The notes under the pieces were generated by a model. That model was not told where the DNA came from. It did not search any database and saw only the letters and a list, made by a program, of their open reading frames with translations. 64,000 nt of DNA from Chloropicon primus (lineage: Eukaryota): assembly GCA_023205875.1 (NCBI GenBank), contig CP060761.1:1-64000 (forward strand), given 5' to 3'. Below are positions 1 to 64,000 of the stretch, one piece after another (within the stretch, counting starts at the first letter, position 1; the number at the start of each line of letters is the position of its first letter). The translations under genes were made by a program, and so were the position numbers.

Positions 1-218
1 GCCTAAGGCCTAAAGGCCTGGGCCTGGGCCTAAGGCCTGGCCTAAGGCCTGGGCCTGGAGCCTAAGGCCTGGGCCTAAGGCCTAGGCCTAAAGCCTAAGG
101 CCTAAGGCCTAAAGGCCTAAAACCTAAAACCTAAAACCTAAAACCTAACAACCTAACAACCTAACAACCTAACAACCTAACAACCTAACAACCTACAAAC
201 CTACAATCCTAAACCTAA
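1..218 (+). repeat. Telomeric/telomere-variant repeat tract at the chromosome end (C-rich strand)
   Basis: 4 perfect CCTAAAA units at 116-143 and 6 CCTAACAA units at 144-191, followed by degenerate CCTACAAA/CCTACAAT/CCTAAA. Positions 1-115 are irregular CCTAAGG/CCTAAAGG/CCTGGG variants. A C-rich strand at the window's 5' end is the expected orientation for a left telomere (G strand TTTTAGG). Confidence 0.85.
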
Positions 219-912
219 GGAAGGACGACCTGGCCAAGGAAAGGAGCCGGAGAACAAAAGAAGCCTAAGAGAAAGACACCGTCGCATCATCCAACCTTTC
301 CATGGTGCCTCCAAGCCACCGCGTTTCCTAAATCCTTGGGAGTCCTAAAACCTAACGCCTAAAAGGCCCTCTCGTGGGTCCGAAGTGCCTTGAGTAGGGT
401 TTGCCCGAGGAAGGAAGGAAGGACGACCTGGCCAAGGAAAGGAGCCGGAGAACAAAAGAAGCCTAAGAGAAAGACACCGTCGCATCATCCAAGCTTGCCG
501 TGGTGCCTCCGAGTCACCGCGTTTCCTAAAGCCTTGGGAGTCCTAAAACCTAACGCCTAAAAGGCCCTCTCGTGGGTCCGAAGTGCCTTGAGTAGGGTTT
601 GCCCGAGGAAGAAAGGAAGGACGACCTGGCCAAGGAAAGGAGCCGGAGAACAAAAGAAGCCTAGGAGAAAGACACCGTCGCATCATCCAAGCTTGCCGTG
701 GTGCCTCCGAGTCACCGCGTTTCCTAAAGCCTTGGGAGTCCTAAAACCTAACGCCTAAAAGGCCCTCTCGTGGGTCCGAAGTGCCTTGAGTAGGGTTTGC
801 CCGAGGAAGAAGGAAGGACGACCTGGCCAAGGAAAGGAGCCGGAGAACAAAAGAAGCCTAAGAGAAAGGCACCGCCGCATCATACAAGCTTTCCGTGGTG
901 CCTCCAAGCCTA
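219..912. repeat. Subtelomeric tandem satellite, ~198-bp unit, ~3.5 copies
   Basis: AAGGACGACCTGGCCAAGGAAAGGAGCCGGAGAACAAAAGAAGCC recurs at 221, 419, 617 and 814 (periods 198, 198, 197). Copies are near-identical, and each full copy carries an internal telomere-like CCTAAAACCTAA. Confidence 0.95.
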
Positions 913-2462
913 AACCGCATGTTTTCCTTCTGGTATAGGTTTAAGTGTGATCTGGGTTTTAGTCGGCCCTAAACCAGGTCGCATAAGACGACGGATTCCA
1001 GCAGAAGAGTGGATCAGGGTAAGGTTTACGATTGGACCTCGTTATTCTCTGGTGCCCTAGATTGCACTCCACCCGGAACAGGTCTCTCCATCACGGACTC
1101 CATTCACATAACATCATCATCATCCATGGAGGTCTGTGGTTTGGGTTTTAGTGGTCCGACAGATGGACCTGTACAGGTTCGACGACGACGGAAACATACA
1201 CCATATTAGAGGAGTATTCAAATATAAAATACAAGCCCCTTCTGACAAAGTTTTACAGCCATCGGACACGAACTGGATCCGTCACTCCACTATTCGTGCC
1301 AAAAAGTAGGCCCCAAAATGGACAATAATAGCTACAGAATCATATCATACACACCTACATTACACAATCAACTCAGCATGAACCAAACCAAGAGGATCCA
1401 AGCCACGAACAACTACCCACAGACACCTCTCCTCGCCTTCCCTCCTCTCCCACACTCCAGCATTGCCCCAAGAACACCTCACCTCTCCCACCCCTCGACG
1501 CCGGTGCCCGGACCCGAGCACACATCATCTGGCCCCTCCTCCCACTCATTGTCATGGTCCATGACTCATGGAGCAAGGCCACTGAGATCAACGCATTCCA
1601 ATAACCCCAATTGGGCCCCCACAGACCCAAAGACACCTCAAAATCAATCATGTGCCTCTCCGCTGGACCTCCATTAGCCCCTCCACAGGCCCTCCATCAG
1701 CTCCCCATGAGGTTCTCCAAGCCTAATCAGAAGATGCCACCAAAGTCCACCGATGAACCCAACACACAGAAGCATTCCAACACTAACATAACAACCCAAG
1801 ATCACCTCCTCACCTCCCCTCTCCTCTCCGCCATCACCCAGCAGGCTGGGCTTGGGCGTGGTGATTCACCATGCATTGTGTCAGCCCCCGGGCCGGGGCC
1901 ATGGAGCAGAAGAACTACTGAAGGGGCACGAACAAGTCACCCAAAACCACAGAGATGCCCTTCGACCCACTCATTGCCCCCAACATTCTCCTCCCCTCCC
2001 CTCCCACACTCCTGCATTGCCCCAAACAGCCTCCTCCCTCTCCCTCGACGGCGGTGCGGGTGGGCTGCCCCTTGTCCCATCCCATCTGTGCCTCTCTCCT
2101 GGCCACCCTCAGCCCAAGCAAACCTCTTGGAACCTTGGCAAAGCAAACGCATGAAGCGCCTCTGCATTCCTTGGGGACCTCAAGTTGGGGTTAGGGCCTG
2201 GTTCCTTTGGGCATCCGATGTGAGTGACCCAACCGGGGCTTCGCCTGGTCGCGGCTCGCGCGTCGTCGGGTCGGTCGGATGGGGTCGGGGCTCGTGAAGA
2301 TCGAGTTGAGGACGCAGGGGTAGAGAGTGCAGAAGTAAATAGAAAAGATCTAATATTATTAAAATAGGATTCTACTTAGGAAAATTTGTTAGTTTAATTT
2401 TTTTATCATCATAACGCCTTTCATTCTCTTGATGAAGGCTTGGGCGTAAAACTTTTCACGCT

Positions 2463-5400
2463 CTACTTCTTCTCATTTCTCAACTTGGCAATAGCCTTGA
2501 GCTTCATGCGGGCCTTCTGCCACTCAGGTGCAGCGGTAGTTGTGCTCGTCCTCGATCTTCTGAAAGAATGGAGCTTCTCCACGCTCCTGAGCTTGGAGCG
2601 AGCCTGGTTGATGAGCTTGCAGAAGTCAGACTTCTCATCCGTGGACATGCTGCTGTTGAGCAGAGTTCCTTGCTCGATCTTGTTCAAGCTCTGCTTCAAG
2701 ATATGAAGCTTGTCAGAGGTGAGCTGCTGGGTGTTGCCCTCCTTGCTGACCACCTCATCCTGGCTGTCAACGAGCGTGGTACTCAGCTCCTGCCAGGTGT
2801 GCATCGCAAACTCAAGATCCCTTTCCGTGGTAGTCTCAACGACACTCTGAGAAAGCTGCGAGATGGAAGCTTCAAACTCCTTTCCAAGCAACTCCATGCT
2901 TTCCTCGATACTGCTCTCAGACACGTTTGCGGTCTGCTTCGTGCTTGTGCTGTAAAGAGGGTTGCTGTAAGCAGACGAAGAGATGTTCTTGCTCCTGCCG
3001 TCGTCAAGAAGCTCGCTACCCTCGCCGTCACTTCCTTGTGGCGACTCGGCTATGGATGGCATAATGTTCTCGTCCTCCTCTTCCTTGTCGAACAGAGGGT
3101 TGGACAAGAAAGACATTCTGGCACCAGACTTCATAGCAATCGTGCTCTTCCTGGACTTTCCTCCAGAAAGTCCGAACATAGGGTTCATCAAAAGCATGCT
3201 CTGTCTCGAGTTTGGCTCGGACTTGTTGGATCCCTGGCTCACCGCAGAATACTGGGCGGAGCTTGGAGCAGCATTGCTCTCTCTCTTTCTCTTCTGCCTG
3301 ACGTACACGAAGGCAAGTCCCATCATGCAGCAGACGGCTGCACCGACGATGCCACCGACCATGACCATGGAAACGGAAGCAGTGGAAACCTCGCCCTCGG
3401 CGTCTCCGGTCTCGGACTCGAGCTTTCCGCCTTCCGTCTCCTCGACCTCGGAGGACGTCGTATCGCTTCCGTCGTGCGACTGGCCATCTTCAGAGTCTTG
3501 TCCCTCGCCATCAGAGTTAGAATCTTCATCATCCGTCACAACGCCAGACCCATCTGTCGAGTTCGAGGCTGGAGGTGGTGGCGGCGGCGACAGCTGCTCG
3601 CACCCGCTTGTGGTACAAGACTGGAAGTCCTGCGTGTAAGCACACTCCTTTCCATTGTTTTCGGCTGAGCTGACGATGTTGAAAAGTCTGCATCTAGTGT
3701 AGAGTCCAACGCCGGCATCCAGCTTGCATTCACCGTAGTCAGAGAATTCTCCAACGCAATCCACTGGAGCTCCGCATCCCTGGGAGGAGCACTTGAGCTC
3801 GTTGTGAGTGTAGTCACACTGCGTTCCGTTGTATGCGCTTGGTACAGAAACTTCGTACCTCCTGCACTTGACGTTCTCCTCAGCAATAGTATCGAACCAG
3901 CATCCGCCTTGGTCCATCCATTTGCCAACACAGTCCACTGGCTGAGAGCATTCCTCGTTGGTGCACTGCTTGAGGTTGTCCACGAATGGACAGGCAAAAC
4001 CGTTGTGAGCAGCGTTGGTGCTGATCTTGTAGTGCCTGCACTTCTTGTTCTTGTGGTTCTCCTCATCGTAGAAGCACTCGTCATACTTGTCCCAAGCTCC
4101 GACGCAGTCGACAGGCTGCGTGCAACCGCTCACAGTGCACTGCACATAGCTATCAGCGTATGGGCAAGCATATCCACTGTGGGCAGCAGCTCTCTCAACC
4201 TCGTAGGTGCGGCATCTCTTGTTCTTGTGAGACTCGGCGTCATGGGTGCACACACCATAGTCGCCCCATTGTCCCAAGCAGTCCACTGGCTGGGCGCAGC
4301 CCTCAGTGGTGCACTGCTTGTAGGAGTTCTTGTATGGGCATCCGTAACCGTTGTGTGCGGCACTCGTGCTGACAGAGTAAGTCCTGCACCTCCTGTTCTT
4401 GTGGTCGTTCGTGTCGTGGAAGCAGGCGCCGTAGGCACCCCAGTCTCCAACACAGTCCACAGGCTGCTCGCAGTTCTCTTGCTCGCATTCCACAAGCCCA
4501 TCCTTGAATGGACACTGAGTGCCTCCCAAGTCCGCCTTGGTGCTGACAAGATAGGTTCTGCACCTCTCGTTCTTGTGATCAGCAGCAACGTGGTTGCAGC
4601 TGCCGTACGTAGTCCACTCGCCCTCGCAGTCCACAGGCTGGCCGCAGCCGCTCTTGGTGCATTGCTTGAGCTTGTCCTCGTGTGGGCAAGCAAAACCGTT
4701 GTTGGCGGCAGCCTGGCTCACACTGTACACGCGGCAGCGCTCGTTCTCGTGATCGTTCTCGTCGTAGTGGCAGGCATCGTAGTCACCCCAAGATCCGACG
4801 CAGTCCACAGGCTGGGCGCACTCCTCGGTGGTGCACTGCTCGAACTCGTTGGCGTATGGGCAAGCATAACCGTTGTGAGTCGAAGGCACGGCAACCTTGT
4901 ACAGTCTGCACCTTTTGTTCTTGTGCTCCTCGGTATCGTGGTAGCACTCGGCATACTCGTCCCAGGCTCCGACGCAGTCAACAGGCTGGACGCAGAGCTC
5001 GGTGCTGCACTGGATGTAACTGTCAGTGTATGGGCAAGCATATCCATTGTGGGCAGCAGACCTCTCAACCTCGTAAGTCCTGCACTTCTTGTTCTTGTGA
5101 GAGTCATCATCATGAATGCAAGATCCCCACTTGGACCATTCTCCCAAGCAGTCCACAGGCTGAGAGCAGCCCTCAGTGGTGCACTGCTTGTAGGTGTTCT
5201 TGTATGGGCATCCATAACCGTTGTGGGCGGCAAGGGTGCTGACAACGTAGTGCCTGCACCTCCTGTTCTGGTGATCGTCGCTGTCATGGAAGCAAGAGCC
5301 ATAAGGACCCCAGTCTCCAACACAGTCAACAGGCTGAGAGCAGCTCTGAGTAATACACTCGATCTTGCCGTCCTTGTAAGGACAGTCCTTTCCGTTCAAT

Positions 5401-8400
5401 GCTGGGCTCGTGTTGACTTCGTAGGTTCTGCACCTCTCATTCACGTGAGTGTCATCAACGTGCTTGCAGCTGTCGAAGGAAGTCCACTCTCCCTGGCAGT
5501 CCACAGGCTGACCGCAGCCGCTCTTGGTGCACTGCTGGAGCTTGTCCTCGTGTGGGCAAGCGTAACCGCTGTTAACAGCAGGCGTGGTCACAGCGTAGAC
5601 ACGGCAGCGCTCATTATGGTGATGCAGGTCGTTGTGGCTGCAAACGCCGTACGCCTGCCAAGCACCGACGCAGTCAACAGGCTGAGAGCACTTGTCAGTA
5701 GTGCACTGCTCAAGCTCGTTGGCGTATGGGCAAGCATAACCGTTGAAGGCAGAAGGCACAGAGACCTTGTAGAGTCTGCACCTCTTGTTCTTGTGAAGCT
5801 CCTCGTCATGGAAGCACTCATCATACTCGTCCCAGGCTCCGACGCAGTCAATAGGCTGAGCGCAGCCACTCACGGTGCACTGCACATAGCTGTCAGTGTA
5901 AGCGCAAGCGTAGCCCATGTGGGCAGCAGCTCTCTCCACGACGTAGGTGCGGCATCTGGAGTTGGTATGCTGGTTCTCATTGTAGACACAATCCGTGTAA
6001 GATCCCCATTGTCCCAAGCAGTCCACTGGCTGGGCGCAGCCCTCGGTGGTGCACTGCTTGTAGGCATTGGCGTATGGGCATCCGAAACCGTTGTGCGCGA
6101 CATCGGTGCTGACGATGTAGTTTCTGCACCTCCTGTTCTTGTGGTCCTGGTCATCGTGGTAGCACATTCCGTACTCGCCCCAGTCGCCAACGCAGTCAAC
6201 TGGCTGGGTACAGGTACTGCTTTCGCACTCGACCAAACCATTCAAGTGTGGGCACTGCTTACCTCCCAAATCAGGGACAGTAGTGACCTTGTAAGCCCTG
6301 CACCTCTCGTTCTTGTGACCGTCTTCCACATGGTTACAGTTTCCGTACTCGCTCCACTCGCCCTCGCAGTCCACAGGCTGGCCGCAGCCGCTCTTGGTGC
6401 ACTGCTTGAGCTGATCCGCATGTGGGCAAGCGTAACCGTTGTTAAGAGCGCTTTGCAAAACGCTGTACACGCGGCAACGCTCGTTCTCATGCTCGTAGTT
6501 CTCGTAGTGGCAGGCATCGTAAGCACCCCAGGCTCCAACGCAGTCAACAGGCTGAGGGCACTCATCCACGGTGCACTGCTTGTACTCGTTCCTGTATGGG
6601 CAAGCATATCCGTTGTGGGTAGCAAAGACACGGACCTTGTACAACCTGCATCTCTTGTTCTTGTGAGTATCCTTGTCATAGTAGCAAGATCCATAGATGT
6701 CCCAGTCTCCCTCGCAGTCAACAGGCTGTGTGCAACCGCTCACAGTGCACTGCTGGTAGCTGTCGGCGTATGGGCAAGCATAACCACTGTGGGCAGCAGC
6801 TCTGCTCACAGCGTAAGTCCTGCACTTCTTGTTCTTGTGGGTCTTGTCGTCATGCGTGCAAGCTCCGTACTGCTCCCAAGCTCCCAAGCAGTCCACTGGC
6901 TGGGCGCAGCCCTCAGTGGTGCACTGCTTGTAGGCGTTGGCGTACGCACATCCGTAACCGTTGTGCGAAGCAGCGGTGGCGATCTTGTAGTTCCTGCACC
7001 TCCTGTTCTTGTGGTCCGCATCGTCATGGAAGCAGGCGCCGTAGGCCTCCCAGTCCCCAACGCAATCGACAGGCTGGGTACAGTCATCCGTGGTGCACTC
7101 AACCAAACCATTCAAGTGTGGGCACAGCTTGCCGTTCAAAGAAGCTGGAGTAACAACCTTATAGGTTCTGCAGTGGTCGTTCTTGTGGCCATCCTCAACG
7201 TGCTTGCAGGCATCGTAAGTTGTCCAGGCGCCCTCGCAGTCCACAGGCTGTCCGCATCCACCGGTCATGCACTGTCTTTCGTCATGCTCGAAAGGACAAG
7301 TGTAACCGTCGTTCAATGCAACCTGGGTCACACTGTACATGCGGCAACGCTCATTCGTCTCCTCCTTGCTGTTGTAATGGCATGGCTCATAGTCACCCCA
7401 AGTTCCGACGCAGTCCACTGGCTGGGCGCACTCCTCGGTGGTGCACTGCTCAAGCTCGTTGGCATATGGGCAAGCATAACCGTTGTTGGTAGCGGCGACA
7501 GAGATCTTGTACAACCTGCACCTCTTGTTGTTGTGGGCCTCGGCATCATTGAAGCACGCGGCGTACTTATCCCAGGCTCCGACGCAGTCAACAGGCTGGG
7601 CACAGCCCTCGCTTGTGCACTGACCGTAGTTGTCAGCGTACGCGCAAGCATAACCGCTGTGTGCAGCAGGTCTGCTCACAACGTAAGTTCTGCACTTCTT
7701 GTTCTTGTGGGTCTGATCGTCATGAATGCAGGCATCATATTCACTCCAAGCTCCAACGCAATCCACTGGCTGCTCGCAGCCCTCGGTGGTGCACTGCTTG
7801 TAGGCGTTCAGGTATGGGCAACCCACACCGTTGCTAGCAGCGTCAGTCGCGATGGCGTAGACTCTGCACCTCAAGTTCTTGTGCTTGTTGCTGTCGTGGA
7901 AGCAAGTGTCATAAGCACCCCAGGCTCCAACACAGTCAACAGGCTGAGAGCAGCTGTTGGTCGTGCACTCGATCTTCTTGTCCTCGAATGGGCAGGCCTT
8001 ACCGTTCAAGTCAGCATCAGTGATGACCTTGTAAGTCCTGCACTTCTCGTTCTTGTGGCCGTCCGCAACGTGCTCACAGCTTCCGTACAAGCTCCACTCG
8101 CCCTCGCAGTCCACAGGCTGGCCGCAGCCGCTCTTGGTGCAAGTCCTGAGCTTATCCTCGTGTGGGCAAACAAAACCGTTGTTCAACGCTGGCTGAGAGA
8201 CCTCGTAGACACGGCAGCGCTCGTTCTCGTGGCTGTGTTTCAGATACTCGCAAGCAGCGTACTCAGACCAGGCTCCAACGCAGTCGACAGGCTGGGCACA
8301 CTCCTCGGTGGTGCACTGCTCGAGCTTGTCGGTGTATGGGCAAGCATAACCGTTGTTGGTGGCGGCAACAGAGATCTTGTACAACCTGCACCTCTTGTTG

Positions 8401-11400
8401 TCGTGGACTTCCTTGTTGTGGAAGCAATCAGAGTAGTCATCCCAGGCTCCGACGCAGTCAACAGGCTGCACGCAAAGCTCGGTGCTGCACTGGACATAGC
8501 TGTCAGCGTATGGGCAAGTGAAACCGTTGTGGGCAGAAGCTCTGCTCACGACGTAAGTCCTGCACTTCTTGTTCTTGTGAGTATCGTCATCGTGAACACA
8601 GTCTCCGTATGTACCCCAAGCTCCCAAGCAGTCCACTGGCTGGGCGCAGCCCTCGGTGGTGCACTGCTTGTAAGCGTTGGCGTATGGGCATCCGAAACCG
8701 TTGTGGGCCACGTTGGTTGAGATGGCATAGACTCTGCACCTCCTGTTCTTGTGGTCCTCCTTGTCATGTGCGCAGGCGCTGTAGGCACCCCAGGCTCCAA
8801 CGCAATCAATAGGCTGAGAGCACTCGTCGGTACTGCACTCCACGAGTCCATCCTTGTGTGGGCACTCCTGTCCTCCGAGACCGGAATCCGCAGAAATCTT
8901 GTAGGATCTGCACTTCTGGTTCTTGTGCTGTCCATCAACGTGTGTACAGCTATCCCAGGCGCTCCACTCACCCTCGCAATCGATAGGCTGGCCGCAACCG
9001 CTCTTGGTGCAATGGTTCAAGTTGTGAGTATGAGGACATTCGTATCCGTTATGCAAGGCGGTCTGAGAAATGGTGTAGACACGGCAACGCTCGTTCTCAT
9101 GACCTTCAGAGACATACTTGCAGTCTCCGTAGTGGCTCCAGGCTCCGACACAGTCCACAGGCTGAGAGCACTCCTCCAAGGAGCACTGCTCAAGCTCATG
9201 GGTGTATGGGCAAGCATGACCATTGTTGGCCGAGGCAACAGAGATCTTGTAGGTCCTGCACTTCTTGTTCTTGTGGGCCTCCTCGTCGTGAGTGCACTGG
9301 GAGAAGTTATCCCAGGCTCCCACGCAGTCAACGGGCTGGGCGCAATCAACAGTGGTGCACTGCTCGAGCTTGTCTTCGAAAGCACATGCAATTCCATTGT
9401 GGGCAGACTCGACAGCGACTGTGTAAGTTCTGCACTTCTTGTTGTCATGCGCTTCCTTATCGTGGTAGCACTCAGAGTAGTCATCCCAGGCTCCGACGCA
9501 GTCAACAGGCTGCGTGCAAAGCTCGGTGCTGCACTGGATGTAGCTGTCAGCGTATGGGCAAGTGTAACCGTTGTGAGAAGAGGCTCTGCTCACGACGTAA
9601 GTCCTGCACTTCTTGTTCTTGTGGTCCTTCTCGTCGTGCACACAAGCTCCGTACTGCTCCCAAGCTCCCAAGCAGTCCACTGGCTGGGCGCAGCCCTCGG
9701 TGGTGCACTGCTTGTAAGCGTTGGCGTACGCACATCCGTAACCGTTGTGCGCGACATCGGTAGTGATGGCGTAGACTCTGCACCTCCTGTTCTTATGGTC
9801 TTGGACATCGTGGAAGCAGGCATCGTAAGCACCCCAGGCTCCGACGCAATCGGTTGGCTGAGAGCACTCCTCGGTGGTGCACTCGACCTTCTTGTCCTCG
9901 AATGGGCACTCGGTACCACCCAGTGCCGCCTCGGTGTTCACAACATAGGTTCTGCACCTCTCATTCTTGTGGCCAGCTTCAACATGCTTGCAGCTGCTGT
10001 ACGATTCCCAAGCTCCGACACAGTCCACAGGCTGGCCGCAGCCGCTCTTGGTGCAGTGCTTGTGCTTGTCTTCGTAAGGACAAGTGTAACCGTTGTTCAA
10101 TGCCTTTTGGCTGACGCTGTACACACGGCAACGCTCGTTCTCGTGCTCATTGTCCTTGTACAAGCATGCTCCGTAGTTGTCCCAAGCTCCGACGCAGTCG
10201 ACAGGCTGAGCGCATCCGTCGTTGGTGCACTGCTCAAGCTCGTTGGCGTATGGGCAAGCATAACCGTTGTGGGCAGCGGCGACAGAGACCTTGTACAACC
10301 TGCACCTCTTGTTCTTGTGAGCATCCTCGTCGTGGAAGCACTCGGCATAATCATCCCAGGCTCCGACGCAGTCAACAGGCTGGTCACACAAGTCAGTGCT
10401 GCACTGGATGTACATGTCAGCGTATGGGCAAGCATATCCACTGTGGGCAACAGCCCTCTCAACCTCGTAAGTCCTGCACTTCTTGTTCTTGTGCATGTCC
10501 TTGTCGTAGATGCAAGCATCGTACTCGGTCCAGGCACCCAAGCAGTCCACTGGCTGGGCGCAGCCCTCGGTGGTGCACTGCTTGTAGGCGTTCAAGTAAG
10601 CACATCCGAAACCGTTGTGCGCGGCGTTGGTGGTGATGGCATAAGTCCTGCACCTCCTGTTCTTGTGGTCATCATCGTCGTGGAAGCAGGCTCCGTACGA
10701 GCCCCAGTCTCCAACACAGTCAACAGGCTGAGAGCAGCTGTTGGTCGTGCACTCGATCTTCTTGTCCTCGAATGGGCAAGCCTTACCGCCAAAGTCCTTA
10801 ACAGTGGTGACCTTGTAAGTCCTGCACCTCTCGTTCTTGTGGCCGTCCGCAACGTGCTCACAGCTTCCGTACAAGCTCCACTCGCCCTCGCAGTCCACAG
10901 GCTGGCCGCAGCCGCTCTTGGTGCAAGTCCTGAGCTTGTCCTCGTGTGGGCAAGCATAACCGTTGTTCAACGCTGGCTGAGAGACCTCGTAGACACGGCA
11001 GCGCTCGTTCTCGTGGTCAGACACCTCGTAGCTGCACTCGCCATAAGCTCCCCAAGATCCAACGCAGTCGACAGGCTGAGCGCATCCGTCGTTGGTGCAC
11101 TGCTCAAGCTTGTCAGCGTATGGGCAAGCAAAACCGTTGTGGCCAGACGCAACAGTAACCTTGTACAACCTGCACCTCTTGTTCTCGTGGGCCTCCTCAT
11201 CGTGGTAGCACTCGGCATACTCGTCCCAGGCTCCGACGCAGTCCACTGGCTGCGTGCACAAGCTGGTGCTGCACTGGATGTAGCTGTCGGCGTATGGGCA
11301 AGTGTAACCGTTATGAGAAGAGGCTCTGCTCACGACGTAAGTCCTGCACTTCTTGTTCTTGTGGTCCTTCTCGTCGTGGATGCAAGCACCGTACTCCTCC

Positions 11401-14400
11401 CAAGCTCCCAAGCAGTCCACAGGCTGCGTGCAGCCCTCGGTGGTGCACTGCTTGTAGGCATTGGCGTATGGGCAACCCACACCGTTGTGCGCGACATCGG
11501 TAGTGATGGCGTAGACTCTGCACCTCCTGTTCTTGTGGTCTTGGACATCGTGGAAGCAGGCATCGTAAGCACCCCAGGCTCCAACGCAATCGACAGGCTG
11601 AGAGCACTGGTCCTTGGTGCACTCGACCTTCTTGTCCTCGTATGGGCACTCGGTTCCATGCAAGTGTGCTTCAGTGGAAATGCTGTAGGTTCTGCACTTC
11701 TGGTTGATGTGCTCTCCCGCAACGTACGCGCAGCTGTCCCAGGATCCCCACTCGCCTTCACAGTCGATAGGCTGGCCACAGCCCACGTTTGTGCACTGGG
11801 TAAGGCTATCCTCGTAAGGGCAGTCGTATCCATTGTTCAAGGCAATCTGGCTGATGCTGTAGACACGGCAGCGCTCGTTGGCATGATCGTCAGCAACGTA
11901 CTTGCACTCACTGTAGACTCCCCAGGCTCCGACGCAGTCCACAGGCTGGGCACACTCCTCGGTGGTGCACTGCTCAAGCTTGTCGGCGTATGGGCAAGCA
12001 TAGCCCTCTGACGCGGCAGGCACGGAGACCTTGTAAAGTCTGCACCTCTTGTTCTGGTGAGAGTCCTTGTCGTGGAAGCAAGTGCCGTACTCGTCCCAAG
12101 CTCCAACACAGTTGACTGGCTGCGTGCAACCCTCAAAAGTGCACTGAACATAGCTGTCAGTGTATGGGCAAGCATATCCACTGTGGGCAACAGCCCTCTC
12201 AACCTCGTAAGTCCTGCACTTCTTGTTCTTGTGGGCCTCCTTGTCGTAGACGCAAGCATCGTAATCGGTCCAGGCACCCAGGCAGTCCACTGGCTGGGCG
12301 CAGCCCTCGACAGTGCACTGCTCATACTTGTCGGTGTATGGGCAGCCCACGCCGTTGTGGGCAGCATTGGTAGCAACAACGTAGGTTCTGCACCTCCTGT
12401 TCTTGTGGTGCATGTCATCATAGAAGCAAGTTCCGTAAGAGCCCCAGTCTCCGACGCAATCAACAGGCTGAGAGCAGCTGTTGGTCGTGCACTCGACCTT
12501 CTCGTCCTCGAATGGGCACTGGTTTCCGCCCAAGTCGGCCTTGGTGATGACCTTGTAGGTTCTGCACCTCTCGTTCTTGTGCTCCTTTGCAACGTACTCG
12601 CAACTGGTGTACAAGCTCCACTCGCCCTCGCAGTTCACAGGCTGGCCGCAGCCGCTCTTGGTGCACTGCACAGCAGCCTCAACGTGTGGGCAAGAGTAGC
12701 CACCGTTAGCAGCAGGCTGAGAAATGACGTACTCGCGGCAACGCTCGTTCTCGTGATCACCCTCGTCGTACTCGCACTTGGAGTAGTCAGACCATCCTCC
12801 AACGCAGTCCACTGGCTGGGCGCAGCCCTCGCTGGTGCACTGCTTCAGTGTGTTGGTGTATGGGCAAGCGTATCCACTGTGTGCCGCAGGAACAGTGACC
12901 TTGTACAACCTGCACCTCTTGTTCTTGTGGTTCTCGGTGTCGTAGTTGCACTCGGCATACTCCTCCCAGGCTCCGACGCAGTCAACAGGCTGCGTGCAAA
13001 GCTCGGTGCTGCACTGGATGTAGCTGTCGGCGTATGGGCAAGTGTAACCGTTGTGGGCAACGGCTCTGCTCACGACGTAAGTCCTGCACTTCTTGTTCTT
13101 GTGAGACTCCTCGTCATGGACACAGGCATCATACTCAGTCCAAGCTCCCAGGCAGTCCACTGGCTGGGCGCAGCCCTCGGTGGTGCACTGCTCGAACTCG
13201 TTCGCGTATGGACAGGCGTAACCAGAGAAGTCGTCGAAGGTGCTGATGTTGTAGCTTCTGCACCTCCTGTTCTTGTGGTCACTGTTGTCATGGAAGCAGG
13301 CGCCATAGGAGTTCCATGCACCGACGCAGTCCACAGGTTGCTGGCACTTGTCCTGAACGCACTCCACGAGGTCGTGCTCATGAGGGCACTTCTTACCACT
13401 GAGATCAGACTCCGTGGTGACCTTGTACTGCCTGCACTGCTCATTCTCGTGGGTGTCTGGGTTATGCATACAAGGGCTGTAAAGACCCCACTCTCCCTCG
13501 CAGTCCACGGGCTGGCCGCAACCGCCCTTGGTGCAATGCCTCTCTTGGTCCTTGTGGAGGCATTGCATGCCGTTGTACTCGGCGACTCTCGTCACGTTGT
13601 ACATGCGGCACCTCTCATTCTCGTGATCCAAGCTCTCGTAATTGCAAGCGCCATATTCAGTCCAGCTACCCAAGCAGTCAACAGGCTGCGAGCACTCTGA
13701 CATGGTGCACTCGGTGATGTTGTGTGGGTGCAAGCACTTGTGTCCATTGTTCGCCTCTGGCGTAGACACCTTGAAGACGCGGCATCTGTCATTTGCATGA
13801 AGGTCCTCAACGTACTTGCATTGAGAGTACTCGTCCCAGGCTCCGACGCAGTCCACTGGCTGATCGCACATGTCGGTGCTGCACTGGACGTAGCTGTCGG
13901 CGTATGGGCAAGTGTAACCGTTGTGAGAAGAGGCTCTGCTCACGACGTAAGTCCTGCACTTCTTGTTCTTGTGAGCATCCACGTCATGGGTGCATTCCGT
14001 GTACTCACTCCAAGCTCCAACGCAGTCCACAGGCTGCGTGCAGCCCTCGGTGGTGCACTGCTTGTAGGTGTTGGTGTATGGGCAACCCACACCGTTGTGC
14101 GCGACGTTGGTGGTGATGGCATAAGTCCTGCACCTCCTGTTCTTGTGGTCGTTCGTGTCGTGGAAGCAGGCTCCGTAGGAGTTCCAGTCTCCAACACAGT
14201 CAACAGGCTGAGAGCAGCTGTTGGTCGTGCACTCGACCTTCTGGTCCGCGATTGGGCAGGCCTTACCGTTCAAGTTTGCGGTGACAGCAACCTTGTAGGT
14301 TCTGCACCTCTCGTTCTTGTGGCCGTGCGCAACATGGTTGCAAGAGCTGAACAGGGTCCAATCACCCTCGCAGTCCACAGGCTGGCCGCAACCGCTCTTG

Positions 14401-17400
14401 GTGCAGTGCTTGAGCTTGTTCTCGTGTGGGCAAGCGTAACCGTTGTTAGCAGCAGGCGTGGTCACAGCGTAGACACGGCAGCGCTGGTTCATGTGTTCAG
14501 CCTCCTCGTAGCTGCACTCGCCATACTCTTCCCAAGATCCGACGCAGTCGACAGGCTGAGCGCATCCGTCGTTGGTGCACTCCTCAAGCTCGTTCGTGTA
14601 TGGGCAAGCATGGCCGTTGTGGCCAGACGCAACAGTAACCTTGTAAGTTCTGCACCTCTTGTTCTTGTGGTTCTCCTTCTCGTAGTAGCACTCGGCATAC
14701 TCGTCCCAGGCTCCGACGCAGTCCACAGGCTGGTTGCACATGTTGGTGCTGCACTGGATGTAGCTGTCGGCGTATGGGCAAGTGTAACCGTTGTTGGCAG
14801 ATTCCCTCTCAACAACATAAGTCCTGCACTTCTCATTCTTGTGCTCATCCTTCTTGAAGATGCAAGAAGAGAACTCAGTGAATTCTCCGACACAATCGAC
14901 CGGCTGCAAGCAGAGGGCCTTGGAGCACTGGACTGTCGCATTCGCGAATGGACAGCTGAATCCTCCGTTCTCACCAACAGTGGTAACAGTGTAGGTTCTG
15001 CAGTTGGTGTTGCTGTGGACAGCCTCATCATAGGTGCATCCCTCGTACTCGCTCCAAGCTCCAACGCAGTCCACTGGCTGGGCGCAGCCCTCAGTGGAGC
15101 ACTCCTCGAAAGCATTCTTGTATGGGCATCCGAAACCGTTGTGCGCGGCGTTGGTGGTGATGTCGTAAGTCCTGCACCTCCTGTTCTTGTGGTCCTTAGG
15201 ATCGAGGTAGCAAGCACCCCAAGAGCTGAACCCTCCAATGCAGTCCACTGGCTGGGAGCAAGTCTTCGCGTTGCACTCAATCTTGTTGTGCTCAAACGGA
15301 CACTGCTTGCCGTTAAAGAAGGCCGTGGTGGTAACCTTGTAAGTTCTGCACTTCTCGTTCTTGTGGTCAGCAGCAACGTGGTTGCAAGCGCTGTACACGC
15401 TCCACTCGCCCTCGCAGTCCACAGGCTGGCTGCAGCCGCTCTTGGTGCACTGCTTGAGCTTGTCTTCGTGTGGGCAAGCAAAACCGTTGTTCGAGCCGGG
15501 CTGAGACACCTCGTAGACACGGCACCTCTCGTTCTCGTGACCCTCTTCCAAGTAATCACAAGAACTGTACTCAGTCCAGGCACCGACGCAGTCCACAGGC
15601 TGGGCGCACTCCTCGGTGGTGCACTGCTTGAAGTCATTGGCATACAGGCAAGCAAACCCGTTGTTCTCGGGCTCCACCGTGACCTTGTACAACCTGCACC
15701 TCTTGTTCTTGTGAAGCTCGCTCTCGTGGTAGCACTCAGAGTAGTCATCCCAGGCTCCGACGCAGTCCACTGGCTGAGTGCACAAGTTGGTGCTGCACTG
15801 GATGTAGCTGTCGGCGTATGGGCAAGTGTAACCGTTGTGGGCAACAGCTCTGCTCACGACGTAAGTCCTGCACTTCTTGTTCTTGTGGTCCTTCTCGTCG
15901 TGGATGCAAGCACCGTACTCCTCCCAAGCTCCCAAGCAGTCCACTGGCTGGGCGCAGCCCTCGGTGGTGCACTGCTTGTAGGCGTTGGCGTACGCACATC
16001 CGAAACCGTTGTGGGCCACGTTGGTGGTGATGGCGTAGACTCTGCACCTCCTGTTCTTATGGTCTTGGACATCGTGGAAGCAGGCATCGTAAGCACCCCA
16101 GGCTCCAACGCAATCGACAGGCTGAGAGCACTCCTCGGTGGTGCACTCAACGAGGCCATCGTCATGAGGACAAGTTTTTCCGTTATGAACGCTTGAGGTA
16201 GTGACCTTGTAGGTCCTGCAGCGGTCGTTCTTGTGGCTCGCTTCAACGTGCTTGCAGGCACCATAAACGCTCCACTCGCCCTCGCAGTCCACAGGCTGGT
16301 CGCAACCCCTCTCGCCCTGTCCGGCCTGGAAGCACTGCTGCAGGTCATCTTCGTAAGGGCAAGCATGACCGTTGTCCAACGCAGGCTGGGAGACGCTGTA
16401 GGTACGACAGTTGTAGTTATAGTGGCCAGCAGCATCATACTTGCAGTCGCTGTAGCCACTCCAGTCACCGACGCAGTTCACAGGCTGGTCACAGAACTCA
16501 GTCGTGCATTGGGTATACTTGTCCGTATGTGGACAGGCATGACCGCTGTTCTTCAAAGTCCTGGTAACGACGTACTGCGTGCAGTTACGGTTCTCGTGGT
16601 TCACAGCGTCGTAGGTGCATCTTCCCTCATCAAGCTTCTGCCAGACACCCTCGCAGTCAATTGGCTGCTCGCAGGTCTGCTTGGTGCACTGGTAGTAGTT
16701 GTCAGCATACGCGCATTCAAAGCCGTTGTTGGCAGCCTTCCTGTCCACGCTGAACCTCCTGCACTTCTGGTTAGAGTGGGTCTCTCCGTTGTAAACACAC
16801 TCGGAGTAGTCAAGCCACTCTCCAATGCAGTCCACTGGCTGGGCGCAGCCATCGGTGGTGCACTGCTCATACTCGTTGGTGTAAGGACATCCGAAACCGT
16901 TGTGAGCCACGCTGGTGGTGATCTTGTAGGTTCTGCACCTCCTGTTCTTGTGGTCCGACTTGTCATGGAAGCAAGTTCCGTAAGAGCCCCAGTCTCCAAC
17001 ACAGTCAACAGGCTGAGAGCAGCTGTTGGTCGTGCACTCAACCTTCTGGTCCTCGAATGGGCACTGGCTGCCGCTATAGTCGGCAACAGTGGTGACCTTG
17101 TAAGTCCTGCACCTCTCGTTGACGTGTCCGTCCTCCTTGTGGAAACAGCTTCCGTACAAGCTCCACTCGCCCTCGCAGTCCACAGGCTGGCCGCAGCCGC
17201 TCTTGGTGCAAGTCCTGAGCTTGTCCTCGTGTGGGCAAGCATAACCGTTGTTGGCGGCAGCCTGGCTCACACTGTACACACGGCAGCGCTCGTTCTCGTG
17301 GTCAGCCTCCTCGTAGTGGCAGGCGTCATAGGCTCCCCAAGATCCGACGCAGTCGACAGGCTGAGCGCATCCGTCGTTGGTGCACTGCTCAAGCTCGTTT

Positions 17401-20400
17401 GTGTATGGGCAAGCATTACCGTTGTGGGCAGACTCGACAGAGACCTTGTAAGTTCTGCACTTCTTGTTCTTGTGCAGCTCCTCATCATGAGAGCACTCAG
17501 AGTAGTCATCCCAGGCTCCGACGCAGTCCACTGGCTGAGTGCACAAGTTGGTGCTGCACTGGATGTAGCTGTCGGCGTATGGGCAAGTGTAACCGTTGTG
17601 AGAAGAGGCTCTCTCGACGACGTAAGTCCTGCACTTCTTGTTCTTGTGCGATTCCTTGTCGTGGATACAAGCACCGTACTCCTCCCAAGCTCCCAAGCAG
17701 TCCACTGGCTGGGCGCAGCCCTCGGTGGTGCACTGCTTGTAGGCGTTGGCGTATGGGCATCCGAAACCGTTGTGGGCCACGTTGGTGGTGATGGCATAGA
17801 CTCTGCACCTCCTGTTCTTGTGGTCACTGGTGTCATGGAAGCAGGTGCTGTAGGCACCCCAGTCCCCAACGCAATCGACAGGCTGAGAGCACAAATCGGT
17901 GCTGCACTCGACCTTCTTGTCCTCGAATGGGCACTTGTTGCCACCAAAGGCATCAGGGACAGAGACCTTGTAGGTTCTGCACTTCTCGTTCTTGTGCTCA
18001 GCATCAACATGGTTGCAAGCGCTCCAGAGCTCCCAGGCACCCTCGCAATCCACAGGCTGGCCGCAGCCGCTCGTGGTGCAGTGGGTCAAACCATCTTCGT
18101 TAGGACAAGTGTAACCGTTGTTAGCAGCAGCTTGGCTGACGCTGTACATGCGGCACCTCTTGTTCTCGTGGTTATCCTTGTTGTAGTGGCAGGCATCGTA
18201 GTTGCCCCAAGATCCGACGCAGTCGACAGGCTGGGCACACTCCTCGGTGGTGCACTGCTCGAGCTTGTCGGTGTATGCGCAAGCATAACCGTTGTTGGCA
18301 GAGGCAACAGAGATCTTGTACAACCTGCACCTCTTGTTCTTGTGAGCGTCCTTGTCGTGAGAGCACTCGGCATACTCGTCCCAAGCTCCGACGCAGTCCA
18401 CAGGATGGGCGCACTCTTCAGTCGTGCATTGAACGTACTTGTCCGCGTAAGCGCAAGAGTAGCCATCATAGGCAGATGGTCTGTCGACGTTATAGGTGCG
18501 GCACCTCTTGTTCTTGTGCGTCTTCTCATCGTGTGCGCAAGCCCCGTACTCGTCCCAAGCTCCCAAGCAGTCCACAGGCTGCTCGCAGCCCTCAACGGTG
18601 CACTGCTTGTAGGTGTTGACGTATGGACATCCGAAACCGTTGTGTGCGGCGTTGGTGCTCACAATGTAAGTCCTGCACCTCAAGTTCTTGTGCTTGTTGC
18701 TGTCATGGAAGCATACGCCGTAGGCACCCCAGTCTCCGGCGCAATCAACAGGCTGAGAGCAGCTGTTGGTCGTGCACTCGACCTTCTTGTCCTCGAATGG
18801 GCACTGGACACCGTTCAAGTCAGCCTTGGTGGTGACCTTGTAAGTCCTGCACCTCTCGTTCTTGTGACCATCCTTAAAGTGCTGGCAGCTTCCATAAGGA
18901 TCCCAAGCACCCTCGCAGTCCACAGGCTGGCCGCAGCCGCTCTTGGTGCAAGTCCTGAGCTTGTCCTCGTGTGGGCAAGCATAACCGTTGTTGGCGGCAG
19001 CCTGGCTCACACTGTACACACGGCAGCGCTCGTTCTCGTGGTCAGCCTCCTCGTAGTGGCAGGCGTCATAGGCTCCCCAAGATCCGACGCAGTCGACAGG
19101 CTGGGCACAACCGTCGTTGGTGCACTGCTCAAGCTCATTCGTGTATGGGCAAGCATGGCCGTTGTGGGCAGACTCGACAGAGACCTTGTAAGTCCTGCAC
19201 TTCTTGTTCTTGTGCAGCTCCTCATCATGAGAGCACTCAGAGTAGTCATCCCAGGCTCCGACGCAGTCCACTGGCTGAGTGCACAAGTTGGTGCTGCACT
19301 GGATGTAGCTGTCGGCGTATGGGCAAGTGTAACCGTTGTGAGAAGAGGCTCTCTCGACGACGTAAGTCCTGCACTTCTTGTTCTTGTGCGATTCCTTGTC
19401 GTGGATACAAGCACCGTACTCCTCCCAAGCTCCCAAGCAGTCCACTGGCTGGGCGCAGCCCTCGGTGGTGCACTGCTTGAAGGCGTTGGCGTATGGGCAT
19501 CCGAAACCGTTGTGGGCCACGTTGGTGGTGATGGCATAGACTCTGCACCTCCTGTTCTTGTGGTCCTTGTCGTCATGGAAGCAGGTGCTGTAGGCACCCC
19601 AGGCCCCAACGCAATCGACAGGCTGAGAGCACTGGTCCTTGGTGCACTCGACCTTCTTGTCCTCGAATGGGCAGACCTTACCGTTCAAGTCAGCCTTGGT
19701 GGTGACCTCGTAGGTTCTGCACTTCTCGTTCTTGTGGCCGTCCGCAACATGGTTGCAAGCGCTGTACTGGCTCCACTCACCCTCGCAATCCACAGGCTGG
19801 CCGCAGCCGCTCGTGGTGCAGTGGGTCAAACCATCTTCGTTAGGACAAGTGTAACCGTTGTTAGCAGCAGCTTGGCTGACGCTGTACATGCGGCACCTCT
19901 TGTTCTCGTGGTTATCCTTGTTGTAGTGGCAGGCATCGTAGTTGCCCCAAGATCCGACGCAGTCGACAGGCTGGGCACACTCCTCAGTGGTGCACTGCTC
20001 GAGCTTGTCGGTGTATGCGCAAGCATAACCGTTGTTGGCAGAGGCAACAGAGATCTTGTACAACCTGCACCTCTTGTTCTTGTGAGCGTCCTTGTCGTGA
20101 GAGCACTCGGCATACTCGTCCCAAGCTCCGACGCAGTCCACTGGCTGAGCACAGCCACTCACGGTGCACTGAACATAGCTGTCAGAGTACGCGCAAGCGT
20201 ATCCGTTATGAGACGACACTCTTGTCACAGCGTAAGTCCTGCACTTCTTGTTCTTGTGGGTCTTGTCATCATGCATGCAAGCATCGTACTCGCCAAAGGC
20301 ACCCAAGCAGTCCACAGGCTGGGCGCAGCCCTCGGTGGTGCACTGCTTGTAGGCGTTCAAGTAAGCACATCCGAAACCGTTGTGCGCGGCGTTGGTGGTG

Positions 20401-23400
20401 ATGGCATAAGTCCTGCACCTCCTGTTCTTGTGGTCGTTCGTGTCGTGGAAGCAGGCTCCGTAGGAGTTCCAGTCTCCAACACAGTCAACAGGCTGAGAGC
20501 AGCTGTTGGTCGTGCACTCGACCTTCTGGTCCGCGATTGGGCACTGGACACCGTTCAAGTCAGCCTTGGTGGTGACCTTGTAAGTCCTGCACCTCTCGTT
20601 CTTGTGACCATCCTTAACGTGCTGGCAGCTTCCGTAGGAAGTCCACTCGCCCTCGCAGTCCACAGGCTGGCCGCAGCCGCTCTTAGTGCAGTGCTTGAGC
20701 TTGTCCTCGTGTGGGCAAGCATAACCGTTGTTCTCTGAAGCTCTTGTAACGACATATGTTCTGCACCTTTCGTTCTCATGATCGGCATCAATGTACATGC
20801 AAGTTCCATACTCGCTCCAAGATCCGACGCAGTCGACAGGCTGAGCGCATCCGTCGTTGGTGCACTGCTCAAGCTCGTTTGTGTATGGGCAAGCATTACC
20901 GTTGTGGGCAGACTCGACAGAGACCTTGTAAGTTCTGCACTTCTTGTTCTTGTGCAGCTCCTCATCATGAGAGCACTCAGAGTAGTCATCCCAGGCTCCG
21001 ACGCAGTCCACTGGCTGAGTGCACAAGTTGGTGCTGCACTGGATGTAGCTGTCGGCGTATGGGCAAGTGTAACCGTTGTGAGAAGAGGCTCTCTCGACGA
21101 CGTAAGTCCTGCACTTCTTGTTCTTGTGCGATTCCTTGTCGTGGATACAAGCACCGTACTCCTCCCAAGCTCCCAAGCAGTCCACTGGCTGGGCGCAGCC
21201 CTCGGTGGTGCACTGCTTGAAGGCGTTGGCGTATGGGCATCCGAAACCGTTGTGGGCCACGTTGGTGGTGATGGCATAGACTCTGCACCTCCTGTTCTTG
21301 TGGTCCTTGTCGTCATGGAAGCAGGTGCTGTAGGCACCCCAGGCCCCAACGCAATCGACAGGCTGAGAGCACTGCTCCTTGGTGCACTCGACCTTCTTGT
21401 CCTCGAATGGGCAGACCTTGCCATTGTCAGAGACAGGGACAAAGACCTTGTAGGTTCTGCACTTCTCGTTCTTGTGGCCGTCCGCAACATGGTTGCAAGC
21501 GCTGTACTGGCTCCACTCACCCTCGCAATCCACAGGCTGGCCGCAGCCGCTCGTGGTGCAGTGGGTCAAACCATCTTCGTTAGGACAAGTGTAACCGTTG
21601 TTAGCAGCAGCTTGGCTGACGCTGTACATGCGGCACCTCTTGTTCTCGTGGTTATCCTTGTTGTAGTGGCAGGCATCGTAGTTGCCCCAAGATCCGACGC
21701 AGTCGACAGGCTGGGAGCACTCCTCAGTGGTGCACTGCTCGAGCTTGTCGGTGTATGCGCAAGCATAACCGTTGTTGGCAGAGGCAACAGAGATCTTGTA
21801 CAACCTGCACCTCTTGTTCTTGTGAGCGTCCTTGTCGTGATCACAAGAGCTGTAAGAGTCCCAAGCTCCGACGCAGTCAACAGGCTGGGAGCAGCCGCTC
21901 TTGGTGCACTGCTCAAGCTTGTCTTTGAAAGGACAAGAAATTCCGTTGTGGGCGGACTGCACACTAATCTTGTAAGTCCTGCACTTCTGGTTCTTGTGTC
22001 CCTCGTCATCATGAGAGCACTGAGAGTAGTCATCCCAGGCTCCGACGCAGTCCACTGGCTGAGTGCACATGTCGGTGCTGCACTGGATGTAGCTGTCGGC
22101 GTATGGGCAAGCGTAACCGTTGTGGGCAACAGCTCTGCTCACGACGTAAGTCCTGCACTTCTTGTTCTTGTGCGATTCCTTGTCGTGCACACAAGCTCCG
22201 TACTCCTGCCAAGCTCCCAAGCAGTCCACTGGCTGGGCGCAGCCCTCGGTGGTGCACTGCTCGTAGGCGTTGGCGTACGCACATCCGAAACCGTTGTGGG
22301 CCACGTTGGTGGTGATGGCATAGACTCTGCAGCGCTCGTTCTTGTGGCTGCTCGCAACGTGCTTGCAGGCACTGTAAGCACCCCAGGCTCCAACGCAATC
22401 GACAGGCTGAGAGCACAAATCGGTGCTGCACTCGACCTTCTTGTCCTCGAATGGGCAGACCTTGCCGTTGAAGGCATCAGATACAGAGACCTTGTAGGTT
22501 CTGCACTTCTCGTTCTTGTGGCCGTCCGCAACATGGTTGCAAGCGCTGTACTGGCTCCACTCACCAAGACAATCGATAGGCTGACTGCAGCCATTCTTAG
22601 TGCAGTGGGTCAAACCATCCTCGTTAGGACAAGTGTAACCGTTGTTAGCAGCAGCTTGGCTGACGCTGTACATGCGGCACCTTTCGTTCTTGTGCCCATC
22701 AGCAACGTACTTGCAGTCAGCGTAATTGCCCCAGGCTCCAACGCAGTCCACAGGCTGAACACATTGCTCAGTGGTGCACTGCTCGAGCTTGTCGGTGTAT
22801 GCGCAAGCATAACCGTTGTTGGCAGAGGCAACAGAGATCTTGTACAACCTGCACCTCTTGTTCTTGTGAGCGTCCTTGTCGTGATCACAAGAGCTGTAAG
22901 AGTCCCAAGCTCCCACGCAGTCCACTGGCTGAGCACAGCCACTCACGGTGCACTGAACGTACTCGTTCGCGTACGCGCAAGCGTATCCGTTATGAGACGA
23001 CACTCTTGTCACAGCGTAAGTCCTGCACTTCTTGTTCTTGTGGGTCTTGTCATCATGCATGCAAGCATCGTACTCGCCAAAGGCACCCAAGCAGTCCACT
23101 GGCTGGGCGCAGCCCTCGGTGGTGCACTGCTTGTAAGTGTTGACATATGGGCAACCCACACCGTTGTGCGCGGCGTTGGTGGTGATGGCATAAGTCCTGC
23201 ACCTCCTGTTCTTGTGGTCGTTCGTGTCGTGGAAGCAGGCTCCGTAGGAGTTCCAGTCTCCAACACAGTCAACAGGCTGAGAGCAGCTGTTGGTCGTGCA
23301 CTCGACCTTCTGATCCGCGATTGGGCACTGGACACCGTTCAAGTCAGCCTTGGTGGTGACCTTGTAAGTCCTGCACCTCTCGTTCTTGTGACCATCCTTA

Positions 23401-26400
23401 ACGTGCTGGCAGCTTCCGTAGGAAGTCCACTCGCCCTCGCAGTCCACAGGCTGGCCGCAGCCGCTCTTGGTGCAAGTCCTGAGCTTGTCCTCGTGTGGGC
23501 AAGCATAACCGTTGTTGGCGGCAGCCTGGCTCACACTGTACACACGGCAGCGCTCGTTCTCGTGGTCAGCCTCCTCGTAGTGGCAGGCGTCATAGGCTCC
23601 CCAAGATCCGACGCAGTCGACAGGCTGAGCGCATCCGTCGTTGGTGCACTGCTCAAGCTTGTTAGCATATGGGCAAGCATTACCGTTGTGGGCAGAGACG
23701 ACAGAGACCTTGTAAGTTCTGCACTTCTTGTTCTTGTGAGCGTCCTTGTCATGCTTACACGCGTCATAGTGCTCCCAGGCTCCGACGCAGTCCACTGGCT
23801 GAGTGCACAAGTTGGTGCTGCACTGGATGTAGCTGTCGGCGTATGGGCAAGTGTAACCGTTGTGAGAAGAGGCTCTCTCGACGACGTAAGTCCTGCACTT
23901 CTTGTTCTTGTGCGATTCCTTGTCGTGCACACAAGCTCCGTACTCCTGCCAAGCTCCCAAGCAGTCCACTGGCTGGGCGCAGCCCTCGGTGGTGCACTGC
24001 TCGTAGGCGTTGGCGTACGCACATCCGAAACCGTTGTGGGCCACGTTGGTGGTGATGGCATAGACTCTGCAGCGCTCGTTCTTGTGGCTGCTCGCAACGT
24101 GCTTGCAGGCGCCATAAGCACCCCAGGCTCCAGCGCAATCGACAGGCTGAGAGCACTGGTCCTTGGTGCACTCGACCTTCTTGTCCTCGTATGGGCACTT
24201 GTTGCCACCAAAGGCATCGGAGACGGAGACCTTGTAGGTTCTGCATCTCTCGTTCTTGTGGCCGTGAGTAACATGCTTGCAATTATCATAAGCGCTCCAC
24301 TCGCCCTCGCAGTCCACTGGCTGGGAGCAAAGGTTTTGAGTGCATTGCTGCAACCCATCCTTGTGTGGGCAGACATAGCCATTGTTCAGCTCGAGCTGAG
24401 TAATGCTGTAAAGACGGCACCTTTCGTTCTTGTGCCCATCAGCAACGTACTTGCAGTCAGCGTAATTGCCCCAGGCTCCAACGCAGTCCACAGGCTGAAC
24501 ACATTGCTCAGTGGTGCACTGCTCGAGCTTGTCGGTGTATGCGCAAGCATAACCGTTGTTGGCAGAGGCAACAGAGATCTTGTACAACCTGCACCTCTTG
24601 TTCTTGTGAGCGTCCTTGTCGTGATCACAAGAGCTGTAAGAGTCCCAAGCTCCCACGCAGTCCACTGGCTGAGCACAGCCACTCACGGTGCACTGAACGT
24701 ACTCGTTCGCGTACGCGCAAGCGTATCCGTTATGAGACGACACTCTTGTCACAGCGTAAGTCCTGCACTTCTTGTTCTTGTGGGTCTTGTCATCATGCAT
24801 GCAAGCATCGTACTCGCCAAAGGCACCCAAGCAGTCCACAGGCTGGGTGCAGCCCTCGGTGGTGCACTGCTTGTAGGTGTTGACATATGGGCAACCCACA
24901 CCGTTGTGCGCGGCGTTGGTGGTGATGGCATAAGTCCTGCACCTCCTGTTCTTGTGGTCGTTCGTGTCGTGGAAGCAGGCTCCGTAGGAGTTCCAGTCTC
25001 CAACACAGTCAACAGGCTGAGAGCAGCTGTTGGTCGTGCACTCGACCTTCTGATCCGCGATTGGGCACTGGACACCGTTCAAGTCAGCCTTGGTGGTGAC
25101 CTTGTAAGTCCTGCACCTCTCGTTCTTGTGACCATCCTTAACGTGCTGGCAGCTTCCGTAGGAAGTCCACTCGCCCTCGCAGTCCACAGGCTGGCCGCAG
25201 CCGCTCTTGGTGCAAGTCCTGAGCTTGTCCTCGTGTGGGCAAGCATAACCGTTGTTGGCGGCAGCCTGGCTCACACTGTACACACGGCAGCGCTCGTTCT
25301 CGTGGTCAGCCTCCTCGTAGTGGCAGGCGTCATAGGCTCCCCAAGATCCGACGCAGTCGACAGGCTGAGCGCATCCGTCGTTGGTGCACTGCTCAAGCTC
25401 GTTTGTGTATGGGCAAGCATTACCGTTGTGGGCAGAGACGACAGAGACCTTGTAAGTTCTGCACTTCTTGTTCTTGTGAACATTCTCATCATGAGAGCAC
25501 TCAGAGTAGTCATCCCAGGCTCCGACGCAGTCCACTGGCTGAGAGCACATGTTGGTGCTGCACTGCTCAAACTTGTCCTCATATGGACAAGCGTAACCGT
25601 CGTTCAGCGGGGTCACTGTGATTTTGTAGAACCTGCACCTCTTGTTCTTGTGCGAATCCTTGTCATAGAAGCACGAGTAGTAATCCCCAAAGGTACCAAC
25701 GCAGTCAACAGGCTGGGCACAATGCTCAGTGGTGCACTGCACATAGCTGTCAGCGTATGGGCAAGCGTATCCGTTGTGAGAAGAGGCTCTCTCGACGACG
25801 TAAGTCCTGCACTTCTTGTTCTTGTGGACATCGTCGTCGTGTTTGCAAGCACCGTAATCACCAAACGCACCCAAGCAGTCCACTGGCTGGGCACAGCCCT
25901 CAGTGGTGCACTGCTTGTACTCGTTAGCATACGCGCAGCCGTAACCGTTGTGTGCCACGCTGGTGGTGATCTTGTAGTTCCTGCACCTCCTGTTCTTGTG
26001 GTCCTTGTCGTCATGGAAGCAGGCGCCGTAGGCACCCCAGTCCCCAACGCAATCGACAGGTTGAGTGCACGAATCGGTGCTGCACTCGACCTTCTTGTCC
26101 TCGAATGGGCACTTCTTGCCGTTCAAGTCCTCTTTTGTGGTGACCTTGTAGGTTCTGCACTTCTCGTTCTTGTGGCCGTGCGCAACGTGCTTGCAAGAGC
26201 CATAAGCTCCCCACTGGCCTTCACAATCGACAGGCTGGCCGCAGCCGTTCTTGGTGCACTGGTTCATCTTGTCCTGGTGTGGGCAAGCATAACCGTTGTT
26301 CAACGCAGGCTGGGTGATGCCGTAGAGACGGCAACGCTGGTTCGAGTGATCACTCTCCACGTAGGAACAAGTCCCGAAAGCTCCAAATGAGCCGACACAG

Positions 26401-29400
26401 TCCACAGGCTGAGCGCAGCCTACGTTTGTGCACTGCTCAAATTTGTTGGCGTATGGGCAAGCATGGCCACTGTGGGCCGCACTTGTTGTGAGCTTGTACA
26501 ACCTGCACCTCTTGTTCTTGTGGGTTTCGGTGTCATGGCTGCAATCGCCATAAGAATCCCAGGAGCCAACACAATCCACAGGCTGAGCGCAACCAGACTT
26601 GGTGCACTGCTTGTAGTCGTTGGCATACGCGCAGGAATATCCGTTGTGTGCAGAGGTGACTGTGATCTTGTACAATCTGCACCTCGTGTTGGTGTGATCC
26701 TTCGAAACGTAGGAACAGGATCCGTAGGCATCCCAGGCTCCCACGCAGTCCACGGGCTGAGCGCAACCATCGGTGGTGCACTGCTTGTAAGTGTTGACAT
26801 ATGGGCAACCCACACCGTTGTGCGCGGCGTTGGTTGTGATGGCATAAGTCCTGCACCTCCTGTTCTTGTGGTCACTGGTATAGTGCTTGCACGAGCCGTA
26901 GGCACCCCAGTCTCCGGCGCAATCAACAGGCTGAGAGCAGCTGTTGGTCGTGCACTCGACCTTCTGGTCCTCGAATGGGCACTGGACACCGTTCAAGTCA
27001 GCCTTGGTGGTGACCTTGTAAGTCCTGCACCTCTCGTTCTTGTGACTATCCTTAACGTGCTGGCAGGTGCCGTAAGCTCCCCACTCGCCCTCGCAGTCCA
27101 CAGGCTGGCCGCAGCCGCTCTTGGTGCAAGTCCTGAGCTTGTCCTCGTGTGGGCAAGCATAACCGTTGTTGGCGGCAGCTGTGGACACGGCGTAGACACG
27201 GCAGCGCTCGTTCTCGTGGTCAGCCTCCTCGTAGTGGCACTCACCATAAGCTCCCCAAGATCCAACGCAGTCGACAGGCTGGGCACAACCGGTGGCCGTA
27301 CAATCCTCTGCTTCGTTGGCGTAAGGACAGGCCGCACCACCAAACATGCTTGCGACAGAGACCTTGTACAGTCTGCACCTCTTGTTCTTATGCTCATCGG
27401 TGTCATGTTTGCAAGGGCCATAAGGAGCAAAACCTCCTTCACAATCCACAGACTGGAGGCAACCAGTCATCGTGCACTGCACATAGCTGTCAGCGAAGGG
27501 GCAAGTGTAACCGTTGTGAGAAGAGGCTCTCTCGACGGCGTAAGTCCTGCACTTCTGATTCTTGTTCGTCGTCAGATCACGCTCGCACTCAGAGTAGTCA
27601 TCCCAAGCTCCCAAGCAGTCAACCGGCTGGGCGCAGCCCTCGGTGGTGCACTGCTCAAAGGCGTTGGCGTATGGGCAACCGTAACCGTTGCTGGCCTTGT
27701 TGGTGGCGATCTTGTAGACTCTGCACCTCCTGTTCTTGTGGTCCTTGTCGTCATGGAAGCAGGTGCTGTAGACACCCCAGGCTCCAACGCAGTCGACAGG
27801 CTGGGCACAAGTTGCTTTCGTGCACTCCTCCTTGTTATGGGTGTGAGGGCATCCTTTTCCATTGTGCTTGGCCGCGATGCTGACCTTGTACAATCTGCAC
27901 TTTTCGTTCTTGTGACCAGCAGCAACGTGCTTACACGTGCCATAAGAATCCCAAGCACCCACGCAGTCCACAGGCTGAGAGCAAGTGGAAGTGGTGCACT
28001 GCTTGTAGTTGTTCTGCTGTGGGCACTGATAACCGTTGTGCGCAGCTTGAACACTGATCTTGTAGAGCCTGCATTTCTCATTCTTATGACCATCCTTGTT
28101 GTATCCACAGACGTTTCCGTCAGCATGTGTAATCCAAGAATCCCAAGCACCAGCACAGTCCACAGGCTGAGAGCAGCCACCAGTAGTGCAAGACTCGTAC
28201 ATGTTGGCGAAGGGGCATCCATAACCGTTGTTTGCGGCATTGGTTGCCACCTTGTAGTACCTGCACCTCCTGTTCTTGTGGTCAGACGCGGTATGCTTGC
28301 AAGCTCCGTACTCGTCCCAAGAGCCAGCACAGTCCACAGGCTGAGAGCAACCAGACTGGGTGCAAGACTTGTACATGTTGGTGTATGGGCATCCATAACC
28401 GTTGTGGGCTGCCGCGACAGTGATCTTGTAGTGCCTGCACCTCTTGTTCTTGTGGACAGAGGAATCGTGGAAGCAAGCACCATATGGATCCCAGGATCCA
28501 ACACAGTCCACAGGCTGAGAGCAACCAGACTGAGTGCACTGCTTGTACATGTTGGTGTATGGGCACCCATAACCGTTGTTCGCGGCGTTGGTGCTGTACT
28601 TGTAGTGCCTGCACCTCTTGTTCTTGTGGTCCTTTCCATCGTGGTAACAAGATCCATAGGCATCCCAAGCACCGACGCAGTCAACAGGCTGAGCGCATCC
28701 ACCAGTAGTGCACTGCTCAAAGTTGTTCGTGTAGGCACACTTGAAACCGTTGTGGGCAGCAGCAGTGGTGATCTTGTAGTTCCTGCATCTCTTGTTCTTG
28801 TGATTAGAAGCCTCGTGCTTGCACGAGCCATAAGCCCCCCAAGCCCCGACACAGTCCACAGGCTGAGCGCAGCCAGAAGTGGTACAGGACTTGTAGTTGT
28901 TAGCGTATGGGCAAGAATATCCATTGTGGGCGGCATTCTTGCTAATCAGATAGAACCTGCAACGTTCGTTCTTGTGAACGCTTGGCGCAAGAAGAGATCT
29001 CCTCGAGAAAGGCATGGACAAGTCCATTCCATCAGGAGACAACTTCGGGTTCGCAAGATCCAACTTGAGGCCACCAACATACGAGCAAGAACTGTAAGAG
29101 CCCCAAGCACCGACGCAGTCCACAGGCTGAGAGCAACCAGAAGTGGTGCACTGCTTGTACATGTTGGTGTATGGGCATCCGTAACCGTTGTGAGCAACGT
29201 TGGTAGCGATCTTGTAGAACCTGCACTTTCTGTTCTTGTGGTCCTTGGAATCATGCTTGCATGGGCCATATGGATCCCAAGCACCAGCGCAGTCCACAGG
29301 CTGAGAGCAACCAGACTGAGTGCACTGCTCAAAGTTGTTGGTGAATGGGCATCCATAACCGTTGTGAGCGGCGCTCTTTGTGTACTTGTAAGTTCTGCAC

Positions 29401-32400
29401 CTCCTGTTCTTGTGGTCAGAGGCAGTATGCTTACAGGATCCGTAGGCACCCCAGGAGCCAACACAGTCCACAGGCTGAGAGCAACCAGAAGTGGTGCACT
29501 GCTCAAAGTTGTTGGTGTATGGGCATCCATAACCGTTGTGGGCGGCGTTGGTGCTGTACTTGTAGTTTCTGCACCTCCTGTTCTTGTGATCAGAGGCAGT
29601 ATGCTTACAGGACCCGTAGGCACCCCAAGCACCGACGCAGTCCACAGGCTGAGCGCATCCACCAGTAGTGCAGGACACCTGGTTGTTGCTGTGTGGGCAC
29701 GACTTGCCATTAGTTGCTGGAGCTGTGGTGACCTTGTAGGTCTTGCACCTCTCATTCTTGTGACCAGAAGCAACGTGCTTACAAGAGCCATAAGCTCCCC
29801 ACTCGCCTTCGCAATCGACAGGCTGTCCACAACCACTCTTGGTGCAATGTTTCTCCCCATTTGTATGCAAGCAAGCATATCCACTGTTCTTTGTGTTCTG
29901 TGTGATCACAAACGTGCGGCACCTTTCGTTCTCGTGGTCCTTCTCATCGTAGAAGCATGCTCCATAAGAAGCCCAAGCACCAACACAGTCCACAGGCTGG
30001 GAGCAGCCCGACGTGGTGCACTGCTGGAAGTTGTTCGTGTATGCACATCCATAACCGTTGTGGGCAGCGCTCTTCGAAATCTTGTAGTTCCTGCATCGCC
30101 TGTTCTTGTGATCTTCATCATGCTTGCATGAGCTGTATGGATCCCATGCACCGACGCAGTCCACAGGCTGGGAGCAACCAGAAGTGGTGCACTGCTTGAA
30201 CATGTTGGTGTATGCACATCCATAACCGTTGTGGGCAGCGTTGGTAGCGATCTTGTAGAACCTGCACTTTCTGTTCTTGTGGTCAGCAGTGTCGTGCTTG
30301 CATGGGCCATAGTTGTCCCAAGAGCCGGCACAGTCCACAGGCTGAGAGCAACCAGACTGAGTGCACTGCTTGTACATGTTGGTGTATGGGCATCCATAAC
30401 CGTTGTGAGCAGCGTTCGTGCTATACTTGTAGTGCCTGCACCTCCTGTTCTTGTGGTCCTTTCCATCATGATAGCAAGCTGCATATGGACCCCAAGCACC
30501 AGCGCAGTCCACAGGCTGAGAGCAACCAGAAGTGGTGCACTGCTCAAAGTTGTTGGCATATGGGCATCCATAACCGTTGTGAGCGGCGTTGGTGCTGTAC
30601 TTGTAGTTTCTGCACCTCCTGTTCTTGTGGTCAGAGGCAGTATGCTTACAAGACCCGTAGGAACCCCAAGCACCAGCGCAGTCCACAGGCTGAGAGCATC
30701 CACCAGTAGTACACTGCTGGAAGTTGTTGGTGTGTGGGCACCCATAACCGTTGTTCGCAGCGTTGGTGCTCACCTTGTACAACCTGCACCTCCTGTTCTT
30801 GTGGTCAGCAGTGTCGTGCTTGCATGAGCCATAGTCGTTCCATGCACCGACGCAGTCCACAGGCTGAGAGCAACCAGAAGTGGTACAAGACTTGTACATG
30901 TGAGTAAATGGGCATCCATAACCGTTGTAGGCAGAGTTGGTAGTGATCTTGTAGTGCCTGCACTTTCTGTTCTTGTGGTCAGACGCGGTATGCGTGCATG
31001 AACCATATGGGTTCCAGGATCCAACACAGTCCACAGGCTGAGAGCAACCAGACTGAGTGCACTGCTTGTACATGTTGGTGTATGGGCACCCATAACCGTT
31101 GTTCGCGGCGTTGGTGCTGTACTTGTAGTGCCTGCACCTCTTGTTCTTGTGGTCCTTTCCATCGTGGTAACAAGATCCATAGGCATCCCAAGCACCGACG
31201 CAGTCAACAGGCTGAGCGCATCCACCAGTAGTGCACTGCTCAAAGTTGTTCGTGTAGGCACACTTGAAACCGTTGTGGGCAGCAGCAGTGGTGATCTTGT
31301 AGTTCCTGCATCTCTTGTTCTTGTGATTAGAAGCCTCGTGCTTGCACGAGCCATAAGCCCCCCAAGCCCCGACACAGTCCACAGGCTGAGCGCAGCCAGA
31401 AGTGGTACAGGACTTGTAGTTGTTAGCGTATGGGCAAGAATATCCATTGTGGGCGGCATTCTTGCTAATCAGATAGAACCTGCAACGTTCGTTCTTGTGA
31501 ACGCTTGGCGCAAGAAGAGATCTCCTCGAGAAAGGCATGGACAAGTCCATTCCATCAGGAGACAACTTCGGGTTCGCAAGATCCAACTTGAGGCCACCAA
31601 CATACGAGCAAGAACTGTAAGAGCCCCAAGCACCGACGCAGTCCACAGGCTGAGAGCAACCAGAAGTGGTGCACTGCTTGTACATGTTGGTGTATGGGCA
31701 TCCGTAACCGTTGTGAGCAACGTTGGTGCTGTACTTGTAGAACCTGCACTTTCTGTTCTTGTGGTCCTTGGAATCATGCTTGCATGGGCCATATGGATCC
31801 CAAGCACCAGCGCAGTCCACAGGCTGAGAGCAACCAGACTGAGTGCACTGCTCAAAGTTGTTGGTGAATGGGCATCCATAACCGTTGTGAGCGGCGCTCT
31901 TTGTGTACTTGTAAGTTCTGCACCTCCTGTTCTTGTGGTCAGAGGCAGTATGCTTACAGGATCCGTAGGCACCCCAGGAGCCAACACAGTCCACAGGCTG
32001 AGAGCAACCAGAAGTGGTGCACTGCTCAAAGTTGTTGGTGTATGGGCATCCATAACCGTTGTGGGCGGCGTTGGTGCTGTACTTGTAGTTTCTGCACCTC
32101 CTGTTCTTGTGATCAGAGGCAGTATGCTTACAGGACCCGTAGGCACCCCAAGCACCGGCGCAGTCCACAGGCTGAGAGCAACCAGACTGAGTGCACTGCT
32201 GATAGTTGTTGGTGTATGGGCATCCATAACCGTTGTGAGCAGCACTCTTGCTGTAAATGTACTTTCTGCACCTGTAGTTCTTGTGGTCAGAGTTCTGGTG
32301 AAAGCAAGATCCGTAGGAACCCCAAGCACCAGCGCAGTCCACTGGCTGAGAGCAACCAGAAGTTGTGCACTGCTTGTAGTTGTTGGTGTATGGGCATCCA

Positions 32401-35400
32401 TAACCGTTGTTCGCGGCGTTGGTGCTGTACTTGTAGTTTCTGCACCTCCTGTTCTTGTGGTCCTTTCCATCGTGGTAACAAGATCCATAGGCACCCCAAG
32501 CACCGACGCAATTAACAGGCTGAGCGCATCCACCAGTAGTGCAGGACACCTGGTTGTTGCTGTGTGGGCACGACTTGCCATTAGTTGCTGGAGCTGTGGT
32601 GACCTTGTAGGTCTTGCACCTCTCATTCTTGTGACCAGAAGCAACGTGCTTACAAGAGCCATAAGCTCCCCACTCGCCTTCGCAATCGACAGGCTGTCCA
32701 CAACCACTCTTGGTGCAGTGTTTCTCCCCATTTGTATGCAAGCAAGCATATCCACTGTTCTTTGCGTTCTGTGTGATCACAAACCTGCGGCACCTTTCGT
32801 TCTCGTGGTCCTTCTCATCGTAGAAGCATGCTCCATAAGAAGCCCAAGCACCAACACAGTCCACAGGCTGGGAGCAGCCAGACTGAGTGCACTGCTTGTA
32901 GTTGTTGCTGTATGGGCATCCATAACCGTTGTGAGCAGCACTCTTGCTGTACTTGTAGTACCTGCACCTGTAGTTCTTGTGGTCAGAACTCTGGTGGTAA
33001 CAAGAACCGTAGGAACCCCAAGCACCAGCGCAGTCCACAGGCTGGGAGCAACCAGAAGTGGTGCACTGCTTGTAGTTGTTGGTGTATGGGCATCCATAAC
33101 CGTTGTGGGCAGCGCTCTTGCTGTACTTGTAGTACCTGCACCTCCTGTTCTTGTGGTCCTTTCCATCATGATAGCAAGCTGCATAGGAACCCCAAGCACC
33201 AGCGCAGTCCACAGGCTGAGAGCAACCAGACTGAGTGCACTGCTGATAGTTGTTGGCATATGGGCATCCATAACCGTTGTGAGCAGCACTCTTGCTGTAA
33301 ATGTACTTTCTGCACCTGTAGTTCTTGTGGTCAGAGTTCTGGTGAAAGCAAGATCCGTAGGAACCCCAAGCACCAGCGCAGTCCACTGGCTGAGAGCAGC
33401 CAGAAGTTGTGCACTGCTTGTAGTTGTTGTTGTATGGGCATCCCTTTCCACTGTGGGCAGCGTACTTGCTGTACTTGTAGTACCTGCATCTCCTGTTCTT
33501 GTGGTCAGAATCGTGAGCACAAGACCCGTAGGCACCCCAAGCACCAGCGCAGTCCACAGGCTGAGAGCAACCACCAGTAGTGCAAGACACATAGTTGTTT
33601 GTGAAAGGGCATCCATAACCGTTGTGCGCAGCACTCTTGCTGTACTTGTACACCCTGCATCTCTCGTTCTTGTGTCCCATCAAAACATACTTGCAAGAGC
33701 CATAGGCAGCCCAAGCACCAACACAGTCCACAGGCTGAGAGCAGCCAGACTGAGTGCACTGCTTGTAGTTGTTGCTGTATGGGCATCCATAACCGTTGTG
33801 GGCAGCGCTCTTGCCGTACTTGTAGTACCTGCACCTGTAGTTCTTGTGGTCAGAACTCTGGTGGTAACAAGAACCGTAGGAACCCCAAGCACCAGCGCAG
33901 TCCACAGGCTGGGAGCAGCCAGAAGTGGTGCACTGCTTGTAGTTGTTGCTGTATGGGCATCCATAACCGTTGTGGGCAGCGCTCTTGCCGTACTTGTAGT
34001 ACCTGCACCTGTAGTTCTTGTGGTCAGAAACCTGATGGAAGCAAGAGCCATAGGAAGCCCAACCACCAGCACAGTCCACAGGCTGAGAGCAGCCAGAAGT
34101 GGTGCACTGCTTGTAGTTGTTGCTGTATGGGCATCCATATCCACTGTGAGCAGCACTCTTGCTGTACTTGTAGTACCTGCACCTGTAGTTCTTGTGGTCA
34201 GAACTCTGGTGGTAACAAGAACCGTAGGAACCCCAAGCACCAGCACAGTCCACAGGCTGGGAGCAACCAGAAGTGGTGCACTGCTTGTAGTTGTTGCTGT
34301 ATGGGCATCCAGCACCATTGTGAGCAGCGCTCTTGCTGTACTTGTAGTACCTGCACCTGTAGTTCTTGTGGTCAGAACTCTGGTGGTAACAAGAACCGTA
34401 GGAACCCCAAGCACCAGCACAGTCCACAGGCTGGGAGCAACCAGAAGTGGTGCACTGCTTGTAGTTGTTGCTGTATGGGCATCCAGCACCATTGTGAGCA
34501 GCGCTCTTGCTGTACTTGTAGTACCTGCACCTGTAGTTCTTGTGGTCAGAACTCTGGTGGAAGCAAGACCCGTAACCACCCCAAGCACCAACACAGTTCA
34601 CAGGCTGAGAGCAGCCAGAAGTTGTGCACTGCTGATAGTTGTTGCTGTATGGGCATCCATGACCGTTGTGGGCAGCACTCTTGCTGTACTTGTAGTTTCT
34701 GCACCTCCTGTTCGTTGAACCGCTCTTGTGGCAACCTCCATAGGCACCCCAAGCACCAACGCAATTCACAGGTTGGGTACAACCGCTTGTCGTACAACCC
34801 TGATGTCCATGGCCGTACGAGCAACCAGAACCGCCGTGAGCAGGCCAGGTACTGTAACTGTACTTCCTGCAGCGCTGGTTCTTGTGGCCTGAGCTTGTGT
34901 AGTGACAGCTTCCATAGCTACCCCAACTTCCGGCACAGTTCACAGGCTGAGTACAACCGCTGGTGGTACAGGACTGCTGGCCATTGCTGGCTCCACAGCC
35001 GGAACCACCATGGGCAGCGTTCCTCGTCACCTTGTAGCTTCTGCACCTCCTGTTCGTTGAGCCGCTCTTGTGGCAACCTCCATAGCTGCCCCAACTACCG
35101 GCACAGTTCACAGGCTGAGAGCAACCGCTGGTGGTACAGGACTGCTGGCCATTGCTGGCTCCACAGCCCGCACCGCCGTTCTGAGGGTGGACGGTGTACC
35201 TGTAGGTCTTGCACTTTCTGTTTTGGGAGCCAGACTTGTGGCAACCTCCGTATCCAGTCCAGTAACCTTGGCAGGCAACCGCTTTTGGGCAACCGCCCGT
35301 AGTGCAGTCCGCGTGCCAGTTACCGTATGGGCAACCAGGTCCTCCGTTCTGAGCAGAAACAGAGTGCCTGTAGTGCCTGCACTTCTGGCCGCCGCTGCAA

Positions 35401-36266
35401 CCTCCGTAGCTGGTCCAGTAACCTTGGCAGGCCACTGCTTTGGGGCAGCCGGACGTGGAGCAGTCGCCGTGGTAGTTACCGTAAGGGCAACCAGCTCCGC
35501 CGTTCTGGGCGGAGGTGGTGTGCACGTAGTACCTGCACTTCTGACCGCCGCTGCAACCTCCGTAGCTGGTCCAGTACCCCGCGCAGTTCACCGGTTTTGG
35601 GCAACCTGAGCTCGTGCACTGTGATTCTCCAGTTTTCATACACAGAAGATTTCTGCGTGGTGAGCTGGTGACACCACTGAACTCGCTCTCGCTCGCTCCC
35701 TGCAAGTTCCTCCTCCACCTCCCGTAGCTGTACCTGTTGTAGATACTGCTGTACGAGTACCTCGAGGAGTACGAGTACCTGCTGTAGCTATAATATGGAA
35801 TATAATAGCTCGTGGGCGCGACATAGGGCGCGACGTAGGGCGCAACGTAGGGCGCAACGTAAGGCTTTGGTGCAACGTAGGTCGAGGTGTAAGCTCTGCA
35901 CCTCTGGCCTCCGGAGCACGAACCGTACGAGTTCCAGTACCCAGAGCACTGGAGCTGACGTCCCACGCGTCCTTCCTGGTCCGCTTCGGACCAAAGCTCG
36001 AACTTCTCCGCGCTTTCTTCACCCTTCTCGGTACCAAACACTGTTGTATCAGTCAAGGCTGACTCGGTGACGTTCTCGGCGTCACCCGTCTCAGCCTTTC
36101 CTTGCCTCAAGAGGTTTGGGACCACGTCTTGCACAAGATCGTGAGCAGGGCCTGCATGCTTGCTTTCAGGAATAGCGGCAAGCACTAGACCAAGCAAGCA
36201 CCCTGTCACGAGCAAGACGGCAAGAAGGATGGACTTCCTCTCCGAACCAAATCCAAAAGACCTCAT
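2463..36266 (-). CDS. Giant (11,267 aa) single-pass membrane protein with ~180-185 thrombospondin type-1 (spondin-like) repeats
   Basis: Uninterrupted ORF. Hydrophobic N-terminal signal peptide (ILLAVLLVTGCLLGLVLA). ~58-aa repeat QPVDCxGxWxxYxxC...HKNxRCRxYxx...AxxNGxxCP...xCxxxxC with 6 Cys and the W/R pattern of spondin-type TSRs. Pro/acidic stalk at ~3380-3595, TM helix VSMVMVGGIVGAAVCCMMGLAFVYV (3301-3375) followed by the stop-transfer RQKRKR, and a ~278-aa cytoplasmic tail. Confidence 0.9.
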   Translation of the reverse strand: MRSFGFGSERKSILLAVLLVTGCLLGLVLAAIPESKHAGPAHDLVQDVVPNLLRQGKAETGDAENVTESALTDTTVFGTEKGEESAEKFELWSEADQEGRVGRQLQCSGYWNSYGSCSGGQRCRAYTSTYVAPKPYVAPYVAPYVAPYVAPTSYYIPYYSYSRYSYSSRYSYSSIYNRYSYGRWRRNLQGASESEFSGVTSSPRRNLLCMKTGESQCTSSGCPKPVNCAGYWTSYGGCSGGQKCRYYVHTTSAQNGGAGCPYGNYHGDCSTSGCPKAVACQGYWTSYGGCSGGQKCRHYRHSVSAQNGGPGCPYGNWHADCTTGGCPKAVACQGYWTGYGGCHKSGSQNRKCKTYRYTVHPQNGGAGCGASNGQQSCTTSGCSQPVNCAGSWGSYGGCHKSGSTNRRCRSYKVTRNAAHGGSGCGASNGQQSCTTSGCTQPVNCAGSWGSYGSCHYTSSGHKNQRCRKYSYSTWPAHGGSGCSYGHGHQGCTTSGCTQPVNCVGAWGAYGGCHKSGSTNRRCRNYKYSKSAAHNGHGCPYSNNYQQCTTSGCSQPVNCVGAWGGYGSCFHQSSDHKNYRCRYYKYSKSAAHNGAGCPYSNNYKQCTTSGCSQPVDCAGAWGSYGSCYHQSSDHKNYRCRYYKYSKSAAHNGAGCPYSNNYKQCTTSGCSQPVDCAGAWGSYGSCYHQSSDHKNYRCRYYKYSKSAAHSGYGCPYSNNYKQCTTSGCSQPVDCAGGWASYGSCFHQVSDHKNYRCRYYKYGKSAAHNGYGCPYSNNYKQCTTSGCSQPVDCAGAWGSYGSCYHQSSDHKNYRCRYYKYGKSAAHNGYGCPYSNNYKQCTQSGCSQPVDCVGAWAAYGSCKYVLMGHKNERCRVYKYSKSAAHNGYGCPFTNNYVSCTTGGCSQPVDCAGAWGAYGSCAHDSDHKNRRCRYYKYSKYAAHSGKGCPYNNNYKQCTTSGCSQPVDCAGAWGSYGSCFHQNSDHKNYRCRKYIYSKSAAHNGYGCPYANNYQQCTQSGCSQPVDCAGAWGSYAACYHDGKDHKNRRCRYYKYSKSAAHNGYGCPYTNNYKQCTTSGCSQPVDCAGAWGSYGSCYHQSSDHKNYRCRYYKYSKSAAHNGYGCPYSNNYKQCTQSGCSQPVDCVGAWASYGACFYDEKDHENERCRRFVITQNAKNSGYACLHTNGEKHCTKSGCGQPVDCEGEWGAYGSCKHVASGHKNERCKTYKVTTAPATNGKSCPHSNNQVSCTTGGCAQPVNCVGAWGAYGSCYHDGKDHKNRRCRNYKYSTNAANNGYGCPYTNNYKQCTTSGCSQPVDCAGAWGSYGSCFHQNSDHKNYRCRKYIYSKSAAHNGYGCPYTNNYQQCTQSGCSQPVDCAGAWGAYGSCKHTASDHKNRRCRNYKYSTNAAHNGYGCPYTNNFEQCTTSGCSQPVDCVGSWGAYGSCKHTASDHKNRRCRTYKYTKSAAHNGYGCPFTNNFEQCTQSGCSQPVDCAGAWDPYGPCKHDSKDHKNRKCRFYKYSTNVAHNGYGCPYTNMYKQCTTSGCSQPVDCVGAWGSYSSCSYVGGLKLDLANPKLSPDGMDLSMPFSRRSLLAPSVHKNERCRFYLISKNAAHNGYSCPYANNYKSCTTSGCAQPVDCVGAWGAYGSCKHEASNHKNKRCRNYKITTAAAHNGFKCAYTNNFEQCTTGGCAQPVDCVGAWDAYGSCYHDGKDHKNKRCRHYKYSTNAANNGYGCPYTNMYKQCTQSGCSQPVDCVGSWNPYGSCTHTASDHKNRKCRHYKITTNSAYNGYGCPFTHMYKSCTTSGCSQPVDCVGAWNDYGSCKHDTADHKNRRCRLYKVSTNAANNGYGCPHTNNFQQCTTGGCSQPVDCAGAWGSYGSCKHTASDHKNRRCRNYKYSTNAAHNGYGCPYANNFEQCTTSGCSQPVDCAGAWGPYAACYHDGKDHKNRRCRHYKYSTNAAHNGYGCPYTNMYKQCTQSGCSQPVDCAGSWDNYGPCKHDTADHKNRKCRFYKIATNAAHNGYGCAYTNMFKQCTTSGCSQPVDCVGAWDPYSSCKHDEDHKNRRCRNYKISKSAAHNGYGCAYTNNFQQCTTSGCSQPVDCVGAWASYGACFYDEKDHENERCRTFVITQNTKNSGYACLHTNGEKHCTKSGCGQPVDCEGEWGAYGSCKHVASGHKNERCKTYKVTTAPATNGKSCPHSNNQVSCTTGGCAQPVDCVGAWGAYGSCKHTASDHKNRRCRNYKYSTNAAHNGYGCPYTNNFEQCTTSGCSQPVDCVGSWGAYGSCKHTASDHKNRRCRTYKYTKSAAHNGYGCPFTNNFEQCTQSGCSQPVDCAGAWDPYGPCKHDSKDHKNRKCRFYKIATNVAHNGYGCPYTNMYKQCTTSGCSQPVDCVGAWGSYSSCSYVGGLKLDLANPKLSPDGMDLSMPFSRRSLLAPSVHKNERCRFYLISKNAAHNGYSCPYANNYKSCTTSGCAQPVDCVGAWGAYGSCKHEASNHKNKRCRNYKITTAAAHNGFKCAYTNNFEQCTTGGCAQPVDCVGAWDAYGSCYHDGKDHKNKRCRHYKYSTNAANNGYGCPYTNMYKQCTQSGCSQPVDCVGSWDPYGACFHDSSVHKNKRCRHYKITVAAAHNGYGCPYTNMYKSCTQSGCSQPVDCAGSWDEYGACKHTASDHKNRRCRYYKVATNAANNGYGCPFANMYESCTTGGCSQPVDCAGAWDSWITHADGNVCGYNKDGHKNEKCRLYKISVQAAHNGYQCPQQNNYKQCTTSTCSQPVDCVGAWDSYGTCKHVAAGHKNEKCRLYKVSIAAKHNGKGCPHTHNKEECTKATCAQPVDCVGAWGVYSTCFHDDKDHKNRRCRVYKIATNKASNGYGCPYANAFEQCTTEGCAQPVDCLGAWDDYSECERDLTTNKNQKCRTYAVERASSHNGYTCPFADSYVQCTMTGCLQSVDCEGGFAPYGPCKHDTDEHKNKRCRLYKVSVASMFGGAACPYANEAEDCTATGCAQPVDCVGSWGAYGECHYEEADHENERCRVYAVSTAAANNGYACPHEDKLRTCTKSGCGQPVDCEGEWGAYGTCQHVKDSHKNERCRTYKVTTKADLNGVQCPFEDQKVECTTNSCSQPVDCAGDWGAYGSCKHYTSDHKNRRCRTYAITTNAAHNGVGCPYVNTYKQCTTDGCAQPVDCVGAWDAYGSCSYVSKDHTNTRCRLYKITVTSAHNGYSCAYANDYKQCTKSGCAQPVDCVGSWDSYGDCSHDTETHKNKRCRLYKLTTSAAHSGHACPYANKFEQCTNVGCAQPVDCVGSFGAFGTCSYVESDHSNQRCRLYGITQPALNNGYACPHQDKMNQCTKNGCGQPVDCEGQWGAYGSCKHVAHGHKNEKCRTYKVTTKEDLNGKKCPFEDKKVECSTDSCTQPVDCVGDWGAYGACFHDDKDHKNRRCRNYKITTSVAHNGYGCAYANEYKQCTTEGCAQPVDCLGAFGDYGACKHDDDVHKNKKCRTYVVERASSHNGYACPYADSYVQCTTEHCAQPVDCVGTFGDYYSCFYDKDSHKNKRCRFYKITVTPLNDGYACPYEDKFEQCSTNMCSQPVDCVGAWDDYSECSHDENVHKNKKCRTYKVSVVSAHNGNACPYTNELEQCTNDGCAQPVDCVGSWGAYDACHYEEADHENERCRVYSVSQAAANNGYACPHEDKLRTCTKSGCGQPVDCEGEWTSYGSCQHVKDGHKNERCRTYKVTTKADLNGVQCPIADQKVECTTNSCSQPVDCVGDWNSYGACFHDTNDHKNRRCRTYAITTNAAHNGVGCPYVNTYKQCTTEGCTQPVDCLGAFGEYDACMHDDKTHKNKKCRTYAVTRVSSHNGYACAYANEYVQCTVSGCAQPVDCVGAWDSYSSCDHDKDAHKNKRCRLYKISVASANNGYACAYTDKLEQCTTEQCVQPVDCVGAWGNYADCKYVADGHKNERCRLYSITQLELNNGYVCPHKDGLQQCTQNLCSQPVDCEGEWSAYDNCKHVTHGHKNERCRTYKVSVSDAFGGNKCPYEDKKVECTKDQCSQPVDCAGAWGAYGACKHVASSHKNERCRVYAITTNVAHNGFGCAYANAYEQCTTEGCAQPVDCLGAWQEYGACVHDKESHKNKKCRTYVVERASSHNGYTCPYADSYIQCSTNLCTQPVDCVGAWEHYDACKHDKDAHKNKKCRTYKVSVVSAHNGNACPYANKLEQCTNDGCAQPVDCVGSWGAYDACHYEEADHENERCRVYSVSQAAANNGYACPHEDKLRTCTKSGCGQPVDCEGEWTSYGSCQHVKDGHKNERCRTYKVTTKADLNGVQCPIADQKVECTTNSCSQPVDCVGDWNSYGACFHDTNDHKNRRCRTYAITTNAAHNGVGCPYVNTYKQCTTEGCAQPVDCLGAFGEYDACMHDDKTHKNKKCRTYAVTRVSSHNGYACAYANEYVQCTVSGCAQPVDCVGAWDSYSSCDHDKDAHKNKRCRLYKISVASANNGYACAYTDKLEQCTTEQCVQPVDCVGAWGNYADCKYVADGHKNERCRMYSVSQAAANNGYTCPNEDGLTHCTKNGCSQPIDCLGEWSQYSACNHVADGHKNEKCRTYKVSVSDAFNGKVCPFEDKKVECSTDLCSQPVDCVGAWGAYSACKHVASSHKNERCRVYAITTNVAHNGFGCAYANAYEQCTTEGCAQPVDCLGAWQEYGACVHDKESHKNKKCRTYVVSRAVAHNGYACPYADSYIQCSTDMCTQPVDCVGAWDDYSQCSHDDEGHKNQKCRTYKISVQSAHNGISCPFKDKLEQCTKSGCSQPVDCVGAWDSYSSCDHDKDAHKNKRCRLYKISVASANNGYACAYTDKLEQCTTEECSQPVDCVGSWGNYDACHYNKDNHENKRCRMYSVSQAAANNGYTCPNEDGLTHCTTSGCGQPVDCEGEWSQYSACNHVADGHKNEKCRTYKVFVPVSDNGKVCPFEDKKVECTKEQCSQPVDCVGAWGAYSTCFHDDKDHKNRRCRVYAITTNVAHNGFGCPYANAFKQCTTEGCAQPVDCLGAWEEYGACIHDKESHKNKKCRTYVVERASSHNGYTCPYADSYIQCSTNLCTQPVDCVGAWDDYSECSHDEELHKNKKCRTYKVSVESAHNGNACPYTNELEQCTNDGCAQPVDCVGSWSEYGTCMYIDADHENERCRTYVVTRASENNGYACPHEDKLKHCTKSGCGQPVDCEGEWTSYGSCQHVKDGHKNERCRTYKVTTKADLNGVQCPIADQKVECTTNSCSQPVDCVGDWNSYGACFHDTNDHKNRRCRTYAITTNAAHNGFGCAYLNAYKQCTTEGCAQPVDCLGAFGEYDACMHDDKTHKNKKCRTYAVTRVSSHNGYACAYSDSYVQCTVSGCAQPVDCVGAWDEYAECSHDKDAHKNKRCRLYKISVASANNGYACAYTDKLEQCTTEECAQPVDCVGSWGNYDACHYNKDNHENKRCRMYSVSQAAANNGYTCPNEDGLTHCTTSGCGQPVDCEGEWSQYSACNHVADGHKNEKCRTYEVTTKADLNGKVCPFEDKKVECTKDQCSQPVDCVGAWGAYSTCFHDDKDHKNRRCRVYAITTNVAHNGFGCPYANAFKQCTTEGCAQPVDCLGAWEEYGACIHDKESHKNKKCRTYVVERASSHNGYTCPYADSYIQCSTNLCTQPVDCVGAWDDYSECSHDEELHKNKKCRTYKVSVESAHNGHACPYTNELEQCTNDGCAQPVDCVGSWGAYDACHYEEADHENERCRVYSVSQAAANNGYACPHEDKLRTCTKSGCGQPVDCEGAWDPYGSCQHFKDGHKNERCRTYKVTTKADLNGVQCPFEDKKVECTTNSCSQPVDCAGDWGAYGVCFHDSNKHKNLRCRTYIVSTNAAHNGFGCPYVNTYKQCTVEGCEQPVDCLGAWDEYGACAHDEKTHKNKRCRTYNVDRPSAYDGYSCAYADKYVQCTTEECAHPVDCVGAWDEYAECSHDKDAHKNKRCRLYKISVASANNGYACAYTDKLEQCTTEECAQPVDCVGSWGNYDACHYNKDNHENKRCRMYSVSQAAANNGYTCPNEDGLTHCTTSGCGQPVDCEGAWELWSACNHVDAEHKNEKCRTYKVSVPDAFGGNKCPFEDKKVECSTDLCSQPVDCVGDWGAYSTCFHDTSDHKNRRCRVYAITTNVAHNGFGCPYANAYKQCTTEGCAQPVDCLGAWEEYGACIHDKESHKNKKCRTYVVERASSHNGYTCPYADSYIQCSTNLCTQPVDCVGAWDDYSECSHDEELHKNKKCRTYKVSVESAHNGNACPYTNELEQCTNDGCAQPVDCVGSWGAYDACHYEEADHENERCRVYSVSQAAANNGYACPHEDKLRTCTKSGCGQPVDCEGEWSLYGSCFHKEDGHVNERCRTYKVTTVADYSGSQCPFEDQKVECTTNSCSQPVDCVGDWGSYGTCFHDKSDHKNRRCRTYKITTSVAHNGFGCPYTNEYEQCTTDGCAQPVDCIGEWLDYSECVYNGETHSNQKCRRFSVDRKAANNGFECAYADNYYQCTKQTCEQPIDCEGVWQKLDEGRCTYDAVNHENRNCTQYVVTRTLKNSGHACPHTDKYTQCTTEFCDQPVNCVGDWSGYSDCKYDAAGHYNYNCRTYSVSQPALDNGHACPYEDDLQQCFQAGQGERGCDQPVDCEGEWSVYGACKHVEASHKNDRCRTYKVTTSSVHNGKTCPHDDGLVECTTEECSQPVDCVGAWGAYDACFHDVQDHKNRRCRVYAITTNVAHNGFGCAYANAYKQCTTEGCAQPVDCLGAWEEYGACIHDEKDHKNKKCRTYVVSRAVAHNGYTCPYADSYIQCSTNLCTQPVDCVGAWDDYSECYHESELHKNKRCRLYKVTVEPENNGFACLYANDFKQCTTEECAQPVDCVGAWTEYSSCDYLEEGHENERCRVYEVSQPGSNNGFACPHEDKLKQCTKSGCSQPVDCEGEWSVYSACNHVAADHKNEKCRTYKVTTTAFFNGKQCPFEHNKIECNAKTCSQPVDCIGGFSSWGACYLDPKDHKNRRCRTYDITTNAAHNGFGCPYKNAFEECSTEGCAQPVDCVGAWSEYEGCTYDEAVHSNTNCRTYTVTTVGENGGFSCPFANATVQCSKALCLQPVDCVGEFTEFSSCIFKKDEHKNEKCRTYVVERESANNGYTCPYADSYIQCSTNMCNQPVDCVGAWDEYAECYYEKENHKNKRCRTYKVTVASGHNGHACPYTNELEECTNDGCAQPVDCVGSWEEYGECSYEEAEHMNQRCRVYAVTTPAANNGYACPHENKLKHCTKSGCGQPVDCEGDWTLFSSCNHVAHGHKNERCRTYKVAVTANLNGKACPIADQKVECTTNSCSQPVDCVGDWNSYGACFHDTNDHKNRRCRTYAITTNVAHNGVGCPYTNTYKQCTTEGCTQPVDCVGAWSEYTECTHDVDAHKNKKCRTYVVSRASSHNGYTCPYADSYVQCSTDMCDQPVDCVGAWDEYSQCKYVEDLHANDRCRVFKVSTPEANNGHKCLHPHNITECTMSECSQPVDCLGSWTEYGACNYESLDHENERCRMYNVTRVAEYNGMQCLHKDQERHCTKGGCGQPVDCEGEWGLYSPCMHNPDTHENEQCRQYKVTTESDLSGKKCPHEHDLVECVQDKCQQPVDCVGAWNSYGACFHDNSDHKNRRCRSYNISTFDDFSGYACPYANEFEQCTTEGCAQPVDCLGAWTEYDACVHDEESHKNKKCRTYVVSRAVAHNGYTCPYADSYIQCSTELCTQPVDCVGAWEEYAECNYDTENHKNKRCRLYKVTVPAAHSGYACPYTNTLKQCTSEGCAQPVDCVGGWSDYSKCEYDEGDHENERCREYVISQPAANGGYSCPHVEAAVQCTKSGCGQPVNCEGEWSLYTSCEYVAKEHKNERCRTYKVITKADLGGNQCPFEDEKVECTTNSCSQPVDCVGDWGSYGTCFYDDMHHKNRRCRTYVVATNAAHNGVGCPYTDKYEQCTVEGCAQPVDCLGAWTDYDACVYDKEAHKNKKCRTYEVERAVAHSGYACPYTDSYVQCTFEGCTQPVNCVGAWDEYGTCFHDKDSHQNKRCRLYKVSVPAASEGYACPYADKLEQCTTEECAQPVDCVGAWGVYSECKYVADDHANERCRVYSISQIALNNGYDCPYEDSLTQCTNVGCGQPIDCEGEWGSWDSCAYVAGEHINQKCRTYSISTEAHLHGTECPYEDKKVECTKDQCSQPVDCVGAWGAYDACFHDVQDHKNRRCRVYAITTDVAHNGVGCPYANAYKQCTTEGCTQPVDCLGAWEEYGACIHDEKDHKNKKCRTYVVSRASSHNGYTCPYADSYIQCSTSLCTQPVDCVGAWDEYAECYHDEEAHENKRCRLYKVTVASGHNGFACPYADKLEQCTNDGCAQPVDCVGSWGAYGECSYEVSDHENERCRVYEVSQPALNNGYACPHEDKLRTCTKSGCGQPVDCEGEWSLYGSCEHVADGHKNERCRTYKVTTVKDFGGKACPFEDKKIECTTNSCSQPVDCVGDWGSYGACFHDDDDHKNRRCRTYAITTNAAHNGFGCAYLNAYKQCTTEGCAQPVDCLGAWTEYDACIYDKDMHKNKKCRTYEVERAVAHSGYACPYADMYIQCSTDLCDQPVDCVGAWDDYAECFHDEDAHKNKRCRLYKVSVAAAHNGYACPYANELEQCTNDGCAQPVDCVGAWDNYGACLYKDNEHENERCRVYSVSQKALNNGYTCPYEDKHKHCTKSGCGQPVDCVGAWESYSSCKHVEAGHKNERCRTYVVNTEAALGGTECPFEDKKVECTTEECSQPTDCVGAWGAYDACFHDVQDHKNRRCRVYAITTDVAHNGYGCAYANAYKQCTTEGCAQPVDCLGAWEQYGACVHDEKDHKNKKCRTYVVSRASSHNGYTCPYADSYIQCSTELCTQPVDCVGAWDDYSECYHDKEAHDNKKCRTYTVAVESAHNGIACAFEDKLEQCTTVDCAQPVDCVGAWDNFSQCTHDEEAHKNKKCRTYKISVASANNGHACPYTHELEQCSLEECSQPVDCVGAWSHYGDCKYVSEGHENERCRVYTISQTALHNGYECPHTHNLNHCTKSGCGQPIDCEGEWSAWDSCTHVDGQHKNQKCRSYKISADSGLGGQECPHKDGLVECSTDECSQPIDCVGAWGAYSACAHDKEDHKNRRCRVYAISTNVAHNGFGCPYANAYKQCTTEGCAQPVDCLGAWGTYGDCVHDDDTHKNKKCRTYVVSRASAHNGFTCPYADSYVQCSTELCVQPVDCVGAWDDYSDCFHNKEVHDNKRCRLYKISVAATNNGYACPYTDKLEQCTTEECAQPVDCVGAWSEYAACEYLKHSHENERCRVYEVSQPALNNGFVCPHEDKLRTCTKSGCGQPVDCEGEWSLYGSCEHVADGHKNEKCRTYKVITDADLNGKACPFEDKKIECTTNSCSQPVDCVGAWGAYDTCFHDSNKHKNLRCRVYAIATDAASNGVGCPYLNAYKQCTTEGCEQPVDCVGAWSEYDACIHDDQTHKNKKCRTYVVSRPAAHSGYACAYADNYGQCTSEGCAQPVDCVGAWDKYAACFNDAEAHNNKRCRLYKISVAATNNGYACPYANELEQCTTEECAQPVDCVGTWGDYEPCHYNSKEETNERCRMYSVTQVALNDGYTCPFEHDERQCMTGGCGQPVDCEGAWTTYDACKHVEDGHKNDHCRTYKVVTPASLNGKLCPHLNGLVECTTDDCTQPVDCVGDWEAYGACFHDDADHKNRRCRNYKIATAASHNGYGCAYANAYKQCTTEGCAQPVDCLGAWEQYGACTHDDKTHKNKKCRTYAVSRAAAHSGYACPYADSYQQCTVSGCTQPVDCEGDWDIYGSCYYDKDTHKNKRCRLYKVRVFATHNGYACPYRNEYKQCTVDECPQPVDCVGAWGAYDACHYENYEHENERCRVYSVLQSALNNGYACPHADQLKQCTKSGCGQPVDCEGEWSEYGNCNHVEDGHKNERCRAYKVTTVPDLGGKQCPHLNGLVECESSTCTQPVDCVGDWGEYGMCYHDDQDHKNRRCRNYIVSTDVAHNGFGCPYANAYKQCTTEGCAQPVDCLGQWGSYTDCVYNENQHTNSRCRTYVVERAAAHMGYACAYTDSYVQCTVSGCAQPIDCVGAWDEYDECFHDEELHKNKRCRLYKVSVPSAFNGYACPYANELEQCTTDKCSQPVDCVGAWQAYGVCSHNDLHHHNERCRVYAVTTPAVNSGYACPHEDKLQQCTKSGCGQPVDCQGEWTSFDSCKHVDDTHVNERCRTYEVNTSPALNGKDCPYKDGKIECITQSCSQPVDCVGDWGPYGSCFHDSDDHQNRRCRHYVVSTLAAHNGYGCPYKNTYKQCTTEGCSQPVDCLGEWSKWGSCIHDDDSHKNKKCRTYEVERSAAHNGYACPYTDSYIQCSTELCVQPVDCVGAWDEYAECYHDTEEHKNKRCRLYKVAVPSTHNGYACPYANEFEQCTTEECAQPVDCVGSWGDYDACHYDENDHENERCRVYSVSQAAANNGFACPHEDKLKQCTKSGCGQPVDCEGEWTTYGSCNHVAADHKNERCRTYLVSTKADLGGTQCPFKDGLVECEQENCEQPVDCVGDWGAYGACFHDTNDHKNRRCRTYSVSTSAAHNGYGCPYKNSYKQCTTEGCAQPVDCLGQWGDYGVCTHDAESHKNKRCRTYEVERAAAHSGYACPYADSYVQCTVSGCTQPVDCVGAWDKYDECFYDEENHKNKKCRHYKISTNAAHNGFACPFVDNLKQCTNEECSQPVDCVGKWMDQGGCWFDTIAEENVKCRRYEVSVPSAYNGTQCDYTHNELKCSSQGCGAPVDCVGEFSDYGECKLDAGVGLYTRCRLFNIVSSAENNGKECAYTQDFQSCTTSGCEQLSPPPPPPASNSTDGSGVVTDDEDSNSDGEGQDSEDGQSHDGSDTTSSEVEETEGGKLESETGDAEGEVSTASVSMVMVGGIVGAAVCCMMGLAFVYVRQKRKRESNAAPSSAQYSAVSQGSNKSEPNSRQSMLLMNPMFGLSGGKSRKSTIAMKSGARMSFLSNPLFDKEEEDENIMPSIAESPQGSDGEGSELLDDGRSKNISSSAYSNPLYSTSTKQTANVSESSIEESMELLGKEFEASISQLSQSVVETTTERDLEFAMHTWQELSTTLVDSQDEVVSKEGNTQQLTSDKLHILKQSLNKIEQGTLLNSSMSTDEKSDFCKLINQARSKLRSVEKLHSFRRSRTSTTTAAPEWQKARMKLKAIAKLRNEKK

Positions 36267-36745
36267 CTTGGTTCAAAGAATCCCGAATTCCGTTCTTCTC
36301 CCTTGTCTTCTATATAATAGAGTTCACTGGAAGAGACGACTCATATTCCCGTGTTCGTCTCTCTTTCCCTTTCCTTGAGGGCGCTCGGGTTTCCTCTCCT
36401 CGTTTCCAAGAAGACGGAAAGTCCGACACCACTCGTGGCTGTGTGTTGCTTGCTCCTGGAGCAAGCGTGGCAGTTGGTTCTCTCGTAAGCGGAGACCTCG
36501 CTAGTTTTCTGAACCCCCTTGGTTCACCCCCCTCGGTTCACCCCAAGCCAGCCTCCCGGGCTCGACGAAAGAAAGGAAAGGGCTGTTAAGATAGAACAAG
36601 AACAAGTGGTATGCCCTTGTTGTAAGACGAGACGCAGGTTACAACGGGGTTACAACAAGAACAAGAACGAGAAGCATAGAACAAGAAGCATAGAACAAGG
36701 GTGTAGCACTCTCGCCGCGTATTCCGATGTGGAATACAACGAAAC

Positions 36746-36815
36746 ACATAAGACATAAGACATAAGACATAAGACATAAGACATAAGACATAAGACATAA
36801 GACATAAGACATAAG
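36746..36815. repeat. (ACATAAG)10 perfect heptamer tandem repeat upstream of the giant gene
   Basis: 10 exact copies of ACATAAG read directly, ~480 bp upstream of the giant ORF ATG. Confidence 0.95.
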
Positions 36816-37389
36816 AAGAAGGAATTACAAGGACCACGAAGAAAGGGATGGGGATGGAGATGAGGACAACGCAGAGGAAGAAAAGGAAAGGAAAAGAAAG
36901 GAAAGGGGGGAGGGGCATCTTTTCTTTCTTTCTTTTCTTGTCTATCCCCACGAGCACGAGGGAGGAGGAGGAAAACAAGGAAGAGGGCGGGAAGGACAGT
37001 TTGTATTTTCCGTTGTAGACCACGAGTTTCCCATCCAGAGGAAGAAGAAGAGAGGAGAGGGACCAGGATACAGCCTGAGCTGAGAAGCTGAGACGGAGAA
37101 GAAGAACGAACCAGGGGAAGGACAGGCGGCGACTTTTCCCACCACAAACGAGTGTAATCATAAATGTACACCAAAGGACCGCACTTGCATATGCTTTTGC
37201 GGGTGAAAAAGTGTCGCCGTCTCTCATGGACGGTCGCGAACTCCGAAAACTACGAGTTGTATGGCCAATACGTCAATACGTCCAAAGCCCATGGAGGTTT
37301 AGAAAGGAGGAACGCAGTGACAACCAAAATCGAATAGAGTGGAGTGGAACCACCACACATGAGTTACGCTAGTCTTCCACTTCGACAGC

Positions 37390-37920
37390 CTAGTGAAGAC
37401 CCAACTTCATTTCGAACCAGGGGTCCTTCCCGTGGACGACGGGGGACGGCCCGACCAGGTCAAACCCCGCCTTGAGATACAGGCCCTTGAGGCCCTCCTT
37501 GCAGATCAGGCGCACTTCCTTCACCCCGTTCTCCCCGTCGCGCCTCAGCGACTGGACGTACTCGCGGAGCATGGCGAGGGCGACCCCCTTCCGCCTGAGG
37601 GCCGGCGCCACGACCACGCTGTGCACGCAGAGGAGGCTCCCCTCTGGCTCGTGGTTCGACATTGTCTCGTGCGTCAGCTCGGTCGAGGTCGTCAGGGTCC
37701 CGTTCACGAAGCCGGCGAGGTCCCCTCCCTTCCCCCCGACACTTGTCCCGGTCGTCTCGGCCAGGACGAAAAATCTTCCTGCTTCCCTAATCCTCTTCTC
37801 AATCCCACCCCTCGTTGCCGCCTCGTCCTCTGGGTACGACGCCGCCTCCAGAGCGTAAATCTCGTCCACGTCCTTCGCCCCCGCACCCCTGTACCTCAAG
37901 CCCTCTCCCTCCCCCTCCAT
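37390..37920 (-). CDS. GNAT acetyltransferase, arylalkylamine/polyamine N-acetyltransferase (AANAT/Paa1)-like
   Basis: DVDEIYALEAASYPEDEAA, GFVNGT, acetyl-CoA-binding motif LCVHSVVVAPALRRKGVA, LICKEGLKGLYLKAGF and HGKDPWFEM are typical of the AANAT/Paa1 group. The N-terminus could extend upstream. Confidence 0.8.
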   Translation of the reverse strand: MEGEGEGLRYRGAGAKDVDEIYALEAASYPEDEAATRGGIEKRIREAGRFFVLAETTGTSVGGKGGDLAGFVNGTLTTSTELTHETMSNHEPEGSLLCVHSVVVAPALRRKGVALAMLREYVQSLRRDGENGVKEVRLICKEGLKGLYLKAGFDLVGPSPVVHGKDPWFEMKLGLH

Positions 37921-37931
37921 TCCGTTGTGGC

Positions 37932-37963
<32 letters not shown>

Positions 37964-38216
37964 ATGATGTTGCTGATGGGATCAATTCCCTTTCAAAAGT
38001 CTTGGTGGTTTGTTCGGTGACCGTGCAAACCAGATACCCGAAAGGTCTGAAGCGGACCCCTACGTCCCTGGCCCGTCCTCCCTCCCCTCGCCGTGCCGTG
38101 CCGTGCCGTGTCTTGGCCTCGCCCAAGTCCAAGTCCAAGTCCGAGTCCAAGCGGGAAGCCTTCTTTCCCGGGAAAAAAACAGCATAAAAGAGAGGAGCAG
38201 AGGAGGAGGAGGAGGC

Positions 38217-39251
38217 ATGGGTCGGAACAACAGGAACTACAACAACAACAGGAGGGGAGGAGGAGGAAGACAAGGGGGAGGGAATGTGTCCAACTCCTTT
38301 GGCTTCGGTGGTGGAGGAGGAGGAAGACAAGGGGGAGGGAGCGTGTCCAACTCCTTTGGCTTCGGTGGAGGAGGAGGGGGCTCGAACAACAGGTATAACA
38401 ACAACAATAACAACAACAACAACAACAACAAGTATAACGGCAACAGGAGCCGAGGGTACGACAAGAGCAGCAGGGGTGGAGGGAGGGACGGGGGAGGGAA
38501 CGTTTCTGGGTCGTTTGGCTTCGGTGGAGGGGGTGGTTCCTCGCGATTAGGGCCACCAACCAACAGCTACAACAACAACAACTATAGCAGCAGCAGCAGC
38601 AGCAGCAACCGGTACAACAACAACAACAACAACAACAATGGAGGGAGGGGGAACCACTTTGGAGGTGGGGGGAACCGGGGAGGTGGAGGAGGACCCAGCA
38701 ACAGCTTTGGGTTCGGAGGGGGGGGGGGCTCGCAGGGAGCGGCACCGACCAACTACAACTACAACAATAGCAACTACAGCGGGGGGAGGACGAGCAACTT
38801 TGGGGGTGGGAGTGGTTGGGGGGGAGGGGGAGGAGGCCCCAGCAACAGCTTTGGGTTCGGAGGGGGTGGGGGCTCTCAGGGAGTCGCGCCCATGAACAAC
38901 AGCAGCAGCGGCGGCTTCAACAACGGGGGGGGGGCGAGCAACTTTGGCGGGGGGAGCGGCTTCGGAGGCGGCTTCGGAGGCGGCGGCGCGAGCGGAGGAT
39001 TCCAACCGCAGCAGCAGCAATTCGGGGGAGGGGGCACGCATAACGGATTCGGGCAGCAGCCCAAAGTGGACGTGCCCAAGGTGGAGCAGCTTGTTGCCTC
39101 CACGGACATTGAGATCAACAAAGATGCCGGCAGCAGCGCCAGTGCCGCCAGTGCCAGCGCCACCAGCAATCATGACCAGGACTGGCTCAAGCCCTCCTTC
39201 AACATGGGGGAGATTCCTGAAATTCCACCTCCGCAGAACCTTTGTTACTAG
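38217..39251 (+). CDS. FG-repeat nucleoporin, Nup42/CG1 (NUPL2)-like
   Basis: First ATG in frame at 38217. Gly/Asn-rich low-complexity chain with repeated SNSFGFGGGG and NFGGG units. The C-terminus DWLKPSFNMGEIPEIPPPQNLCY matches the Gle1-binding C-terminal motif of Nup42/CG1 (F-x-x-G-x-I/V-P-x-x-P-P-P). Confidence 0.7.
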   Translation: MGRNNRNYNNNRRGGGGRQGGGNVSNSFGFGGGGGGRQGGGSVSNSFGFGGGGGGSNNRYNNNNNNNNNNNKYNGNRSRGYDKSSRGGGRDGGGNVSGSFGFGGGGGSSRLGPPTNSYNNNNYSSSSSSSNRYNNNNNNNNGGRGNHFGGGGNRGGGGGPSNSFGFGGGGGSQGAAPTNYNYNNSNYSGGRTSNFGGGSGWGGGGGGPSNSFGFGGGGGSQGVAPMNNSSSGGFNNGGGASNFGGGSGFGGGFGGGGASGGFQPQQQQFGGGGTHNGFGQQPKVDVPKVEQLVASTDIEINKDAGSSASAASASATSNHDQDWLKPSFNMGEIPEIPPPQNLCY

Positions 39252-39305
39252 CGGCCCCGTAAACTAACTTTACATTGTGTTTTTATTGCAACATCATTCT
39301 CATCG

Positions 39306-41609
39306 TCACTTGTCTGCGAGGACCCAAGGCGTGCTTGTGGCCGCGGCCACGAACGAGTACACGTCCGCGTTCTGCTGGATCACTTTTTTGGTGGGCTTTC
39401 CTGCGCCGTGGCCCGCCCTCGTCTCGATCCGAGCGACCAGGGGATTCGTCTGCACGGGCTCCTCGCCGTTCTCCAGAATGCTTAGAATTTGTTGGTACTG
39501 GAGCTCCGCGATGAATTTCAGGGAGTGCAGGGGCACCACCCTGTCGTCGTGATCACCGGTAAGGACCATCGTGGCCGGATAAGTCACCTCCGAGCCGCTG
39601 GGCACGTTGTGCAAGGGCGAGTACTTCACGATGTACTCGAACATCTCGTCGCTGTCTTCGCTGTTGCCAAAGTCCGTGCACCACGCGTGGCCGATCGTGA
39701 ACCTCTGGAATTTGAGCATGTCCATTACCCCGACGTGTGCAATACCACACGCAAAGAGATCAGGACGCTGGTTGAGACATGCGCCCACCAATAGTCCTCC
39801 GTTGGAGCCGCCCTCTATCGCGAGCTTGTCCTCCGCGCAGTAGCCTTCCCGAATGAGAAACTCACCACACGACTGAAAGTCGTCGAAGACGTTTTGTTTC
39901 TGAAGTCCCACGCCGGCCTTGTGCCACTCCTCCCCGAATTCCCCTCCTCCCCTCAAGTTCGCAATGGCGACGACGCCGCCGAACCCCAGGATGTAGCTCA
40001 ATCTGCTGGCGGAGAAGCTCGGAGTCAGCGAAATATTGAAGCCTCCGTAGCCGTAGAGAAGCGCAGCGCCCTTTGGGCTCTCCCCCCTCAGCTCGCCCAC
40101 CGCCCCCTTGGTTCCGACGACGAACATCGGGACCCTTGTCCCGTCCTTGCTTTTGACAAAGACTTGCTCGGTGACCAGATCTTCTGGTTTGTACGCCGGG
40201 CAGTTTAGCTCCGTTTCCTTGAAGACCTCGACTTTGCATGACGATCCAGAGACGTCAAGCCTGAAGATTGAGCCGGGGGAGGTGAAGGAAGTGAATTTCA
40301 CAAAGGCCTCGTCGTCATCCGCGTTTCCCGTGAAGCCCGCAACCGAACCGACAGGAAGCTCGTCCAAACTACGCTTGAGCTCTCCGGTGCCGCTCGAACG
40401 GTGCTGCAAGATGTGCCGAGCGTTGTGCAAGTAACAGGTGACCAAGTTGCCGCCTTTCATGGCAGAAACCCACTCGAGGACGTCCGCTGGGTCTTCGGGG
40501 ATCAGAGTTTCCCAAGCCTCGGGCGTCCCAAAATTGGTCTTGTCCGCGACATCGACTCTCAGGACCTTGGATCGGGGAGCCTTGTGGTTCGTCTTGAACA
40601 CGAAAGCGCTGCCATCGTTACTGACGTACTCGTACTCCGCCTCAAAATCATCAATCACGGCGATGGCGTCCGCAAAGGTTGAGCCCTGCGGCAATGCCAG
40701 GTCCTCAGCAAGAGGCAAGAGGTGCAGCTGGTTGACGGCGTCGCAACCTTTGCAGATGGTTAGGACGGCCCACCTCCCGTCATCGCTGATTTCTGCGCCC
40801 ATCATGTACTGGCTCTCTTCGCCCTTCGCCTCCCAGATGAGTGCGTCGTCCTTTTGGTTAGAACCAACCCTGTGGTACATGAGGCGCTGGTTCTCGTTGC
40901 TGCCGGTTTCCGTACCGGCCTTGTCCAACGAGACCGAAGGCTCAGGGTACGAGTTGTAGAAGAATCCTTTGTTGTCGTGGGTCCACGCCAAGGAAGAAAA
41001 CTTGACCCACATCAGCTTGTCCTCCATCTCCACGGGCTTTCCCCCGTCTTCTATTCCCAGCACCCTGACCTCCTTCCAGTCGCTCCCCCCGCTGCTGAGG
41101 GCGTAGGCCAGCAGCTTCCCGTCCTTGGTGAAGCTGGCCGAGCTCAGCGAGACGGTTCCGTCGTCACTGAGCTGGTTGGGATCGATCACCACTTGCGAGG
41201 TCTCGTCCATTCTTTTCGGATCGACGGCGCCAGACTGGGAGTAGAGCACAGACTGAGCCTGGAGACCCGTGTTGTGATAGTAGAACACCAAGTCCCCCTT
41301 CTTCCTCGGCGCCGTCGTCTTGGGGTAGTCCATGAGCGTGGTCATCAGCTCAGTGTAGTCGGCACGACCCGGACACTCCTCGAGAACTTGTTCTGTAAGC
41401 TTGTTCTGCTCCCGGACGAACTCCTTGCAGATGTCTGCCTCGGGATCTTCGAGCTCGTGGAAGACATCTAATACTTTCTTTCCTGGCCTCGGCTCGAAGT
41501 ACGTCTCCCCTCGGCATGGCGTTTTGGGATACATCCTGGGGTCGACCTTGAGGCCTCCCCTCTTCGCCCCCAGCCTCTGCACCTTCTTCGGCACCTGGCC
41601 CTGCATCAT
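39306..41609 (-). CDS. PREP: Prolyl oligopeptidase (S9A)
   Basis: NTGLQAQSVLY, DPNQLSDDGTVSL, SSGGSDW, LYGYGGFNIS, NLRGGGEFGEEWH, catalytic Ser in GGSNGGLL, Asp in DHDDRV and His in AGHGAGKP. Confidence 0.95.
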   Translation of the reverse strand: MMQGQVPKKVQRLGAKRGGLKVDPRMYPKTPCRGETYFEPRPGKKVLDVFHELEDPEADICKEFVREQNKLTEQVLEECPGRADYTELMTTLMDYPKTTAPRKKGDLVFYYHNTGLQAQSVLYSQSGAVDPKRMDETSQVVIDPNQLSDDGTVSLSSASFTKDGKLLAYALSSGGSDWKEVRVLGIEDGGKPVEMEDKLMWVKFSSLAWTHDNKGFFYNSYPEPSVSLDKAGTETGSNENQRLMYHRVGSNQKDDALIWEAKGEESQYMMGAEISDDGRWAVLTICKGCDAVNQLHLLPLAEDLALPQGSTFADAIAVIDDFEAEYEYVSNDGSAFVFKTNHKAPRSKVLRVDVADKTNFGTPEAWETLIPEDPADVLEWVSAMKGGNLVTCYLHNARHILQHRSSGTGELKRSLDELPVGSVAGFTGNADDDEAFVKFTSFTSPGSIFRLDVSGSSCKVEVFKETELNCPAYKPEDLVTEQVFVKSKDGTRVPMFVVGTKGAVGELRGESPKGAALLYGYGGFNISLTPSFSASRLSYILGFGGVVAIANLRGGGEFGEEWHKAGVGLQKQNVFDDFQSCGEFLIREGYCAEDKLAIEGGSNGGLLVGACLNQRPDLFACGIAHVGVMDMLKFQRFTIGHAWCTDFGNSEDSDEMFEYIVKYSPLHNVPSGSEVTYPATMVLTGDHDDRVVPLHSLKFIAELQYQQILSILENGEEPVQTNPLVARIETRAGHGAGKPTKKVIQQNADVYSFVAAATSTPWVLADK

Positions 41610-41916
41610 ATGATCGATCGACGATATGGTATGGCGTCCGAGCCCACACCCTCCGCTGCTGTGACAGCCACAAAATTATCGGGTTTGCTTGCTGGAAGGA
41701 GGGGATTGGAGGGAAATGAAATGAAACGGATGTCCCTCTGATTCGCCTTGGGTTGCTTTTCTGAAACCACACACACACACAAACACACACACAAGCACAC
41801 ACAACTTTTGTCTAATTTTTGTCCCCCTCCAGAACAAGAGAACTTCTCGGAACGGCCCCGGCGGAGTCGTCATCATCGGCGTCGGGTTCGTAAATAATAA
41901 TATGGATTGAATGATT

Positions 41917-43164
41917 TCAGTGGAAGAAGAGGTGCTTGCTCACGAGGCCTTCCCTCTTGGCGTCCAGCCAGAGCTCCTTGGGGACATGGGATCCGAGGGA
42001 GCCCAAGCTCTCCTTGAGCTCGGCCACGGACTTGACCCCGATGGCGACCTTCTTGACGCACTTTGGGAGGAAGGCGAAGGCCAGGGCCACCGCGGCGATG
42101 CTCGTGCCGTGGTTCTGGCACAGGACCCTCCACCTCCTGGCCTTGTCGACCATGGCCCTTTGGGCGGGGGCGTACCTCACCGTGTTTCCTCCCATGATGA
42201 GGCCCGAGGCGAAGACGCCGGCGTTGTGCACCTCGACGCCGTGCCTCTGGCAGTACAGGAGGAGGTCGTGGGCCGACTGGTCCAGGAGGTTCCAGCTCCC
42301 GGCGATCATCACCGTGTCTATGAGGTAGCCGCAGCTGGACTTGAGGGCCCTGAGCGCGAACTCGGGGTCGTTCACCCCGATCCCGATGCTTCCGACCTTG
42401 CCCTCCCGCTTCAGCTTCCCCAGGCCAGCGAGGGCGCCCGCTGCCTTGCCGGTCGCGGTGGCCCTCGCCAGAATCTCCTCCGTCTCGCAGTCGTGGACCC
42501 GCAGGCCGTACACGTGGCCGTCGATCCTCTCCTCGCTCTCCTTGAAGCTGGTTCTGGCGCCCTCCGCGGAGTAATCCAGAACCGCCACGCGGTCCTCCGG
42601 GATGCCCTTGAAGATGCAGCCCTCGCTACCCGCGACGTTGTCCCACTGCACTTCCGACTCGTCTATGGTTTTGCCCACCTCGCCCCTGCCCCGGATCAGC
42701 CGACCCACCTTGGTGTACACCTTCACCTTCTCGGCCTTCCTGGTCAAGGAGTTGGGCATCATCCGGATCTTCCGCAGGCAGGACCCGATCCTCTCCTCGC
42801 TCAGCCCGAGGCCGTAGTGCGGCGCGGTGTCGATGTGGCACACCCCGCAGTCCAGGGCCTCCTTGAGAACCAGGAAGACCTCCTCCTCCGAGATGGGCTG
42901 GAACATTCCGGCGAAGGCCGAACCCCCGAGAAGAATGTCCTTGGCCTCCAGGAGGTCGCCCTTGCCCTTGCTCGTGCCCCTAAGCTGCAGCCGGTTGAAC
43001 CGCGCCACCATCGACCTCACACATTTCACGGCGATCGCCCCGCACAGCAACACCAACCCTGCCTTGCTCGCCGCATCCTCCAACAGAGGAGCCGTTTTCG
43101 ACACCAGGGCACTGCGGGCCTCCCCGACCTCCTCCTCCTCCCCTTCCCTCGCCTCGTCTCCCAT
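41917..43164 (-). CDS. Aldo-keto reductase (D-threo-aldose/L-fucose/L-galactose dehydrogenase-like)
   Basis: IDTAPHYGLGLSEERIG, YTKVGR, DYSAEG, RVHD (D-Y-K-H tetrad), GKVGSIGIG and AGVFASG. First ATG is at 43164; the ORF-track start at 43308 is GTG. Confidence 0.88.
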   Translation of the reverse strand: MGDEAREGEEEEVGEARSALVSKTAPLLEDAASKAGLVLLCGAIAVKCVRSMVARFNRLQLRGTSKGKGDLLEAKDILLGGSAFAGMFQPISEEEVFLVLKEALDCGVCHIDTAPHYGLGLSEERIGSCLRKIRMMPNSLTRKAEKVKVYTKVGRLIRGRGEVGKTIDESEVQWDNVAGSEGCIFKGIPEDRVAVLDYSAEGARTSFKESEERIDGHVYGLRVHDCETEEILARATATGKAAGALAGLGKLKREGKVGSIGIGVNDPEFALRALKSSCGYLIDTVMIAGSWNLLDQSAHDLLLYCQRHGVEVHNAGVFASGLIMGGNTVRYAPAQRAMVDKARRWRVLCQNHGTSIAAVALAFAFLPKCVKKVAIGVKSVAELKESLGSLGSHVPKELWLDAKREGLVSKHLFFH

Positions 43165-43590
43165 GCCCCTGTGCTTCCGCTGAGCGCGAAGAACCCCAGT
43201 CAACCTCTGACCAACGCAATGCAACGTGCCCCCCTCTCCCTGTCCTGGTGTTCCTGTTTGTGTGTTGCCTTCCTCTTCCTCTTCCTCACTCCCGCCTCCT
43301 CTCGTCACCCATTAAGCCAGCCCTCGTCCTGGCGTCTCGTCCCTGTTCCCAACCCAATCCAATCCAATCCACAATCCACAACCCGCCCCCTCGTCCTCGT
43401 CGCTCTGTCGTCGTCGCTCGTCGCTCTGTCGTCGTCGCTGTCGTCGTCTCCTCTCTTATCTTTTATCTTGGTTGATCTTCAACGAGAGCCACCCATTGCA
43501 GGGGAGCGCCTCATAACGCACCGCCGAACACAAACAACGAGCGACGAGCGACGAGCGACGAGCGACGAGGGGGGACGAGGAGGAGAGAAC

Positions 43591-44832
43591 ATGAGGCAGG
43601 ACCCCTGCCGGCGGTGCCAGGGGAGGACGCACCCCGCCGCAACAAACACCACGGCGTTGAGGAGGAGGACGACGAGGACGACGACGAGGACGAGGAGGAG
43701 GAGGGAGGTGTGCAGAGGGGGGAGGGAGGGGGGGGAGGACGCCTCCGCCGCCACGACGACCGCCACGACGACCGCCGCCACGAGGACGACGAGGGGGAAA
43801 GGACTGGAGGGTTGTCCGTGGGTGAAGGGGGTGAGGGTGCTGGGGTGCGGGAGCAAAGTGCCGAACAGGATTGTCACGAACACGGACCTCGAGAGGCTGG
43901 TGGAGACGAACGACGAGTGGATCCGGACGAGGACGGGGATCTGCGAGAGGAGGGTGCTGGGGGAGGGGGAGGATCTGTCGTCTCTCGCGGCGGAGGCGGC
44001 GAGGGAGGCACTGAAGGCGTCCGGGGTCGCGCCCGAGGAGCTCGACCTCATCATCCTGGCGACCTCCTCGTCGGACGACCTGTTCGGGAGCGCGTGCAGC
44101 GTGCAGGCGGCCCTCGGGGCGCCCCAGGCGGCCTGCTTCGATCTCACGAGCGCCTGCAGCGGCTTCGTGGTCGGGCTCATCACGGGGGCCCAGTACATCA
44201 GGAGCGGCGCCTACGGCAAGATCCTCGTGGTGGGGGCGGACGCCCTCAGTCGCTTCGTGGACTGGACGGACAGGAATACTTGCATTCTCTTCGGGGACGG
44301 GTGCGGGGCCTGCGTCCTGGGGGCCCAGGACCCGTCCGAGTTCGGCTGCAACCTGCTTAGTTTCCACATCGAGAGCGACGGGACGGGGAGGAAGCACCTC
44401 AACGCGGGGTTCAGCGGGTTTGGGGACAAGTCCTCCGTCGGGACTGGCGCGGAGGAGAGGGGCAAGGAAGGGTCGTACGCCAACATCTGCATGTCGGGCC
44501 AGGACGTCTTCAAGTGGGCGGTCAGGGCCGTGCCCTCCGTGGTCCAGAAAGCCGTCGAATCCAGTGACCTGAGCACGGTGGGCGACATCGACTGGCTGGT
44601 GCTCCACCAGGCCAACACCAGGATCCTGGAAAGCGCCGCGCAGAGGCTCGGAATTCCCTCGGAGAAGGTGATCTCGAACATCGACAAGTATGGGAACACG
44701 AGCGCGGCCAGCGTGCCGCTGGCTCTGGACGAGGCCGTCAAGAGCGGCCAAATCAAGAAGGGGGACGTGATCGCCACGGCCGGTTTTGGAGCAGGGTTGA
44801 CCGCGGCATCCGCCGTCTTCCTGTGGGACTAG
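43591..44832 (+). CDS. fabH: Plastid 3-oxoacyl-ACP synthase III (KAS III)
   Basis: ETNDEWIRTRTGICERR, catalytic Cys in FDLTSACSGF, ILFGDGCGA, His in LHQAN, Asn in YGNTSAASVP and GFGAGLT. The Arg/Thr-rich N-terminal extension resembles a transit peptide. Confidence 0.95.
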   Translation: MRQDPCRRCQGRTHPAATNTTALRRRTTRTTTRTRRRREVCRGGREGGEDASAATTTATTTAATRTTRGKGLEGCPWVKGVRVLGCGSKVPNRIVTNTDLERLVETNDEWIRTRTGICERRVLGEGEDLSSLAAEAAREALKASGVAPEELDLIILATSSSDDLFGSACSVQAALGAPQAACFDLTSACSGFVVGLITGAQYIRSGAYGKILVVGADALSRFVDWTDRNTCILFGDGCGACVLGAQDPSEFGCNLLSFHIESDGTGRKHLNAGFSGFGDKSSVGTGAEERGKEGSYANICMSGQDVFKWAVRAVPSVVQKAVESSDLSTVGDIDWLVLHQANTRILESAAQRLGIPSEKVISNIDKYGNTSAASVPLALDEAVKSGQIKKGDVIATAGFGAGLTAASAVFLWD

Positions 44833-44949
44833 CGAGGGACGGGGACTTGGGGAGGGACTCGGGTGCTGCACGCTGCTGACGCGGCGGGTGGTCTGAGAGT
44901 TGAGAAGTGTATTATAAAACACGAAAAAAGTCTTTTTCTCCAAGCGTTT

Positions 44950-45733
44950 TCAGATTTTGCCGAAGATGCTCTTCAGCAGGAGTTTCAAGGTCGTTCCCTT
45001 TGACCTCTTGTGCTTCCCGCCGAGCTGGTGGTGGTGCGCCTTTTCCCAGACCTTCATGTTGTGCTTCGAGGAGTCCGAGGGGCCCTCGCTGCTGTTGAAG
45101 GAGCTCCCCGACCCGATTCGGTCCAAAATTCTTTTCGTGGCTTGCACCTTTGCGAGCGGGAACTGCCTTTTCGCTCTCCTGTTGCCGAAGCGAGAGTGCT
45201 TGGGCAGCACTTTTGGCTTCTGCTTCTGCTGGCACGTGTGGACCGTCAAGCTGTCCAGGGATCTGGTGGCCGGGCGCGAGGAGTGAGTGTGAAGCAAGGT
45301 CAGGTCAGGCCGTCAGCAAAAAGGAAAAAATATCAATCATGGGGGGAGAAAACCTCTGAGCTCAGAGTGATCTCACTCACTTTGCGCTGGAGTCCGAGTC
45401 CGAGTCCGAGTCGTCCCAATCGATGTGCTTCTTCTTGCTTTTCCGGTAGGAGAACCGCTGGCGACAGACCTCCTCGGCGTCGTTCTCCAATATCGACAGG
45501 TCCACGATCGTCGTCGTCGCCACCCCCCCGCCCTCGCCGCAGCCCTCGTCCCCGTTCTCCTCCTCCTCCTCGTCGAGATAGTACCTCGGGTCCCCCTCGT
45601 CATCCACTTCGTAGATGGTCGGCGGAATCTTGAGACTGACCCTGGACTTCTTCTTCCCGTATCTCCTGTGACTCCTCCTGGACCTCCCCCCCCGGCTCCT
45701 CCCCAGCCCCCCGTACCCCAGCTCCACCACCAT
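44950..45733 (-). CDS. Hypothetical protein, 2 exons: join(45733..45381, 45262..44950), ~221 aa
   Basis: Exon 1 MVVELGYGGLGRSRGGRSRR...DSDSDSSA(K) ends at the donor AA|GTGAGT (45380). The acceptor CCACCAG| is at 45263 with a CTGAC branch-like motif upstream. Splicing joins in frame to SLDSLTVH...KSIFGKI*; total 666 nt. Confidence 0.6.
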
Positions 45734-45944
45734 ACTCCCCCCCACCGATGATGCACGACCCCTTGCCGTTGGAACCAGAGAGGAGATGTTGATGTTGTTT
45801 GTTTGTGAGAGAGGTGGAACCTTTGTGTGGAACCCGGATCCCAGGAGCGCAGCGCTCAGGACGTTCCCCTCCCTTTCCTTCGATCGACTTGGACTAGAAC
45901 TCCTCTCCTCTACTCCCTCCCCTCCCCCCTGGCGAGCGTTAATT

Positions 45945-45973
45945 CCTAAACCCTAAATTAAAACCTAAAACCT
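45945..45973 (+). promoter_or_regulatory. Telo-box-like interstitial telomere motifs upstream of eIF3d
   Basis: CCTAAACCCTAAATTAAAACCTAAAACCT contains AAACCCTAA (45948-45956) and CCTAAAA, ~125-150 bp upstream of the eIF3d ATG. Confidence 0.5.
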
Positions 45974-46097
45974 CACATTTGAGTGTACCATTTTGGGGTG
46001 GCGGCTGAGGGCGAGGAGCGGAGCGAACCCTTGGCGGTGCGCACACACACGGCGCAGAGAGAGAGACAGAGAGAGGAGAGAAGAGAAGAGGGATAGG

Positions 46098-55491: not shown

Positions 55492-58416
55492 TTAGATGTC
55501 TTTGGACGTTGTCCTCCACCTCTGCTTCGTTTTCCTCTTTGACATTCCCTTGTCCGTCTGAAACCCAGCGCCCTGGGCGGCCCTCATGAACCTCGCCCAC
55601 ACCGGAGCGGCGAGGGTGGCCCCGCTCCCCGGGAGGCTGGAGTTGTTGTCGCGCCCCACCCAAACCACGCAGGTGAGCTGGGGGGTGTAGCCTGCGAACC
55701 AGGCGTCCCTGTAGTCGTCGCTGGTTCCGGTCTTCCCGGCGGCAGCAACGGCGGGCCACCCCTTGGTCGCCGCTCTCCCGGTGCCCTCGGTCACCGCGGA
55801 GCGGAGCATCCGGTGCATATCGGCGCAGATGTTCTTGCCCAGGACCACTCTCTTCGAGGACTTGTGCCTGTACAAGACTTGGTTCTTGTTGTCCTTCACT
55901 TTGGTGATGAGGTGCGGCCTGCTGCAGACGCCCCCCGCAGCGATGGTGTTGAAGGCGTGGGTCATCTCAAAGGGAGTCACCTCGCAGGAACCCAAAGCGA
56001 GGGACAGCTCGTAGGGCAGCTTGCCCCGAATCCCAAGCTTCCTCGCCATGTCAATGACGGAATCCACGCCAATCAAGTTCGCGAGCTTGACCGTGGGAAC
56101 GTTCAAGCTGTCAGAGAGGCTCTGCCTCAGGGTGACGACGCCCCTGTACTTCCTGCTGTAGTTTTGGGGCTGGTAATCCTCCTCCCTTTCGGCTTCGCTC
56201 TCCTCCTCGGTCTCGGACTCGGACTCTTCCAGGAAGCTCTCGAGCTCCAAGATCAGCGGGTCTGCGTCCGGGACATTCTCCTCCAGCCGGATCAGCTCGT
56301 CCTCCAGATTCGAAGACTCCTCCAGGAGGCCATTGAAGTAAGACTGCTTTTTGACGATCTTGCCGCTCTCGTATTCCGCGATCCGTCTTTGGGTTGCCAT
56401 CAGCTTCTTCCTGACCCTCGCCTTCGCCTCCTTGTGACTCCTCAGCACCCTCTCATCCTTCTCCTTGAGCCTCCTGATCTGGATCCTGCACTGCTCCTTT
56501 TTCTCCCGCTTCTCCCTCCTGTTCGCCAAGATCAGGTTGGCCCTGTCCTTCTTGCTGATGGCGACCCAGCCCTTGCCCTCGACCTCCCTCCTGAACACGA
56601 TCTCCTCGTCCTCGACTTCCGTTCTCGGCGTCACCATCCCAGTCGCCAGAGCGGCGAGGTAAACGATTGGCTTGAATGCGCTACCTGGCTGCCTCCGGGC
56701 CAGCATCGCCCTGTTGTAGGGGCTCTTAACGTAGTTCCTGCCCCCCACAAGGACCCTGACAGCCCCCGTTGCTGGCTCCATCGCCACCAAAGCGGATTCT
56801 CCCTTGTCTTCCCCCAACCTGAGAGTTTTCCCGTCCTCCTGCAAAATCTGCTCCGCGCTCTCTTGCAGGGCCAAGTCCACCGTGGTGTGAATTTGCAGCC
56901 CCCCCCTGTGCAGAACATCGCTGTCGCTCAGCAAGCCCCTCAGCTGGTACAGGACTTCAGCGACAAAATACGGAGCCCTGAAGGGAACTCCGCTCCTCGT
57001 GGGGCTCTCCAAGATGTCGCCCTCTCTCGCACTTCCGGAAAAAATCCCCCCCCCGGCGCTGTGGGACAGCATTGACCTTGGGAGCCCGCGGGACTTCACC
57101 TGCTCCGCTTGCTTCTGGTCGATGTACCCGCAGGCCAGCATCCTCTGCAAGACGAAAGACCTCGCCCTCAAGCAACCCTCCGGGTTCCTGAAGGGGGAAA
57201 GGTGCTCGGGCGCTGGCAAGATTCCTGCGAGCAGCGCGGCCTCGTCCAGATTTAGGTCCGCGGGCTTCTTCCTGAAATACACGGCGGCCGCCCCGGCCAC
57301 ACCCCACACCCCGTGCCCCCAGTACACGGTGTTCAAGTAGGACTCCAAAATAGCCTTCTTCTTCATCTTCCTCTCGATGCCCATGGCCATGAAAAGCTCC
57401 ACAAACTTCCTTGTCAGGGTCCTGCTGTGGGACAGGGCGACGTTCTTCGCCAGCTGCTGGGTGATTGTACTCCCTCCCCCCCTCTTGCCCAAAGAAAGCA
57501 CCGCTCTGCCGATCCCAAACAGGTCGACCCCGGAATGTCTGAAGAACCTCTTGTCCTCGCTGGCGACGATGGCTTGCCACACCGCCGGGCTTGTCTCCGA
57601 CAGCGGCACCCCAAAGACGCAACCGCGGGGGAGGAGCCTCCCCTTCCCGTCCTTGGACTGCACGAAGGTCTGGCTCCCGGAAGGGCTGAGCATCAGCGTG
57701 GCGATCACCCTGCCCTGCACGTCATAAATCACCGTGGGCTCCGCCCCGGAACCGATGAAGCGGGACTTAGCTTTGGCAGAGGAGGAAGGCACGGTGAACT
57801 CCTCGTCCGAATCGAACTCCTCATCGGAGTCGGAGTCCGTGTCGTCCCTCGAGTACAAAGCCGTTAGGGCCTCCAGGCCACCCCCGTCCCCTCCTCCCCC
57901 GAAACCGAAGAGCCTGCCCCCTCCCATCCCCGGCGGCACGCTCGCGAGAAACCTCCCCAAGTCGACCGCGATCCCCAAGGACGCCAAAGCCACCGCAACG
58001 ACAATCGCCCGTCGCACAGTCGGCGGTCGCTTCAACAACAACACGAGCCTCCCCCTCCCCTTGCTCAGCCACTCCCTGGCGCCATCCAAGGAGAACGGAG
58101 AGTTGGACGAGCACACTCTCACCCCTCTCCTCCCCCTCCCCCGCCGCTCTCCCAACCCCTCGCACCTCCCTCCCATCCCCTGCCGCTCCTCCTCCACGCC
58201 AAAGCCCTTCCTCCCTCCAACCCACATCATCATCAACGTCGTCGTCGTCGTCGTGATGGTGATCTGGCGTGCACGGTTGCGTCTCCCCTCCGGCGGCCGA
58301 GGCCAAGCACGGGTCGAGGTGGAGGGTAAGCACGTGCATGTCACCTTCCTCCTGGCGACCGTCCTCGCGGCCTTTGTCCCTCCCTTCCCCTCCACCCGTC
58401 CCCGCAACACAACCAT
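55492..58416 (-). CDS. Class A penicillin-binding protein (bifunctional transglycosylase/transpeptidase), probably plastid-targeted
   Basis: TGase motifs EDKRFFRHSGVD, GGSTITQQLAKN, RKFVE and KKAILESYLN. TPase motifs RQPGSAFKP (SxxK), SLN (SxN) and GKTGT (KTG). Long Arg-rich N-terminus, then a hydrophobic TM segment (AIVVAVALASLGIAV). Confidence 0.93.
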   Translation of the reverse strand: MVVLRGRVEGKGGTKAARTVARRKVTCTCLPSTSTRAWPRPPEGRRNRARQITITTTTTTLMMMWVGGRKGFGVEEERQGMGGRCEGLGERRGRGRRGVRVCSSNSPFSLDGAREWLSKGRGRLVLLLKRPPTVRRAIVVAVALASLGIAVDLGRFLASVPPGMGGGRLFGFGGGGDGGGLEALTALYSRDDTDSDSDEEFDSDEEFTVPSSSAKAKSRFIGSGAEPTVIYDVQGRVIATLMLSPSGSQTFVQSKDGKGRLLPRGCVFGVPLSETSPAVWQAIVASEDKRFFRHSGVDLFGIGRAVLSLGKRGGGSTITQQLAKNVALSHSRTLTRKFVELFMAMGIERKMKKKAILESYLNTVYWGHGVWGVAGAAAVYFRKKPADLNLDEAALLAGILPAPEHLSPFRNPEGCLRARSFVLQRMLACGYIDQKQAEQVKSRGLPRSMLSHSAGGGIFSGSAREGDILESPTRSGVPFRAPYFVAEVLYQLRGLLSDSDVLHRGGLQIHTTVDLALQESAEQILQEDGKTLRLGEDKGESALVAMEPATGAVRVLVGGRNYVKSPYNRAMLARRQPGSAFKPIVYLAALATGMVTPRTEVEDEEIVFRREVEGKGWVAISKKDRANLILANRREKREKKEQCRIQIRRLKEKDERVLRSHKEAKARVRKKLMATQRRIAEYESGKIVKKQSYFNGLLEESSNLEDELIRLEENVPDADPLILELESFLEESESETEEESEAEREEDYQPQNYSRKYRGVVTLRQSLSDSLNVPTVKLANLIGVDSVIDMARKLGIRGKLPYELSLALGSCEVTPFEMTHAFNTIAAGGVCSRPHLITKVKDNKNQVLYRHKSSKRVVLGKNICADMHRMLRSAVTEGTGRAATKGWPAVAAAGKTGTSDDYRDAWFAGYTPQLTCVVWVGRDNNSSLPGSGATLAAPVWARFMRAAQGAGFQTDKGMSKRKTKQRWRTTSKDI

Positions 58417-59478
58417 CCTCCTCCTCCTCTGCTCTGGTTCCCCCCCTCCCCTCCCTTCTCAAACTTAACTGATGACATGCAGCCCAGCCCGCCCAGGGGA
58501 AGGGGAGGAGGACGGAGGACGAGGAGAAGGAGGGGGGGAGGGAGGTGTGCCAATGGGTGACTCATTGCTCCATTGCCTCATGGCATCATGGCATCACACG
58601 TTCTCACTTTCTCTTGGAGGAAGGGGAAGGGGAAGGGAAGGGGAAGGGGATGGGAGTCACACACAGGAGGGGGTGCTGCTGATGAGGATGAGGATGAGGA
58701 TGCTTATGGATGGATGGAAAGGGAAAGGGAAGGGGACTAGTGAGCCAACGGGTGCCTCACTACACCCCTCCCACTCCCACTCCCACACGCACACACACAC
58801 ACACTTGTCTCCTGTCAGCAAGTCAAGCCACACAACAGGCCGATGATGCTGGATGCTGAATGGATGCCGGAAGAGGTCGTTGGAAGAGGTCGTTGGAAGG
58901 GAATTCGGTGTTCCAATCGGTACCTCCCTCCCTCCCTCCCCTCTCCCTCCCCTCTGTCTTCTCCTCTCCTCTGATGGATGGATTTTTGATTCTTGTCTCC
59001 GTTTCTCTCTCCGCGGCAGAGGGCGAGGGAGGGTTTGCCAAGGTGGAGACCACTGTCTGCACACCACAAGCAAGGAAAGGAGAAAGGGGACGAGAGGGAG
59101 GATACAATCACACACAATCACTTATCACTATCACACACATCCCCACACACGAATACACACACGACCGACAACACACAAGCAGGAACGAACGAGACATAGT
59201 ATGGCCGCCCAGTGCTGGTACCTTTTGTCGAAAGCTTGCCCAAGGTTTTGGAAGAAGTGTTGTCTTGAATAGTAGGAGCTCCTCGTGGAAGAAGGGAGAG
59301 ACCGAGCGCAAAGTCAAGGCACTGGCAGGTGGGCCAGGAATTGGAGCAAGACCAAGGCAAAGGCGGCACCTTTGGAACCTTTGGTGCGTGCTGCGTGAGT
59401 TCTCTCGTATAGTCGTACAGCCCCACAAGTCGCCAGAACACTGGCCAGAGGTGAAGCAAGGTTGTGAGCAGAGACACC

Positions 59479-60636
59479 ATGGCTCCAGGGGGCACGGGCA
59501 AGAAGATCAAGTGGACTGAGGAGGAGGACCAACAGTTGCGGGACTTGGTTGCGAAGCATGGCACGAAGAAGTGGTCGTACCTCTCCACCTTGTTCCACAA
59601 CAAAGGGAGCAAGCAGTGCAGGAGGAGGTGGCAGAACAAGCTCAGTATGGACGCCAAGAGCACCAGCTGGACCAACGAGGAGGATGCGATATTGCTGAAG
59701 AGCCACAAGAGGTTGGGCAATCGGTGGACGGAGATCGCCAAGCAGTTGTCCGGGAGGACGGACAACGCGGTGAAGAACCGGTTCTTCGCCCTCCGCAAGA
59801 AGAAGCTCAGGGTCGGCGGCGCCAAGAGGGGCGCGAGGAATGACTCGGGCGCCAAGGGCAAAATCACGTCGACCCTGAGCCTGGACAAGCCCTTGGCGGG
59901 CCTGCAGAGGAAGGGAAGCAGCGGAATCAAGTCGCACCTCGCTGGTGGCCTCTCCATAGACATCCCTGGCCAAGGCGACGGCCAGTCACCGGGAAAGACT
60001 TTTGCCATCAATCTTCCGAAGACGGGCTTGACGCGGGAGGATCTGTGCTTGATTGACGAAGTGAACTTGCTCAACACCCCGCTGCAGATTGCTGTCCAGG
60101 ATGCCATGAACAACTCGGCGCCGGGGTCGGGGTCGGACGGGTCCAAGGGGGGGAACAACTCGACCTCCATGTCCCGGTTCCGCGAGTTCATGAACTGGGT
60201 CTTCGCTCCCGAGGAGAGCCTCCTCAGTGCCAGGGCGGGGAGCATGAGGCACGGCGAGCAGCGAACGCCCAACGCGTTGACGCCGCTCTTCGCATCGGAT
60301 TTCAACTTTGCGATCATACCCGAGAGCGTTCGGAGCGTGACGAGGCACCTTCTGACCAAGCAGTTTGCCCACATCTGGACGCCCAAGGTGGGCGGTTCTT
60401 TCGACACCAGCAGCTGCGGAGGGGGGAGCGGGGGGACGGACACCAAGCCGTCCACTCCCTCGCTGGTCGGGGCCGGCTTGACCCCCATCAGCCTCAGGAG
60501 GTCCCCGAGACTTTTGGGCCAGAACTCTAACATGGACTTTGTCGGCATGAAGGTGCCCTCGCCGACCTTCTCGGACAAGGAACTTGACGTGCTTTTGTCC
60601 TGCATGAGCCCCACAACCAACAGCACCAAGAAGTGA
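59479..60636 (+). CDS. R2R3-type MYB transcription factor
   Basis: Two MYB repeats: WTEEEDQQL...KWS...SKQCRRRWQNKL and WTNEED...GNRWTEIAKQLSGRTDNAVKNRF. Ser/Gly/Pro-rich C-terminus with SP/TP sites. Confidence 0.92.
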   Translation: MAPGGTGKKIKWTEEEDQQLRDLVAKHGTKKWSYLSTLFHNKGSKQCRRRWQNKLSMDAKSTSWTNEEDAILLKSHKRLGNRWTEIAKQLSGRTDNAVKNRFFALRKKKLRVGGAKRGARNDSGAKGKITSTLSLDKPLAGLQRKGSSGIKSHLAGGLSIDIPGQGDGQSPGKTFAINLPKTGLTREDLCLIDEVNLLNTPLQIAVQDAMNNSAPGSGSDGSKGGNNSTSMSRFREFMNWVFAPEESLLSARAGSMRHGEQRTPNALTPLFASDFNFAIIPESVRSVTRHLLTKQFAHIWTPKVGGSFDTSSCGGGSGGTDTKPSTPSLVGAGLTPISLRRSPRLLGQNSNMDFVGMKVPSPTFSDKELDVLLSCMSPTTNSTKK

Positions 60637-61192
60637 TGTGTTGGCCACGCGTGTTGCATAGATGTTGTACCATACCAAAACAACCTTTCACAAGAAGGAT
60701 GTAAACTATTCATTCTCCCGCACGATCCTCTCTCGCTCTCGCTGCCCTCCCCTGTTCCTGGTTGAATTCTTTTCAATCGTTTCAGGCCACCAAAGGCACC
60801 TGCCAGTCCCATCATTGACACTGTCCCTTCAATGACTACAAGGAGTACAAGGACAGGAGGTTTCCTCCTATCCTTTGCCTCGCCTTGCCTTGCCTTGCCT
60901 TGCCTTGTCTCCCTCCCCAGCGAGGTCTTTCCCTTGTCGTGAGCAGGCAGATGCAGATGCAGATGCAGAAGCAGAGACAAATCGAGGAGGACAATGGTCA
61001 CTCAACCCCCTTGCATGAAGAAGATAAGACCTCCATCCATCCATCCATCCATCCATCCATCCATCCATCCATGCTCCATCCATCACATTCATCGCCTTCC
61101 TCCTCCATATCGTACATCAAGATTCCGGGCCGCCAATCTCTCGGCCATCGAGTCAAGTTGTGTCCCGTCGCGAGGGAGGGAGGGAGTTTGAG

Positions 61193-62104
61193 ATGGGAGC
61201 GTGGGCAGCGGGTCGGGTGACCCTCAAGGGGGTGACGTCTATCCTTCAGGCCGCAGAACAGGTGGCACGTTCGTGCCGAGGGTTGACGCATGGGATACCG
61301 CGAACAAAAGGTGCAGACCTTTTCCTTTTCCCCCTTGGAGGGAGAGGGAGAGGTGGAGATGGAATTGGAGTTGGAATTGGGTTTGTGGGTCACAGGAGCC
61401 TCAGCGGCGTGGCGACGGTCCGCGGAGAAGAAAGCGCGGCGGCGGACACCCGACGGACGAGGTCGTTTGCGGCGGCGAGGTCCTTGCTTTTCTCGACGGA
61501 AGCCGGGAGCGGGAGCCTTTTCGACAAGATCTCGAACATGGGGAAGGGAGGTAGCGAGGGCAAAGAGGCTGCCGTGTCGGGTGGTGGCGATGGCGACCCG
61601 CGGGTGTACAGGCTGAATGAGGGGGAGCACGTCCAGATCACTAAGCCGCAGGACTACGCGAAGAGCGTTCTCAGGCAGGCTCCCATAGGCCCAAGAAAGC
61701 TCAAGAAGGTGTGCAACATGTTGAGGGGCATGTCGGTGGAGGAAGCGCTCTTGCAGTGCAGGCTCACCGTGAAGAAGGGCGCCAAGCTGTGCGAGCAGGT
61801 GATCCTGTCAGCGAGGGCGAATGCGGTGCACAATCACGACTTGGACGCCGGGAAGCTGTACGTGGATCAGATCTTCTCCACCAAGGGGAAGTATAGGAAA
61901 CGTGTTGACTTCGTGGCCAAGGGCAGGAGCGTGATCAAGAAAAAGTACTTTTCTCACCTCACGGTGATCTTGAGGGAGGGGAAGCCCCTCAAGGAAAAGA
62001 TCAAGCTCCATCCCAGCGCGATGCAGAGAAGGGCCAGGAGGATGCAAGCGAGCCCGGCGAGCGGGGAGAAGCAGGAGGCGCAGGCACCGGCCGCGGCGGC
62101 GTGA
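61193..62104 (+). CDS. Mitochondrial ribosomal protein uL22m
   Basis: GPRKLKKVCNMLRGMSVEEALLQC, ILSARANAVHNHDLD, AKGRS and FSHLTVILRE form the L22 domain, preceded by a long Arg/Ser/Ala-rich presequence. Confidence 0.85.
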   Translation: MGAWAAGRVTLKGVTSILQAAEQVARSCRGLTHGIPRTKGADLFLFPLGGRGRGGDGIGVGIGFVGHRSLSGVATVRGEESAAADTRRTRSFAAARSLLFSTEAGSGSLFDKISNMGKGGSEGKEAAVSGGGDGDPRVYRLNEGEHVQITKPQDYAKSVLRQAPIGPRKLKKVCNMLRGMSVEEALLQCRLTVKKGAKLCEQVILSARANAVHNHDLDAGKLYVDQIFSTKGKYRKRVDFVAKGRSVIKKKYFSHLTVILREGKPLKEKIKLHPSAMQRRARRMQASPASGEKQEAQAPAAAA

Positions 62105-62201
62105 TCAAGTAGTTGTACAAAAGTCGAGGAAGCAAACCCAAATGATATTTATATAAAAATACACACAAAACAACATAAAACCACAAAATCCATCACCTGC
62201 T

Positions 62202-64000
62202 CTACAGGCTGACCTGGAAAAAGTCACTCGAGTAGGAGGAGGACCTCCTGCCTCCGTACAAGTACAAGTCCCCGCCGGCAAAGGCGCATCCGGCATGGAC
62301 CTCCTCGTTCTCGCCGCCCGACCCGGCGGAAGACTCGCTGATGGTCAAGTCCACCCACTGATTGTAGAGGAAATCGTACCTGAACAGCTTGCCGGTTGAC
62401 TCCTTGACGTACCAGGAAGCGTTGTACACACAAGGCGACACGTTCCAGGGACCGAATTCAGGGGGAGACTTTGGCGTGATGTTCGCCCACTCGAGCGAGT
62501 TGTAGTCGAAGCGCCACATTTCCGTGCTCAAGCCGCTGTCGGTGTACCCCCCGAAGACGTACATGCCGTCCTCGAAAGTGGCTGCGGCGTGCCCGTACCT
62601 CGGGCTGGGCCCCGTGGACTTGACGGTCGCGTAAGCGTTCTCGTCGATGTCGTACACAAACAAATCGCTCAGCAGCTCTCCCCCGCTCTTTCCTCCGAAC
62701 ACGTAGATCTTCTTCCCATGCAAAGCCATGGAGTGGTGCTCTCTCGGGGTGGGCCTCAGGGACCCATAAGGCACCTCGGAAGACCACCTCATCTTGTTGA
62801 AGTTGAGAGACCAGACCTTGTCCTCGGCGGCGTGCGGGCCTATTGCTCCGTACGACCCCTGGGATCCACTCGCTCCGTACCTCCCAAAGCCGCCGATCAG
62901 GTACATCTTCTCACCGTCCATGACATAGCTCCTCGTCCTCCTGGAAGGTGGGTTGGTCCCCCTGGTGGAAACCTCGTAAAAGGACTTGCCATTGAAGATG
63001 ACGTCCTCCTCCGCCCCGCGGGTGAGCTCGATTCCCGGGGTGTACTTGGCCACAATGACGGAGTCCCAGGCCCCCACAGACCCCCCGCCCGTGTAGAGCA
63101 ACACCCTGTCCAAGGGCCTGGAGGGCCTGGACAGGGAGGGCTCGTGGACCCCGTCAATGGCGAAGGAGGCCACCGTTCCGTTGTCCAGAATTTCGAACGA
63201 GTGCCACCCTGGGGACTGCGGCACGGAGGTCGCTCTCCAAGGGTAGCAGCTCGAGTAGTTCGTCTTGGAGACCTGAGAGTTCACCCCTACGATGAACCCC
63301 TGGGAACACATGTTCGTGGACTCGACTTTGGTGCACGGATCGTAGTTTGGACTGAACCAGTTCACCGCCGAGGTGGTGCTGCCCGCCTCAGAGACGTAGA
63401 AATACCCTTTCACGAGGTAGGTCGCCATGGAGCTCAAAGGCTTTTCGATGCCCCCCCCCGCGGTCGCCAGGGAGTTCACCTTCAGACTGTACTTCCCGCT
63501 GAGGGCAACCTCGGTGCTCACCGTGAAAGCGGCTGGATCCTGGTCACTCGGGATGAAGCAGGCCCCGCAAGGCGAGGTCAGCGTGTACCCGTGGTCCGCA
63601 AAGGTCTTGCCTTTTCCCTCGAAGTCGTCGTGGACCACCATCAGGCTCCCCGCCGACGAGAGAGCCGAGGACTTGGCGTGCGTGTTGCCATAATACATGT
63701 AGCACTCCTTCTCCGTGGGCCGCAACCAGATCGTCGTCTTGTCCGAGTCGCAGCCCTGGAGGGGATCCACCCAGAAGGGAACGTTGCTGGACGTGCTCGA
63801 GGACTTGAAGATGAGGTCGCTGCAGTCCGCGTTCATTTTCCCTTGGCCGATCAGGGACTTCGTGTCTACCGTGAAGGACAAGGCGTGGCTCGGAACGGAG
63901 CTGAAGCTGAGCTTGCTCCTGTACCTCCATGTGTTCTCCTCGAGGTCTGGCTCGTAGCGCCAAACGCTCTCCACAAAGTCCTTGCTGGCACCCCAGCCGT
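62202..64000 (-). CDS. Partial (5' end beyond the window) Kelch-repeat protein containing a DUF2341-like and a ConA/LamG-like region
   Basis: The frame is open to the window edge (...GWGASKDFVESVWRY). C-terminal Kelch repeats MYLIGG, IYVFGG, MYVFGG and LYLYGG. DUF2341-like VDTKSLIGQGKMNADCSDLIF...VPFWVD...IWLR...YMYYGN. Beta-rich WHSFEI...FAIDG segment. Confidence 0.8.
   Translation of the reverse strand, partial: GWGASKDFVESVWRYEPDLEENTWRYRSKLSFSSVPSHALSFTVDTKSLIGQGKMNADCSDLIFKSSSTSSNVPFWVDPLQGCDSDKTTIWLRPTEKECYMYYGNTHAKSSALSSAGSLMVVHDDFEGKGKTFADHGYTLTSPCGACFIPSDQDPAAFTVSTEVALSGKYSLKVNSLATAGGGIEKPLSSMATYLVKGYFYVSEAGSTTSAVNWFSPNYDPCTKVESTNMCSQGFIVGVNSQVSKTNYSSCYPWRATSVPQSPGWHSFEILDNGTVASFAIDGVHEPSLSRPSRPLDRVLLYTGGGSVGAWDSVIVAKYTPGIELTRGAEEDVIFNGKSFYEVSTRGTNPPSRRTRSYVMDGEKMYLIGGFGRYGASGSQGSYGAIGPHAAEDKVWSLNFNKMRWSSEVPYGSLRPTPREHHSMALHGKKIYVFGGKSGGELLSDLFVYDIDENAYATVKSTGPSPRYGHAAATFEDGMYVFGGYTDSGLSTEMWRFDYNSLEWANITPKSPPEFGPWNVSPCVYNASWYVKESTGKLFRYDFLYNQWVDLTISESSAGSGGENEEVHAGCAFAGGDLYLYGGRRSSSYSSDFFQVSL

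Follow-up and report, generated by a model that had tools for sequence, protein, structure and literature searches.

The first gene on chromosome 8 of the green alga Chloropicon primus encodes a predicted surface protein of 11,267 aa (1.248 MDa), in which a signal peptide precedes 184 modules of six cysteines each, a single membrane helix and a tail of 278 aa. The modules probably represent a rewired form of the thrombospondin repeat (TSR), and the array appears from its sequence to be the longest thrombospondin array among those retrieved. It is proposed, with a probability of roughly one half, that the protein is a protease-matured surface filament of about 0.8–1.0 µm on a 2–4 µm cell, tethering to anionic glycans. 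The analysis covered a window of 64,000 nucleotides (contig CP060761.1, positions 1 to 64,000; Table 1).

Table 1. Features of the locus in window coordinates.
Feature	Position	Strand	Basis or remark
Telomeric repeats	1..218	+	degenerate GCCTAAG-type units, then CCTAAAA/CCTAACAA
Subtelomeric 198-bp tandem repeat	217..910	.	3.5 copies, 96% matches
Probable transcript 3′ end	2398..2405	-	RNA contigs of two studies end at 2405 (X1) and 2398 (X5); genomic A-run; weak hint
CDS (A3770_08p50210)	2463..36266	-	single frame; matched by gene order
Cytoplasmic tail, aa 10990-11267	2466..3299	-	NPx[FY] motifs, conserved probably helical domain, terminal basic motif
W1-L8-L14 basic amphipathic motif (aa 11249-11262)	2481..2522	-	net +5, calmodulin-binding-like
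Three NPx[FY] motifs (aa 11028, 11056, 11102)	2952..3185	-	motif search
Transmembrane helix (aa about 10965-10989)	3300..3374	-	hydropathy; basic stop-transfer stretch comes next
Pro/Ser/acidic juxtamembrane linker (aa 10893-10964)	3375..3590	-	sequence composition
Modules 45-184, acidic stalk	3591..27965	-	net -318, pI 5.6
Modules 2-44, basic, Tyr-rich distal part	27966..35585	-	modules 1-44 together net +155, pI 8.9
RRSLL putative cleavage site, module 39, 30-aa loop insert	28989..29003	-	equivalent inserts in relatives
RRSLL putative cleavage site, module 25, 30-aa loop insert	31512..31526	-	motif
Module 1 with tip insert (35652-35894)	35586..35948	-	insert kept in orthologue and paralogue
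Putative pro-peptide	35949..36176	-	ends in RQLQ, immediately ahead of first Cys
Predicted signal peptide (aa 1-30)	36177..36266	-	hydropathy only
Putative TATA-like element	36311..36319	-	begins 53 nt upstream of ATG

An earlier note on this DNA had described one 33.8-kb frame without an intron, and the coding sequence indeed runs from an ATG at 36266 to a TAG at 2463 with no N and no internal stop. Such an exon is about twice the length of titin's largest (~17 kb). The gene, annotated only as 'hypothetical', opens the published list for chromosome 8, in agreement with its description as the first gene beside the telomere. Its stop codon lies ~2.25 kb from the telomeric repeats (~2.3 kb had been claimed) and transcription proceeds towards them; the published C. 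primus telomere unit is CCTAAAAA. The statement that neighbouring genes have introns held for one neighbour, in which 45262–45381 is skipped in RNA contigs, and is weakened by several others: the prolyl oligopeptidase, eIF3d, HemA and fabH domains of neighbours matched their Pfam profiles nearly end to end within single ORFs. The lack of introns is ordinary in this genome, where intronless genes are common and the mean is 0.5 introns per gene. Antisense ORFs as long as 1,870 aa were dismissed as shadows of the coding sequence, because it carries only 18 TTA/CTA/TCA codons.

RNA from the gene was found in the sequenced cultures of three studies; its published RNA-seq depth is 2.54, compared with 4–16 for its neighbours. 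A search of sequencing runs for this DNA listed none catalogued as RNA, and one run compared (X17) gave no match. Coverage of the whole ORF, which the earlier note had put forward as a check, was obtained in part: contigs extend over the 3′ 13.6 kb, but in the runs compared no RNA contig reaches the 5′ 1.3 kb (35312–36639), and a full-length mRNA is therefore presumed. An apparent intron at 12549–14290 (CT..AC ends) was rejected, as the same exact 32-nt repeat occurs on either side of it and its donor is non-consensus; the same kind of CT..AC register occurs in 110 of 359 repeat pairs. An in-frame skip of this segment could in strict terms still occur. Hidden copies behind the 6x DNA depth at 30–33 kb were likewise discounted, as simulation from the window alone gives 3–9x, and the DNA data are consistent with a single-copy gene.

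The length of the frame might reflect an assembly artefact or a decaying repeat expansion, given exact internal repeats of up to 714 bp, 20 identical module pairs, a DNA depth of ~1x at 33984–34647 where internal repeats predict more, and short forms of 11–31 modules in databases. Against this, only 52 pairs among the 14,365 possible between modules reach ≥95% identity, a duplicated block is represented by both its copies in DNA contigs at 2x depth, and 33.8 kb are free of stops. Furthermore, chromosome 8 has no listed PacBio structural variant below position 279,850, and at least 68 modules are present in C. roscoffensis, which was assembled independently. An artefact is extremely unlikely, because the C. 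roscoffensis orthologue is collinear with the C. primus protein in module order and dN/dS against a metagenomic orthologue is ~0.1 (0.086 in the modules, 0.13 in the tail).

Every one of the 184 modules contains exactly six cysteines, refining the previous figure of ~180–185, and 170 are 58 aa long. Their assignment to the TSR fold was borne out by profile, model and structural matches. The Pfam TSP1_spondin profile detected 14 stretches (E 6e-35 within 1000 aa), and PF19028 scored 119.7 and 87.9 bits (cut-off 41) in two 1000-aa parts; the N-terminal 1000 aa scored only 19.4 bits against the same cut-off. An AlphaFold2 model of three modules, for which the input alignment comprised 110 of the protein's own three-module windows, reached a pLDDT of 96 with the same strand pattern in each module; from the single sequence, pLDDT was only 32. 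The best 13 Foldseek matches were all TSRs of properdin and thrombospondin-1 (E 8e-5 to 3e-3). The best VIA-align match (Z 4.1), which superposes 49 residues on a complement C8 chain at an rmsd of 2.5, is weak alone. Four complex I matches to the module profile in a PDB sequence search (E 0.06–0.18) were set aside as chance.

The modules resemble group-2 (F-spondin-type) TSRs of PF19028 and the SCO-spondin, properdin and thrombospondin-1 arrays in their elongated three-stranded fold and predicted extracellular tandem arrangement, and perhaps in stacked aromatic and arginine layers. Of 170 modules, 161 have W8 and 168 have R27, but a Tyr stands in place of the second Trp in 159, turning WxxW into WxxY, and in place of the upper Arg in 166. 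Cysteines occupy both group-2 top-disulfide positions, on strands A and C, in 170/170 modules, and the shared A–C top disulfide would form here also. In contrast to the known repeats, the AB-loop Cys of the group-2 CxxxCG motif is absent from the modules and a Cys is located in strand B instead. Nor is the group-1 (TSP-1-type) top disulfide indicated, which runs from the end of strand B to the start of strand C, since no Cys comes after the RxR tract that tops strand B; the N-terminal Cys, which group 1 lacks, is present. On the numbering of model A1, the likely pairing is C4–C42, C14–C56 and a new strand-B/strand-C pair, C26–C51.

This new pair is consistent with comparisons among TSRs. C26 is present in 1 of 661 domains with the loop Cys versus 138 of 158 without it, and in all seven family modules that have lost the strand-B or strand-C Cys, both are lost together. 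Counting against the pair, thirteen non-family domains have no C26, yet retain a Cys in column 51. The protein could contain up to 552 disulfides. Across the whole protein there are five WxxW, five WxxC and no CxxS/TC motifs, and by this count the modules appear to be without the C-mannose and O-fucose motifs of glycosylated animal and apicomplexan TSRs.

In copy number, 184 modules compare with 1–18 in a 2002 survey and with ~45 in the longest of the canonical arrays from unrelated proteins that were retrieved. A four-residue QPVD link joins the modules, and the chain would therefore be rod-like; its rigidity is unproven because the pTM of the three-module model is only 0.63. The earlier estimate of an ectodomain close to 1 µm agrees with a predicted length of 0.83–1.01 µm, because 184 modules would contribute 4.5–5.5 nm each. 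According to PMC2173040, a TSR measures ~15x20x55 Å and uses a basic face to bind sulfated glycans.

The protein has just two hydrophobic segments (from aa 10 and from about aa 10960), as expected from the claim of a signal peptide and a single transmembrane helix. Within the tip insert of module 1, YVAP repeats occur together with a tract of Tyr, Ser and Arg (22% Tyr) and a pair of RRNL[QL] sites. Modules 1–44 carry a net charge of +155 (pI 8.9), and the polarity between this basic distal end and the acidic stalk recurs in paralogue P0223. The stalk is built from ~27 super-repeats of five modules (four of them of six). A near-invariant His in an HKN motif occurs in 167/170 modules, and the whole protein contains 505 histidines. 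The super-repeat, charge polarity, RxL[LQ] sites and tail motifs had not figured in the earlier note.

The RxL[LQ] sites are restricted to the pro-region and loop inserts, at positions conserved in relatives, which have RKLQ or RQLQ at the equivalent pro-peptide position. They recall the consensus of site-1 protease, and cleavage at them would place the protein with RXL and site-1-type processed proteins. The RXL sequence is described in PMC5647440 as a cleavage site of secreted diatom proteins. In silaffins, cingulins and SAPs it follows the signal peptide and marks the end of a pro-peptide, and the SAPs are further similar in their membrane helix and conserved cytoplasmic domain. No sequence relation to these proteins was seen, and the C. 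primus sites also occur within disulfide-closed modules.

The cytoplasmic tail had no match in Pfam or PDB and none usable in Atlas, and its profile and last 27 aa also found nothing in PDB. Three NPx[FY] motifs in one tail arose in none of 20,000 tail shuffles. The W-L-L arrangement at positions 1, 8 and 14, with net +5, fits the calmodulin-target consensus (hydrophobic 1, 8 and 14; net +3 to +6), and a 1-8-14-type motif arose in 125 of 20,000 shuffled tails. Of 13 such motifs compared, 12 fall within the consensus charge range and one has net +2. Among 12 family tails, all have the 1-8-14 spacing, and the 11 near-complete ones have two to three NPx[FY] motifs. The 1-8-14 motif may bind calmodulin. 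Repeated NPx[FY] on a single-pass surface protein recalls the tails of integrin β and LDL-receptor-type proteins at the level of the motif only; the C. primus protein has no integrin ectodomain. Apicomplexan TRAP, MIC2 and CTRP likewise combine a signal peptide and TSRs with a single membrane helix and a tail that has a tryptophan close to its end. In TRAP, however, the tail is short and acidic, its Trp is sub-terminal and vWA domains are present, and CTRP has at most seven TSRs. The C. primus tail is not of this type, having 278 aa, a basic end and a Trp 19 residues from the end, and a scan of 3,000 aa of the protein detected no vWA domain.

A search for paralogues, suggested in the earlier note, revealed a small Chloropicon family of 2,500–11,300 aa that shares the tail motifs, with three to four slowly diverging tail lineages among the relatives compared; paralogues of 2,500–6,000 aa are also kept. 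None of 275 candidates of 5,500–17,500 aa scored, which does not amount to absence, as a 5,961-aa relative was hidden in a cluster with a shorter representative. None of 21 pattern matches in prokaryote genomes was related. A second candidate on chromosome 8, A3770_08p50410, is known from the same database match rather than from comparison of its sequence. The orthologue is present in databases as truncated copies, as copies collapsed to 11–31 modules or under wrong names ('ricin B-type lectin', 'Notch'). 'Orthologues' of 11, 18 and 31 modules (P0004, P0185, P0186) were judged not to be genuine short forms on their near-identical ends, different middles and hybrid junction module, and could still be real deletion alleles. 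A published SNP table contained none of three locus tags, neighbours included, and was hence uninformative. In the literature searched, which took in PMC6731263 and PMC12301720 except for some of their supplements, no description of such a protein in green algae was found, as the earlier note had supposed.

The var, VSG and FLO/EPA genes are subtelomeric contingency genes. Comparison with them had been prompted by telomere adjacency, which the C. primus gene shares along with internal tandem repeats in a surface protein. The data nevertheless do not support a variable gene of this class: module order is conserved across species, the low dN/dS points to purifying selection, paralogues are few among the sequences compared and no structural variant from long reads is published for the region.

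It is proposed that the protein is exported and trimmed to a semi-rigid thread of ~0.8–1.0 µm. A subtilisin-type secretory protease would cut after RxL[LQ], removing the pro-peptide, releasing the Tyr-rich tip peptide and nicking the loop inserts, while disulfides would hold the chain together. The acidic, five-module-periodic stalk may serve as a spacer that keeps the basic, Tyr-rich tip off the cell, and this cationic end would be the sticky part, its possible targets being particles, other cells or sialylated or sulfated glycans on the wall of the alga itself. The 59 sialyltransferases of the C. primus genome favour an anionic glycan tether. In the cytoplasm, the NPx[FY] motifs may recruit adaptors for sorting or for the cytoskeleton, and the 1-8-14 motif may bind Ca2+/calmodulin, by which display or retrieval would be controlled. 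That the filament stands outward is predicted; the published Chloropicon wall, described as thin, tri-layered and smooth-surfaced with fibrils noted for Chloroparvula only, counts against it.

The same wall description, with no projecting fibres reported, would suit a structural wall or coat element, in which the rods run tangentially within the thin layered wall and knit together, basic ends bind to acidic stalks or wall glycans and the five-module period sets a lattice spacing. The complementary charge blocks, the regular super-repeat, the RXL sites typical of diatom wall proteins and an architecture constant across species agree with this possible, if doubtful, reading. The long conserved tail with its sorting-like and calmodulin-like motifs, however, exceeds the needs of a static anchor, published RNA depth is low and a specialised, conserved peptide sits at the tip.

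Chlamydomonas has agglutinins in the form of long rods, and the protein could similarly mediate cell–cell recognition or mating in a rare sexual stage, with the silent A3770_08p50410 (RNA depth 0 in culture) as partner or stage-specific version and with meiosis and flagellar genes retained but quiet. This is improbable: A3770_08p50210 is transcribed in culture, and its tip modules are 67–91% identical between species, unlike species-recognition heads. An acidic protective brush or decoy that repels viruses, bacteria and grazers by steric and charge effects, its histidines possibly binding metals, would account for the length, the acidic stalk, the protease-resistant disulfide-rich build, the HKN histidine and the terminal place on the chromosome. 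Such a role is nonetheless hard to credit in a gene with strong purifying selection and collinear modules, unlike an arms-race gene, and the five viral loci found have canonical TSRs only.

Returning to the surface tether, a more far-reaching version can be put forward tentatively and with considerable doubt. A single-molecule appendage of ~1 µm on a non-motile picoalga would combine a third disulfide class of TSR with a bottle-brush form created by internal nicks, and would be wired to calcium/calmodulin and NPxY-type adaptors, as an animal-style adhesion and sensing receptor with an independent origin in green algae. If so, the cell would make contact with particles, bacteria or mates at a distance of half a cell diameter.

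The work extends the TSR fold to a probable rewired variant and to ~10x the copy number of the classic survey, and the truncated, collapsed or misnamed database copies show how such genes stay hidden. Chloropicon is a dominant green alga of the open ocean, and very little of its surface biology has been described. That a genome-streamlined cell keeps a 1.25-MDa protein and paralogues of 2,500–6,000 aa would imply heavy investment in its surface, and the family provides a testable candidate for picoeukaryote sticking, aggregation, mate meeting and virus defence.

The giant gene reads open through 11,267 codons on the minus strand (36266 to 2463), in a window with zero N. Each of its 184 modules has exactly six cysteines and 170 of them are 58 residues long; the only hydrophobic segments in its hydropathy profile are one resembling a signal peptide and a single membrane helix. 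The single long frame, signal peptide, 180–185 six-cysteine modules and lone transmembrane helix described in the earlier note are thereby borne out. The telomere unit agrees with that of Chloropicon primus, and a C. primus protein was the nearest match bearing a species name in the initial search. The outermost repeats (1–120) are degenerate, GC-rich GCCTAAG/GCCTGG units, not CCTAAAA, possibly reflecting variant repeats or read-end error.

Features located in the window, the giant protein and two metagenome loci
Feature	Location	Remark
Telomeric repeats	1–218	
198-bp repeat	217–910	
RxL[LQ] motif	directly before first cysteine	
RxL[LQ] motifs	Tyr-rich insert of module 1	two
RxL[LQ] motifs	inserts in the loops of modules 25 and 39	
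Lipoxygenase-family frame with the giant's calmodulin-type end	L003:622–2787 and L004:7991–10156	722 aa, Pfam E 4e-63

Pfam identified the neighbouring genes, in order, as acetyltransferase, prolyl oligopeptidase, fabH, RNA methyltransferase, HemA, penicillin-binding protein, Myb and L22, which is the order at the start of chromosome 8 in Supplementary Data 2 of PMC6731263. As that table lacks coordinates, the giant was equated by gene order with its first chromosome 8 gene, A3770_08p50210. This gene is entered as a 'hypothetical protein', has Notch as a secondary hit and shows an RNA-seq depth of 2.54. In the same table, its sole green-algal match among those compared is Bathycoccus Bathy09g00070 (E 1e-22), which, judging by its number, also lies near a chromosome end. 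The penicillin-binding protein (55492–58416, minus strand; 974 aa) is bifunctional, combining transglycosylase and transpeptidase; the table lists Klebsormidium and Micromonas homologues and two further PBP1A-like genes. Its presence in a chlorophyte touches on the question of plastid peptidoglycan remnants.

Adjacent modules share 54% protein and 64% DNA identity. Identity is complete in 20 of the 14,365 module pairs and reaches at least 95% in 52, and no exact repeat is longer than 714 bp. Sequencing run X3 has the character of DNA, with ~150x depth on contigs present once and every intron retained; it covers a duplicated block at 2x depth and contains the three letters that tell the second copy apart. 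Its depth excess at 30–33 kb is 4–7x, compared with 3–9x simulated from the window alone; depth in bin 33984–34647 is below prediction. The published PacBio table of structural variants contains 12 rows for chromosome 8, and none of them lies below position 279,850. It is very improbable that the array's length is an artefact of the assembly-expanded repeats that the earlier note named as a danger. DNA variants at 35181–35286 have no counterpart in any internal copy; they could be accounted for by a candidate second giant, A3770_08p50410, which lies 20 genes further along chromosome 8 and has the same database hit and an RNA depth of 0. Two positions in the region of the prolyl oligopeptidase gene, 40695 and 41708, read differently from the window in X3 as well as in the RNA-like X1 and X4, and the first of them also in X5; this would be an allele or assembly error.

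Runs X1 (labelled 'DNA?'), X4 and X5 behave as RNA, since they skip a 118-nt intron of a neighbouring gene. Of 30 bins over 2200–16000, X1 covered 30, X4 18, X5 nine and X17 none; 86 of 95 X1 contigs are at least 99% alike to the window, including unique pieces at 2405–4205 and 8643–9501. RNA contigs are sparse over the 5′ end and none covers 35312–36639, so transcription was observed for part of the frame. X1, X4 and X5 contigs also hold a 79-nt piece matching 9634–9712 with two differences, between AT-rich, non-coding-looking flanks; it is a fragment of a module that lies, detached, at another genomic site.

Pfam TSP1_spondin scored above cut-off in two of three module-rich parts (3,000 of 11,267 aa scanned). 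A three-module model, built from an alignment of the giant's own modules, reached pLDDT 96 and pTM 0.63; Foldseek ranked properdin and thrombospondin-1 first, an Atlas search yielded TSR clusters, and VIA-align gave weak matches to TSR structures (best Z 4.1). The TSR-like character first read from the sequence thus holds. In the numbering of the model, the module has C4, W8, Y11, C14, H21-K-N23, R25-C26-R27, Y29, C42, Q/E50, C51 and C56. Unlike a canonical TSR, it lacks the AB-loop cysteine, and the giant has essentially none of the glycosylation motifs of animal TSRs.

Across 819 unique full-span domains from the proteins collected up to that point, the loop cysteine and C26 are almost mutually exclusive: C26 occurs in one of 661 domains with the loop cysteine and in 138 of 158 without it. 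All six cysteines are present in 289 of 299 unique full-span modules from 12 family proteins (65 partial modules dropped), and the seven family modules without C26 all lack C51 too, retaining C14 and C56. According to PMC2173040, TSP-1 Arg440 pairs with Glu462, a register that places R27 opposite Q/E50 and C26 opposite C51. We infer that the disulfides would be C4–C42, C14–C56 and a new cross-strand C26–C51. Against this, 13 non-family domains without C26 still align a cysteine at column 51; the eight of these that were viewed resemble four-cysteine modules with canonical pairing.

The library search matched 563 proteins at E ≤ 0.001, the best 150 of them being listed. The C. roscoffensis protein P0205 (WZN58774.1; 4,337 aa, 68 modules), misnamed 'ricin B-type lectin', begins mid-module; its tail is 80% identical to the giant's and most of its final 24 modules are collinear with modules 156–184. 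It bears the precomputed family label PF28357, and its modules 1–17 recur nearly exactly 26 modules on, by recent duplication or assembly duplication. Assemblies with essentially the same tail provide its N-terminus, in versions of 11, 18 and 31 modules that most likely arise by assembly collapse. Identifier arithmetic, assuming that accession numbers run with locus tags, hints that this orthologue is non-telomeric (~gene 300 of ~900 on its chromosome). Paralogous lineages with the common tail are C. primus A3770_18p81450 (2,522 aa, tail 27% identical), C. roscoffensis WZN59373.1 (5,961 aa, 85 modules by pattern, tail 45% identical) and P0210. Compared with L001, an orthologue from a metagenome, the giant has a dN/dS of 0.086 in 102 codons of the modules and 0.13 in 265 codons of the tail; synonymous sites are almost saturated. 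On viral contigs L005–L009, TSRs of the canonical group-2 type occur in small proteins with a membrane anchor.

The cytoplasmic tail contains three NPx[FY] motifs, a number that none of 20,000 shuffles reached. At its end stands a basic W1-L8-L14 motif; such a motif arose in 125 of the 20,000 shuffles, and all 12 family tails compared conserve it. The same motif, 68% identical over 22 aa, terminates an unrelated lipoxygenase-like protein at two metagenome loci, a recurrence suggesting that it may be a portable binding motif. The iron-ligand histidines of that protein seem missing by eye, and its frames lie tail to tail with kinase-like frames.

Modules 45–184 form ~27 super-repeats of five module types each, with identity peaks at lags 5, 10, 16 and 26. 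Net charge is +155 over modules 1–44 and −318 over modules 45–184, with a similar trend in the paralogue P0223. At 4.5–5.5 nm per module, the predicted array length is 0.83–1.01 μm, in keeping with the earlier estimate of close to 1 μm; the cell measures 2–4 μm. The RxL[LQ] motifs resemble site-1 protease sites. Relatives hold them in equivalent settings, ten internal ones in P0223, and RXL is described as a pro-peptide site of diatom wall proteins. A cut within a module closed by disulfides would not sever the chain but would expose a side peptide. Loop inserts are longer in P0176 and P0223, some with an extra six-cysteine mini-domain ahead of an RRSLL site, which suggests side branches on the rod.

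Going beyond sequence, transcription, conservation and predicted fold, we infer, at a probability of about 0.5, that the giant is a tether on the cell surface that undergoes processing, its acidic part serving as spacer and its cationic end as the sticky part. The chief alternative is a scaffold lying tangentially in the wall, because published electron microscopy describes the wall as thin and smooth; this reading is considered possible, though doubtful. A mating agglutinin and a protective brush both appear improbable.

Long TSR arrays as such are already known, and unrelated ones of ~40–45 repeats were retrieved here. The full-text literature, with subscription journals largely outside it, yielded no published description of the giant and nothing joining Chloropicon primus with thrombospondin, in line with the earlier note, which knew of no such green-algal protein. 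By its size, cysteine rewiring, putative processing sites and tail, the giant is a strong candidate for study.

Follow-up and report, generated by a model that had tools for sequence, protein, structure and literature searches.

Multi-domain super-repeats are a known kind of protein architecture. The super-repeats of the titin A-band and the seven-module super-repeats of nebulin consist of position-specific module classes that are more similar across repeats than within them, carry position-specific conserved residues and have grown by block duplication (PMC10665226, PMC1553488). Drosophila Dumpy is a giant membrane-anchored extracellular protein with cysteine-rich modules in repeated multi-module units, and part of its gene has undergone concerted evolution by unequal crossing over; its units are EGF-DPY-EGF triads of different module types, combined with a ZP domain and spread over 78 exons (PMC2930355, available in part). 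Here we analysed a window of 64,000 nucleotides from contig CP060761.1 of Chloropicon primus, in which one ORF encodes an array that resembles titin and nebulin in all these respects, but which is built of extracellular TSR modules rather than Ig/FnIII or nebulin motifs, has a period that is not strict and no known partner filament, and belongs to a unicellular alga. The encoded protein is like Dumpy in its predicted size, anchoring, repeated units of cysteine-rich modules and concerted evolution, but has one module family in five classes, one ORF and a long conserved tail. We found no super-repeat described for TSR arrays or for this protein; our literature search yielded no account of a giant algal TSR protein, nor of thrombospondin proteins in Chloropicon, and supplement files 1-12 of PMC6731263, the part of that source consulted, do not mention the TSR protein family.

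The gene (2463..36266) lies on the minus strand, as do all features given below, and is one unbroken ORF of 33.8 kb encoding 11,267 aa (~1.25 MDa). Its product is predicted to be a single-pass surface protein, in which a signal peptide precedes 183 TSR-type modules and a single membrane helix leads to a cytoplasmic tail that is conserved. The signal peptide predicted from hydropathy (36174..36266; hydrophobic stretch at about aa 10-32) is followed by a leader (35595..36173) comprising an acidic pro-like segment, one further TSR-like module that a Tyr/Ser-rich insert splits in two, and R-x-L(L/Q) motifs at three positions (35960, 35714 and 35657), an arrangement that is the same in P0008, P0009, P0215 and P0236. 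Then come an N-terminal array without a five-module period (modules 1-44, 27801..35594), a pentamer array with the cyclic order P1-P2-P3-P4-P5 (modules 45-181, 3942..27800), two atypical terminal modules that relatives also keep as atypical (182-183, 3594..3941), a Pro/Ser/acidic stalk (3372..3593), a predicted transmembrane helix with a basic RQKRKR after it (3300..3371) and the tail of ~277 aa (2466..3299). Given the minus-strand orientation, the periodicity occupies those three quarters of the array that lie nearest the membrane. Module length is near-invariant at 58 aa; the pentamer array is acidic (net charge -1.6 to -3.0 per module) and the N-terminal array basic (+3.25 per module, modules 7-42). 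The 5′ end of the gene has no cover in X1, X4 and X5, which carries no evidential weight, and none of the runs containing the stretch is recorded as RNA. Depth differences in X1 were considered as a sign of allelic copies and this was rejected: X1 contains joints of the intron type, as RNA would, and the depth of a contig does not measure copy number.

In the tail, three NP motifs (NPMF, NPLF and NPLY) as well as LNKIEQ, NQARxxLRxV and EWxxxRxKL are invariant in six of six aligned relatives. The tail matched no Pfam family above the cut-off, gave no usable match in the ESM Atlas and, in the PDB, resembled coiled coils or membrane helices only weakly, so that a WH2-like or calmodulin-binding reading is no more than a resemblance.

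Canonical TSRs carry WxxW and CSxxCG motifs, and both are present in canonical matches such as P0006. The window modules depart from this pattern: they have W-x-x-Y, CSxxCG occurs zero times in close relatives, and the third cysteine lies in strand B (N-x-x-C-R-x-Y) and not in the CSxxCG loop. They also differ by a conserved His-x-Asn, by their 183 copies and by a predicted extra hairpin (columns 15-24) that accepts inserts. What they have in common with PF19028 and the TSR tandems of properdin and thrombospondin-1 is six cysteines (182 of 183 modules, the last module being incomplete in this count) and a predicted three-strand fold. The C-terminal 1188 aa matched Pfam PF19028 (spondin-type TSR) with 102.3 bits against a cut-off of 41, and the N-terminal 1000 aa scored only 19.4 bits. 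AlphaFold2 models (pLDDT 76.6 and 84.9) gave an elongated three-strand TSR fold whose best structural matches were TSRs of properdin and TSP-1 (Foldseek E 6e-6; VIA Z only 4.5), with low-confidence inter-module geometry (pTM 0.31 for the pentamer with 21 rows, 0.46 for P4-P5 with 28 rows). Searching PDB sequences with a profile of the pentamer returned zero matches, and among 214 fetched proteins the variant module type was confined to a small group.

Unsupervised clustering of the modules yielded five classes, with nearly equal scores for K=5 and K=6 (-6914 and -6903), and these matched the five motif types that a sequence-only reading had distinguished in the proximal ~24 kb: P1 (DHKNRRCR/TTEGCAQ), P2 (CLGAW/YADSY), P3 (CVGAWDdY), P4 (HENERCR/TKSGCGQ) and P5 (CEGEW/KVEC), the classes that make up the pentamer array. 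The cyclic order was followed in 120 of 136 neighbour pairs (modules 45-181), against 27 ± 5 and a maximum of 51 in 10,000 shuffles, and lag-5 amino-acid identity was 0.628 against a null of 0.528 ± 0.008. Recombination violates the assumptions of the trees used; with that proviso, clades of the DNA tree followed class (P1 26/26, P2 26/26, P3 28/30, P4 27/29, P5 25/26), and in the protein tree P1 was not a single clade (15/26). DNA tree and clustering thus agree that modules group by position, as the sequence-only reading had anticipated and as is seen in titin and nebulin, and the junction it had placed at 4621, 5491, 6361, 7231, 8101 and 8971 (870-bp steps), then at 10015 (1044 bp on), was found there. 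P1 was the slowest class (tree length 2.74, others 3.45-4.95) and the sole near-neutral one by charge (net -0.4, others -1.7 to -3.3). Where a module had Gly57, its successor carried Glu/Gln at column 5 in 23 of 25 cases, compared with 8 of 157 otherwise, a coupling that is confounded by physical linkage.

Within classes, dN/dS was 0.32-0.38. A likelihood-ratio test for class-specific rates gave 289 (null 172 ± 18, maximum 209 in 40 simulations), and split halves correlated within the same class (r 0.39) and not with other classes (r -0.19). For foreign modules, whose class labels are partly circular, r was 0.40 and ranked first of 120 permutations. Diagnostic cells (n=41) were spread over all five classes; in foreign cells the diagnostic residue was kept in 212 of 298 own-class and 125 of 1033 other-class cases, and between species these cells had changed in 75 of 411 comparisons, against 229 of 804 when other classes were scored at those columns (P 9e-5). 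The 16 foreign modules with DNA showed a protein identity of 0.67 to their own class and 0.50 to other classes, with codon identity at invariant columns of 0.62 and 0.60, respectively; over all same-residue codons of foreign modules there was a silent class signal (0.59 vs 0.55, P 0.008). Cells that were constant but different between classes numbered 21 (null 13.0 ± 3.6, maximum 25 in 400), a marginal result. Four tests place the class-specific residues under constraint and a fifth is marginal; neutral divergence of these residues was what, according to the sequence-only reading, would have reduced the periodicity to a duplication relic. Position-specific residues conserved across species, as in titin and nebulin, are accordingly present, with the one marginal test.

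The order of classes extends to other proteins. P0365 (WZN58774.1) of C. roscoffensis is the orthologue, with a tail 79% identical, 63 of 65 neighbours in order, collinearity with modules 133-183 and a young 26-module duplication of its own. It lacks exactly five modules present in P0001 (170-175 fused in register), and the tails of these two are 99% identical. The P0365 gene model begins within the array, and the annotation 'ricin B-type lectin domain' that it carries is at odds with its 68 TSR modules. The register is retained in P0004, P0002 and P0003 (tails 48% and 28% identical; permutation P 0.00005-0.00075), and length differences among relatives come in steps of five modules. The lengths of the shorter P0007, P0009 and P0215, whose assemblies can collapse repeats in register, were left out as evidence of natural length variation. 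P0002 has one four-module spacing in an assembly that may be chimeric, and modules of relatives carry inserts of up to ~76 aa. Between-species identity was 0.83-0.85 for P1-P4 and 0.77 for P5. QDZ25627.1 (P0087), a C. primus hypothetical protein of 2522 aa with a tail 28% identical, shares with the window protein, as WZN58774.1 does, the module type, the membrane helix and the motifs of the tail, but is a paralogue without the pentamer (P 0.92). These comparisons support an old five-module register, shared between species.

P5-to-P5 spacing was five modules in 21 of 25 cases and six in four, so the invariant period of titin and nebulin is absent. The six-module units contain a doubled P3 (modules 57-58, 25365..25712; modules 78-79, 21711..22058; modules 150-151, 9162..9509) or an extra atypical module (118, 14904..15077). 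The unit at modules 150-151 is the one that the sequence-only reading had noticed and explained as a single-module insertion; the insertion is real, but there are four such units, not one. The C. roscoffensis orthologue has this unit too, at the collinear position and duplicated, so that the unit evidently predates the species split. A younger 1740-bp period had been noticed too, and this proved real but local: a young 10-module duplication zone (17187..25538) holds exact tracts that are in register, with lags of 6, 10, 16, 20, 26, 36 and 46, and lag-10 DNA identity was 0.93 in modules 58-75, 0.91 in 81-105 and 0.71 in 128-181. The near-identical lines at 17221 and 18961 and at 22681 and 24421 match in 60 of 60 positions each, but 18961 and 20701 in only 42 of 60. 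The orthologue has a 26-module duplication instead, which marks the 10-module period as a duplication confined to one lineage. The N-terminal array had been described as a simple 174-bp monomer array, and 34201 and 34375 are indeed identical (60/60), but it is not simple: it contains 14-module (2523 bp) and 16-module (2871 bp) duplications, and two 88-aa modules with 30-aa inserts containing RRSLL (at 31526 and 29003). Modules 17-18 and 33-34 are pairs of the P4/P5 type, the two classes having entered this array jointly.

All 190 exact tracts of at least 50 bp join modules of the same class in register, so recombination preserves module order; upkeep by unequal crossing-over, as had been suggested, is borne out as in-register crossing-over or conversion. 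On balance we favour a higher-order repeat of five TSR-type classes in which in-register recombination copies the order and purifying selection acts on class-specific residues, likely for neighbour-specific packing, with the P4-P5 junction likely a special joint. An ancestral five-module block would have been duplicated and its classes would have diverged (silent difference ~0.55 between classes) until only in-register exchange was efficient; gains and losses would consequently be mostly of whole pentamers, with secondary periods particular to each lineage (10 here, 26 in C. roscoffensis). Module ends would be specialised to pack against particular neighbours. Since pTM is low and the class-specific residues are unplaced in space, such packing is something we infer, and the class-specific constraint can also stem from epistasis within modules, with order unneeded. 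A TSR domain is ~4-5.5 nm long, and the protein is predicted to be exported, possibly nicked at R-x-L sites, and held by one helix as an acidic rod of up to ~0.7-1 micrometre with a basic tip, connecting the cell cortex with the layered wall. The rhythm of five modules would govern how far the rod bends and stiffens locally and would not fix its exact length. Chloropicon walls have been described as smooth and layered without projecting fibres (PMC5656628), which counts against this explanation. That the protein is a titin-like extracellular scaffold of a picoplanktonic alga, a micrometre-long chain with five specialised TSR junctions and a repeating kink at each P4-P5 pair, coiling or packing as a regular lattice between the layers of the wall, nicked at R-x-L on export and tied to the cortex by the new tail, is a speculative extension that we hold to be possible but improbable.

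P1 or the P4-P5 pair might instead present a ligand or partner surface every ~five modules, the other modules being spacers. The slow evolution and near-neutral charge of P1 fit periodic binding sites, as do a P0003 P4 that shares 79% identity with a P4 of the window despite the 28%-identical tail and the doubling of a spacer-like P3 in three of four six-module units, and position-specific conservation in titin has been read likewise (PMC10665226, in part); we nevertheless give it a minor chance, since diagnostic cells occur in all five classes, P1-P4 are alike in between-species identity and no ligand is known. Rather doubtful, too, is a duplication relic, in which order persists since recombination needs identity and the classes are constrained by their own fold, the order being functionless as in higher-order satellite repeats. 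Homology alone predicts the in-register tracts, repeats commonly grow by multi-domain duplication (PMC1553488, in part), six-module units persist, P0087 and the N-terminal array do without the pentamer, and the constant-but-different test is marginal; but the order survives across lineages whose tails are 28% identical and whose silent signal is largely erased, the N-terminal array beside it in this gene shows homogenisation but no order, and irregular units add P3 and not random classes in three of four cases. The sequence-only reading had suggested a molecular ruler or a helical pitch. In its strict form, as in titin or nebulin, where the period fits a partner filament and unit count sets length, this accords with the prevailing five-module spacing, near-invariant module length and five-module steps among relatives, but is very unlikely given that six-module units are tolerated (one pre-dating the species split), that a four-module spacing and module inserts occur in relatives, that a paralogue lacks the pentamer and that no periodic partner is known. 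Misassembly as the source of the periodicity or the 1740-bp blocks is scarcely credible: although the read check covered 2400-12000, with 12,000-34,600 outside it, and exact repeats of up to 714 bp mean that copy number in the latter could be off, the longest exact repeat inside the pentamer array (523 bp) does not span one 870-bp period, pentamer units are ~70% alike, the ORF is unbroken, the orthologue is collinear, and within 2400-12000 the contigs of X1 reach all 30 of 30 bins (74 of 95 at >= 99%).

The locus is a rare clean case of a protein super-repeat traceable across species within one exon, in which the primary period of five is old and constrained and the secondary periods of 10 and 26 are young and lineage-specific. 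Its 137 natural variants in five classes make selected versus merely inherited domain order testable with 116-residue module pairs. Little work has been done on the wall proteins of this picoalga, which is abundant in the oceans, and the gene points to an undescribed family of 1.25-MDa surface proteins that combine a variant TSR with a conserved tail of no known family.

The window carries a single open reading frame without a stop at 2463-36266 (-), encoding a protein of 11,267 aa that consists of a signal peptide, a leader, 183 modules, a stalk, one hydrophobic helix and a tail of ~277 aa. The modules, mostly of 58 aa and with six Cys each, match Pfam TSP1_spondin, and structure predictions for them resemble the TSRs of properdin and thrombospondin-1. 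They differ from TSRs by a W-x-x-Y motif and by a third Cys in strand B; Asn23 is invariant, His21 nearly so, and an extra hairpin is predicted at module columns 15-24. The modules are a variant TSR, and at least two of this type were present in only 16 of 214 fetched proteins. Among proteins of named species, those closest to the repeat protein belong to Chloropicon primus and C. roscoffensis.

No other large gene lies between the giant gene and the likely chromosome end. Telomere-like CCTAA(A)n and CCTAACAA repeats open the window (1-218) and adjoin a subtelomeric 198-bp repeat (217-910), with variant telomere-like units within 1-910; the Chloropicon telomere repeat is described as (TT)TTTAGG (PMC12301720, PMC6731263). 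Together with the named relatives of the repeat protein, these repeats make a Chloropicon lineage likely. Compact eukaryotic genes lie beyond, including, near the giant gene, one for glutamyl-tRNA reductase (~65% to named chlorophyte relatives). A class A penicillin-binding protein gene with transglycosylase and transpeptidase (55492-58416, -) was also observed, suggesting plastid peptidoglycan in this green alga, together with a Gly/Asn-rich low-complexity ORF (38218-39251, +) with 57- and 144-bp repeats, for which Pfam returned no family. Sequencing runs X1, X4 and X5 showed intron-type joints in genes adjoining the giant gene, which were missing from X2, and covered 30/30, 23/30 and 9/30 bins of its 3′ part (2400-12000), respectively. 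The giant gene is likely transcribed; X1, X4 and X5 are not on record as RNA runs.

Unsupervised clustering of modules 45-181 (the pentamer array) gave five classes, P1-P5 in N-to-C order, with K=6 scoring about the same. Cyclic order was kept in 120 of 136 neighbour pairs (chance 27 ± 5), and every class was nearly one clade in the DNA tree, whereas P1 was not one clade in the protein tree. The five-module periodicity is real. The junction recurrences and three of the four pairwise identities claimed by the sequence-only reading hold; the fourth, 18961/20701, amounts to only 42/60. The period is not constant: units comprise five modules in 21/25 cases and six in 4/25, P3 being doubled in three of the latter four. 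The 10-module period is restricted to modules 58-105. The N-terminal array (modules 1-44) carries two P4-P5 pairs besides duplications of 14 and 16 modules. It is basic, unlike the acidic pentamer array. Over 3942-35594, charge runs from +3.25 per module N-terminally to -1.6 and then -3.0 nearer the membrane, and His amounts to ~3 per module (505 in total).

The periodicity is not an assembly artefact. Misassembly of identical blocks, raised in the same reading, is contradicted by the limited length of exact repeats (at most 714 bp, and 523 bp inside the pentamer array), by contigs backing the giant gene over 2400-12000 and by a collinear orthologue; copy number in 12,000-34,600 is that of the assembly and could be off. 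All exact tracts of at least 50 bp between modules (190/190) were in register, at lags of 6, 10, 16, 20, 26, 36, 46 and more, a mosaic such as unequal crossing-over or conversion would produce. Elsewhere, the window differs from every covering run at 40695, 41708 and 50076 (two substitutions and one base left out), possibly assembly errors or another allele. At 9634-9712, X1, X4 and X5 contigs share 79 bp with the window and are AT-rich beyond it, which probably reflects a further TSR-type gene at another place in the genome.

The C. roscoffensis orthologue WZN58774.1 (P0365), a 5′-truncated gene model of 68 modules on a 1.79-Mb contig with a tail 79% identical, keeps cyclic order in 63/65 neighbours. 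It shares the doubled-P3 unit of window modules 150-151 and has its own 26-module duplication, with almost identical copies; therefore, period 5 and one irregular unit arose before the two species separated, and periods 10 and 26 are of recent origin. Compared with the window and the relative P0001, P0365 has lost five modules in register. The collinear module was the best or second-best match within its class in 29/45 compared pairs. Order was also kept in the relatives P0004, P0002 (tail 48% identical) and P0003 (28%; permutation P ≤0.00075); no five-class order was found in the C. primus paralogue QDZ25627.1 (P0087; permutation P 0.92). This paralogue and L010 form a paralogous lineage with the same tail, partial pairwise alternation of modules and GCGQ-PIDCE junctions, the pentamer being absent. 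The relatives L001 (module 3) and L006 (last module) each carry one in-frame stop, through sequencing error or decay, and are otherwise intact.

Within-class dN/dS, a check proposed in the sequence-only reading, was 0.32-0.38. With seven odd modules left out (47, 51, 108-110, 118, 125) and two mislabelled ones (117, 127) included, rates varied with both column and class (G 261 vs 194 ± 20; LRT 289 vs 172 ± 18 under shared-profile simulation). With the mislabelled modules also removed, the class pattern was seen again when the array was split into independent halves (r 0.39 vs -0.19). It also held for 36 foreign modules (r 0.40, the best of 120 label permutations), which retained diagnostic residues in 212/298 vs 125/1033 cases. 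Likewise, diagnostic cells defined on modules 45-130 and scored on 131-181 changed between the window and P0365 in 75/411 cases, against 229/804 for other classes in the same columns. For 16 foreign modules with DNA, their own class was the best protein match in 16/16, with labels partly circular and eight anchored on terminal modules; silent identity at invariant columns was nearly flat (5/16; 0.62 vs 0.60), and a small silent class signal persisted across all codons. The window's own silent signal was modest (0.79 vs 0.72). The excess of constant-but-different cells was marginal (21 vs 13 ± 3.6, maximum 25) and counts against constraint. Overall, these sequence comparisons show class-specific constraint, for which inter-module contacts and within-module epistasis are not separable by the tests. 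The periodicity is older and better constrained than the first reading could show.

Diagnostic residues cluster at columns 24, 28, 30, 48-50 and 57 and at columns 5, 7, 33 and 41, the latter lying, by predicted strand order, at the module end that faces its predecessor. In 23/25 cases, a module with Gly57 precedes one with Glu/Gln5, and P4 and P5 remain paired both in relatives and in the aperiodic region. These features suggest that module junctions are specialised and that P4-P5 may form a special joint; predicted structures reached pTM 0.31 for the pentamer and 0.46 for P4-P5, and speak neither for nor against this. The tail, a conserved cytoplasmic segment (2466-3299, -), carries three NP(M/L)(F/Y), LNKIEQ, NQARxxLRxV and EWxxxRxKL motifs, invariant in 6/6 relatives. 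These resemble NPxY sites of the integrin type, a WH2 motif for actin binding and a helix that binds calmodulin, likenesses that library searches with the tail did not confirm. The whole protein is predicted to be a wall-to-cortex tether, reaching up to ~0.7-1 micrometre at the usual length of such domains. For Chloropicon, a cell size of 2-4 micrometres and a wall that is smooth and layered are described (PMC5656628). Five R-x-L(L/Q) motifs (35960, 35714, 35657, 31526 and 29003, all -) occur only in the leader and hairpin inserts. In relatives, this hairpin loop takes acidic insertions of ~17-76 aa, which mostly terminate in R-x-L(L/Q). Diatom wall proteins are reported to be processed at an RXL motif (PMC4557024), so nicking at these sites is plausible. 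The split leader module also contains Tyr-rich YVAP repeats and a YSRYSY-rich stretch (35740-35880, -), possibly a cross-linking segment.

Repeat growth by multi-domain blocks is described as common, with the seven-module unit of nebulin as the classic case (PMC1553488), and concerted evolution of domain repeats as uncommon (PMC5100051). Titin super-repeats are reported to fit myosin filament spacing (PMC10665226), and Dumpy, a giant, anchored extracellular protein, to repeat module triads (PMC2930355). Super-repeats are a kind already known; in the literature searched, with subscription journals largely outside it, neither a TSR super-repeat nor this giant variant-TSR family was described. 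The array behaves as a super-repeat at the sequence level, but its period is not constant and it lacks a known partner. Rather than the molecular ruler proposed earlier, it is more likely a junction-tuned, length-flexible rod.
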